A DNA stretch of 64,000 nt from Chlorokybus atmophyticus (GCA_009103225.1 RHPI01000026.1:753103-817102), one strand, 5' to 3'; positions 1 through 64,000 are shown, counted from the first letter of the stretch. A program made the numbers and translations. Notes: generated by a model from the sequence alone, not told the origin.

Positions 1-52
1 CCTCTGCTTGTTGGTCACTTAGTGTTGAACGTGTGTGGCATTGCGACTCCAG

Positions 53-121
53 GTGCCTCTGCGAGGAGGACTTGTGCGAATGGCTGATGAGTTCAGGGAG
101 CGGCTCGACTTGACAAAGTGA
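53..121 (+). CDS. UXS: Last exon of UDP-glucuronate decarboxylase (UDP-xylose synthase); rest of gene is upstream of the window
   Basis: AG acceptor at 51-52, then VPLRGGLVRMADEFRERLDLTK*. The same exon ends the recognisable UXS exon series at 38.3-40.2 kb and 34.6-36.3 kb. Confidence 0.75.
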   Translation: MPLRGGLVRMADEFRERLDLTK

Positions 122-1252
122 GCGCGCTTGCGCAAGGTTGTAGCACACGAACATGTACCCCGTGAACACGTGCACATCACACATTGGCAACAAGTGTGAT
201 TAACAAAGTTGGCGAGCGTGTGCATCTTATGAACAGGGCTTGAACACGTCAACCATGATTGTCCTGCCCTTCAGCGTGTGTGTTTTACCTTTAATGTATC
301 TTGTCTTGTCTTGTTAAGTTATGTAACTTGTCTTGCACCTGCTATTACCTTTTATAACACAATGCGGTGGCTGGAATTTGATGGAAGATGTTGTGCAGGT
401 AGCTGGGCATCGCGTTTTGCTGATTGGAAAAGAGCAGCGATCGGTACTCACCGCATAGCGATGACGTGAATTCCAATGTGGACTGGAAGCTTGCATCATC
501 GCAGTACATCTGTGCATTCGTTGGGTTGAGTTGGATGAACTTGTAGCACTGTTTGCCGTTTCACGTGCTCATTCGTGCTGATGTTAATAACAGTATCGTA
601 TACTGTTTACTTATGACCAGTTGATCAACTGGTCATAAGTAAATTTACTTAACAGTAAATTTACACTACAAACTTCCCCCCTATTGTAGATATCTATGAT
701 ATCATTGGTGTGTGGATAAAGTAATGATTTGCGTCTATAACCACATCCAAGGGAGAGGGCATGTATACAATATCCACAAATATGTTGATAATGTTGATGT
801 GGTTATGGGCGTGTGACCGAACACAGCTCGATGTTGGACCTCATGACCCATGCAAATGTAAACATCATAGATAAATCTGGGTTGCTAGATTTACATTGAT
901 TTTATCAATAAGATTAAAGGCATTTAATTAATTCCTCTCACACCACGAGACAGGCAGCCCGCGTTCACATCTACTTTATAGACCACAATATAATCTGCCC
1001 ATATTAACATTGATATTGTCTGCAATGTTATGGAACTGACATCTTACGATCTCATCACGATGACTATCAGCAGCAGTCAACCGTATCTACTTTATAGACA
1101 TCAGTATAGCCGTCCTTCATTGTATTGACATCATCCATCTATGCATTGAGTTGGCACTTGACAACCCCTTTGTCATAACAGCACCAGCCAATACTATCAT
1201 CTATAATGTAGTTAAACATATAGCATCTGCTGCGCTGCTTGGCCTATATCCT

Positions 1253-4200
1253 CTACTCCTCTTCCTCACTTTGAACCTCGTCGGCGGCGTCACTTGCGTT
1301 CCGCCCCTTCGAACACAAACCACGCCCTTCTTCTAGCATCGACGCCCGCAGCTCCCTACAATAGCTCACATCTGCTTCTTGCGTGAAGCCGTCGGATACA
1401 GGTGCACGGAGCGATGCCGTCATTGCTGCACTTCTTGCGTTTTCCTTCTCGAGGACAATAAGACGGCTGCGGTGAGCTGGATCTGGTACAAAGAACACCT
1501 GGCCCATTATACGGCCGGGCTCATTAAAGGGCTCATGCTTGGTGAACGTGTTTTTGTCCACCCAAAAGCAGCCAGTTGCTATTGTTGCAGGCCTTTGCTC
1601 CTTGTTGAATTGCTTCTTATACCACTTCACTTTGCAAATGTGCACCTGCACGCAAGAACTTGATTACATATTGCCATACTTTTTGATCGCACGGACAGCA
1701 TACATTCAGTAATGTTTGGAAACACAACACACATTGAACGCACCGACGTCGTCAAAGAGCGGATCTCCAGTATTTTATCCAAGATTCCCCAGTAGGGGAG
1801 CGTTGCCGTAATTGTTGTCTTGTCGCCTTTCCAACTCCTAAAGTCTGATGTAAACGCAGGCTCAACGCCAGCATCACTCGTGACCTTGCCCTTGTCCGAC
1901 TCCGCGAGTCGGTAATGCCGCCCCTCGATTTTCATGTGTTTGTAGCATCTAGCTTGAGGTGAGCAGCCCAGGAACAGCTCTCGTAGTCGAAAGCCAGCGT
2001 TGTTGATTACGTTTGAACAACGCTCCAAAAAATCCGCACGCGTCACGGTGTTCAAGTCCTCGCTTCCACACGCACCTTTTGCGCTTGAGCCGGTTGCGAG
2101 ATAGTTCGTACTGCCTGCAACAGGCATATGCATTATGAGTTGCGGCAAAGACTCCAGTTGGTGGTCATGTCATGATGTTTTGAAGTCATTGAAATACGAG
2201 CTGTGTACTGATATTAATATTGCACGGTAACATATTAGTAATGTGTCTACAAAACTCTATGAAGTCGAGATGTTTACTGATAATTAGCAAACAATATTGA
2301 TAATGTACATGTCAAGGTTTGCAAGCTCGGTAATGTTGTTGTGTAAATACAAATCAATGTCGCGCCGCTCATGTTGATTCAAAACGCATGGGCTGCCTGG
2401 TCCCATAGAGATTACACTGGTCGTGATTCAACGGACACCACGGACACACCAGCTTCCGGTGTAATCGCCTTCATCACCTTGGAGAAGTTGAAGACGATCT
2501 CGTCGCTCCGAATATCTGACGCAACGCTCGCCTTTGGGCCCTTTCAACTGACCGACTTGATGCGAATGTGCTGCATATGGCGCTCTGCCCCAAACGCCTG
2601 GTGTAGGATCAGATGAGTCGAGACGGTGAAGAAAGATTGCGGGNNNNNNNNNNNNNNNNNNNNNNNNNNNNNNNNNNNNNNNNNNNNNNNNNNNNNNNNN
2701 NNNNNNNNNNNNNNNNNNNNNNNNNNNNNNNNNNNNNNNNNNNNNNNNNNNNNNNNNNNNNNNNNNNNNNNNNNNNNNNNNNNNNNNNNNNNNNNNNNNN
2801 NNNNNNNNNNNNNNNNNNNNNNNNNNNNNNNNNNNNNNNNNNNNNNNNNNNNNNNNNNNNNNNNNNNNNNNNNNNNNNNNNNNNNNTCGCGCTCCAGCAG
2901 ACACAAGCACTCCAGCGTGTCGATTTTTATGTCACTCATCTCTGGGCAGCCAAGCGGCGGACAAGTGGCTTCAAGCATGGGAAAATCGAGCCAGTGTTAG
3001 CCTCTGGGCTGATCAAAGTCTATCCGAAACAACTGCGGGCAGCAATATGCTACCTGTGAAACAACCGTTTAAGTTACATGACAACTTGCCATATGTGCAT
3101 TGTGTACACATGTACACGCATATGCTACAATGGTGGTTATAGAAATTCAAAGAGACTACCTATATTGTGCAAGTCATGGGAATTCGGGTGGTATCCACCT
3201 TCACCGGCAATAACTTCGGTGACCTTTGAGCCTCCAAACCCTGCAGCTGTGGGAACTTCACATTCTTCCAAGTTGCTTGAACGTCGCGTAGCTCTTGACG
3301 CGTGAAGGTGAAAGGGGCCGGGGGCTTCACTACCACCTCGTTACCTTTGGTATCAATATTCTTCACAAGCCACAAGTCAACGCGCTTGTCTATCTCCATC
3401 AGCTCATACCTTCCTCGAAGGTAATCACCTGCGACAACCCACAGGTTGATCAATAATGATGAATACCAACACTATGTTCTAATTGTGTTTGCATACCAGC
3501 TTTGCCGGTTAGGAGGTGTAAAAGCCGGCGTACGGTGTTGGCAATGCAATGCATATGGTCGATGATGTGTCCGGGGACTTCATGCCAGTACGGTAATTGC
3601 TCAAAGGGAGAGAGGCCTTTGATGCCTTTGTTCTTCCACTCCTCTACTTTTCTAGGGTCGCCTTGTCCTTGCTCACATCTCTCCACGCATGTTCCGAGCA
3701 ATAGACAACATCATCAGTGCTTCCACGGACGCTCGAATGCAACACGCATTTATGCCAGGCTTGCACACATATGTGGTGAAAGACAATTGATCAGTAGATT
3801 TGACAACTCACCTCCAAAGAAACATCTTCTTTGCTCAAAGTTGCATGTGGCGGCCGTTCTTCTGGTGGGCCAAAGCTCTCATCATGTCGATATGGATGAT
3901 CAAGTGGCAAGAATCGACGGTGCCCAACCATCACCGTCTTCGACAACTATGAGCTGTGCTCGGCCTTGAAAGCATCACCGCAAACCACACAGCAAACTTT
4001 TCCTTGCACCTGACGTTTCGCGCATTTTCCAAAGCCGGGGCAGTCGTGCAGGCAGCAAAGTAGGATGGCTTTCAGAAGAAACTTGAAAGGTTGGTTCGGT
4101 GTGCGTTCAATGCTGTCTACAATTGGTGCACCCCTCCACAACTGCTTGAGTTCGCTAACCAAAGGCTGAATGTAGGTGCTGATATGCTTGGGCTCGTTGG

Positions 4201-5454
4201 GTCCTGCAAAACAAGCTCAGCAGACAAAAACGAGTATAAAAACGCTGCTCATATGCGCAATATCAACATAACAAGCTAATATATCCACATGTACATTTAA
4301 TAAGTGTATGATGTCCGCTACATTGCACATCAACAGACTAGATTAGTGCACCTGGTATGATGCCAACGGTTCACAAGAAGTTCTTGTTGAACACCAACGA
4401 AGGCGGGAGGTTTACGCAGAAGACGGTGAGTGGCCACATGCTGTAGTTGCTTTGCGCGGAGGAGCCTTTCTTGAAGGGGTTGACGCCATCGGTTGTGAAC
4501 CCCAACCGCAAGTGGCGTGTATCACGAAAGTCGGTGTAGAGCTGTTCCACATGCGACCAGCATTGTGAGTCGTACATTGCGCGCATCCACTCGTCTTGTG
4601 AGCGATGCTCCGCGTGATAGGTCACGTGTGAGGCAAAAGCCTCCAATCTAATTGCTCGCTGCAGACGTGGAATCAGTGGAAAGTAGCGGAACACTTTCCG
4701 AGGCCTCCTTTTTTTCTTCTTGCGAGTTTGACCCTGGTCAAAACTCTCCTTGTATCTAAGTCACAACAAGAATGATGACAGATCAGCGGTGCAATTATGC
4801 GAATGTCTTTGAGCCTTGACCATAGATGTATTACAAAGGATTTTATTACCTGTCAGCCTGACAGTGTGGGCAAGTGTCAAGATCGTTGTTTGCTTCGTCA
4901 AACAAGCAGCAGTCATTTGGGCAGGCGTGGATGATCCTAAGAGGCAGCTCCAGATATTGTAATCTTACCAGCAGCTTTGCTTTGCTTGTGGGTATGTCGT
5001 AGTCCGGGAGTTTCTTTTGAGTCAAACTCAGTAAGCTAGACAATGACTTGGTGCTTCAATTGCTCCGGCACCCAAGCTCTAGCAATAGAGTCAATGCCAT
5101 CTCCACACTGAGCTCTGGATTTGTGCTCAGTGGCTCCATGGCATAGGTAGAAACATCCTCTAAGAGCTCATCAAGCTGGTTATCGACCAGCTATAAACAA
5201 TCAGCGTCTTCCTCCTCCCGTGACAACTGCAGCTGGGCCGTGCATGGCACCGGAGAAGCCTCTTCATCTCCCATGTCAAGTTGGACATGACCGACATCTT
5301 CATGTGCTGACTGTTGGGCCGCGCATGGCTCCTGAGGAGCGTCTTGACCACCTGTATCCAGCTGCAAATGACCAACACTTTTGTGTGACAAGTTGGGTCT
5401 CTGAAAAATGCTGGCTCTGAGAGAACAACTAGGTTTTGCTGTACACATGGTCAC
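1253..5454 (-). pseudogene. CACTA transposase (TnpD-like; Transposase_21, DUF4218-like and DUF4216-like regions), multi-exon
   Basis: Motifs IHACPNDCCLF, RYFPLIPRLQR, LRLGFTTDGVNPF...SMWP, IDHMHCIAN, YWGILDKILEI, KVKWY and QVFFVPDP. In-frame TGA at 5056-5058 where family members usually have N-W-S. N gap at 2644-2886. Confidence 0.88.
2644..2886. other. Assembly gap (N run)
   Basis: Run of N. Confidence 1.
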
Positions 5455-5799
5455 ATGCGCACACGCTTACGCTCCTGCACTTCACTCATTCATGCGCTCA
5501 CGCTCACACGCACGAACACTTGTATGCTTGTGCACAGACCATCAGTCATTCAGCACGCATGCAGCAGCCACACAAGCACACGCGCATACAGTTAGGCTGT
5601 CAACTTGACGACTGATGGTTGCAGCGAGCCAGAAGCCAGTCATCATGAGCAACAAGGTCGATTCTCCCACCGATAAGCATATTGGCAAGCTGGTGAAAGC
5701 GTTTGAGAAGCATTAAAAGCAGCGGCAGAGGCACTCTGCAAGCAACAGTTCACTTGCTTGTAGTGTGTGAGCATGCTGTGAAGCATGCTGGTTTGTTGG

Positions 5800-8260
5800 T
5801 CTCGTTGTTGTTTGTGGATGTTGCAGGTAAGGAAGTCAAGGAGGACGACAACGCCAAAGCCTCCGATGAAAGGGATGAAAGGGAAAAGAGCTGGCGCAGG
5901 AGCACACGGTAGGTTGCATTGTGTTTGCACATGTCTAACCAACATAGCTACCAATAGTTGCTGTCTGACAGTTGAGGAAGAGGCTGAGGGCCGAGTTAGG
6001 GACCATCACCCCGTACACATTCAAAGATGATGTGGACTACGGCAAGGGAGTCCGGGTAAGCATGGGCATTTGGCATTGGGCAATCGCAAAGCTACTATGC
6101 ATGTTTACTTCCTTCTGGTGTGCAGAAGGAAGTCAAGCGCTTTGTAGATTGTATGTACATCCAGCTCGGCACCAGGTGGACGCACATCCCTCCAGGCAGA
6201 AGGGACATGTTGGAGAACTAAGTACATCACACATTAAACATTAGGCTTGTATCTAAGTGCTCATGCATACATGCTTCTATGTATGACAGGGCCTTGCAGC
6301 TTTATTTCCCCAAGTGGAGTGCGGCGAAGCTTTGAGAAGAGGCTTCATGCAAGTTATCGCAGCTGAAGTATACCGCCAAGCGGGTAAGTTTAGATCCAAC
6401 ATCTACATGTTGTTTCAGTATAAGCATATGTCAAGTCTTTCCATGTGTGCACATAGTGCAAAGACAAAGGCAGAAAATGCAGCGGAGGGAAAGATCGACA
6501 AACGCAAGTTGAAGAGAAAGAAGGTTGTTAGCGTGGGTGTGCGCATGCGTCCGTGCGCGCGCGCGCGCATGCGTGCGCGTGCATGCATGCGTGCGTGTAG
6601 TCAGCAGTTACTAATTTGAGTGTATGTGCAGCCCGCAGCACCATCCAAAGAAAGCGAGACTCAAGGAAGGGCATACAAAAACAAGGTCAGAATGTTAGCT
6701 ACAATGTCCATGCAGATATTGAAATTGCTGCTGTTGCTGTCTATTTTATCCATTTTTGTCTAGTTTAAGTAGCTCAAGGTATGGCTGCCTGACCCGTCCC
6801 AATGTGTTGCTCACTAACCTAACCAATGCTTTTGGTCGTAGGTCACAGCCAAAGACTTTGTGGACGATGAGGCCAGACAAGGCCTTAACAACACTAACGA
6901 CAATGAGGAGGACGAGGAGGAAGACGACGATGGCGGTGGCGATGAGGAGGCCTCCAAGGAAAAGGCCACCGCTGAACAGGTGCATGCATTGATGATGTAA
7001 GGTTTTGTATATACATCAAACAATGCAATTGCATTTTCATTTATGCTGAGTAGATTCCCAAAGGGAAGGCAGCACGCGAGAAGGCTGCACGCGAGAAGGC
7101 TGCATGCGCGAAGGCAGCACGCGAGAAGACAGCATGCGAGAAGGCAGCCAAAGAGAAGGCAGCCGAAGAGAAGGCAGCCAAGGAGAAGGCAGCCAAGGAG
7201 AAGGCGGCCGCGAGCAAGTCAGACAAGGACAAGGTAGTGGGTCAACACCTGTAGTGCTTTTACCCACCTACATCTTGCAAACATCATGTGTAACAGTCCA
7301 AGGTATTGCTGCCTAAGTCGTGGCAATCTGTTATTTATTAAATTGGTCAACGGTTCGGGTCACAGAGCGCTGATGAGGAGGACGACGCTGATGATGGCGA
7401 TGAGGACGACGAGGAGGCCACCGACAAAGACGAGGTCATTGTCCATGTGCAGTCATTGCATAGCTATGTCTTGTGCACTATAAAAGTACATTGATAACCA
7501 TGCCATTGGCAATGCAGGCGACAAAAGAGAAAGCGGGCAAGGACAAGGCCGCCAACGAGAGGCGGCCAAGGAGCAAGCGGCCAAGGCGCGGGCTGGCAAG
7601 GCTGCGAACACAAAGGCAGCCAAGGAGCAGGCGGCCAAGGAGCGGGCGGCCAAGGACGCGTGCACAACAGCGGCCAAGAACAAGGTAAGTAACGCTGCTG
7701 CTAACGACAAGATGTGCTGCTGGTTAACAGTGGTCAACCCTTAGGTGGTGTCTCCTACGCGCATGTCGGCACGTCAAGCACACAAGAAGGTAAGAGCACA
7801 TCTGTCAACACATCTGTCTTGCATGACCACAACTCAACATTTATGAATGTGCACAGGCGTCTCAGCAACTTGTGGCTCGCAACGAAGAGAGCCCCTCACC
7901 GGAGGACGAAGTCCAAGGCTTCTTCCAGTTCAAAGACGAAGATGCAGTCCTGCTGTGGAGCTCCAAGAGCAAGGTGCTTGTAGCCGAAGGCACTGTGGAG
8001 GTGAAGTCGCTATCTGAGGAGGAAGAGTGCAGAGTGCATAACACTGTCCTAAAAGCTGGTAAGTCTTCAAGATTGTTGTTGTTTTAGGTAGTTTGTTGTT
8101 TCAATTTGGATAACCATTTGCAAGTGAGGTCCCTGTCTGGGTATGCAAGGTACTTGTGCCCGACACCCGCATTCTTGTCAACACCAATGATAAGGAATTC
8201 CTCCGTCAGCTTGATTCCGGATGAGGCACATCACATTGCGTGGCACGCACGCGCCATGTG
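5800..8260 (+). CDS. Second CACTA gene (TnpA/ORF2-like), multi-exon, with acidic exons and EKAAK-type pentapeptide repeats; probably frameshifted near the 3' end
   Basis: GT-AG bounded plus-strand exons inside the TIRs: [43 protein letters not shown], 15-nt repeats at 7062-7210 and 7530-7680, and VLVAEGTV...VHNTVL...[10 protein letters not shown]...IAW, which resembles the C-terminal region of plant CACTA ORF2 proteins. Confidence 0.55.
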
Positions 8261-8499
8261 TAAGTACAAGTTTGCTTTCACTTGCTGTACTCTAAGTTGT
8301 ATTATGCTGTAGAGCACCTCAACATAAACTCGCATGCTTTGACAGCACCGACAGGCTATGCCCGTCATGTGCGGTGCGCGGGCTCGGGTTGCGCGTTTGT
8401 CGGCTGCATCGGTGGCTTCTACAAGAGCGAGACTTAGACGTGGTAGAACCTCTCATGCGTAATTGCAGCGGGTTCAACTGCACTCTGCTTTGCTGCATT

Positions 8500-8770
8500 A
8501 TCCATGTCCTTGTTGGTAATGCAGTGCGCATTTGCTACAATATCCATAACTTTGCTAATATTGTAGTGTACGTTTGCTACATTGTCAATGTTCTTGTTGA
8601 TAATGCAATGTAGTTTTGCTACAATGTCGATGTTCTTGTTGATAATGCACTGTACGAACATTACATGGTCGATACCTTTGTTGATAATATAGGGCTTGTT
8701 CACTATATTGCCCAGCTGATTGCTCGCAAACATGTCCATGCGTATGTTGATAATGACATGAGATGCATCT
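8500..8770. repeat. Subterminal tandem array of the CACTA element
   Basis: Repeated ~40-60 bp units of the form (T/C)TTGTTGATAATGCA...TTTGCTACAAT. Confidence 0.7.
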
Positions 8771-10565
8771 ATAATACCCATCCGCATGCAGCCTCAACAA
8801 TGACCCAAGAACCCTACAATATCGACATTATAGATGTATAAAGCATTATAATAGACACCTACAGCTGTATTGTCGGCGACACTTTCGGACATTTGCCATA
8901 ATTTTATCGGGGTTCACATGGACAATAATCTTGATATTGTAGACGCTAATGTTGGTTTTGTAGCAGTGTTGATGGATTAGTTTTCACGGGTAAACTTCTG
9001 TGGCGGGTCCGCAAAGTAGATATGAACCTTGATATTAACGATATGCATATGGATATTGTAGATATCTACAATCCCAGGGGCAGTTTGTAGTGTGAGGTGA
9101 CGATAGCTGTGTGGCAGGCTATGCACAAGCGGGCCTGTGCGTGCGTGCATGCGTGCACGAGTGTGTGCGTGCGTGCGTGCAGATAAGGCTGTGCATGCTA
9201 CGGCCTTCTTGCTTTCGTCTCCTACCTTAGTAACTTCATCGATGGCTCGATTGTGTCTCTAACATTGACATTGAAGTGCACATGGATGCATTTGTAAATA
9301 TCCGCGGCTCGCTTGCTTGGAGTAGAACATAAAGTACACGCACGATACACCGCACTGATTCAGCAATTTTCCTACATCTAACACAGCACACCACACCAAA
9401 CAGTCAGACCACTCTCAGGCAGAAAACATCGTTTGCAAGCACTGCGTAGAGCATATTGTGAGAGGGTGTGGGGCGGAGATCGAGGAGGGAGAGAAGCGAC
9501 AAAGAGTTCTGTGTTTGCGTATGTAGGATTGTGGGAGATGAAAGACTGACAAGCTCGTCGTGCGTACATGTATTGACCTGTTTGACTGGCATGCATGCAT
9601 GCATGCATGCATGCATGACAAACGGGGGGTGGTGGGGTAATGGTAGTGCTAGTACTAGCTATTCCATAGTGAGCTAGGCAGAAATGTTCATCCATAGCCC
9701 GGTGGTTGACTACTTATACGATACTATAGATAATGCAAAAACTAGCTGAGGTACATGCCAAGCCAACTTCGCAAGCAACAACAAGTCCAATGCTTGACAT
9801 ATTTGTATGTATGTGTGCTGCCAGCATGGTGTGAGTGTCGAGGCGGATGCCGCATATGTTGAGCTTTTGGTGATGGTGTTGGGTGCGTGTGCGTGTGGTG
9901 GCGCTTGTGCTTTGTGTTGATACGCATGCTAGATGTTGCCAATTGAACACTTGCACGTTCATCATAACAATGAGAGAAAGGTGCTGCAAGCATGATGATG
10001 ACATGGTGGAGATCTTCGCGCCATGTGAGTGCGGCCTAACGCATATGCGTGATCACACTTGCATCTTTGGTGCACACAGCGCCAGCAGCTTGAATCTTCA
10101 CCGGCAACACAAGCAATGAAAGGATGCGCTAAATGCAAAGGTTGCCAGCTAGGCCTGACAGTTATAGCCACGCTTTGCATAACATTCAATGCATGCACAC
10201 ACCGCAGAGTGCAATGCATTCTTGATTATGCAGACAGCCCAGTTCATAGGTTGCCAACTCCTTGCATGCTGGGCACATTAACAGCAATTGTATGGCCCAC
10301 TTTGCATTGTCACCACTAGGTAGAAACCAGACCCAGACATGTGCAGTCGCTACACTGTCTGCAACATACACACATATTGGGCAATGCTGACACACAAGCT
10401 GGACATACGCACCGGTGCACACAACAGCACATTATTTGACATGTACGCCTGCACGAAAGACAATAGCCCACACGCGGACAGTATACATATACTGCTAGCT
10501 ATACCACAAGAGCTAACTCAACGAAAGCGAATTGCGCTCAACCTGCAACTGCAAGCTGGTCGCAG

Positions 10566-12823
10566 CTACGCGTCACTCAGATTAAGCGATGCCACATCTG
10601 CAGCCACAACATCGGTCCGATACGTGTCTTGCAAGCCGAGCGGGAAGAACAAGTCGCGCAGCTTGCGTGCAACGCGTCGCAGCTGGTCGCTGTCTATCCT
10701 GCTCAAGACCTTGTCCTCAAATAAGAGTGTCATAGCCGTCCATTTGCTGTCAATGGCCGAGGGGAAGCCGAAGGGCGCCTTGCGCCAATGCAATCCACCT
10801 TGCGTCGCCCAATACAGAAATACATACAAGGCCGATTCGAGCTCGGAAGAAACTGTTTGCGGCCTTTTTTGCAACGTCGTGATGGCCATGAACAAAGGCG
10901 TCCCCGTTGCAAACCCGTCGGTCGCTGCCTGCAAACATATGCACATATCTTCATGCAATGTACAACAAAGCAAATTGACAACATGCAAGTATATCACATG
11001 GGCTTGTATGACGGTACCTGACTCAAAAGACGAGCTTCACCGAAGTCGATGAGCATGATGCTCCCATCAGCTCTGCCAACCACGTTGAATGCAGAGATAT
11101 CTCCGTGAAGATAGCCTCTGTCTGCAATTGCACCGATAGCAGCACATAGCTGCTCGAATGCTCTCACAATCATCAATGGCTCTTGTGGTGAAAAAAGGTC
11201 GCCAACGGGCTGCATGACCAAATAATGCTTTTCATCGTCATTGTCGACTGCCATGCCCACGAGGTTGACAACGCTGTCGACCTCGGTCAATGCTACCAAA
11301 GCTTGTCTCTGTCAAGCAGCCACATGTTGACATACAGCACATTCAACAACACTGTCCGTGCGCTACCACACCTTGATGCCCGTTTGCTGTCATTGTATGC
11401 ATGTAAGCAATTGCACACCTCACGTTCCTGTTGCTCCGCGTTGTGGCTGTGCTTGGCAATGGCCCAGCCATGGTCAGGTTGTAGCTCGCCGCGATAGACG
11501 TAGGAGATGAGCGGTGATAGCATGCCTTCATCCTTGCTGCTTGACTCCTTCATGAGAAACAGCTTCTCCAGAGATTTGCCATTATAATGCCCACTGTATA
11601 GTCGTAAAGGAGATGGTAGATATGGCCGCCTGTAACCCAAAGTCTCTGGTGCTGTACACCATAACCGAACCAGGGTCTGCAGAGCTGGAGACCTCCGGTC
11701 CAAAGTAAACGCCTGTTGTGGGGTACAGCGAATAGTCCCGAGCCTGTCCAAGCTCCACAGTTGCAAGCAATCGATACCACCCGTGATTGCCACCCACTCA
11801 TTGCGGGCAGGCTGCTCCCTCTTTAGATCCTCCAAGAGCACCTTTATCTGATACAAGGCTTCACGTTGCAACGTCGTTTCCCGAAGGGCTTTCTTGACCT
11901 CAACATACCACACAATGTGTGGAGCTGTTGCATAGGCAGAGTCCGTAATTGTAAGATCTGGTTTTCGGTGTAGTCCGGGAACGCCGGTTGCATGTGTATC
12001 CTGCACATGCAACCGGCGTTCCTGCCCTCCTCCGGGCCTCACGGACTGCAACTTGGACAGGATTGTGTAATAAAGCTTTTGCACAGGCTCTTCGAGTTGT
12101 TGCTGGCTGGCCTCAAGAAAACGCGCTTGAACGTCTTGTGCTTGAAGGAGAGATGTCAACACGTCTTCTTCAACGTAGGCCAACTTTGCAAGCAACTCTT
12201 CAGTGTAAATAGCAGACTCCATGAGCTTTTTGCCGGCTTCTACTGGCTGCGTGACTGTCGTAGCAAGCCTGTCATAGCGCGCCAATCGTTCTTCAAGCCG
12301 CTCCAGGTCCTCTAGTGTGACAGGTCTGGCAGATGGCGCACCTGCACGAATGCACCCGCCGGAGTCAGCACAAAGTACAAGACAGTCAAACGTGCACACT
12401 CGTGCGAACAAGCCATTGAGACATCGAGGGAGGTGGGGAGCAAATAGGGTGCTGTGCGATGCAGCTCCTGGAGCATACTTGTTTGCAAGACACCCATGGC
12501 CAAGGCAGACACAGTATGTCTTGTAAAGCACACATGGCCAAGGCCAGGGCGAGTAGTAAGACCTCACCTGGGCCAGCAAGAGGGGCTTGCTGCTGTGGCA
12601 CAACAGCGATTTCATACTCAGCGCCAGCATTGAATGTGATATCGGAAAGCATCTCCAACTGACCCGAGCAATGGCCGACGCGCACGAAGACTTCACCAAG
12701 CTTCACAAAAAACTGCGAGGCCTGGTAAGCTTCCAGCACGAAAGCAACTTTCACCCGTCCTTCCAGCAGCAAAAACGATGTTTGGCTGCCACCCGCCTTG
12801 GTAAAGTGCACAAGCGGATTCAT
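10566..12823 (-). CDS. CR (Crinkler/RHS-type) protein copy 1: header A, coiled-coil linker, PD-(D/E)xK REase, FunK1-like kinase; ~610 aa, intact
   Basis: Exons 12823-12568, 12341-11419, 11308-11018 and 10928-10566 have GT-AG ends and sum to a multiple of 3. REase motif KPDLTITD...YVEVKK and QPAR...LWSLDRLG. Kinase motifs AIAKHS, HGDISAFNV, LIDFG, TGTPLFMA, ELESALYV. Confidence 0.85.
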
Positions 12824-13623
12824 TGAAATGGGTTGCTTATCACCCCTCTGGCCCTGTTGCTGAGCACATAAGAGCAGAAACACAATACCACTTGAGTGAC
12901 AAGCTGTATCAAGATGGCTGAGCGCGGCGTTGAGCGGGAGACAGGATGGCTGGCAGACCACATGACAGTACCAAGCAACACAGAGAGAGACAGAGCGAGA
13001 GAGAGCTGATACCTGCCGCTATGGGATGATCCGCCGCAGTCGCAGCAGGCAGAGGGGAGCCTCCAGCAGCAGCGCTTGCAGCGGCCAGGCCGGGTGGTCA
13101 ATGCAGGAAAAAGGAGGGCGGCACTGTCCTGCGTCCCGCGCCCGGGCTGCCCGCTGGTCGTTCTCCCTATCTCCAGCGGCTGTGACCAACGCCGTCGTCG
13201 TTGCCTTGCCCCGCCGCAAGCCGTGCAAGCCTCTTCGGATCCTTCTTCTGCCCGTGGTCACCCAAAAACCTGTTGACAAGCATTGCCACTTAACACACAG
13301 TGACAGATTGCGCATTTGACAGGTTCATGTGTTTAGTGCCGTGCAAAGCCACTGCGCTTGTTTGGGCGTTATCAGCTTGTTTCATGACAAGCAGTGTGTC
13401 CTGTGAATGCAAATGCGCAGCAAGTGTGCATGTGCGGGCATAAACAGCTTCTAAGACATGGAGTACGTTCTGTTTGTTGCATTGCACAGCTACTGCGCAG
13501 TGCAGGCATGAACAGCTGTTTCTAGAAGCAAGCTGTCCTATACGAAAACATGACATCTCTCCCGCTCAAGGGAGTTGAGCAAAAGAGACATGACGAGAGG
13601 CTCGGAGGCACACGACATGTGAG

Positions 13624-14066
<443 letters not shown>

Positions 14067-15176
14067 CTACCTGCCACCGTGCGATGAGGTAAAGGTGGGG
14101 GGGCTGATCCGCCATCGCCGCAGGCACAGGGGACCCTCAGGCAGCAGCGCTTGTATGCGGAGGACGGCCGGCGTTATCCTCCCTCACCGCGCACAGAGGG
14201 CTGGCCGCTGGTCGTACCCTCACTCGCTTTCTCTCTGTCGGACTACCGTGCCGTCGTCGCCTTTGCCCCGCCGCCGCCGCCGTTGCCGCCGCCGTTGCGC
14301 CATTAACCTCTTCTCTCAGAGTTGACACGGCGACAGTGCTGCTTGCGTTGCTCTGTGCAATGATGTGTGCGGCAGCACGGAACGTTGTGGCATGTATAAG
14401 GGGTATGGTACTGTGCCAGCATGTATAGGGTACAAGTCGTATTCTACATTTGCAGACTGTGCGTGACGTGTCGAATGGTGCAGTGGCCAGCGACTAGCGC
14501 TGTAATGACACCCATGTACGGTTGTCTGTGGAAGAGTGCAAAGCATCGTGACTGGCAATGCTGCCTTGGCGAGCCCTTGGTGAGCTGAGCAACTACACGC
14601 ATGATTTTGCGCCGCGCTGGCTTGCTGTAAGATACTCAATGCAGCAAGGCATAGTTGTGACAGGTATGATCAAACCGCATTGTTCAGCGTCTGCTGCATG
14701 CCTGGATGGAGAGGGTGCACATGAGCTCATGCATGTGACCAGTGGACAGTATATGATACATGCGATGTGGAAGAGGAAGTGTATAAGAGATAGTACGCCA
14801 GGTTAGTAACATGCATGGTGACACACATATCATGCCCTGTCATGCACAACGTGCAGCATACAATACATGCAATGGCATGCCAATACTTTATATACCACCG
14901 GGCTGCTGCTAGCTCCTACCCAACTCACTAACCCCTACCCTGTTAGCTCACACAGCATGCATGTAGTCAAGTAGGTACCTGCCCACACAGGCGCCGTGCC
15001 TAAGCAGGTGCAAAAAATCATGGTGCAACATGCACTCGGCATTCCAACAGACACCACACATGCATGTCTATGATACCGTATGCATGCATGTGCAGAGTAC
15101 CACAACAGTACATTAGGGCAGTAACTGACCACACATGTGTGGCAAAAATGACATTCACAGTTTGCAGAACTCTACT

Positions 15177-17399
15177 TTACAAGGGCACTTGCGCACGCAA
15201 CTGCCGCCGATGCCACGCAACGACCTCAGCGTACTGCAAGTTGCCCTCAAAGATGTCGAGAGCGCTGCCCACATACACATCAACATGTCTAGTTTCGCAC
15301 ACGTGCATTCAATTGTACCCACCTTGTCTGATAAGCTCTCAAAGTATGACCAGTCTACTGCTGCACATTGCGCTTATGTCCGGTGCAGTAGTTGTCCGCC
15401 ACGACCACCTGATGCCCCGCCGCCATCAACCTGCTTTGCCATACAACATGAGAGTAAGTGAGGGAAGGAGGAGGAGGAGGGGGAGGAGGAGGGGGGCTTG
15501 CCTGTCAATGCATGACAAATACCATGCGACAGTACCCAGTTCTTGCTCCATGTCTTCGGCAGCTTTGGGCGCGTTGCCTCAAAAATAGTAGGTAGTTGTA
15601 CCTAAGCGAACCCTCAGCCGAAGCCAGCCTACCCTTTCCGCTCCTCCCCGAGGGACATGCATGCTTCTATTACAACGAGTGACCGAACAGATTCAACCCA
15701 CCACGCAGCGCCATTGAGCAAATTGATATGCGCTTATTTTATTGGATGTGTGCGTGGACATTGCAAACAACTTAACAAACCTAGCTCGCCTATGCGCTTC
15801 TTCCTCATGATCCGTTGAACCACATCGTACAAGCAAAACAGTTTGTAGTCTTCATCCCATAGCATCCTTACAAGCCTCGAACACAAGCTCTATTGAAAAG
15901 ACTGAAGGCGAGCATCACTAGTAGTACTAGGATATCAGCCATCACTTGCTTTGCCGCCGACGCCTAATGACCTCATAGCGACCGGCCTTTGCTGCTTTCT
16001 AACGAGGCAAAAGTTATGTGGTGGCACAGCTGGAAACGCAAGACATACCTGAGAAGGTAAGCGCATGCATGCCTCAGGCTGCTGCATGGCTGACGCAACC
16101 CTGTCATCCACAAGCTTCTTCGGTTTCCATCTGGCACTCGTGCTTGCGCGCCTTTTTGAGCGGTGTGCAAGCACTTGCTGCACACAACGATACCACAGTG
16201 CTAGCCACACATACCCTTCCGACAATAATGGTGCACTACGTAGTCATGTATCTATGTGGTCAAAGACACAACATACCCTAACTTCATCGTTTATGGACGC
16301 ATCACCATCGTGCTATAATGCAACGGTGTCAACAAGTGTAGCCCCTCCCACCTCATGTGTCACTCCTGGACTGAACTGTACCACAACTGCTTAAGGGATT
16401 GAACACGTTGCACAAACAGCAATACGTGCGCGTCGTGCTGCAGCGGTGAATGGTGCGAGATATGGTGCGGCGGTCTCGACTTTTCTGTGCATTGAGCGGA
16501 ACCGATGGATAGTGCTGTCGTTGATGCCGCTAGGGTACGGCGCTTTCGGGACGTGGAAGTTCTGAAAAGGAGGCAGCAGAGCTTGACAAACAATGTCTTT
16601 GGTTGGCAACTATTAACAAGTACAGGCGCGTGCACACCCTGTGCATGCATCGAGAATTGAACTCCAAACCGATGTCCATTGACTCTACTGCTTTGCAGGT
16701 AACAAATGACGCTCATTTGCACATTTATAGTTGGTAAATAACTAGCTGCATGCCGCCAGCCTTGCGTGTGTCACGATGTGTACAAATTGATGCAGAAAGC
16801 AGCTTTTGCAGCTTGCGTGCAGCATGCAGCTTGTGATAGCATGGCGTCACAAGTATGGTGCCAATTGTTGTTGGCAGCATGCAGCACACAAACTGCTTCC
16901 ACGCATATCTGGAGGACGGCTCATTCTTACACACCAGTTACTGGTCAAGACAATCGCGCAGTCTGCACACTCCTTGGCAACTCATTCCTTGCTGATCAAA
17001 CCCATGCACAGGCGCCGCACAACCGTTGACTGTCTTAAAGTTAAATGACAAGCAAATACTGCAAGACACAAGCTTGCCAAGAAGACCATGTTCCCTACAA
17101 GCTCGCAAAGGAGAAAAGCAAGTGTCCAAAGTTGTCGCATGCATGGCAAAGCAAACACAACCACACGGACTTGTCTTGGCAAAGAGCCTTGCCACGCGTG
17201 AGCAGAAATCAGCACACGCACGAGGGCAATATGCAGCACCTTATTGATGTGTTTGCTCCGATAGCGCTGCGCTTCATCTTCACACGCACCAGCGCCATGC
17301 GCCCGTCCTGCTGCTGCTGCTGCTCCTCCGGCTGCACAGCCGCCTCGCCTAGCCAACATGCGCATCATCCAAAGCCTTCTCAGAAGCCTGCGTAGCCAT
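15177..17399 (-). pseudogene. Chimeric pseudogene copy 1: IWR1/RDM4 exons 1-7, one UXS N-terminal exon, 3' half of the HISN3 last exon
   Basis: On the minus strand: MATQA...ALVRVKMKRSA (early stop), degenerate IWR1 exons, then LMAAGHQVVVADNYCTGHKRNVQQ* (UXS), then [28 protein letters not shown]...* (HISN3). Confidence 0.75.
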
Positions 17400-17478
17400 G
17401 CCTCCCCCTCCTCCGCCTCCGCTATGGTTTTCTGTGGAACTTTGCGGATGGCATCGAGTATATTGTTTGGTGGGCGCC

Positions 17479-19090
17479 ATGCTGGCGACTGGGAGTGAGG
17501 TGGCGGCGAGGGCGAGGGGGCTTCAGGCGGTCCGCCGACCGCCAGATGGCCTGACAGCTGCACCTGGCCGCTTGCTGCGCAGCCCATGTCCCTAAAGCCA
17601 GCCTGCTGCTGCCGCTGCTGCGTGGGCAACAACCGGTGCGTTTGCCTGTTATGCCTGTGATGCCTGTTGTGCTAAGGTAGCCTGTGCCCTTTGTGCTCGT
17701 GCATGCATGAGTGTGGCGTGTAGCGCTGTTACGGTGCCGTCTAGGAGGGTTGTTTTCAGGCTACTGCACAGCTTGTCTGCGTGAGCGAATGTGTTTCATG
17801 CGATTCAAGCTTTGTGCAGCTATCATACAATCAACGTACGGCGTCGAGAACTAGGGTTTCCACGCTGAGTGCAAGTCTAACTTGCAGCGCAGGACAAGTA
17901 CAGTCATTACCAATCCAACCATGGCTATGTTCAGAACTTGCATGCAGTGACATGCTAGGCCAACGCGATATAAGCGTCACCACCCAACCAATAATAACAA
18001 GCAGCATGGCCGCTACAATGCATAAGTTCAGCTACTACTACTACTTTGTCAGTCAAACGTTCCACCCAAGCAACCGCAGCTAACAAGCGAGTGGACCCGC
18101 TGCGCGCTCCTTGCGGGTATTGGCAAGTGCAACGAGGGAACCGTGCATGGGCGTGTGTGCGCGCATTTATGTGTACTCTTGTGCATGCATCGGGCTGGCT
18201 GAGTGCTTACTCTTTTACTCTTCCATGAAAGGAGCGGTGGCCACTAGAAGTTTCACGAGCGGTACGCGATCAATGCGGTTTTGCCCCTGTATTGGTGTCC
18301 ATGATGTACGTGCTGGCCACATGTGAGGGAACCGTGCATGGGCGTGTGTGCGCGCATTCATGTGTACTCTTGTGCATGCATCGGGCTGGCTGAGTGCTTA
18401 CTCTTTTACTCTTCCATGAAAGGAGCGGTGGCCACTAGAAATTTCACGAGCGGTACGCGATTAATGCGGTTTCGCCCCTGTATTGGTGTCCATGATGTAC
18501 GTGCTGGCCACATGTTATCTCTTGGCGTGGGCATTCAACAGCACGTGAGCAACATGTCCCACTGTGGCAGGGCAAAGTCAAGTAGATAGTTGAAGTCATG
18601 GTGGGATGTGCCTCAGGAGGGGAGGGCGACTGAAGGGCCCCGGGGTTGAGAACTACGTGCCACAGGCGTAGAGAACTGCATGTCTGAGCTGTCCGTAAAG
18701 GATGTACCAAGGAGACACTCTCCCTGGCGGGCACGTCATTATGCTGGGCTCAATCGTACCCAACCAGGCTGCAGCGTTTGAGACAATCACGTCGTATCGT
18801 GGTGGGTGATCAAACGTGGAAAATAAATTTGCTTTTTTTTTGGTTTTTAGGATCAAGGCAGCTCTTAACACGATACTCATACATGGGGCGTGCAAGTTGG
18901 AGGCGGGGTTCACGCCAGGCAATGCGGCGCTCTACTTGGATGCCTGAGCCAGCCACGTTATTGTCACCTCAGTATGCGCATTCGTGCGTGTGTGCGCATG
19001 CTGGTGTAAATGCGCGTGTGTGCGCACGCGAGCAAGTGAGTGAGTGTGCATGCGCATGTGTGTTGGAGCCTGGATGTGGTTCTGGTGAAG
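17479..19090 (+). pseudogene. HISN3: 5' half of HISN3, degenerate duplicate
   Basis: Homologous to 49,561-48,150: transit-peptide exon, (V)[17 protein letters not shown] and QVGGG exons, with substitutions and indels. Confidence 0.8.
18134..18515 (+). repeat. 191-bp tandem duplication containing the HISN3 RFRPCIDIH-type exon
   Basis: Units 18134-18324 and 18325-18515 are near-identical. Confidence 0.9.
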
Positions 19091-19758
19091 CTCAATGCCC
19101 CATCATATCATCGTGTGCAGCTGTAACGATGCTCGTGCTCACACACACAGCACACAAGTCATACAACACATGTGTGCAGCTGAGCACAATCTTCACACCG
19201 GAACCTTGCCTTCACTCGCGCACGCACGCACGCGTCGAGCGCGCACACGCACACGAACACTACTACTTCTCACGCCAAGCAAGAACGCAGCAGTGTGCCT
19301 TGGACCACAACTCCCTCAAGCATGCACCAGCATACTCATAGCAGAGAGCAGAAAACAAAGTTGGTTGCATTACACAGGGTTTTTCTATTTATACAAGCAC
19401 TAGGAAGAAATAGCCTAATTAACAGGCATTTCATTATTCACTACCAAATCTAAAGGCAGGTCCAAGTGCAGGCTCCCCGCCACGCGCGTTGGGCCTTCGG
19501 CGGCTGTGTGGCTGTGCAGTCCGCGTCACCTGGCACTGCACAGCGCGTGTCCAGTCAGCGGCTGTGTCACAACCGCGTGGCAGGTGGGTCACGTCGCCGA
19601 ATTAGCTGCTGTCGAGCAGGTCGCAGGCGAGTCGCGCGCGGCAGCAGGGGCAGGCGCCACATGGGCTTAATAAAGCTCATAAAAGCCCTCATCAAGCCAG
19701 CAAAAAAGGCAAAATAAGTACTTTATGTACAATAAAATACAAAAAATGCCCCAGGCTG

Positions 19759-22700
19759 TTACACCCCTTCCCCCCCGGGGGAGCTTCGTCCTCGAAGCTG
19801 ACGACTGCCTCCTCTGGCCTTGTAGTCTTGCAAGACCTGTTTGGCATTGGTAAAGCTCTCCTCGGGCTCGTATGTCGCCTCGTGCATTGGATAGCCACGC
19901 CACTTCACCAAATACTTGCGCACGCCTCGGATCAGCTTGTCCGTGACAATTGCTTCCACTTCCCACTCAGCCTCACCTTCACGAACCACATCTGGAGGCG
20001 GACGAGCTGGTGGCTCCCCTCGATAACCTTTAAGAAGCGAGACATGAAAAACAGGGTGCACATGCATGGTATTGGGCAGCTCCAGCTTGTAGGCCACCTT
20101 CGAGATGACCTTGATCACTTTAAAGGGCCCAAACCATCGCTCACTCAGCTTGCGCACCCCCGTGACCAGCTGCACATGCTTGGTTGAAAGCATTACAAGG
20201 TCACCCTCCTCGAACACAACATCCTTGCGACGCGCATCGGCGTATTGCTTTTGCCGGTTTTGCGCCACAAGCAGAGCCTCTCGAGCTGCCTTGGTAATGT
20301 CGGCACACCTTTCAAGAAAGCCGTCCACGGCCTCCACATCTGAACTTTGCATGCTAGGCACCCACGCCGTCAATGGCGTCAATGGATGTTGCCCATAGTT
20401 CATAAGGAAAGGTGTCACGCCCGTGCTTGCACTCTTGTGGTTGTTAATGGTGAACTCAATCAGCTCCAGCATGTCTCCCCAATTGTCTTGGCGGCTGTTC
20501 ACATAGCACCGTAGCATGTCTTCGATGACGCGGTTGGCGCGCTCCGTTTGGCCGTCCGTTTCAGGGTGGTACGCGGTGCTGAACTTCAAGCTCGTGCCTA
20601 GAGTTGCGTGGAGAGCTCTCCAAAAGTTGCCAGTAAACCGCGGGTCTCTATCATTGATAATGCTTCTTGGAAGGCCATGAGAGCGCACCACATGCTTGAT
20701 GAACAACTTGGCAGCCTCGGGAGCTGTGCAAGTCTCCGTACATGGCGCCAATCGCACCATTTTGCTAGTCTTGTCCACAAACACCAAGATAGCATCATGC
20801 CCTTCACGTGTCCGTGGCAGCCCCGTGATGAAGTCAAGAGTAACTTGCTCCCACTTCGTCAAAGGTATCGGCAATGGTTGGAGCAGCCCACTGGCGCGTT
20901 GATTGCTCGCCTTCACCCTTTGACAAGTGTCGCACAATGCCACATAGTCCTTAACGTCACGATGCATCTCCGACCAGAAAAATTTCTGTTTCAACAAGGC
21001 TAGTGTCCGTTCCAGCCCTTGATGACCAGCCATTGGCACATCATGCGCTTCCTTCATCAATGCCACGCGCATGTGCGCAATGTTGGGTATGTACATGCGA
21101 TCGCCATGCCATAGCAGCCCGTCCTTCAATGCCCAAAGGCCGCTATGTTCAGTCCCATTCTCCAACGCCTCAATGGTCTTCTCCCCCACCGCGTCCTCAT
21201 GCAATAAGGCACGGATCTGGTCAAGCCACTTGGGCTGCACTTGCACCACCGTTTCAAGCGCGTTGAGTTGACGGCTTAATGCGTCCGCAACCTTATTTGA
21301 AGAGCCCGGCTTGTACTTCACTTCAAAGTCGAAGAGTTGGAAGAACTCGAGCCAACGAGCTTGCCGCCGTGAGAGGTGAGGCTGCGTTTGAAGGTACCTT
21401 AATGGCGAGTGGTCCGTCTCAAGTGTGAACCGCTTGCCTTCAAGGAAACAACGCCATTGCCGTAGCGCTAGCACCTGCGCCAGCAATTCCTTCTCATGAA
21501 CGGGGTAGTTGAGCTCAGCCCCGCTCATCTTCTTGCTGAAATAGGCCACCGGTTGCAAGCCGTTGCCGTGATCCTGCTGCAAAACAGCCCCAATAGCCTT
21601 GTCGGACGCATCACACGCCACCACAAAGGGCAATTGCATGTTGGGATGCAGCAGCACGGGAGCCGATGTCAGGGCCTCTTTCAAGTCGGAAAATGCCTTT
21701 GTTGCAGCCTCCGACCAGCTCCAAGCCACCCCCTTCCTCAACAATGCCGTCAATGGTGCCGCCAAGTGCGAAAAGCCCTTTACAAACTTACGATAGTAGC
21801 CGGCAAGCCCTAGGAACGACATGACACCCTTCACGTCCTTCGGGGCAGCCCAATCGCGCACCGCGGCAAGCTTGCTTGGATCTGCCTTGATTCCTTGCTT
21901 GGATACAATGTGGCCAATGTATTCTACCTCTTCAAGCAAGAAGCGGCTTGTTGAGCTGAGCAAACAACTTGTGTGTACGTAAACGCTGCATCACCTCGTG
22001 TAGCAATGCCCCGTGCTCTCTCTTGTTCTTTGTGTACACAAGGATGTCGTCGAGGTACACTAGCACGCCCTTGCCAATCAGATCAGCAAAGACCTCATTC
22101 ATCAAGGTTTGAAAGGTTGCCGGAGCATTTGTCATGCCAAAGGACATCACCAACCACTCATAGTGGCCATAGCGAGTGTTGAAAGCCGTCTTCTCAACGT
22201 CTTCGGGCGCAACACGGATCTGATGGTAGCCACCAGCTAGGTCCAAGCTTGAGAAGAACTCAGCACCCTCGAGCTGCTCCAACAACTCATCAATGCGTGG
22301 CAAAGGGAACACATTCTTCTTGGTGATGTTGTTGAGTGGCCGATAGTCGATGCACATGCGCAAGGCTCCGCTCTTCTTACGTACAAATAGGATAGGTGCA
22401 CCGTAAGGAGACTTGCTGTGCCTGATGTACCCACGTTGTAGAAGGTCCTCGACTTGGCTCCTCGCCTCTTCGAGTTCAGCCGGAGACAACTTGTACACCG
22501 GTCGGTACGGCGGCTTGTGCACGCCCTCTATCAGTTCCACACGGTGATCAACACTTCGCGTGGGTGGCAGACCAGCTGGTAGCCCATCCACCATGACGTC
22601 TTTGAACTCTTCAAGCAACCTCTGCACCTCGGGGTCCTTCGAACTCTCCGAACCAGTGCCGACCAGCTCCAAGTCCGACTTGGGAGGTGTCTCACGCACC

Positions 22701-22774
22701 ATGCACAGCCATGCATCCTTCACATTGATCCCGGACCAGATCTGCTCCATCTTGGTCTTAGAAACTTGTGACAC
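19759..22774 (-). pseudogene. Gypsy pol: RT, RNase H, integrase, chromodomain; frameshifted in RT
   Basis: MCIDYR, YHQIR, YLDDIL, CDASDKAIGAVL, GHQG...CDTCQ, DFITGLP and WEVEAIV...YLVKWRGY...TYEPE. The two ORFs overlap at ~21,945, where the expected K-C-R codons lack 2 nt. Confidence 0.93.
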
Positions 22775-22851
22775 CAGCTCTGGAACCCCTCCCCTTGAGC
22801 TAGAAGCATGTTGTGGTGCAGCTTGCTGGCGCGCCGTCGTGTCGTGCGCGT

Positions 22852-23728
22852 NNNNNNNNNNNNNNNNNNNNNNNNNNNNNNNNNNNNNNNNNNNNNNNNN
22901 NNNNNNNNNNNNNNNNNNNNNNNNNNNNNNNNNNNNNNNNNNNNNNNNNNNNNNNNNNNNNNNNNNNNNNNNNNNNNNNNNNNNNNNNNNNNNNNNNNNN
23001 NNNNNNNNNNNNNNNNNNNNNNNNNNNNNNNNNNNNNNNNNNNNNNNNNNNNNNNNNNNNNNNNNNNNNNNNNNNNNNNNNNNNNNNNNNNNNNNNNNNN
23101 NNNNNNNNNNNNNNNNNNNNNNNNNNNNNNNNNNNNNNNNNNNNNNNNNNNNNNNNNNNNNNNNNNNNNNNNNNNNNNNNNNNNNNNNNNNNNNNNNNNN
23201 NNNNNNNNNNNNNNNNNNNNNNNNNNNNNNNNNNNNNNNNNNNNNNNNNNNNNNNNNNNNNNNNNNNNNNNNNNNNNNNNNNNNNNNNNNNNNNNNNNNN
23301 NNNNNNNNNNNNNNNNNNNNNNNNNNNNNNNNNNNNNNNNNNNNNNNNNNNNNNNNNNNNNNNNNNNNNNNNNNNNNNNNNNNNNNNNNNNNNNNNNNNN
23401 NNNNNNNNNNNNNNNNNNNNNNNNNNNNNNNNNNNNNNNNNNNNNNNNNNNNNNNNNNNNNNNNNNNNNNNNNNNNNNNNNNNNNNNNNNNNNNNNNNNN
23501 NNNNNNNNNNNNNNNNNNNNNNNNNNNNNNNNNNNNNNNNNNNNNNNNNNNNNNNNNNNNNNNNNNNNNNNNNNNNNNNNNNNNNNNNNNNNNNNNNNNN
23601 NNNNNNNNNNNNNNNNNNNNNNNNNNNNNNNNNNNNNNNNNNNNNNNNNNNNNNNNNNNNNNNNNNNNNNNNNNNNNNNNNNNNNNNNNNNNNNNNNNNN
23701 NNNNNNNNNNNNNNNNNNNNNNNNNNNN
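22852..23728. other. Assembly gap (N run) inside the gypsy element
   Basis: Run of N. Confidence 1.
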
Positions 23729-24364
23729 TCACATACACAGCACACAAGTCATACAACACATGTGTGCAGCTGAGCACAATCTTCACACCGGAACCTTGCC
23801 TTCACTCGCGCACGCACGCACGCGTCGAGCGCGCCCACGCACACGAACACTACTACTTCTCACGCCAAGCAAGAACGCAGCAGTGTGCCTTGGACCACAA
23901 CTCCCTCAAGCATGCACCAGCATACTCACAGCAGAGAGCAGAAAACAAAGTTGGTTGCATTACACAGGGTTTTTCTATTTATACAAGCACTAGGAAGAAA
24001 TAGCCTAATTAACAGGCATTTCATCATTCACTACCAACTCAAAAGGCAGATCCAAGTGCAGGCTCCCCGCCACGCGCGTTGGGCCTTCGGCGGCTGTGTG
24101 GCTGTGCAGTCCGCGTCACCTGGCACTGCACAGCGCGTGTCCAGTCAGCGGCTGTGTCACAACCGCGTGGCAGGTGGGTCACGTCGCCGAATTAGCTGCT
24201 GTCGAGAAGGTCGCAGGCGAGTCGCGCGCGGCAGCAGGGGCAGGCGCCACATGGGCTTAATAAAGCTCATAAAAGCCCTCATCAAGCCAGCAAAAAAGGC
24301 AAAATAAGTACTTTATGTACAATAAAATACAAAAAATGCCCCAGGCTGTTACAGCAGCTGTTCG

Positions 24365-24556
24365 TTGCAGAACTTGCCACGCGCACAAGGTTTGCAAGCC
24401 TGCATGTGTGCGGGCACGCGTGTGCATATGCAAGCGTCTGTGTGCATGTGAACATGAACCAGTCCATGCGCGCATGTGTGTGTGCGACATATTGCGAGCA
24501 TGAAGTGCATGTTGTGATACCGACTCGGTCATTGGGTGCATCCGCAATTAGAGAGC
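24365..24556 (+). pseudogene. UXS: Short UXS fragment, broken inside the HPQ exon
   Basis: Matches 38,290-38,497, ending at the start of the HPQPESYWG exon. Confidence 0.6.
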
Positions 24557-24621
24557 TCGTCGCAAATTCTACACGGTGACTGATTAAGGATTGAGGGACC
24601 CACGGGTGCATGAGCCTGCCT
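24557..24621 (+). repeat. Left arm of a ~65-bp inverted repeat bracketing the central inverted block
   Basis: TCGTCGCAAATTCTACACGGTG...GGGTGCATGAGCCTGCCT; 9 mismatches in 65 nt against the reverse complement of 36335-36399. Confidence 0.8.
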
Positions 24622-25070
24622 GCCGCTGCTTGAAATATTACTTTTGGACTGTTGGGTTTGCCGTTGGCTTGTGTGGACTGACGCAGACGGCCGTGGGCCA
24701 AAAGTGGTTGTCAGTGGCATTGACCGGCTGAGAGTTGTCAACCAGTTACCCTTTAGTCGATGTGCACAGATGGCCGTTAGCCGGTAGTTACGGACAGCTG
24801 ACAACAATAGCCGGCAATTTCCTTGCCGTTACACTGCTGTTGATATATGACCCTTACCGTTTGACAAAAGTTGACAATTCTTGCCGTAAGCCAACATTAA
24901 CATGCCATGCAGCTTGTGCATACCTTGGACTAATTGTTTGGTCTTGCAACTATAAGCCCCCAATATATACAACATACCGGCAATGGTGAGAGTATGTCCA
25001 CTTGCAAATGAGCACCCGACTTGCGCATGAAACTACCTACAACATTGAGTCTAGCTGTCGCATTCATGCG

Positions 25071-27883
25071 CAGCTTGTGGATGCCAGGGTTGCGTCAGCC
25101 ATGCAGCAGCCTGAGGTATGCATGCGCTTACCTTCTTAAGTATGTCTTGCGTTTCAAGATGTGCCACCACATAACTTTTGCTTCGTTAAAAAGCAGCATA
25201 GGCCGGTCGCTATGAGGTCATCAGGCGTTGGTGGCAGAGCAGGTGATGGCTGACACACCGCTTGACGTTAAAGGACCATGACTGGTCCGTGCCTTCGGGC
25301 CGGGATTCTTCCGGGATTTTCCCGGGATTTTTCCCTGCTTAATGAAATCGGTAGATCATGTATGGTCCGGCTGTCATTGATAGTCGGACCATGCATGGTC
25401 CAAACCTCACGTGAACGGTCCCATGTTTTTTGGTGGTCGCACCATGTTTGGTCCGGCCGGTTTCCGGTCGCGTCAGGACCAGGTACGAGCCAGCCAGCGA
25501 ACCAGGGACTCAGTCATGAAACTGCCCTTAACAGTCATTACTGGTCCGGCCAGCGGACCATTGACCGCAATATATATTCATAAGCATCAGATGTTATTGC
25601 CAATGACGAATGAATGCTCTATCTTGAGCCGACGGCACCAGCCACGCCCGGCCTGCGGGGCCGCAGTGGCTGCAGCGCACGAGGCCGCGGCGTCTTAGAA
25701 ACTACTAGTGAAGAACACATGCATGCCGAGAAGCGAACCAAGACCTTTGACAGACGAACACGACACCCTAACCACCGACGGCCGCTTGGCGACTGTCGGC
25801 GGCGGAAATTGCACAGGAAGTCGGCGTTGTAAATTGACAGGCACTGCCTATGGGGCCCATAGGCAGTGCATGTGCTATCAATTTGCGTAGGCTGCACCAG
25901 TATTAATCCACGGTATCACATTATCTAGTCTATTATTGATAACACAGACAGCCGCAACTCGGCGGCTGCCAAGGTTTGTAAACTACAATGCTTTGTTGGG
26001 GGCTGTCCATGAGTATGTAACCTTGTTTGGGGTTGTCACTATCCTGCTTGCGTGCGCATAGACACACCTACATGTGTATATATGTAAGCATTCATGTATA
26101 TATATATATATATATACACATTTACATGATATACATACCAAACACTGAGCATTGCGGCACCAACATAGGTATTTACTGGCTGGTTGGACACAATGCTTGG
26201 TCGGGGCTGTCAATCATGCTGCAGTCTCATAAAAGGCTATTATCATAAATGACGTAATTTATGTATACTTTGTATACGTATTTTTACATGGACGGCTCAC
26301 CCCAAAATACGACTGAGATAGCCATTAACAATTGCGTATTTATGCGTGTAGGATTGAATCGATTTGTGCACACATTTTTTTTTTTTTTTTTTTAATATAC
26401 TAGACATAATGGACGTATACACATGCATAATGTTCATATATACGTAGATACTTAGAAAAACGCATAGAACATGTTTATGGTGCCTGTTCACAAATTTTTG
26501 CAAGTACACGTACGGTACTATGAAGTATGTTGATTGCATAGACAGCCCCTTACAGCTTAATTGACAGCCGGCCGGCTGTCAATCAGCCGCCGACCATTGC
26601 GGCTATCCACTTGCGGTTGTCTACGGTGTATAGCCGACAGTCGGTGCGGCTGTCGGCTATACACGCCGTCAATCAACACGTTAAGTGCACTTGTGCAATC
26701 AGGCATTTAGGCAATCTATTGTACCTTACATAGGTTGTTGCTACCTACTCATGATAGCGGCAGGGCCGCGGTCATTGGTCCGTGCTGCACCGTACATAAT
26801 GCGGCGCGGACCGTGAGGCACCATATACGGTGCGTGCAATTAGGGCCACAGGACTGCGGGACCGCACCTGGTCCGCATTCAAGGGCCAGCGTACATTACT
26901 GCTCCGTGCCGCAGAATGGATGGTGCGGCACGGACCATGCGTGGTGCGCGTCACCGCGCCGATTATTTACAGGCCGCAGGGCCCCGAACGGACCAGGAAC
27001 GGTCCGTCCCGCGGACCAGGCAGTCCTGGTCCACGGGATACGGACAATGCATGGTCCGGGGGGTCCGTGACAGGACCATGCATGGTCCTTCAACGTCAAG
27101 CCGTGTGTGATCTCTCAGTACTACTGGTGACGCTCGCCTGTAGTCTTTTTGAAAGAACTTGTGTTCGAGGCTTGCAGGGATGCTATGGGATTTGAAGACA
27201 ACAAACTGTTTTGCTTGTACAATGGCGTTCAATGAAAGATGAGAAAAAAACGCATAGGCGAGCTAGGTTTGTTAAGTTGTTCGCAATGTCCTCACGCATA
27301 CATCCAATGAAATAAGCGCATATTAATTTGCTCAATGGCGCTGCGGGGTGGTGGGTTGAATCACAAAGCTCGGTCACTAGATGTAATATACAGCATGCAT
27401 GTCTCTCGGGGAGGAGCGGAAAGGGTAGGCTGGTTTCGGCTGAGGGTTCGCCTAGGTGCTAACTACCTACTACTATTTTGAGGCAACACGAGCCCGAAGC
27501 TGCCGAAGACATGGAGCAAGAACTGGGTACTGTTGCATGGTATTTGTCATGCATTGACAGGCAAGCCCCCCTCCTCCTCCCCCTCCTCCTCCTCCTTCCC
27601 TCACTTACTCTCATGATGTGTGGCAAAGCATGTTGATGGCGGCGGGGCATCAGGTGGTCGTGGCGGACAACTATTGCACCGGACATAAGCGATATATGCA
27701 GCAGTAGACTGGTCACACTTTAAGCTTATCAGACATGGTGGGTACAACTGAATGCACGTGTGCGAAACTAGAAATGTTGATGTGTATGTGGGGAGCGCTC
27801 TGGACGTTTTTGAGGAAAATTTGCAGTACGCTGAGGTCGTTGCGTGGCATCGGCGGCAGTTGCGTGCGCAAGTGCCCTTGTAA
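25071..27883 (+). pseudogene. Chimeric pseudogene copy 2: IWR1 exons 4-7, UXS exon, HISN3 last-exon half; interrupted by the CACAC-ended element
   Basis: Same exon order as 15,177-17,399 on the opposite strand: ...RYEVIRR..., ...PEAAEDMEQEL, LMAAGHQVVVADNYCTGHKR, ...[18 protein letters not shown]. Confidence 0.75.
25254..27107. mobile_element. Non-autonomous CACTA-superfamily-like element with CACAC termini, 1,854 bp
   Basis: TIRs CACAC(C/G)GCTTGACGTT(A/G)AAGGACCATG. TGA at 25251-25253 and 27108-27110; the empty paralogous site near 37,215 reads GGCTGA-TCTCTC. Dense GGACC/GGTCC subterminal repeats; no coding capacity seen. Confidence 0.88.
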
Positions 27884-28952
27884 AGTAGAGTTCTACAGAC
27901 TGTGAATGTCATTTTTGCCACACATGTGTGGTCAGTCCTTTGCCCTACTGTACTGTTGTGGTACTCTGCACATGCATGCATACGGTATCATAGACATGCA
28001 TGCGTGGTGTCTGTTGAAATGCCGAGTGCATGTTGCACTATGATTTTTTGCACCTAATCAAGCACGGCGCCCGTATGGGCAGGTAACAACTTGACTACAT
28101 GCATGCTGTGTGAGGTAACAGAGTAGGGGTTAGTGAGTTGGGTAGGAGCTAGCAGCAGCCCGGTGGTGTAAAGTACTGGCATGCCATTGCTTGTATGCTG
28201 CATGTTGTGCATGACAGAGCATGATGTGTGTGTCACCATGCACGTTACTAACCTAGCGTACTATCTCTTATACACTTCCTCTTCCACATCGCATGTATCA
28301 TATACTGTCCACCAGTCACATATATGAGCTCATATGCACCCTCTCCATCCATGCATGCAGCAGACGCTAAACAATGCGGTTTGTTCACACCTGTCACAAT
28401 TATGCCTTGCCGCAATGAATATCTTTCAGCAAGCCAGCGCAAAATCATGCGTGTAGTTGCTCAGCTCACCAAGGGCTCGCCAAGGCAGCATTGCCAGTCA
28501 CAATGCTTTGCACTCTTTCGCAGACAACCGTACATGGGTGTCATTACAGCGCTAGTCGCTGGCCACTGCACCATTCGACACGTCATGCACAGTCTGCAAG
28601 TGTGGAATACGACTAGTACCCTATACATGCCACACCCTACCGTGCTGCCGCACACATCATTGCGCGGAGCAACGCAAGCAGCACTGTCGCCGTGTCAACT
28701 ACGAGAGAAGAGGTTAAAGGCGCTGGCAGGCGGCGGCGGCGGCGGCGGCGGGGCAGAGGCGGCGGCGGCACGGTAGTCGGACAGAGAGAAAGCGAGTGAG
28801 GGTACGACCAGCGGCCAGCCCTCTGTGCGCGGTGAGGGAGGATAACGCCGGCCGTCCTCCGCATACAAGCGCTGCTGCCTGAGGGTCCCCTGTGCCTGCG
28901 GCGATGGCGGATCAGCCCCCCCACCTTTACCTCATCGCACGGTGGCAGGTAG

Positions 28953-29132
<180 letters not shown>

Positions 29133-30284
29133 NGATGTCAAGTTTTCGTATAGGACAACTTGCTTCCAGAAATAACTGTTCATGCCTGCACTGCGGAGTA
29201 GCTGTGCAATGCATCAAACAGAACATACTCCATATCTTAGAAGCTGTTCATGCTTGCACATGCACACTAGCTGCGCTGTTGCAATCACAGGACACACTGC
29301 TTGTCATGAAACAAGCTGATAATGCCCAAACAAGCGCAGTAGCTTTGCACGGCACTAAACACATGAACCTGTCAAATGCGCAATCTGTCACTGTGTGTTA
29401 AGTGGCATTGCTTGTCAACAGGCTTAGGCGTATCAAGGGCAGAAGAAGGATCGGAAGAGGCTTGCACACGGCTTGCGGTGGGGCAAAGTGACGTCGACGG
29501 CATTGGTCACGGCCACGGCCTGGAGATAGGGAGAACGACCAGCGAGCAGCCCTCGGACGCGGGACGCAGGACAGTGCCGCCCTCCTTTTTCCTGCATCGA
29601 CCACCCGGCCTGGCCGCTGCAAGCGCTGCTGCTGGAGGCTCCCCTCTGCCTGCTGCGACTGCGGCGGATCATCCCATAGCTGCAGGTATCAGCTCTCTCT
29701 CGCTCTGTCTCTCTCTGTGTTGCTTGGTACTGCCATGTGGTCTGCCTGTCATCCCTTCTCCCCCGCTCAACAACAACTTTGAGCAGAGGAGACGTTATCT
29801 TATAGGACAACTTGCAATAGAAGCGGTGCGCATGCTTGCACATGCCCGCACAGTACCTATGCATTGCACCGACAGGGCAGACTCGTTGTCTTAAGGGCTG
29901 TTCATGCCAGCACATGCATAGAAAGCAATAGCTGTGCGTCGCGTTAGTAGGGTACACTGCTTGTCATAGCAGAAGTTAATCATGCCCGCACAAGCACAGT
30001 AGCTGTGCATGGCACTATACACATGAAAGTTTCAAGTGCGCACTCTGTCACTAAGATAGCATTATCAACAGGCTTTGGGGTGACCGAGAGGTCACCGCTG
30101 CTGAACAGAGCGGAAAAAGACCAGTGGCACAGCCCTTGGAGCGTGGGAGGGAGGGCAGTGCCGCCCTCCTTTTCCTGCCTTCAGCACTCAGCCTGGCTGC
30201 GTAAGCGTGCTCGAGGCTCCTTTTCTCCTGTTGTGGCGGCTGCGAATCAGTCCCCGATTACCAGCCCATCGCACGGCGGCAGGT

Positions 30285-30790
<506 letters not shown>

Positions 30791-30841
30791 ATTGTTTTGG
30801 TGCTCTTCAACAGGACTTTGGGGGTGATGCGACGCGCGTGA

Positions 30842-33120
30842 ATGGCTTTGCTAGTGTATTTCAAGTTGGGTGAACGCCGGCAAGCCTTCTATCTGTTTGA
30901 AGGCAGGGTTCATGTGGCTGCCGTGCTCGACACCTTCCAGGCATCGCAATTCTCTGTCAAGCATGGTGATGATCTCGTGCCTGTTGGGCTTGCCGCGGGT
31001 CAGTTTGAGCGTTACTCCAACGGCACTTATGAAGCTGGTGCTGAGTATGAGATCACTGTTGTGCCACAGCAGCAAGCCCCTCTTGCTGGCCCAGGTGAGG
31101 TCTTGCTACGCGCCCTGGCCTTGGCCATGTGCGCTTTACAAGGCATACTGTGTCTGCCTTGGCCATGGGTGTCTTGCAAACAAGTATGCTCCAGGAGCTG
31201 CATCGCACAGCACCCTATCTGCTCCCCACCTCCCTCGATGTCTCAATGGCTTTTTCGCACGAGTGTGCACGCTTGACTGTCTTGTACTTTGTGCTGACTC
31301 GGGCGGGTGCATTCGTGCAGGCGCGCCTTCTGCCACACGTGACACCCAGGAGCAATTGCTTGGGCTCACGCAGCAGGTTGCGCAGCTAACGCAGCAGGTT
31401 GCGCAGTACACGCAGCAGCTCGCTACGACAGTCACGCAGCCAGTAGAAGCCGGCAAAAAGCTCATGGAGTCTGCTATTTACACTGAAGAGTTGCTTGCAA
31501 AGTTGGCCTACGTTGAAGAAGACGTGTTGACATCTCTCCTTCAAGCACAAGACGTTCAAGCGCGTTTTCTTGAGGCCAGCCAGCAACAACTCGAAGAGCC
31601 TGTGCAAAAGCTTTATTACACAATCCTGTCCAAGTTGCAGTCCGTGAGGCCCGGAGGAGGGCAGGAACGCCGGTTGCATGTGCAGGATACACATGCAACC
31701 GGCGTTCCCGGACTACACCGAAAACCAGATCTTACAATTACGGACTCTGCCTATGCAACAGCTCCACACATTGTGTGGTATGTTGAGGTCAAGAAAGCCC
31801 TTCGGGAAACGACGTTGCAACGTGAAGCCTTGTATCAGATAAAGGTGCTCTTGGAGGATCTAAAGAGGGAGCAGCCTGCCCGCAATGAGTGGGTGGCAAT
31901 CACGGGTGGTATCGATTGCTTGCAACTGTGGAGCTTGGACAGGCTCGGGACTATTCGCTGTACCCCACAACAGGCGTTGACTTTGGACCGGAGGTCTCCA
32001 GCTCTGCAGACCCTGGTTCGGTTATGGTGTACAGCACCAGAGACTTTGGGTTACAGGCGGCCATATCTACCATCTCCTTTACGACTATACAGTGGGCATT
32101 ATAATGGCAAATCTCTGGAGAAGCTGTTTCTCATGAAGGAGTCAAGCAGCAAGGATGAAGGCATGCTATCACCGCTCATCTCCTACGTCTATCGCGGCGA
32201 GCTACAACCTGACCATGGCTGGGCCATTGCCAAGCACAGCCACAACGCGGAGCAACAGGAACGTGAGGTGTGCAATTGCTTACATGCATACAATGACAGC
32301 AAACGGGCATCAAGGTGTGGTAGCGCACGGACAGTGTTGTTGAATGTGCTGTATGTCAACATGTGGCTGCTTGACAGAGACAAGCTTTGGTAGCATTGAC
32401 CGAGGTCGACAGCGTTGTCAACCTCGTGGGCATGGCAGTCGACAATGACGATGAAAAGCATTATTTGGTCATGCAGCCCGTTGGCGACCTTTTTTCACCA
32501 CTAGAGCCATTGATGATTGTGAGAGCATTTGAGCAGCTATGTGCTGCTATCGGTGCAATTGCAGACAGAGGCTATCTTCATGGAGATATCTCTGCATTCA
32601 ACGTGGTTGGCAGAGCTGATGGGAGCATCATGCTCATCGACTTCGGTGAAGCTCGTCTTTTGAGTCAGGTACCGTCATACAAGCCCATGTGATATACTTG
32701 CATGTTGTCAATTTGCTTTGTTGTACTATGCATGAAGATATGTGCATATGTTTGCAGGCAGCGACCGACGGGTTTGCAACGGGGACGCCTTTGTTCATGG
32801 CGATCACGACGTTGCAAAAAAGGCCGCAAACAGTTTCTTCCGAGCTCGAATCGGCCTTGTATGTATTTCTGTATTGGGCGACGCAAGGTGGATTGCATTG
32901 GCGCAAGGCGCCCTTCGGCTTCCCCTCGGCCATTGACAGCAAATGGACGGCTATGACACTCTTATTTGAGGACAAGGTCTTGAGCAGGATAGACAGCGAC
33001 CAGCTGCGACGCGTTGCACGCAAGCTGCGCGACTTGTTCTTCCCGCTCGGCTTGCAAGACACATATCGGACCGATGTTGTGGCTGCAGATGTGGCATCCC
33101 TTAATCTGAGTGACGCGTAG
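30842..33120 (+). CDS. CR protein copy 2: header B, heptad-repeat linker, REase, FunK1-like kinase; ~617 aa, intact
   Basis: Exons 30842-31094, 31321-32267, 32378-32668 and 32758-33120, GT-AG and in frame. REase-kinase body nearly identical to copy 1. Confidence 0.85.
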
Positions 33121-34649
33121 TTGCGACCATCCTTTCAATGCTTGTGTTGCCGGTGAAGATTCAAGCTGCTGGCGCTGTGTGCACCAAAGATGCAAGTGTG
33201 ATCACGCATATGCATGCATCAGGCCGCACTCACATGGCGCGAAGATCTCCACCATGTCATCATGCTTGCAGCACCTTTTTCTCATTGTTATGATGAACGT
33301 GCAAGTGTTCGATTGGCAACATCTAGCATGCGTATCAACTCAAAGCACACGCACCACCACACGCACACGCACCCAACACCATCTCCAAAAGCTCAACATA
33401 TGCGGCATCCGCCTCGACACTCACACCATGCTGGCAGCAAACATACATACAAACATGTCAAGCATTAGACTTGTTGTTGCTTGCAAAGTTGGCTTGGCAT
33501 GTACCTCAGCTAGTTTCTGCATTATCTATAGTATCGTATAAGTAGTCAACCACCGGGCTATGGATGAACATTTAAATCTGCCTAGCTCACTATGGAATAG
33601 CTAGTACTGATGATGAGTACTAGCACTACCATTACCCCACCACCCCCCGTTTGTCATGCATGCATGCCAGTCAAACAGGTCAATACATGTACACGACGAG
33701 CTTGTCAATCTTTCATCTCCCACAATCCTACATGCGCAAACCCAGGACTCTTTGTCACTTCTCTCCCTCCTCCATTGCCGCCCCACACTCTCTCGCAATA
33801 TGCTCTATGCAGTGCTTGCGAACAATGTTGTCTGCCTGAGAGTGGTCTGACTGTTTGATGTGGTGTGCTGTGCTAGATGTAGGATGTAGAATTGCTGAAT
33901 CGGTGCGGTGTATCATGCGCGTACATTATGTTCTACTCCAAGTAAGCGAGCGACGGATATTTACAAATGCATCCATGTGCACTGCAATGCAAATGTCAGA
34001 GACACAATCGAGCCATCGATGAAGTCACAAAGGTAGGAGACACAAGCAAGAAGGCCGTAGCATGCAGCCTCATCTGCACGCACGCACACACTCACGCACG
34101 CACGCACGCACAGGCCCGCTTATGCATAGCCTGCTACACAGCTATAGTCACCTCAACGGGTCATAAGTAAACAGTATATGGTACTATTTTCAGCATCAGC
34201 ACGACTGAGCACGTGAAACGGCAAACAGTTCTACAAGTTCATCCACCTTAACCCAACGAATGCACATATGTACTGCAATCATGCAAGTTTCCAGTCCACG
34301 TGGGTTTTTCACATCATTGCTACCCGGTGATTACTGATCGCTACTGGTTTCCAATCAGCAACACGCGATGCCCACCCCCCTACCTGCACAACATCAAACT
34401 TCCAGCCACCGCATTGTGCCATAGAAGGTGATAGCAGGTGCGAGACAAGTTACATAACACAACAAGACAAGACATGACACATTGATGGTAAAACACACAC
34501 GCTGAAGGGCAGGACAATCATGGATGACGTGTTCAAGCCGTGTTCAAGATGCACACGCTCGCCTTTACTGATCACACCTGTTGCCAATGTGTGGTGTGCA
34601 CGTGTTCATGGGGTGCGTGTTCGTGTGCTACAACCTTGCGCAAGCGCGC

Positions 34650-36309
34650 TCACTTTGTCAAGCCGAGCCGCTCCCTGAACTCATCAGCCATTCGCACAAG
34701 TCCTCCTCGAAGAGGCACCTGGAGTCGCAATGCCACACACGTTCAACAATAAGTGACTAACAAGCAGAGGTTGAACTAGGCTTGGCTACATGCACCCTCC
34801 AGTGCCCACAACATGGATGCAAGTCCGTTTACGACTGGATTCCGTTGTAGAATGGGGTGCACACACACACACACACACCCCTGAACATGCATGCATGCAT
34901 ACACTCACACACGCAAGCGTACATGCGCACATGTGCACGCGCACGCGCACACCAACCCACGCGCAACTGGAAACGCACCATCGGTTCCCAGCCGAGGGCT
35001 GTTGTGGCTTTGGATATGTTGGGCTTGCGCTGCATCGGATCGTCCGGCGTGTTCTCCTTCACTTCAACTGTTGCGTTGGGTTCCACAAGCTGCCAACACC
35101 GCACACAAGCACGTGTTGGTACTGGCTGCACATGCGTTGAATATATGAAGCGCATTCGAGTCCCAAATGCTACACATCACACTGCTTTCATGGCAGCGAG
35201 ACCATCACATCAGTCACCTCCTTGACCAGGCTCGCCAGCTCGTTGATGGTGAACTCCCCTGAAGAAAAACACGCAAGAAACCCGCTCGCATGTTGGCATG
35301 GGCTATTTGTGCGCAAGCGCAACACACGAAAATAGCTCCGGACTCTGGTTGGACTGTGCTGTAAGTGAATTTACAACAATGCGGCATTCAGTGTGGCGAG
35401 TGTGTTCACACACCTGGATTGCCGAGGTTGACAAGACCAATCTCGTCGCTCTCCATCAACCTTATCAGGCCCTCAACCTGGCCCCGCCACAGTTGCATTG
35501 GTGTAAGGAGCAGAAATAAAACACGCGCTGCATGAACCCACATGACGAGTAGTTGCATGCATACGGCGTGGACTAGCACTTTGGTGGAGCACAAGGAGCA
35601 CATTGAAAGCCGCACCTGCGCGCATGCATATGCACACAGGTGCGCACACGCTCACCAAGTCGGATACATAAGAAGCTGCGCGTTTGCGTCCCGGGCTTAT
35701 ACACAGTCATGGGCTCCCCTCTGAGGTACAGTACACACACACATGTGTCTCGTGACCATCGCACGCGCGAAAGAACAGGGGACAAAACAACGACTAACCA
35801 CATAAACTAGCATTGATGTAAGCAAGGAATGGTATCAACCTACCTCAGAGCCTGGCAGACAAAGTTGCTGACAACGCGGCCATTCGAGATGTGCATGCGC
35901 GGGCGGTACGTGTTGAAGATGCGGGCCACTCTAATATATGCCGTCATTATGCCACATACCAGAGATTAGGCATATAAGCTTCATGATGATGAGGCAACAC
36001 ATGCTTGTCGGAACGGTTGATGTGTGAGAGGGTTGTTGGGCTCACTGACCTACATTGTGTTGGCGGTGGTAATCGAACATGAGGGTCTCGGCTAAGCGCT
36101 TGCCTTCATCGTAACAACTCCTCACACCTTGAATGTTACAACAAATTTAAAAACAAATGTAAACACCCATACCCGTGCACGTATGCATGCACATGCGGAC
36201 GTACACACGCGCACACAAAGAACAAAGAGGGTCGTCCTTCATGGATGAATGCGTTGATACCTATAGGGTTGACGTGGCCCCAGTAGCTCTCTGGTTGCGG
36301 ATGCACCTG
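34650..36309 (-). pseudogene. UXS: 3' half of UXS with introns, frameshifted
   Basis: Exons [52 protein letters not shown] (YGP to YRP), GEPMTV...RSF (2-nt deletion), VEGLIRLMESDEIG, EFTINELA, NTPDDPMQRKP and the last exon. Confidence 0.88.
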
Positions 36310-36334
36310 ATGACCGGCAGGTTCAGGCAGGCTT

Positions 36335-36399
36335 AGGCAGCCTCAGGCACCCGTTGGTCCCTCAGTCATTAGTCGGACACCGTGTAAAATTTGCGACGA
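36335..36399 (-). repeat. Right arm of the inverted repeat bracketing the central block
   Basis: Reverse complement starts TCGTCGCAAATTTTACACGGTG. Confidence 0.8.
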
Positions 36400-36477
36400 C
36401 TACAGCAGTACAGCAGGGCAAAAGACTGACTACACATGTGTAGCAAGAATGACATTCACAGTCTGCAGAACTCTACT

Positions 36478-38200
36478 TTACGCGGGCACTTGCGCACGCA
36501 ACGATCTCAGCGTACTGCAAGTTGCCCCCAACGATGTGGAGAGCGCTGCCCACAAACACATCAACATGTCTAGTTTCGCACACGTGGACTCAGTTGTACC
36601 CACAATGTTTGATAAGTTAAAAATATGACCAGTCTACTGCTGCACACGCTTATGTCTGGTGCAATAGTTGGCCGCCACGACAACCTGATGCCCCGCCGCC
36701 ATCAACCTGCTTTGCCACACATCATGAGAATAAGTGAGGGAAGGAGGAGGAGGAGGGGGAGGAGGAGGGGGGCTTGCCTGTCAATGCATGACAGATACCA
36801 TGCGACAGTACCCAGCTCTTGCTCCATGTCTACGGCAGCTTCGGGCGCGTGTTATCTCGTAAGCGGTGGATAGTTGCACCTAGGCGAGCCCAGCCAAAGC
36901 CAGCCTGCCCTTTCCGCTCCTCCCTCAGAGACATGCATGCTTCATGTTACAACTAGTGACCGAGCGGGTTCAACCCACCACCCCGCAATGCCATTGAGCA
37001 AGTTGATATGCGCTTATTTCATTGAATGTGTGCGTGAGCAAATTGCGAACAACTCAACAAACCTAGCTCGCCTATGCGCTTCTTCCTCATCATCCGTTGA
37101 ACCACATTGTACAAGCAAAACAGTTTGTAGTCTTCATCCCATAGCATCCTTGAAAGCCTCGAACACAAGCTCTGTCAAAAAGACTGAAGGCGAGCATCAC
37201 CAATAGTACGGAGAGATCAGCCATCACTTGCTTTGCCGCCGACGCATGATGACCTCATAGCGACCGGCCTTTTCTGCTTTCTATCGAAGCAAAAGTTATG
37301 TGGTGGCACAGCTTGAAACGCAAGACATACTTAAGAAGGTAAGCGCATGCATACCTCAGGCTGCTGCATAGCTGACGCAACCCTGTCATCCACAAGCTTC
37401 TTCGGTTTCCATCTGGCACTCATGCTTGCGCGCCTTTTTGAGCGTTGTGCAACCACTTGCTGCACACAACGATACCACAGTGTTAGCCACACATACCCTT
37501 CTAGCAATAATGGTGCACTACGTAGTTATGTATCTATGTGGTGAAAGACACAGCATACCCTGACTTCATCGGTTATGGACGCATCACCATCGTGCTGTAA
37601 TGCAACGGTGTCAACAACCGTAGCCCCTCCTACCTCTTGTGTCACTCCTGGACCACAACTGCTTAAGAGATTGAACACGTTGCACAAACAGCAATACGTG
37701 CGCATCGTGCTGCAGCGGTAAATGGTGCGAGTAATGGTACGGTCGCGACTTTTCTATGCGTTGAGCAGAACCAATGGATAGTGCTGTCGTTGATGCCGCT
37801 TAGGTAAGGTGCCTTCGAGACGTGGAAGTTTGCAAAAAGGAGGCAGCAGAGCTTGACAAACAACGTCTTTTGTTGGCTACCATTAACAAGTACAGGCGCG
37901 CGTGCACACCCTTGTGCATGCATCTAGAATTGAACTCCAAACAAATGTCCATTGACTGTACTGCTTTGCATGTAACAAATGACCCTCATTTGCACATTGA
38001 TAGTTGGTAAACAACTAGCTGCATGCCGCCAGCCTTGCATGTCACGCTGTGTACAAGTTGATGCAGAAAGCAGCTTTTGCACCTGGTGACAACATGGCGT
38101 CAAAAATATGGTGCCAATGGTTGTTGACAGCATGCAGCGCACAAACTGCTTCCACGCTTATTCGGAGGACGGCTCATTCTTACACACCAGTTATTGGTTA
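36478..38200 (-). pseudogene. Chimeric pseudogene copy 3: IWR1 exons 2-7, UXS exon, HISN3 last-exon half; 5' truncated
   Basis: Colinear with 15,177-16,990, with additional small deletions. Confidence 0.72.
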
Positions 38201-38290
38201 TTGGAAGACAATTGCGCAGTGTTCACACTCCTTAGTACTGCCATGTTCAAAAACTGCATGTACAGTGGTAATGATTGTACTTGTCCTACG

Positions 38291-40197
38291 CAGAACTTGC
38301 CACGCGCACAAGGTTTGCAAGCCTGCATGTGCGGGCACGCGTGTGCGCGTGCCCGCGTGTGCATATGCAAGCGTCTGTGTGCATGTGATCATGAACTAGT
38401 CCATGCGCGCATGTGTGTGTGCGACATACTGCAAGCGCGAAGTGCATGATGTGTTGTGATGATACTGACTCGGTCGTTAGGTGCATCCGCAACCAGAGAG
38501 CTACTGGGGCCACATCAACCCTTGTAGGTATCAACGTGCTATAGCATCCATAAGCATGCGTCCATAAGCATGTATGTTCACACAATCACATGATTGTTGT
38601 GCACACGCGTGTGTGCCCGTGCACAACTAGGCGTGCATGTGTTGTTGACTTCATGTGTTCATGCACTTCCGCATGTGCGAGCGTGCATGCATGCATACAC
38701 ATGTATGTGTGCATAAATGTGGTTTTGTGCCATTCTAAGGTGTGAGGAGTCGTCACGATGAAGGCAAGCGCATTGCCGAGACTCTCAGATTCAACTACCA
38801 CTGCCAACGCAATGTAGGTCAGTGAATCCAACCCTCACGCACATCACCCGTTCCTACAAGCATGTGTTGCCACATCATCAAGTTTATATGCCTAATCTCC
38901 TGGTATGTGGCATAGTGACGAGAGATATTAGAGTGGCCCGCATCTTCAACACGTACGGCCCGCGCATGCACATCTCGGATGGCCGCGTTGTTAGCAACTT
39001 TGTCTGCCAGGCTCTGAGGTAGGTTGATACCACTCCTTGCTTACATCAATGCTAGTTTATGTGGTTAGTCGTTGTTTTGTCCCCTGTTCTTTCGCGTGCG
39101 ATGGTCACGAGACACATGTGTGTGTGTACTGTACCTCAGAGGGGAGCCCATGACTGTGCATAAGCCCGGGACGCAATCGCGCAGCTTCTGCTATGTATCC
39201 GACTTGGTGAGCATGTGCGCACCTGTGTGCATATGCATGCGCGCAGTTGCAGCTTTCAATGTGTTCCTTGTGCTCCACCCAAGTGCTAGTCCACGCCGTA
39301 TGCATGCAACTACTCGTCATGTGGGCTCATGCAACGCGTGTTTTATTGCTGCTCCCTACACCAATGCAACTGTGGCAAGGCCAGGTTGAGGGCCTGATAA
39401 GGTTGATGGAGAGCGACGAGATAGGTCCTGTCAACCTCGGCAATCCAGGTGTGTGAACACACTCGCCACACTGAATGCCGCGTTGTTTTTGATTCACTTA
39501 CAGCACAGTCCAACCAAAGTCCGGAGCTGTTTTCATGTGTTGCGCTTGCGCACAAATACCTTATGCCAACATGCGAGCGGGTTTCTTGCGTGCTTTTCTT
39601 CAGGGGAGTTCACCATCAACGAGCTGGCGAGCCTGGTCAAGGAGGTGACTGATGTGATGGTCTCGCTGCCATGAAAGCAGTGTGATGTGTAGCATTTGGG
39701 ACTCGAATGCGCTTCATATATTCAACGCATGTGCAGCCAGTACCAACACGTGCTTGTGTGCGGTGTTGGCAGCTTGTGGAACCCAACGCAACGGTTGAAG
39801 TCAAGGAGAATACGCCAGACGATCCGATGCAGCGCAAGCCCGAGATATCCAAAGCCAAAACGGCTTCGGCTGGGAACCAATGGTGCGTTTCCAGTTGCGC
39901 GTGGGTTGGTGTGCGCGTGCACATGTGCGCGTGTACGCTTGCGTGTGTGAGTGTATGCATGCATGCATGTTCAGGTGTGTGTGTGCACCCCATTCCACAA
40001 CGGTATCTAGTCGTAAACGGACTTGCATCCATGTTGTGGGCACTGGAGGAGGGTGCATGTAGCCAAGCCTAGTTCAACCTCTGCTTGTTGGTCACTTGTG
40101 TTGAACGCGCATGGCATTGCCACTCCAGGTGCCTCTGCGAGGAGGACTTGTGCGAATGGCTGATGAGTTCAGGGAGCGGCTCGGCTTGACAAAGTGA
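38291..40197 (+). pseudogene. UXS: 3' half of UXS with introns, degenerate
   Basis: [85 protein letters not shown]; frameshift near 39,865; last exon ends 40,197. Confidence 0.88.
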
Positions 40198-41638
40198 GCA
40201 CGCTTGCGCAAGGTTGTGGCACACGAACACGCACCCCATGAACACGTGCCCACCACACATTGGCAACAGGTGTGATCAACAAAGTTGGCGAGCGTGTGCA
40301 TCTTATGAACAGGGCTTGAACACGTCAACCATGATTGTCCTGCCCTTCAGCGTGTGTGTTTTACCATCTATGTATCTTGTCTTGTCTTGTTATGTTATGT
40401 AACTTGTCTTGCACCTGCTATCACCTTCTATAGCACAATGCGGTGGCTGGAAGTTGCTGGAAGATGTTGTTCTGGTAGCTGGGCATCGCGTGTTGCTGAT
40501 TGGAAAAGAGCAGCGATCGGTACTCACCGGATACCGATGATGTGAATTCACACGTGGAAACTTGCATGACTGCAGTACATATGTGCATTCGTTGGGTTGA
40601 GTTGGATGAACTTGTTGAACTGTTTGCCGTTTTACGTGCTCAGTCGTGCTGATGCTGATAACAGTACCGTATACTGTTTACTCATGACCAGTTGAGGTGA
40701 CTATAGCTGTGTGGCAGGCTATGCACAAGCGGGCCTGTGCGTGCGTGCGTGCGTGCGTGCAGATGAGGCTGTGCACGCTACGGCCTTCGTCTCCTACCTT
40801 TGTGATTTCATCGATGGCTCGACTGTGTCTCTAACATTGACATTGGAGTGCACATGGATGCATTTGTAAATGTCCGTTGCTCGCTTACTTGGAGTAGAAC
40901 ATAAAGTACACGCACGATACACCGCACTGACTCAGCAATTCTACATCCTACATCTAACACAGCACACCACACCAAACAGTCAGACCACTCTCAGGCAGAC
41001 ATCATCGTTCGCAAGCACTGCATAGAGCATATTGCGAGAGAGTGTGGGGCGGCGATGGAGGAGGGAGAGAAGTGACAAAGAGTCCTGGGTTTGCGCATGT
41101 AGGATTGTGGGAGATGAAAGATTGACAAGCTCGTCGTGTGTACATGTATTGACCTGTTTGACTGGCATGCATGCATGCATGCATGACAAACAGGGGGTGG
41201 TGAGGTAGTGGTAGTAGTGCTAGTACTAGCTATTCCATAGTGAGATAGGCAGATATAAATGTTCATAGCCCGGTGGCTGACTACTTAAACGATACTACAG
41301 ATAATGCAGAACTAGCTGAGGTACATGCCAAGCCAACTTTGCAAGCAACAACAAGTCTAATGCTTGACATTTTTGTATGTATGTGTGCTGCCAGCATGGT
41401 GTGAGTGTCGAGGCGGATGCCGCATATGTTGAGCTTTTGGGGATGGTGTTGGGTGCGTGTGCGTGTGGTGGTGCGTGTGCTTTGTGTTGATACGCATGCT
41501 AGATGTTGCCAATCGAACACTTGCACGGTCATCATAACAATGAGAGAAAGGTGCTGCAAGCATGATGATGATATGGTGGAGATCTGCGCGCCATGTGAGT
41601 GCGGCCTAACGCATGCATATGCGTGAACACACTTGCAT

Positions 41639-42969
41639 AGGCTTTCCAACAAGTGCAACACAATGTAAGGCACCAGCCAGCACACCAGCCAGCACACCAA
41701 CAGGCACACCAGCAAGGACTGAATTACAAGGGCAAGGGCAAGGCTATGTGCACTAGCTACGTGCGTATGCTGGTGGTGGCGGGCGGAGAGGTGGGGCGGG
41801 GCAGTAGCAGCACAGCAGGTGTAAGGCAAGGCAAGGCAGGGCAGACCTGAGCAACAGCGGGGCTGGTGTCAGCGTAGTTGTAGAAGCGACCAGCAGGTAG
41901 CAGCAGCAGCAGCAGGCAAGGGAGGTTAGGCGAGGGGGTGAGCGGGATGCTGTGTTGTGCTGTGCGTGAGGGGCGCAGCAGGCCGGGCGGCTAGGTTATG
42001 GCGTGCTGGTCTTTACAGCCGCTTGTTGTAACACCCGCCGCCAGCAGGAGCAGTAGCGATACAATGGCTGGCCCAACGGACACTTTGCTGAGTCAGATGA
42101 GACACAGGCATTCTGAGCGACAGCACTTGACATATCACGTTAGTGCACTGTCAGCTCAGTAGTCAGTCAATTAGCACAGCAGTCAGCATAGCAGGCAGTT
42201 AATCACTTAGCAAGTAGTCAATGGCAAAATTGCAATCACTCACAAGCTGACGTCAAATGCATGCATGCGCGGGCAGACACTCTGCTCCCCACACATGCGT
42301 AACCACTTACCTCACTTACCTCACTCACCTAGGCTTCGGACTTGCACTTGTTGGCCACTCGCACGTAGAGCTGCTGGTATGTCATGTCGTACACCTTGCC
42401 CGGCATCCTGTACATCTTGCCTTGCAGCTTCCCCAACAGCTCTTGCAAGTGGTATCCTTGTGCCACCATGTCCCGCAAAAGCTGCACCATTTCCCACATA
42501 AAGTGTTCTCGCAAAATATAAATGCGCACAAACTGTGACACGACCACGCCCAACTTGGCCGACTTAGAGATCAGACTGTCTGGGTGTGGTGCTCTATGTC
42601 TTGGCAAGTATCTGAACGGAGCTGTATTCAGTTTGTTGTACACACGTGTGCACAAGCCAAGTTGTGGTGTTTGAAAAATCATCAAGTCCAAGAAAGGCAC
42701 GGTCACTCCCTGAGCTGTCTGAGACAGAGTGAGCATGTGCTGCGGGTAGAGTCCTCCACCCGGAGCACTTGCCGCTCCACTGGCTTCCAATCGGTCTGTG
42801 ACATATCGCAGCCGGCTGGTTCATGCACGTGCAGTAGCTACGTGCATGCAATGCTACTAGCCCCGCACCTAACACAAGACAATACAAGACAATACAAGGC
42901 AATACCACACAGCACTCTCACAAGCACGCACCCACGCACTGACACCACAAGCCTAGGAGCTGCATGCAG
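41639..42969 (-). mobile_element. 5'-truncated Penelope-like retroelement fragment (RT C-terminus and thumb)
   Basis: Absent from the paralogous site near 10,050. Flanked by TTGCAT at 41633-41638 and 42970-42975. Exon 42739-42329 encodes VPFLDLMI...TRVYNK...RYLP...HP...K.GVVVSQFVRI...F...E...L...GY, then a stop. Confidence 0.78.
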
Positions 42970-43511
42970 TTGCATCTTTTGTGCACACACAGCGCAAGCA
43001 GCTTGAATCTTCACCGGCAACACAAGCAATGAAAGGATGCGCTAAATGCAAAGGCTGCCAGCTAGGCCTGACAGTTATAGCCACGCTTTGCATAGCATTC
43101 AATGCATGCACACACTGCAGAGTGCAATGCATTCTTGATTATGCAGACAGCGCAGATCATAGGTTGCCAATTCCTTGCATGCTGGGCACGTTAACAGCAA
43201 TTATATGGCTTGTTGGCCCACTTTGCTTTGTCACCACTAGGTAGAAACCAGACGCAGACATGTGCAGTCGCTATACTGTCTGCAACATAAATACATATTG
43301 GGCAATGCTGACACACAAGCTGGACATACGCACCCGTGCACACAACAGCACGTTATTTATCATGTACGCATGCACGAAAGACAATAGCGCATGATGCAAG
43401 ACAACTTGCCCACACGCGGACAGTATGCATGTATTGCTAGCTATACCACAAGAGCTAACTCAACGAAAGCAAATTGCGCTCGTTTAACCTGCAACTGCAA
43501 GCTGGTCGCAA

Positions 43512-45758
43512 CTACGCGTCACTCAGATTAAGTAATGCCACATCTGCAGACACAACATCGGTCCGATACGTGTCTTGCAAGCCGAGCGGGAAGAACAAGT
43601 CGCGCAGCTTGCGTGCAACACGTCGCAGCTGGTCGCTGTCTATCCTGCTCAAGACCTTGTCCTCAAATAGGAGTGTCATAGCCGTCCATTTGCTGTCAAT
43701 GGCGGAGGGGTAGCCGAGGGGCGCCTTGCGCCAATGCAAACCACCTTGCGTCGCCCAATACAGAAATACATACAAGGCTGATTCGAGCTCGGAAGAAACC
43801 GTTTGCGGCCTTTTTTGCAACGTCGTGATTGCCATGAACAAAGGTGTCCCCGTTGCAAACCCGTCGGTCGCTGCCTGCAAACATATACACATATCTTCAT
43901 GCAATGTACAACAAAGCAAAATGACAACATGCAAGTATATCACATGGGCTTGTATAACGGTACCTGACTCAAAAGACGAGCTTCACCGAAGTCGATGAGC
44001 ATGATGCTCCCATCAGCTCTGCCAACCACGTTGAATGCAGAGATATCTCCATGAAGATAGCCTCTGTCAGCAATTGCACCGATAGCAGCACATAGCTGCT
44101 CAAATGCTCTCACAATCATCAATGGCTCTTGTGGTGAAAAAAGGTCGCCAACGGGCTGCATGACCAAATAATGCTTTTCATCGTTGTCGACTGCCATGCC
44201 CACGAGGTTGACAACGCTGTCGACCTCGGTCAGTACTACCAAAGCTTGTCTCTGTCAAGCAGCCACATGTTGACATACAGCACATTCAACAGCTCTGTCC
44301 ATGCGCTACCACACCTTGATTTATGCCCGTTTGTTGTCAATGTATCCATGTAAGCAATTACACACCTCACGTTCCTGTCGCTCCGCGTTGTGGCTGTGCT
44401 TGGCAATGGCCCAGCCATGGTCAGGTTGTAGCTCGCCGCGATAGACGTAGGAGATATGCGGTGATAGCACGCCTTCATCCTTGCTGCTCGACTCCTTCAT
44501 GAGAAACAGCTTCTCCAGAGATTTGCCACTATAATGCCCACTATATAGCCGTAAAGGAGATGGTAGATGTGGCCGCCTGTAACCCAGAGTCTCAGGTGCT
44601 GTACACCACAACCGAACCAGGGTCTGCAGAGCTGGAGACCTCCGGTCCAAAGTAAACGCCTGTTGTGGGGTACAGCGAATAGTCCCGAGCCTGTCCAAGC
44701 TCCACAATTGCAAGCAATCGATACCACCCGTGATTGCCACCCACTCATTGCGGGCAGGCTGCTCCCTCTTTAGATCCTCCAAGTGCACCTTTATTTGATA
44801 CAAGGCTTCACGTTGCAACGTAGTTTGCCGAAGAGCTTTCTTGAGCTCAACGTACCACACAATGTGTGGAGCTGTTGCATAGGCAGAGTCCGTAATTGTA
44901 AGATCTGGTTTTCGGCGTAATCCGGGAACGCCGGTTGCATGTGTATCCTGCACATGCAACTGCCCGCCTGCTGGCCTCACGGACTGCAACTTGGACAGGA
45001 TTGTGTAATAAAGCTTTTGCACAGGCTCTTCGAGTTGTTGCTGGCTGGCCTCAAGAAAACGGGCTTGAACGTCTTGTGCTTGAAGGAGAGATGTCAACAC
45101 GTCTTCTTCAACGTAGGCCAACTTTGCAAGCAACTCTTCAGTGTAAATAGCAGACTCCATGAGCTTTTTGCCTGCTTCTACTGGCTGCGTGACTGTCGTA
45201 GCACGCCCGTCATTGCGCGCCAATTGTTCAAGCCGCTCCAGCCGGTCCTCTAGTGTGACAGGTCTGGCAGATGGCGCACCTGCACGAATGCACCCGCCCG
45301 AGTCAGCACAAAGTACAAGACAGTCAAGCGTGCACACTTGTGCGAACAAGCCATTGAGACATCGAGGGAGGTGGGGAGCAAATAGGGTGCTGTGCGATGC
45401 AGCTCCTGGAGCATACTCGTTTGCAAGACAGCCATGGCCAAGGCAGACACTGTATGCCTTGTCAAGCGCACATGGCCAAGGCCAAGACGACTAGCAAGAC
45501 CTCACCTGGGCCAGAAACAGGGGCTTGCTGCCGTGGCACAATAGTGATCTCATACTCAGCGCCAGCTTCATAAGTGCCATTGGAGTAACGCTCAAACTGA
45601 CCCGCGGCAGGCCCAACAGGCACGAAGTCATCACCATGCTTGACAGAGAATTGCGATGCCTGGAAGGTGTCGAGCACGGCAGCCACATCAACCCTGCCTT
45701 CAAACAGATAGAAGGCTTTCCGGCGTTCACCTAACTTGAAATACACTAGCAAAGCCAT
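43512..45758 (-). CDS. CR protein copy 3: header B, linker like copy 1, more diverged REase-kinase; ~605 aa, intact
   Basis: Exons 45758-45506, 45279-44366, 44251-43964 and 43874-43512, GT-AG and in frame. All indels relative to copies 1 and 2 are multiples of 3. Confidence 0.85.
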
Positions 45759-45806
45759 TCACGCGCGTCGCATCACCTTCAAAGTCCTGTTGTAGAGCAC
45801 CGAAAC

Positions 45807-46275
<469 letters not shown>

Positions 46276-47403
46276 CTACCTGACACCGTGCGATGAGGTT
46301 AAGGTGGGGGGGCTGATCCGCCGTCGCCGCAGGCACAGGGGACCCTCAGGCAGCAGCGCTTGTATGGGGAGGACGGCCGGCGTTATCCTCCCTCACCGCG
46401 CACAGAGGGCTGGCCGCTGGTTGTTCCCCCACTCACCCTCTCTTTGTCCGACTACCGTGCCGCCGCCGCCGCCTTTGCCCCGCCGCCGCCGCCGCCGCCG
46501 GCCATCGCATTTAACCTCTTCTCTCGGAGTTGACACGGCGACAGCGCTGCTTGCGTTGCTCAATGACATGTGCAATGATGTGTGCGGCAGCACGGTAGGG
46601 TGTGGCATGTGTAAGGGGTATGGTACTGTGCAAGCATGCATAGGGTATAAGTCGTATTCCCCACTTGCAGACTGTGCAAGACGTGTCGAATGGTGCAGTG
46701 GCCAGCGACTAGCGCTGTAATGATACCCATGTACAGTTGTCTGTGAAAGAGTGCAAAGCATCATGACTGGCAATGCTGCCTTGGCGAGCCCTTGGTGAGC
46801 TGAGCAACTACACGCGTTATTTTGCGCTGGCTTGCTGTAAGATATTCATTGCGGCGAGGCATAGTTGTGACAGGTACGAACAAACCGCATTGTTCAGCGT
46901 CTGCATGCCTGGATGGAGAGGGCACATGAGCTCATGCATGTGACCAGTGTACATAATACATGCGATGTGGAAGAAGAAGTGTAGAAAATATGCAATGCTG
47001 TGCATGTGTATAAGAGATAGTATGCTAGTTGGTAACATGCATGGTGATACACACAACATGCACTGTCATGCACAACATGCAGCATACAATACAAGCATTG
47101 GCATGCGAATACTTTATACCACCGGGCTGCTGCTAGCTCCTACCTAAGTCATTGACCCCTACCCTTGTAGCTCACACAGCATGCATGTAGTCAAGTAGTT
47201 ACCTGCCCACACGGGCGCCGTGCTTGAGCAGGTGCAAATGATCCTGGTCCAACATGCACTCGGCATTCCAATAGACACCACACGCATGCATGTCTATGAT
47301 ACCGTATGCACGCACGTGCAGAGCACTACAGAGGTACAGCAGGGCAAAAGACTGAGTACACATGTGTAGCAAGAATGACATTCACAGTCTGCAGAAGACT
47401 ACT

Positions 47404-49561
47404 TCACACGGGCACTTGCGCACGCGACTGCCGCCGATGCCACGCAACGACCTCAGCGTACTGCAAGTTGCCCCCAAAGATGTCAAGAGCGCTGCCCACC
47501 GACACATCAACAATGCCATTCCCGGCGACACGCACACGCTCCAAGTCATCCAACGAAGCCACACCACCAGCATAGGTCACAGGGATCTGTTGACACCACC
47601 GGCACAATATAATGAGCTGTAACCACAGAATACAAAAAGTGTGTCCTTGCATGAACACTCGCTTACCGGCGAAAGCTTCGCCAACAGCTCAATCAGCTCG
47701 TCATCGACACCAAGCCTGTTTTGCGACCTAAGCTTAGTGTGCTCGTCGTTTCAATCAGTCATACCAAGTGCTTGCAAGGATGACGCTGTTTCAGCACATG
47801 CAACTTACTTGAGACCCTCTTTGTCCACGCCGTGCACGAGAAACTCATCCGCGCAGCCTGCAAGCTGCTGAAACGTCTCTCCACTGAGCGTTACATCAGT
47901 GAAGCGCTGCCACCGATCTGTCACGACATAATACTGGCCGTCCTGCCAGTGCCGGTGAATTGTGAGTGCGCTGTCTCCTTGTGGCTAATTTGTGGCATTA
48001 CAGAACACCGCTTGTTACCTGCTTCCTGCATGACAGATCGAGCACAAGGCGCTTCTTTCCCACAGTCTCAACAAGCTGGCTTAGCCGCTCATGGTCCAAC
48101 TTGCCCGCCGTAAATACAAACTGCAAAAATGGGCGTCAAGGTGAGGTGCAATGAAAAGTTGTCAGAACCGCCTTCAGGCTGCACACATGCAGGCACCCAC
48201 GCACTCGAGCACATGCAGACATACATGCACACGTACCGAGGTAACGATGACATGGCTGGCTCCGGCATCCAAATAGAGAGCCGCATTGCCTGGCGTGATC
48301 CCGCCTCCAACTTGCATGCCCCCTGTGTGAGCATTGTGCTGAGAGCTGCCTTGCTACTTCAATAGTGAGCAATGTCAATTCCCACTGTTGATCACCCACC
48401 AGGGTACGATGTGATTGCATCAAGCGCTGCAGCCTGGTTGGGAACGGTCGAGCCCAGCATGATGACGTGCCCGCCAGGAAGATTGTCTTGTTGATACATC
48501 TTTGCATACTCTCCTGCGGACAACTCGGACACATAGTTCTCAACCAGGGGCCCTTCATTTGCGCTCTCCTCCTGAGGGAGATCCCGCAGTGTGCTCCCAA
48601 CTATCTGTTTGACTTTACCCTGCGATATCGGACAATGGGGACGCTGTTGATGAACGCTGCAACAACATGGTGCGTACTTTCAAACAAACAAATGTGATGT
48701 CTGCAAACTCCAATCAGGCAACACGCAAGACGATACTGATGACATGTGGCTATAAACGTACGTCATGGATATCTATGCAGGGGCGAAACCGCACTGATCG
48801 CGTACCGCTGTTGGAACTACCAGTGGCCACCGCTCCTTCTGCATGAAGAGCGACATACTTAGCACTCATCCAGTGCGCTGCTGGCACTACACATGCGCAC
48901 AGACTTGCACCTGCACGGCTCCCTTGTTGCATTTGGCAATACCACTAGGCATAGGAATGCAACACCAAGGAGCCAGTCCACTTGCTTGTCAGCTGTGGTT
49001 GCTTGAGTGGGAACGTTCGACTAGCAAATGCAGTACTGGACAACCTATGCTGCTTATTGTGGTTGAATTAATTGTAACAACGTGACGCGTATACCACTTT
49101 GGCGCAGCAAGTGTCACTGCATGCAACTGTGAACACAGCATATGTTGATCGCCACCAACTGTAGTTGTCGGACTGCATGTCAGACCAAACTCAACACTAC
49201 CAACGCTAGCTTTCCGATGCCATGCGTTGATTGTGCGACTTTCTGAAGCAAGCATTGCAGCTGTACGACAACTGCGCAGAGCTTAGATCGCCTCTGGCAC
49301 GCACACTCACGCAAACGAGCTTTCCAGAAGCCCGCACACAACCGTGCCAAAGAGTAGTCACCACACACGCTCATGCAACAACAACAATCAGCACATGCAT
49401 AACAGGCCAACAAACGCACCAGCTGTTGCCCGAGCAGCAGGCCGGCTTCGACGACGTGGGCTGCGGCGCAGCAGGCCAGGCGCTGTCAATCCATCCGGCT
49501 TGACCGCCTGAAGCCCCCTCGCCGTTAGCACCTCACGCCCAGCCGCCACCGCCTCCAGCAT
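47404..49561 (-). CDS. HISN3: Phosphoribosylformimino-5-aminoimidazole carboxamide ribotide isomerase (His6/HisA family), with probable plastid transit peptide; intact
   Basis: Phase-compatible exons: [24 protein letters not shown]...[18 protein letters not shown]...[28 protein letters not shown]...[28 protein letters not shown]...[10 protein letters not shown]. Confidence 0.92.
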
Positions 49562-49691
49562 GGCGCCCAACTAACAAACGGCATGATGCAACACCGGCAC
49601 TTCACTTGTGCATTTTAGAATTTCCAGAGAAAACCCTAGCGGAGGCGGCGGTGGAGGACGAGGAGGAGGAGGAGGAGGAGAGCCAGCAGGC
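49562..49691. promoter_or_regulatory. Candidate bidirectional promoter between HISN3 and IWR1/RDM4, with a telo-box-like motif
   Basis: Only 130 bp between the divergent ATGs (49,561 and 49,692); AAACCCTAG at 49,631. Confidence 0.55.
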
Positions 49692-52286
49692 ATGGCTACT
49701 GAGGCTGAGGATGTTGTGGATGCTGCGCATGTTGGCCGAGTCGAGGCGGCTGTCCAGCCATTGGAGCAGCAGCACCAGCAGCTGCAGGAGGAAGGGCGCA
49801 TGGCGCTGGTGCGTGTCAAGAGGAAGCGCAGCGCTTTCGGAGCTGATACAATTAGTGAGTGTCTCTGAATTGCTCTCAAGCAACAGGTGGCTTTGCATGC
49901 AAGAAACACAGCTTCCTGTGCTCGTGCTTGGCAAGGCAATGTGCCAAACAAAATCCGTGTGGTTGTTTTCTTTGCCATGCATGCCACGACTTTGGACACC
50001 TGCTTGTCGTCTCCTTGGTGAGCTTGTAGGTAACGTTGTTGGCAAGCTCTTGTGTGTCTTGCAACATATGCTCTTTCCCTAGTGTTTGAGACGGGTTGGC
50101 AGCGTCTGTGCACGGGTTTGGTCAGCAAGGAGTGAGTTGCAAAGCCTTGTGCAGACTACGCAGCTGTGTTGACTGCTAACTGATGTGCAAGATTGAGTCG
50201 TGGTCGGGTATGCATTGAAGCAGTCTGTGCGCTGCATGCTGTCAACAACTGGCAGCATGTTCGTGGCAACATGCTGGCACAAGCTATGCGAGTCAACTTG
50301 CACAAAGCGTGAAACATGCAAGCTGGCGACATTCTACCCCCTTATTAGCCAACTCAATATGCGCATGACCACCATGTTAGTTACCTGACAAGCAATAGAG
50401 TCATTGGACGTTGTTGAAGTCCAATTCCAGGCGCATGTGCGCATGTACGTGTGTTCGTGGTTAGCAGACGACCTTATATGTCGTGCACCTATGCCTCCTT
50501 TTGCAGTTCTTGAGGAACTTCCTCCTCCCGAAAAGCGCTGTACTCTAGCGGCATCGATGACAGCACTGTCTGTTGGTTTTGATCAACGCGCAGAAGAAGC
50601 TGCGCCCGCCACACCCTCCCCGGCTTTCACCGCTGCAGCACAACCCACAGGTAGCGCTGTGTGTGCAACGCTTGCAAGCTCTTAAGCAGCTGTGGTTCAG
50701 TAAGTTGAGCGAGACACACAGGCGACTGGAGGGGTTCAAGTTTAAGTGTGTTGCGCCATCAACAGGGAGAAGACGCCGGTTCAGGCGTGTTGACACTATC
50801 GCATTACAGCACGATGGTGATACGTCCATAGCCGATCAAGTCAGGGTATGCTGTCTCTATAAGCACGTAATGGTACATTTTGCGTTGTGCGCCAGTCTGG
50901 TCTAAAACTCCACCCAAAGTTGTGTTCACCATCCAGACCACTATGGTTTGTATGTGTGCAGCAAATGGTTGCACAACGCTCAGAAAGGCGCGCAAGCACA
51001 AGCGCCAGATTGGAACCGAAAAAACTGGTGGATGACAGGATTGCGTCAGCCATGCAGCAACACGAGGTATGTATCTCAGGCAAGTGACTGCTGCGTTTCA
51101 AACCATGCCAGCATATAACAATCTGCCTCCTTCAGAAAGCTGCAAAGGCGGCTCGCTATGAGGTCATCAAGCGCCGGCGCCAGAGCAGGTGATGACTGAT
51201 TCCGCTTAGTACTGTTGCTGCTCGTCTTCAGTGTCTTTACAAGGCTTGTGTGTTTGGAGCTCTCAGGGATGCTATGGGGGTTGAAGACAACGATCTCTTT
51301 CGCTTGTATGATGTCATACAAATGGATGACGAGGAAGAAGGGCATAGGCGAGCCAGGTGTGTTGAATTGCTTGAAGTTTTCTCTCATGCACACATCCAAC
51401 GCATGCACGCATAACCAATGGTGCTGCAGTTTGTGGTTGGACCGGCTCGGTCACCAGTTGTGATTTCGTGCATGCATGTTTTGCAGGGAGGAGCGGAAAA
51501 GGCAGGCTGCTTTGGCCGAGGGTTCACTTATGTGCAACTATCTACCGTTGCTGAGGCAACACGCTCCCGAAGCTGCCACAGACATTGAGCAAGAACTAAG
51601 TACTGTCACATGGCATCTGTCGTTCAATGGTTTAACCGGAGTTGTTCAGTTGTTCAGATACTCGAAGACCAACGCTGTGCGTGTTTAATACAGGCAAGGC
51701 CAGTACTATGCACGAGGACTATGTATACGACTACTACCTGCCTGTGGACGGACCTGAACCGGCAGGCATCAGTGAGGATGCTGCAAACATCCCAATGTGA
51801 GAGTCAACTTATCAATCCTCATACCTGTCTGCATTGCTGTTGGCAACGGTTAAAACTGGTGTGTGTACAGTGTACAAATAGACCACGACCCTGACGGACG
51901 GTATTACGGGGCAGAATTGCCTGACAGCGACCATGATAGTGAAGACTCTAATGGTATCGCATCTGATTGGTTTGCCAAGTGTAGAGGATGCATGGTGCAA
52001 TGTTGGCGGAGAGCTTGTCGTAAATTTCCATGTGCTGATTGAACACATTGATATGGCAGCCGAAAGCAACCCTGCGAATGACTACCCTGAGGAAGAGAGC
52101 GAATGCGAGCCGGACATGACACAGGGGGCAGTGTCTGATGCAGATGACAGCGATTTCTCCACAGGCGATCCCCTTGTTGACAAGATCATGTTCAGAGACC
52201 GAGGACTGATCTACTCTGAAGATGATGGCTATGACAGTGAAGGCTACCTCGCACCTCAGAGCCAGGTCTGGACCCGCATTAGGTAG
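49692..52286 (+). CDS. RDM4: IWR1 / RDM4 (DMS4) family RNA polymerase-associated protein; intact, about 10 exons
   Basis: Phase-compatible exons give ALVRVKRKR, AARYEVIKRRR, LFRLYDVIQMD, NYLPLLRQHAPEAATDIE, EDYVYDYY and DSDHDSEDSNAESNPANDYPEEE. These match recalled RDM4/Iwr1 motifs (VIVRVKRK, ARFEQI, FLPLLRE, EEYVYDFY, DSEDSNAEDHPKTDYPEEE). Confidence 0.85.
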
Positions 52287-52619
52287 AACTTGTGGTAGAG
52301 TTGTTGGTTTGATGTAAGCAGGAGCGGTCTTGTGTGGAGTGCTTTGAGCCCATGTACATATTCGTTGAGTGTTGCCCAAGCAACGCAGCAGAGGTTGTAT
52401 GCTCGGTGATATACAACGCCGGGACTCCTCATGGATCTTTTGCTGTAGTTCTCAGGGCGTTGGTAAGCAACTTTTCTTGGCCGCTGCTTTTCAACTGTTG
52501 TGGACCTCGAGCTGCCGTAATTGAGCCGTTGTCTTTCAGGTGCATGAGAGGCGGTGGTCATGCTTACAGCGTGCCAAGGCATTGCCCCCTGTTCTGTTTC
52601 AGCATTGCAACCAACTCTC

Positions 52620-53781
52620 TGCACACGCCCGTTGACATATGCATGTCGCATCTTCACATCTTCTGTACAGAGTAGCCACACCCTGATAGCATTTCGTACA
52701 CATGCATAACATTGCATATATGTTACACACAGGCTTTTGTCGTGAGCTTACTGCTAACTGAGGTGCTGCCCTCACGCTGACCAACCAGAGATCGTGCGGC
52801 ATGGTTGTTGCCTCACAAGTCTTAGGATGCATGTTGCATCTTCGCATCTTGTGTACAGAGTAGCCACACCCTGATAGCATTTCGTACATAGCACTGCGAA
52901 AAGGGAGTGCGACGCGCTGTGCGCATGCGTGCTGCGCGCCAATGGGCGCAAACCCTAGCGACGCAGCCATAGCTGGGTGTATGACGCAGTTGTGGGTGGA
53001 GGTGGTGATGTGGGCGGAGGAGGGGGAGTTGGGTCTGCTGCTGCTGCTGCATCTGCCTCAGCAAAGACTGGGCCGCTAACCAACGGCCGGTGTGCAGGTG
53101 AACGCAAATGCATGTGCATGCTTACATTGCTAACGGGGTGGTAGGGGTAGTGTAGCGTGTGAGGTAGTGCATGAACCCGGTGGTCAACCTGACAGTGGTG
53201 TTGTTGGTATGCGCTATGTCTCTCTACATGGTGCTGACTGTGCATGCCACTATGCATGTGCATTGCCGATTCGCATTGTATACAAAAGATGGAGTGCTGA
53301 TAAGACCGCATGCATATGTACATAGGCTCTTGTCGTGAGCTTGCTGCTAACTAGGAGGTGCTGCCCTCACCCTAACCAACTAGAGATTGTGCGGCATGGT
53401 TGTTGCCTCACAAGTCTTGTGCATTTGGTACGCAGCTGAAGTTGATTGTCGTAGATGCACCACATTAAAATTAGGGGGGCAAGCAAAGTGCATCCATCGT
53501 GCGTGTTCAAATGCAGGACCCCTAGCCAATCTCTGTAACGGCATTGCTAAGACAACGACACGGCACCCTTTGGCCACCCCACTGATAATAGGCAGTCACT
53601 GTAGACATGCCAATCTAGCCAATCTCTGTAACGGCATTGCTAAGACAACGACACTGCAACTTTTGGCCACCCCAGTGATAATGATGATGATGATGATGAT
53701 AAGCAGTCACTGCCTGTCTGCAGTGACTGCCTATCATTAGTGGGGTGGCCAAAGGGTGCAGTGTCGTTGTCTTAGCAATGC
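52620..53781. repeat. Modular repeat region with two direct units and one inverted unit (foldback)
   Basis: Duplicated segments near 52,660/52,850 and 52,730/53,325. Units at 53521-53601 and 53615-53682, and an inverted copy at ~53720-53781. Confidence 0.8.
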
Positions 53782-55016
53782 TGGTGTCAAAGCAACAACA
53801 CCATCGTATAACAATTGCACAACACAATAGCATTGATGTATAGCTGCTTGCATTAGCCTCATTGGAGCATGTACCATATTTATGCGGTAACATGCTGCAT
53901 AGAGACCATATGTGGCATACTATCTTTGTCACTTGAGTAGGGCATTCATGCATTTCTTCAATTGACCTTAGTTTATGTGCACAAAAGATGCAAGAGGGAA
54001 TTGGTACATGCAAACCTACGTGCACAAGCAATGTCACAAATACCACACACACTCACCACATTAACCACCCGGGCAAGGCGCCTACTACATAATGTTGCAC
54101 AATAGGTATGAACGTGGAGGCATGCTGTTAGCTAACAGCTACATATCTTGTTCTGTACTCGCATTAACAAGAGAGTGCTGTAGCAATTTCTGACAAACAT
54201 GCATGTCGCCAATTGTCTCGCGCATATCCTTTACGTACATGCCTGCCCCGCTACCATTGCTTGCACACAACACAGCAGCATTTACCTAAGATAGCGAGTA
54301 AGTGGCCTCGAGTGTAATACTTGTTGCTTCTATTGGTTGTATCTCCTCTGCTTGCTATCATATGCATCTACATGTGCACACATATTTTTGCATGACATGC
54401 CAAGACATATACACTCGATTGTTGGGGATTTGAGCCAACCCTTTGCACTGTGTGTTGCCATTGCTGTGGTGGTTGTGCTTGTGTTTTTGCTTAACATTCA
54501 TTGTTTACTACTCGTATGTATTGCTGATTGTTCCTGTATACCCTATCATGTGCCATACGCAAAGACGAAGTGCACCACTTAATAATCATGCACACTTGAT
54601 CACAACGCATACAACCTAGGTCGTGCACAATGTGCGAGCACATTCATAAAAGGCAGGGCTCGGTGGGGGTGAGTTCTTTTCCATGGAAATGAATATGGCA
54701 AATTTATGTTGAGCAACAAAGAACGAAAAGCATCAGCACGATGAGCAAGTTGAATATGGGGGCAACCCGTCATTGCAACGTCTTTGTTGTATCCATCCAT
54801 AATTGGTTAATGCATTTAAAGCTTATAACAAATTCTCGGCATGGCGGTAACTCAATAAATCATTGGTGTATGATGCAACGTCGCTTGCACTTGCTACAAA
54901 GTTGTGTTTCAATCGACACCGCTTAATCGCATGTGCTTTTAACTTGAATGATCGCGTTGAGAGGCTCTCCTCGCAACAATACTTCAAGCGCTACATTTCG
55001 CCATGCGTGCATGCAT

Positions 55017-55018
<2 letters not shown>

Positions 55019-55099
<81 letters not shown>
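55019..55099. repeat. (GA)n microsatellite
   Basis: Direct reading. Confidence 0.95.
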
Positions 55100-55102
<3 letters not shown>

Positions 55103-56532
55103 TTTGTGTGACATTGCACGTGCATTCCCCTATGCACATCTGTTGCACTTAATGAAAATGGTGGTTGACCAACATCTCCATCTTCAAATTCGCAGGCTGA
55201 TTGCAGAACAGCGTTGTGCTCATTGCACTGCTGCCGGCCTACTCTGTTTGTGAAGTGTCACTTATCAGTACCCGTCGGACCCCCCGCGGACAGCCGTCGG
55301 ACCGTCCGTTGTAATGACGTGGACGCTGCTAAGGATGCCATCGTGGCCGTCCGATCAGGTCGTCACGCCGTCTTTACGCCGCGCGTGACTGCAAACGTAA
55401 TATGCTTATAGCACAACACGTATGTCACTGTGGGCGATAATATTGCATTGAGTTATAGCCATAATGATAATGATAATAGTAGTAATTGTAGTAATACATA
55501 AGCGGGTCACTGGCAGTTTTTGGCTGGAGGGGCGGCGACTCACGTAGCGACTCTTCTTCCAGAGCGGACAGGCCGCCGGGCAAATGGTGTCCGGCGCCTG
55601 TCCTCTCTTCCATGAAACTTACCAATTATCTGCTCCGTGTGTTTTTGAAGATGATCTCGAGCAGATTTTTGCTGCTTCATTGTTAGTGCCGGACCAGCAC
55701 TGCTGGTGTACACGTTTTGCGTACCACTGCGCGGTGTGCAGAACAAAGCGTACGGTACATCATCATTCATGTCGCATTATTGCGCGCTGTCCCCGCGCTC
55801 GACCTTGCAGCCAATGACGCAAAGCCGTGTGCACACACCCGGTCAGACTGCACGGTCAAGCCTTTTACATACCAGTTAGGCGCAACCGCCTTAACCAAAT
55901 CGCCGGCTTGACACGAGGGACTTCCGCGTCAAGTAACGCGCACGTTGTTTAACCTAACCACGCGCTTTGACACATGTATGGTCCATACAGTTTGGATCAG
56001 TATATAACGCAGCTGCTGAAGTCAATATTACTTGTGCCTGTCGGTGTTATCCGAAACGGCGGCGGCGGCGGTGCTGCTATAGGTACGTCAATAGCTTTGT
56101 GCGTGGCATCTGTGCTGCTGTGGTGATGGTTACGTCGTGCATTGCCAGCTTGTACCGCATGGCAGGTTGCAGGGCGCTGTGTGACGTGCTTTCTTGTCAG
56201 CTCCGTTTGCATGCATGTGAAGTTGCGCATTCGTGCATTTTGCTGCGGACGTGTCAGACAAGTTGCATTCCGCTTCTTGCTGGTAGATGCACTGGTACAA
56301 CTTCGCCAGTTGTAATCTGTGCTGAGTTTCTCTTCCCGTCTACTGTTAGTAGTGACGGCAAGTGTGTAATAGGCACGCAGTTGTGTAGGTCTTGCATACA
56401 CGCAGGTTATTCATATCAGACACTAATAGCATTGTGTCCTGCTTACACTGGTTTTGCACGCGATTACTGCTATTCTGAATGCTGGCTGCAGCGGCAGCAT
56501 TGTGACTGGTCACTGTTGCCTGCAGGTTAAAG

Positions 56533-58826
56533 ATGGCGCGTGCAGCAGCCCTCTTGACTGTCTTCTTGCTGGCTGTGTCAACAGTCTGCGCTGCAGCAGG
56601 TACCAAACATTTGCTCTTGAAGCGAATACTTCTTCTTGCTACCATGCCTGCTAGTTCGGTTTCTTGCAGGCTTAAGCAGTCATCCTCCATTGAGCTCACA
56701 GCACAGCATTGGGCATTGTGGGAGACATACCCTAATCACTGCTACCCTTTGACAGCCTGCAGCTCTCAAGTTACTTCAGGCGCGTACACCATCGCGTCCA
56801 AAGTGACACATGCTGGTGGCAAGACCACATTTGCTTACACTGTGACACGCAAGACCACTCAGCGCCCCGCGCACTTGACAAGCTTCTCCATCAGGGTCCC
56901 CGACTGCTTGGCCACTGGACCCTTCCCTGCATGGGGCCCCAAAAGTACAGTCTTATCATGTCAACGCGTGACTTATTCCCTGACAATCTTATCACCTGCA
57001 ATTGGCATGCTGAAAACTCTATCACGCAGATGTTGGTGGTGCCACTCCCCCAGCGGAGTTTACTAAGATTGGCTCTTACTTCTTCCGCTGGAACTTTGGC
57101 TTCCCCCCAAATGCCCTGAGCACAACTTACACAGGTAGGTCATGAGCTACCTGCAAGTCCTTGAGCTGGACTGGAGGGTTGCTGATAATGACGTTAACAT
57201 GCAGTTACATTCACTGGGAGCATATCGGCCAACACTGAGACCTTCATTGGATGGAGCGAGGATGGCACCATTGGCGGCCATGTTGACAGTGGAACCATCT
57301 GTGGTCCGGGGTCATGCCCAGCAACAACACCAACCCCATCTCCATCACCAAGTATGCAACCGGTGCTGTTTGTTCATCACTGCATGATCGTGTACATTGC
57401 CGCACACTCATTTGTGCTGGTTATTCTGGTTGGTGACTTCCTCTCGGCGCGTCAACACTGCAACAGACTGTGGAGGTAAGCCAGTGTGTGCAGGTCTATG
57501 CATGGACAGGACAAAATCAAAATGCAGACCCCTGACACTAGGTTGGCCTTTGAACAGTTGTGGTGAAGACTTTTACTGAGCTCAAGACTGCCGTGGAGAC
57601 TCCTCCGCCAGCCGGGTGCACGCGCCGTGTCGTCAACGTGGCAGATGACATCACCTGGCCCAAGTGCTGTGTCAAGAATTACTGCAACGGCCTCCCTTGC
57701 CCAACATGCTGCCCACTGAACGTCACAAGAAGTGTGCTCATCAAAGGCTGTGGTGCAAAGAAGACCCTTGACGGCAATGGTCAGGGCAACATTATCGTGC
57801 AAACAGCCGGCTCCCTCTCGCTCTCCAACCTGATCCTTCAGCACGCCAACACCAACACCGACCAGATCTGCGTAAGCCAGTTGAAGTGTGCGTGTTGTAG
57901 CAGCAACTCAAGACATGCATAGTATGCGGGTGTGGGATTGTCAGCCATCTGTAACATATGCCATTGTCTGCTGACTACTACTCTTGATTGCGAGCAGAAC
58001 AGCTTCTTCGGTGGAGCCGTGTTTGTTTCACGCGGCGGCTTGTATGCGACGGACGTGACATTCCAGGATAATGTCGCTTATGTAAGCATTGGCACTTTTG
58101 CAATTACAGTTGATCTAAAGTGGGAGTCTAACACCTGGTTGCTTACCCATTGTTGGCGTGCACAGGATGGTGCGGGAGTGTATGTTGGTCTGTACTACGC
58201 CTCTGGAGGAGCCAAGGCCGTGTTCAACAGATGCTCATTCTTTCGCAACCAGTAAGCAGTGGTCACACTGCACAAGTTGTTCTTGTCACGCACAAGTTGA
58301 CCAAATGCCTTTGTTACACCAGTGCCTTAGCAAGCATCTGCGAGCAAGTTCCCGGCAGTATTGGCGGTAATGGTGGTGGCGTCAACACTGCGTCTGGTGG
58401 TAGGAGCGCATACAGATACTGCACTTTTGGCAAAGGCGCCAACAAGAACACGTTCCAGGGCGGAAGGATTTTTGACTCGTACAGTGGTGGTGGGGTAAGT
58501 GTCCCCCAGAAGCGGCCACATACGTTATGGCACATAGTGTGTGCACACAATGCAAGAAGTGTTAGTAAGGATACATGCTGTCGCTAACTCTTGTATGCCT
58601 CGCAGCCTGATGTCGCTGGTGGTGGCACAGCGTGTCCCTCGATCACTGGCATTGATGTAAGTGCCTTGCATGGGCTACTTCTATTGTGCCCGTTGTATTG
58701 CTCTTATGTAATGTCCTCACCAACTGTCTTGACTGACAGACAACCAACTCCACTGCACTGACCACACCCGCAACGTGTCCTGCTCGCTGTCCAAGTGGCA
58801 GCTGCCCTGTCTACAAGAGCTGCTAG
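56533..58826 (+). CDS. Secreted protein: signal peptide, beta-rich domain, Pro/Thr linker, PMP-like right-handed beta-helix repeats, Cys-rich tail
   Basis: Signal peptide MARAAALLTVFLLAVSTVCAAA. Phase-compatible GT-AG exons; linker TTPTPSPSP; GGAVFV...TFQDNVA, DGAGVYV...CSFFRNQ, GGNGGGV; ends CPARCPSGSCPVYKSC*. Confidence 0.75.
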
Positions 58827-60239
58827 GTACTTCCTCTGGCATGTTTTGACAGTGGGCTTACACAGGGATGCAAGACCTCACATTCTCCTTGTTGTAATTT
58901 GACAGACAGATAGTCAAAATTTGACAGACAAAAGAATCGCCGAGTGTACTGATGGAGTTGCAAACTGCAGGTGCTGGGGTATGTCAACAATGCACGCTCA
59001 AGCGTCAAATTTTGACTATAGCATGGTAATGGTGAATTGGCCAGTTGCGCGATGTATGGCGCCTAGTTTGTGTATAGTGGACGGTAACTGTGTGAGCAGC
59101 CACTTGCAGCAATTTTGCAGAGGTTGGCTGTTGTCTCAACGACACGTGCATAGCAGTTGATAGTTTTACACTTCTTCAGTGGCAGTTTTTTTTGGAACAG
59201 TGGCAGATGCATGCACAAGTAGGCTATTGTTCGAATATCAACATGATCGTGGTTTTGCCATTGACATCATAGAACCATCACCTGCCTGAGAAAATAAATG
59301 TTTTCCCAATGGGCGAGGCTATTATTGCAGTTCTCTGATTCTCAAACAAGTAACAGTGATGGGTATAAGTGTATAACATTATCAACAACATCGTCACACC
59401 AAGCTACATGCTGTCATCCCTGCCTCATCACTGCACAAGCGTACTCACACGCATGCCATGTAAGGGACAAACTGTCTACGTGACTATGCAAGACACACTC
59501 ACACACAGATACCGTTAACCATCACCAGCACGGTGGGTTGAAGAAGAGTAGTGCAGAAAGGCATATAAACAGTACAGCATCACAACCAACCTGTAGGAAC
59601 CATCGGCGGCAGCGAAGCCAGAACAGCAGGCAGGTTATAGTAGCTCACAGGGAGAGGGGTGATACCTTGATTTGTTACATACAGTTGAAACCATGGCCAA
59701 ACACCTTCTTTGTTCTAAACTGAACCAATAACTCTACTCAAGGTATGACCAAATTTATAGCCACGATAACCTCACGCATCTTAGCTCACAAACATATCAT
59801 TGTCGACTCCATGAAAACTGCACCACAAGGGCACAACTACAAGTCAACGTACCATGTAGTTGCCGGTTACTGGCCTGCTGAGTACGGAGTGACAAGTAGC
59901 TACCATGAACCAAAAATGCTGCCTTATTATCCATACGGCACCCTGATGCACATATAAACTGTTACTTGAAGCCATCCTGACATCTTCATATATGCATCAA
60001 TTCCTGTACAAGATGGTGGTGGTGCGCCATCACATGCATACCACCGCATAGATGTACTATGGTAGGTGCTGTGTTGTCAGCCACTAGCCCTGGGCTTGCG
60101 CTCCTTGTTCTGCATGACTTCATGTCTCACATCGCAGCAGTTTGCCATAGCAATCAATAATGTGTGGAATAGTAATCACAATCGGGATAGTATTAACCAG
60201 GTCTGTCGTAGCATGCGCACAGCGGGCACGACCCTATGC

Positions 60240-63029
60240 CATCTTTATCATACTGAGACCGGCAGGGTGCACTCGGTCAGGTATGCTGCATGTTCGTTGT
60301 CTGTAACGATGGCCACACCCGATATTGTCGCAAAGATCTGAACGGCGTTCTCATCTGCACACCAGTTTTGTGTCTGAGCATGCATGTGCATTTGATGTCG
60401 GTATGCGCATACCCATGGGTAAAAATGTACTACTGCAGGCCACACGCGCATACATGAACACATGCCAGAGCAACAGGTAGCATACGCAGCTTATGAGCCT
60501 CATATGCTGCAAGCTGCAAATTGAATACAAGCACAGATGCGGGCAGACGTACGAGGAGCTTGCACAAGTGCTCATTGCATAGCATGAATCCCACTCTACA
60601 TGCACATGCGTGCTTGTGTGTACGTACTGTAGGTGCGAGTCCAAGTGCCCGAGCCTGGAAATTGCATGACACACACTGAAGAGTGGTCCCGCTGCAGACG
60701 ATGACGTACGATCCCTTGCTGTAAACATGGCCGCTCGCGGTCACATCCCTACACAAGAGAGCAATCACCTATTAACATCCACCTATCCATTTGCAATGTG
60801 GTTGCATGTTGCATAGATATACACACCTGAGGTAATCCGCAAGGAGCAGGACTTGCGACTTGTAATACGTCAACGCGCGAGCATTCTGAAAGCTATTGTA
60901 CGGGTCTATTGGACAAACAGAAACAAAGTCAACCTTAGGTCGTTGCGAGAGGACAGACGCATGCAAGAAGAAGGAAACAATGACTACATATGTCATCGTA
61001 GACTGGAATGGGCGTTATGACACAGGTCATGGGAGAACCACGGCATTTTATGAGCGATGCAGTGTGCCCCGAGCACGCATAGGGTGCTGATAGAAACAAT
61101 GTTGTTCCATTGGCGCCATCGTTGATTGCATCGAGGGACACTTGGCCGCAAACAGGCGTGGTTGACGGGAGACTCGTGTGCTGGCATGCGCTGAGTCCAA
61201 AGGTCTTGCTGTTGCAGGAAAGAAGGAGCACTTTCGCAGGGTAGGCGGTATTTCCCACTGATAACACAAGACGTAAAGCCGGTCGCCCAGCAAAGCTATC
61301 GCCTGCACCGGGGATATGGACCGCCGCCCATCTGGCACTGCAGCGCGTATAATGCACAGATGAGCGTAACAAGCAGAGCAGCAACAATTCGCATGTTCGC
61401 ACAGACACGTACAACACACAAGCACGCGCACACACTCCTCGATGCCAATGCTGCTCAACTTACTCTGTGAACCCCACATGACTACGACACGACACAACGA
61501 ACATCCACCAACCCAGTTGGCAGCACACACACGCACACGGACACGGACACGCACACGCACACGCACACGCACTCGCACTCGCACTCGCACTCGCACACGC
61601 ACACGCACTCGCACTCGCACGCACCAGCAGGCATAAGGTCGTCAGACGGCACGAAGATGTCGCACGCGCCGCATGGCTTTGAGCCTGATGTTCCGCGCGG
61701 CGGGCATGAGTTGCAGGCGTCCGCTGCGGCGTCTGTCACGTTGGCGCGTGGGCACTGCAGCAGAGCAATCACCTGCACGCGCAGCTGCTGCGAGTAAGGA
61801 ATCGACTGGTTCCGGAAGCTTATTGTGAGGAAGAGGTGCGTGGCTGATACCGCCGACACTGCATGCCGCAATGCACAAACTGTATGCAGTACGGTAGAGA
61901 GTTCAGTGTCTTGGTGTGTATGGCAGACACTAACACGCAATGAAACGGCGTGACAGACACAAGCTTAGAGAAACCCTCAGAAAGTGAGGGGTTTCACATA
62001 TGCATAAAGACGGTGATTGAGGGCTTGCGCTTGCGTACGTGAATAGGCGTCCTTTGCATAAGAGAAGGGCATCAAGATTTGGTGCAGCGGATCTTGCCGG
62101 CGTTTCTGTTGGTAAAAAGTGCACTTGTGTTGCATGTACGGAGGACCAGCCGGTGAGCCGTGTCTTCCCACATGATGTACACTTCGTCGGTGCCTGCTGG
62201 TGATAACCTCAAAGGCGAAGTCACTCACAGCGTCTGCACGAAAGGAGAGAACAACCTCAGCTTCAGAACTACACCGGAATTCCTGGTTGTGTGCATGTGC
62301 ACGAGGCAGCACAGTGTGGACTTGCCGTATGGAGGCAAAGGAGTGGCCTTCACGGGCAGGATGGCCGAGCTAGCGTTGCAACCTGCATAGTGGATGCTTG
62401 ACGACTGCTCCATCGACACATGCTAAGCGGTCATGACAGGGCCGCCATCAGAAAGCGTGTTATGCATGCTCAACCTTGATCTACTTTCAACACATTGGAT
62501 CCAAACAACATACAGTGACCAATGCGAGCAAGCTTGCAAGCAAGGAATCCACTTCTTACCCAAAAGGGACGTCCAAGGCTGGGCGGCGTCCGCCAATGCA
62601 GGAGCGGGAGCCGAGTTTAAGGATATGCCAATGCAGCATACCAGCACCACAAGCGAGCCACAGGCGGCCCTCTGGATATTTTTCGTGGAGTTGGACAGAG
62701 TTTGTGGGTGGTAGTGGGTGCGCAAAATGCATACAGACTGGTGGACCTGGCAGGGGCCATGGCTCAGCAGGCGCGTGTGCACATGCGCACCCACCCGCTC
62801 ACCCATTCACAGCGCATGCCTTACTTAGGACATAATGCCGCTAAGTTGCGCATGCGGTCAACCAAACACCACCACTGATCCTTCGGCTTGCTGTTGTGCA
62901 CGCACCTTCATGCTCGCCATGCCGGTCGGGGAGTTGATGGACACAGGCGCTACCAGCTTGCACGCCGCCGCCGGCAACTCCAAGCTCAACAACCTACTCA
63001 AGAAGCTTCCATGCTCATGCTCATGCTCA

Positions 63030-63082
<53 letters not shown>

Positions 63083-63260
63083 ATGCTCACACCCTTGCTT
63101 TGTGCGCATGCCTGTACCTTGAAGTAATACGCCTGCCTCCTGAGAATGGTGAGAGAGAAAGTTTCGCACGTTTCTCGTTTGCTTGCCCCTGTCGCAGTAC
63201 GGCTTGGCGCCTGATGTAGTGAGGGTCATGATGGCAGTAGACTGTAATCTGGTACAAACG
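60240..63260 (-). CDS. Probable multi-exon gene of unknown function, possibly extracellular; boundaries uncertain
   Basis: Several minus-strand open segments end in strong donors (e.g. ...SINSPTGMASMK/GTGCGT, ...SDDLMPA/GTGCGT, ...TECTLPVS/GTATGA). No family recognised. Confidence 0.35.
61525..61622. repeat. (CACGCA/CTCGCA)n microsatellite
   Basis: Direct reading; probably intronic. Confidence 0.9.
63010..63087. repeat. (GCTCAT/GCTCGT)n microsatellite
   Basis: Direct reading. Confidence 0.9.
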
Positions 63261-63514
63261 CTGCGCGTGGCCAAAGGCTAGGAGCACAAACCTAGGTAGG
63301 CAGCTAGGCTTGTGCTACATGCTAGCACTGCTGCTGCTGGTCATTTGGCCACCGTACCAGGCTGCTACCTCTGCACCGTGCAACGCAGGCTATGCTGCAA
63401 GTTGCATTGTATCTTCGTTAGAAAGAGCACTAGTGCGTTATACCCGTGGCACAACCACGGGTTCCACGGTGGTTGTACATTTTTTGTGCTGTTACCATGG
63501 GGTTCGGGGGGGGG

Positions 63515-63831
63515 CTCACCCTAACCAACTAGAGATTGTGCGGCATGGTTGTTGCCTCACAAGTCTTGTGCATTTGGTACGCAGCTGAAGTTGATTGTCG
63601 TAGATGCACCACATTAAAATTAGGGGGGCAAGCAAAGTGCATCCATCGTGCGTGTTCAAATGCAGGACCCCTAGCCAATCTCTGTAACGGCATTGCTAAG
63701 ACAACGACACGGCACCCTTTGGCCACCCCACTGATAATAGGCAGTCACTGTAGACATGCCAATCTAGCCAATCTCTGTAACGGCATTGCTAAGACAACGA
63801 CACTGCAACTTTTGGCCACCCCAGTGATAAT
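63515..63831 (+). repeat. 317-bp copy of 53,366-53,682, ending at a single-N join
   Basis: No differences seen by eye; N at 63,832. Confidence 0.85.
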
Positions 63832-64000
63832 NGTAATGACCATTACCACTATCATGTATACACACATCATGTGTACATGCGCAGCTTTTATGACACATAC
63901 CTTCTATATCACACCACTTCAAGTATACGATACAGAATACGTGCATGCATCATCGTATTATCATTAAATGATACATTATGCATCGCACATATAATACATT

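Follow-up and report, generated by a model that had tools for sequence, protein, structure and literature searches.

We report here a small paralogous gene family in Chlorokybus atmophyticus (Streptophyta) whose products are of the CR type, with a ubiquitin-like (Ubl) head followed by a putative nuclease and a kinase, and whose members, as read from a short-read assembly, have been reshaped by exchange between the paralogues. We estimate at about 60% the probability of this reading, in which the proteins are candidate conflict or defence effectors; what is new are algal members of the known CR-type REase-plus-kinase architecture. The window, a stretch of 64,000 nucleotides from scaffold 57, had initially been attributed to what looked like a photosynthetic green alga, and its source bears this out.

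Three genes had been described in the window as intact, and all three proved free of stops and frameshifts, their products matching the consecutively numbered JGI models 7190, 7191 and 7192 residue for residue. Copy 1 (JGI Chlat1 7190, P0004) lies on the minus strand at 10566-12823 (exons 12823-12568, 12341-11419, 11308-11018 and 10928-10566) and carries head type A. Copy 2 (7191, P0001, 617 aa) lies on the plus strand at 30842-33120 (exons 30842-31094, 31321-32267, 32378-32668 and 32758-33120), and copy 3 (7192, P0002, 605 aa) on the minus strand at 43512-45758 (exons 45758-45506, 45279-44366, 44251-43964 and 43874-43512); both carry head type B. Each gene has four exons, separated by canonical GT-AG introns of 226, 110/114 and 89 nt. 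The JGI model of copy 1 has a further 35 aa, encoded at 12963-12889 and joined via a 35-nt intron, which are probably an over-prediction. A fourth paralogue, JGI 7188, is found on the same scaffold outside the window and carries head type A, 92% identical to that of copy 1.

The head is encoded by exon 1 (residues 1-84 in copy 2, 30842-31094 on the plus strand; 12568-12823 in copy 1 and 45506-45758 in copy 3, both on the minus strand). The initial annotation had proposed a check of the header for a beta-grasp, and AlphaFold2, run on a four-sequence alignment, returned a ubiquitin-like beta-grasp model with pLDDT 80.8 and the order beta-beta-alpha-beta-beta...beta. When this model was compared to the PDB with Foldseek, the top 50 matches were almost all UBL or other beta-grasp folds, with a few unrelated ones (best E 2e-3, probability up to 1.0, TM 0.5-0.6). 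The N-terminus is the predicted first strand of the fold, and no classical signal peptide was found. The Pfam Crinkler head model PF20147 matched neither the head alone (E <= 1), nor the full proteins (E <= 0.1), nor 34 relatives (E <= 0.01). Heads A and B are 56-61% identical (E 1e-25); of the "swapped headers" seen initially, the existence of two differing head types thus stands, but the two are diverged versions of one domain and not separate head families. In a word-based search of 5.8 billion clusters, covering proteins of about 340-1080 aa, each head retrieved the same two clusters, which are the four paralogues, and neither was found on any other protein or on a different C-terminal module. 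The N-termini of the Coccomyxa relatives are unrelated to the Chlorokybus head.

The head is followed by a predicted long helix (residues 6-35 of the exon-2 model), which forms the linker. In copy 2 (31321-31430, plus strand) it holds a 21-nt (heptad) unit repeated in tandem about 2.5 times and differs by 24 nt in length from the linkers of copy 1 (~12341-12256) and copy 3 (~45279-45194). A predicted PD-(D/E)xK (REase-fold) nuclease domain comes next, at 31455-32087 of copy 2 (plus strand; about residues 130-340 of P0001). Its AlphaFold2 model (pLDDT 89) has an alpha-beta-beta-beta-alpha-beta core, and the residues conserved in the family are E176, D207, D221, E240-x-K242, Q257, Q269 and R272. 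Among the relatives, 29-34 of 33-34 keep the E...D...ExK...Q signature, and conservation was also seen in 15 full-length ones. The model gave weak fold matches to DrdV, BpuSI, NucC, TT1808, UL24-type proteins and Cas4, none with E < 1e-3, and no Pfam nuclease family matched these proteins. The FunK1/CK1-like kinase domain (32088-33117 in copy 2, plus strand) takes in the last part of exon 2 together with exons 3 and 4, and its coordinates also cover introns 2 and 3. It scored 58.5-59.6 bits against PF17667 (FunK1 / Pkinase_fungal; P0001 and P0004, cut-off 24.1), the match being strong only to the C-lobe part, and 31.9 bits against Pfam Pkinase; PDB kinases also matched. Conserved here are E400, H468-G-D470, N475 and D488-F-G, with E400, D470, N475 and D488 invariant. 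The claim that both enzymatic domains retain their catalytic residues was therefore confirmed, since these are present and also conserved in relatives. The region preceding the kinase weakly resembles the N-terminal part of PF17667 (E 0.19), a hint that the nuclease-kinase pair may be common to the PF17667 family.

These domains could also belong to ordinary FunK1-type signalling or housekeeping kinases with a nuclease-like N-terminal regulatory domain, devoid of any conflict or toxin role, whose duplication in a region full of repeats was a matter of chance. In favour of this, the closest homologue outside Chlorokybus, a Coccomyxa protein of 41% identity, is encoded by a single-copy gene among housekeeping genes (Arf, cohesin-loader, NMO). 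The relatives are labelled in the sources only as fungal-type protein kinases, purifying selection acts on all parts of the genes as judged by dN/dS, and no partner or immunity gene was recognisable among ten ORFs of the repeat unit compared with Pfam. However, the catalytic residues of the nuclease are (nearly) invariant in distant relatives, the predicted domain layout matches that of CR effectors, and the genes form a lineage-specific cluster that has retained two old head types. We consider this explanation unlikely, while according it some weight.

The three genes sit in a segmental triplication of 8-9 kb, about 0.09 substitutions per site old, with alternating orientation. Self-BLAST placed unit 1 at 9093-16975 (gene on the minus strand), unit 2 at 27108-36141, inverted with respect to the other two and facing unit 1 head-to-head and unit 3 tail-to-tail, and unit 3 at 38725-47512; the upstream segment recurs once more at 36399-38233, in the interval from unit 2 to unit 3. 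Upstream of copy 1 is a (GA)n microsatellite (13621-14061), with equivalents at 30287-30783 and 28958-29132 for copy 2 and at 45810-46274 for copy 3, each tract containing a single N. A Ty3/gypsy chromovirus-type LTR retrotransposon occupies 19139-24353 (minus strand) between units 1 and 2. Its LTRs (19139-19763 and 23729-24353) are 98.7% identical, and its pol (RT, RNase H, integrase and chromodomain; 19762-22774, minus strand) has one frame break. A CACTA transposase fragment was observed in the flank of copy 1.

With such neighbours, the 8-9 kb unit might itself be a transposable element, or have been amplified by the adjacent ones, the gene being selfish cargo. The gypsy element and the CACTA fragment would fit this, and a Crinkler-like gene in fish has been reported to act selfishly (PMC12957317). 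Against it, the repeat units contain, apart from the gene, ten ORFs that gave no Pfam match, be it transposase, integrase or another domain, in a survey that might miss a spliced gene if it is small or novel. Furthermore, the abutting units alternate in orientation, as in segmental or palindromic duplication, both mobile elements interrupt the units and do not bound them, and all four paralogues are on one scaffold. We regard mobile cargo as very improbable.

The initial annotation had noted that copies 1 and 2 are almost identical in their bodies, and we counted 2 aa and 9 nt differences in 1.69 kb, measured from where the linker ends as far as the stop codon. This stretch, 10566-12255 in the copy-1 arm (minus strand) and 31431-33120 in copy 2, has the features of a recent conversion tract: divergence is 0.5%, versus about 10% in the flanks (89-91% identical), and the low value extends to the introns, intron 2 being identical and intron 3 nearly so. 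Because the introns share in this identity, protein-level selection cannot explain it. The headers of the same two copies, put at about 50% identity initially, measured 54% over residues 1-70, and the reported switch to high identity at AGAEYEI was recovered by MaxChi as a breakpoint at 31055/31058 in copy 2, equivalent to ~12607 in copy 1 (permutation p <= 1e-4). Copy 3 has a head like that of copy 2 (94% over residues 1-70), a linker like that of copy 1 (85%) and a body diverged by 3-4%, as had been described. Overall, identity among the bodies is 96-100%, and variation resides in head and linker. The proposed recombination among paralogues was upheld as a block mosaic by site patterns per segment, by MaxChi, by concordant runs of 21, 17 and 11 variable sites (permutation p <= 2e-4) and by four-paralogue quartets, which were 25:0:0 in the head and star-like in the body. 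The segment that sets copy 1 apart is a head-A patch of ~320 bp (12607-12928, minus strand) that takes in the 5' leader and the first ~72 codons. Relative to copies 2 and 3, the patch shows 58-72% identity or is unalignable, the sequence on either side of it is 89-100% identical to them, and its end falls inside the final strand of the Ubl fold.

The segments of this mosaic differ in age. Heads A and B are separated by dS 0.91-1.05 (dN/dS 0.34-0.36), whereas the B heads of copies 2 and 3 differ by dS 0.086, the copy-3 body differs from the other bodies by dS 0.08-0.12 (dN/dS 0.06-0.20), the bodies of copies 1 and 2 by dS 0-0.036, and the non-coding flanks are 86-91% identical among units. Judged from these distances, the head types are homologous but old, and the age of the head-A patch is roughly tenfold that of the triplication. 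If the head A of copy 1 had instead diverged in place, later than the triplication, driven by rapid diversifying selection and with no exchange, a short divergent patch of ~320 bp would not surprise, and heads of conflict proteins often evolve fast. Nevertheless, head dS is saturated (~1) at a dN/dS of 0.35, the non-coding leader within the patch is unalignable too, the patch borders are abrupt, and a second paralogue, 7188, has head A at 92% identity. Since the heads are old and type A is shared with 7188, ectopic exchange or gene conversion is favoured over fast in-place divergence, which is the least probable of the explanations weighed here.

The published assembly was made from short reads only (SOAPdenovo with k=85, GapCloser, Pilon), and the phasing of near-identical paralogues, hence the exact mosaic of which head is on which body, is for this reason not secure. 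It is conceivable that the family is real while its fine mosaic, including the near-identity of the copy-1 and copy-2 bodies and the assignment of heads and linkers to bodies, was made by short-read assembly, gap filling and polishing of a multicopy family. The stretches identical between copies are much longer than the k-mer, the microsatellites adjoining each gene bear single-N scars, and copy 1 lies across a scaffold gap (22852-23728) from the other two. On the other hand, copies 1 and 2 keep nine copy-specific differences within their common tract, head A occurs twice on the same body type (copy 1 and 7188), any phasing leaves two deep head classes on bodies at least 96% identical, and there is no N inside any of the three genes, none of which the gap overlaps. 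The gap is inside the retrotransposon: the polymerase part is to its left, the gag-protease part upstream of pol falls within it and is unread, and the second LTR begins at the first base past it. Both sides are compatible with one element in a single orientation, which supports the scaffold join, short of proving it. An assembly artefact has a minor share of the probability, and we take the mosaic, as far as sequence goes, to be real, with its fine phasing resting on a short-read assembly. The description of the locus as "actively shuffling" is overstated, as it draws on a single recent tract of conversion, the one joining copies 1 and 2, in such an assembly.

In the sequence as assembled, three exchanges overlie the triplication. 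The bodies of copies 1 and 2, which lie in head-to-head arms ~18 kb apart, have been homogenised to the stop codon, introns included; copy 1 carries the head-A patch of ~320 bp; and the copy-2 linker has been rebuilt around the 21-nt tandem repeat. We infer that these exchanges were non-allelic gene conversion between paralogues. The protein would be a conflict or defence effector with a toxin or defence role, in which the nuclease would cut nucleic acid, the kinase would control or complement the nuclease, and the head and linker would give partner binding or assembly, two head specificities being kept side by side. A bolder version, in which the two ancient lineage-specific Ubl heads are alternative recognition or targeting specificities on a continually homogenised body, as a self/non-self or anti-parasite system, strikes us as distinctly doubtful. 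If true, one of the earliest-branching streptophytes would have its head-end exchange point where oomycete Crinklers have theirs, and would offer a free-living model from the plant lineage for the diversification of CR effectors.

Arm-to-arm gene conversion is known in inverted duplications and palindromes, for example in ampliconic sex-chromosome genes. Copies 1 and 2 are likewise inverted arms with gene bodies 99.5% identical, introns included, but the Chlorokybus tract covers only about 1.7-2 kb of gene and the rest of the arms is ~10% diverged. In the FunK1 family (PF17667), the Chlorokybus kinase scores above the family cut-off, and 13 of 34 relatives match the family. This family is annotated as fungal, whereas the present proteins are green-algal (Chlorokybus, Coccomyxa, Trebouxia, Myrmecia and Symbiochloris), those of Chlorokybus having an added ubiquitin-like head. 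Bacterial polymorphic toxins (RHS, CDI) resemble the Chlorokybus genes in that modules recombine at a domain boundary among clustered paralogues. They have, however, a constant N-terminus, variable toxin tips and cognate immunity genes, while in Chlorokybus the enzymatic part is constant, there are two head types and an immunity gene is not recognisable. The initial proposal of a polymorphic-toxin locus was not sustained, given the single C-terminal module, the lack of a partner gene in the units and of a Pfam Crinkler match, and a head found on no other protein.

CR (Crinkler/RHS-type) effectors with a ubiquitin-like header and a REase-plus-kinase C-terminus, a class to which Phytophthora CRN8 belongs, were reportedly defined by Zhang et al. 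in 2016 (summarised in PMC5289972). Unlike CR effectors, Chlorokybus has a head that is unmatched by the Pfam Crinkler model and confined to four Chlorokybus proteins, one C-terminal module with two versions of one head, and, as a free-living alga, no known host. CR modules of REase plus kinase are known, with toxicity attributed to the REase (reviewed in PMC5289972), and the predicted order of domains in Chlorokybus follows the literature layout of ubiquitin-like head, REase-type nuclease and kinase (PMC5289972), as initially proposed, the fold matches of the nuclease being weak. Compared by description, the two also agree in showing no classical signal peptide and in forming lineage-specific clusters. 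Finally, the end of the CRN N-terminus (HVLVVVP) has been described as a recombination hot spot (PMC5289972), and the Chlorokybus breakpoint similarly falls where the head ends, in its final strand and directly ahead of a VVP motif.

Each of the three window genes, at 10566-12823 (minus strand, copy 1), 30842-33120 (plus strand, copy 2) and 43512-45758 (minus strand, copy 3), exactly reproduces a JGI protein of Chlorokybus atmophyticus, a streptophyte alga, as established by tblastn and a splice check. All copies have four exons, and their canonical GT-AG introns (226, 110/114 and 89 nt) occupy common positions. The three genes are free of stops and frameshifts, and not a single N falls inside any of them. 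Wherever a full-length protein was required the JGI models served, and the remaining work proceeded exon by exon. Chlat1/7191 (EukProt/JGI) is 100% identical to the copy-2 exon-2 reading frame, 7192 matches copy 3, and the 90% cluster also includes 7190, which corresponds to copy 1, and 7188. The last is not encoded in the window, where its best per-exon identity is 92-97%; it is a fourth paralogue from the same scaffold, and four-way comparisons including it were made at the protein level only. In the JGI model of copy 1, an upstream exon joined by a 35-nt intron (12889-12963) contributes 35 more residues. This extension is probably an over-prediction, because the remaining three paralogues begin at the Met of the head itself.

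Self-BLAST placed the genes in a unit of 8-9 kb that is present three times in alternating orientation (9093-16975, 27108-36141, inverted, and 38725-47512), with flanks that are 86-91% identical. Site patterns were then compared segment by segment in a three-way alignment of copies 1-3. Upstream and through codons 1 to ~70, 64 of the 72 variable sites set copies 2 and 3 apart from copy 1. In the linker, 24 sites and a 24-nt indel unite copies 1 and 3, with copy 2 as the odd one out. Between copy-2 position 31431 and the stop codon, 51 sites place copies 1 and 2 together, apart from copy 3, and 5 sites group otherwise. Past the stop codon the grouping of copies 1 and 3 returns, because copy 2 is missing about 430 bp there. 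The initial annotation had described the genes as a mosaic of headers and bodies, and this description was upheld: MaxChi placed the first breakpoint at copy-2 31055/31058 (p <= 1e-4), the longest concordant runs of variable sites were 21, 17 and 11 (p <= 2e-4), and 25 head sites paired copy 1 with 7188 (head A) and copy 2 with copy 3 (head B), with none for either alternative (25:0:0). Across the four paralogues the bodies share 96-100% identity and show a star-like pattern. Some 2.5 copies of a 21-nt repeat, each encoding one heptad, form the basis of the linker in copy 2, which could have been remodelled locally or acquired from an unseen paralogue.

According to the genome paper, the assembly is a short-read one, produced by SOAPdenovo (k=85), GapCloser and Pilon. 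Since short reads cannot safely phase paralogues that are identical over hundreds of bases, neither the exact head-linker-body pairing nor the 99.5% identity between copies 1 and 2 is secure. Whatever the phasing, the conclusion that there are two deep head classes, with two versions of each, on bodies that are at least 96% identical is robust.

The two head classes differ with a dS of 0.91-1.05 (dN/dS 0.34-0.36), and the head B sequences of copies 2 and 3 with a dS of 0.086 (dN/dS 0.30). For the body, copy 3 differs from copies 1 and 2 with a dS of 0.08-0.12 (dN/dS 0.06-0.20), which equals the divergence of the non-coding flanks, and copy 1 differs from copy 2 with a dS of 0-0.036. With the body of copy 3 as diverged as the flanks and a dS of about 1 between heads, the head split is therefore roughly ten times older than the triplication. 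Divergence of the head in place was considered and rejected, the dS being saturated. In copy 1, head A forms an island (~12607-12928), both sides of which are 89-100% like the other copies. The pattern is consistent with arrival of this patch by ectopic exchange, with a type-A paralogue such as 7188 as the donor, and with a separate, recent conversion involving copies 1 and 2, which are inverted relative to each other and show 9 nucleotide differences in 1.69 kb, with intron 2 identical and intron 3 nearly so. A relic head-A exon was looked for upstream of copy 2 and none was found; the stretch concerned proved to be a second, diverged copy of the upstream segment. That segment is duplicated in tandem in copy 2 (29133-29771 and 29794-30254, the second copy merely 70-74% identical), single in copy 1 and absent in copy 3. 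Copies 2 and 3 form a tail-to-tail pair, at the centre of which lies an extra copy of the unit's far-upstream segment (36399-38233); this copy is homologous to 15099-16975 and, inverted, to 27108-27962. We assign this structural and evolutionary description of the locus a probability of about 0.75.

Copies 1 and 2 are separated by a Ty3/gypsy chromovirus-type LTR retrotransposon (19139-24353, minus strand), which holds an N run at 22852-23728. Its reverse transcriptase, RNase H, integrase and chromodomain lie left of the gap, with one frame break in pol, and an LTR that is 98.7% identical to 19139-19763 begins at the first base past it. Because the pol domains sit to the left and the LTR starts right after, the gap hides the gag-protease part, for which the estimate of 877 bases looks short. 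Both sides of the gap fit one element in one orientation, which supports, and does not prove, that the scaffold correctly joins copy 1 with copies 2 and 3. The possibility that the unit itself is the cargo of a mobile element was rejected, as it is without element features. Pfam searches of 30 other ORFs in the window returned nothing except a CACTA transposase fragment. This Transposase_21 (CACTA/En-Spm) match (4371-4694, minus strand, E 2e-15) lies within a stretch of ~8.5 kb (625-9160) that splits the downstream flank of copy 1 into two pieces which adjoin in copies 2 and 3. The stretch also contains a second N run (2644-2886), and probably arose by insertion of a DNA transposon. At 7058-7678, 8489-8688 and 18134-18515 lie minisatellites, whose periods are 15/45/54 and 42/84 nt, and a 191-nt unit repeated twice. 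Every copy is preceded upstream by very long (GA)n/(CT)n arrays (13621-14061, 28958-29132, 30287-30783 and 45810-46274), with one N each. The distance from array to ATG is 52-59 nt in copies 2 and 3 and ~800 nt in copy 1, and the arrays may act as promoter elements or as sites of recombination, or may be scars of gap filling.

The initial annotation had suggested examining the headers for a beta-grasp fold, and such a fold was indeed predicted. Exon 1 (84 residues) was modelled with a pLDDT of 80.8 and the order beta-beta-alpha-beta-beta...beta. The 50 best PDB matches of the model were almost all ubiquitin-like or other beta-grasp domains (ubiquilin, ubiquitin, BAG6, RBD, PB1), with probabilities up to 1.0, TM scores of 0.5-0.6 and E-values from 2e-3. 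Searches of 5.8 billion clusters with head A and head B retrieved nothing except the four paralogues, and comparison of the heads with 162 relatives and two Coccomyxa proteins (phmmer, BLAST, hhalign) gave no match. The N-termini of the relatives are unrelated to the Chlorokybus head, and the Pfam Crinkler head is absent from 34 of 34 relatives.

Exon 2 was predicted (pLDDT 89) to form a long helix, which is the linker, an alpha-beta-beta-beta-alpha-beta core and the first strands of the kinase. The core residues E176, D207, D221, E240-x-K242, Q257, Q269 and R272 (numbering of P0001, the copy-2 protein) each occur in 26-34 aligned sequences (34 relatives), and T208, D221, E240 and Q269 are invariant across 15 full-length relatives. 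They constitute a PD-(D/E)xK signature placed on the right strands. Fold searches matched the domain to the restriction endonuclease (REase)-fold proteins DrdV, BpuSI, NucC and TT1808 in the PDB, and to UL24-type, Cas4 and type I R N-terminal domains in a viral library, all with E > 1e-3. We rate the REase fold of the middle domain as likely, not proven. Pfam searches with single exons gave kinase matches that were weak only, and no nuclease or Crinkler family; DUF6826 was a sub-threshold match over the nuclease core. The kinase passes Pfam PF17667 (FunK1) with 58.5 bits against a cut-off of 24.1, matches PDB kinases as well, and has a family profile closest to CK1, TTBK and VRK; against PDB sequences, this profile returned nothing but kinases. 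Kinase residues E400, H468, D470, N475 and D488 are conserved, and with the nuclease signature likewise kept in relatives, the earlier statement that catalytic residues are retained holds for the kinase and for the putative nuclease. The top viral-library match of the copy-2 exon-2 model (31323-32267) was a Pandoravirus DUF5898 protein (E 3e-3, probability 0.98, 302 columns), a protein that may represent a relative of the nuclease-kinase pair in giant viruses.

When 1.84 billion representatives were scanned in full with HMMER, 40 hits fell below 1e-10; the best match outside Chlorokybus had 41% identity across residues 98-602. The named relatives belong to the trebouxiophyte algae Coccomyxa, Trebouxia, Myrmecia and Symbiochloris, and are annotated as hypothetical or fungal-type kinases. 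The closest non-Chlorokybus homologue, from Coccomyxa sp. Obi (AP024998.1, L001 10001-12959), is single-copy, with no array, and is flanked by housekeeping genes (Arf GTPase, cohesin-loader, NMO). Literature linking FunK1 to Crinklers or restriction nucleases, or naming Chlorokybus together with Crinkler, was searched for and none was found.

What might these proteins do? Our best guess, a tentative one that we think less likely than not to be right, is a conflict or defence effector, because of the architecture and the published view of Crinkler/RHS-type (CR) modules that combine REase and kinase (PMC5289972). In such an effector the nuclease would act on nucleic acid, the kinase would regulate, and head and linker would provide binding or assembly.

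No new kind of system emerges from this locus. The result puts the CR-type combination of ubiquitin-like head, REase and kinase in a basal streptophyte alga, and ties it to a green-algal branch of the "fungal" FunK1 kinases that lacks annotation. The locus is a compact case of four genes with the exchange boundary at the end of the head domain, a position also reported in pathogen Crinklers. Should the mosaic be borne out by long reads, the locus would offer a simple natural example of effectors that keep different heads on a shared enzymatic body. The first breakpoint sits within the final strand of the ubiquitin-like fold, immediately before a VVP motif. In Crinklers, the motif that ends the CRN N-terminus is described as a recombination hot spot (Crinkler review PMC5289972), a likeness that we regard as a resemblance and not as a test.
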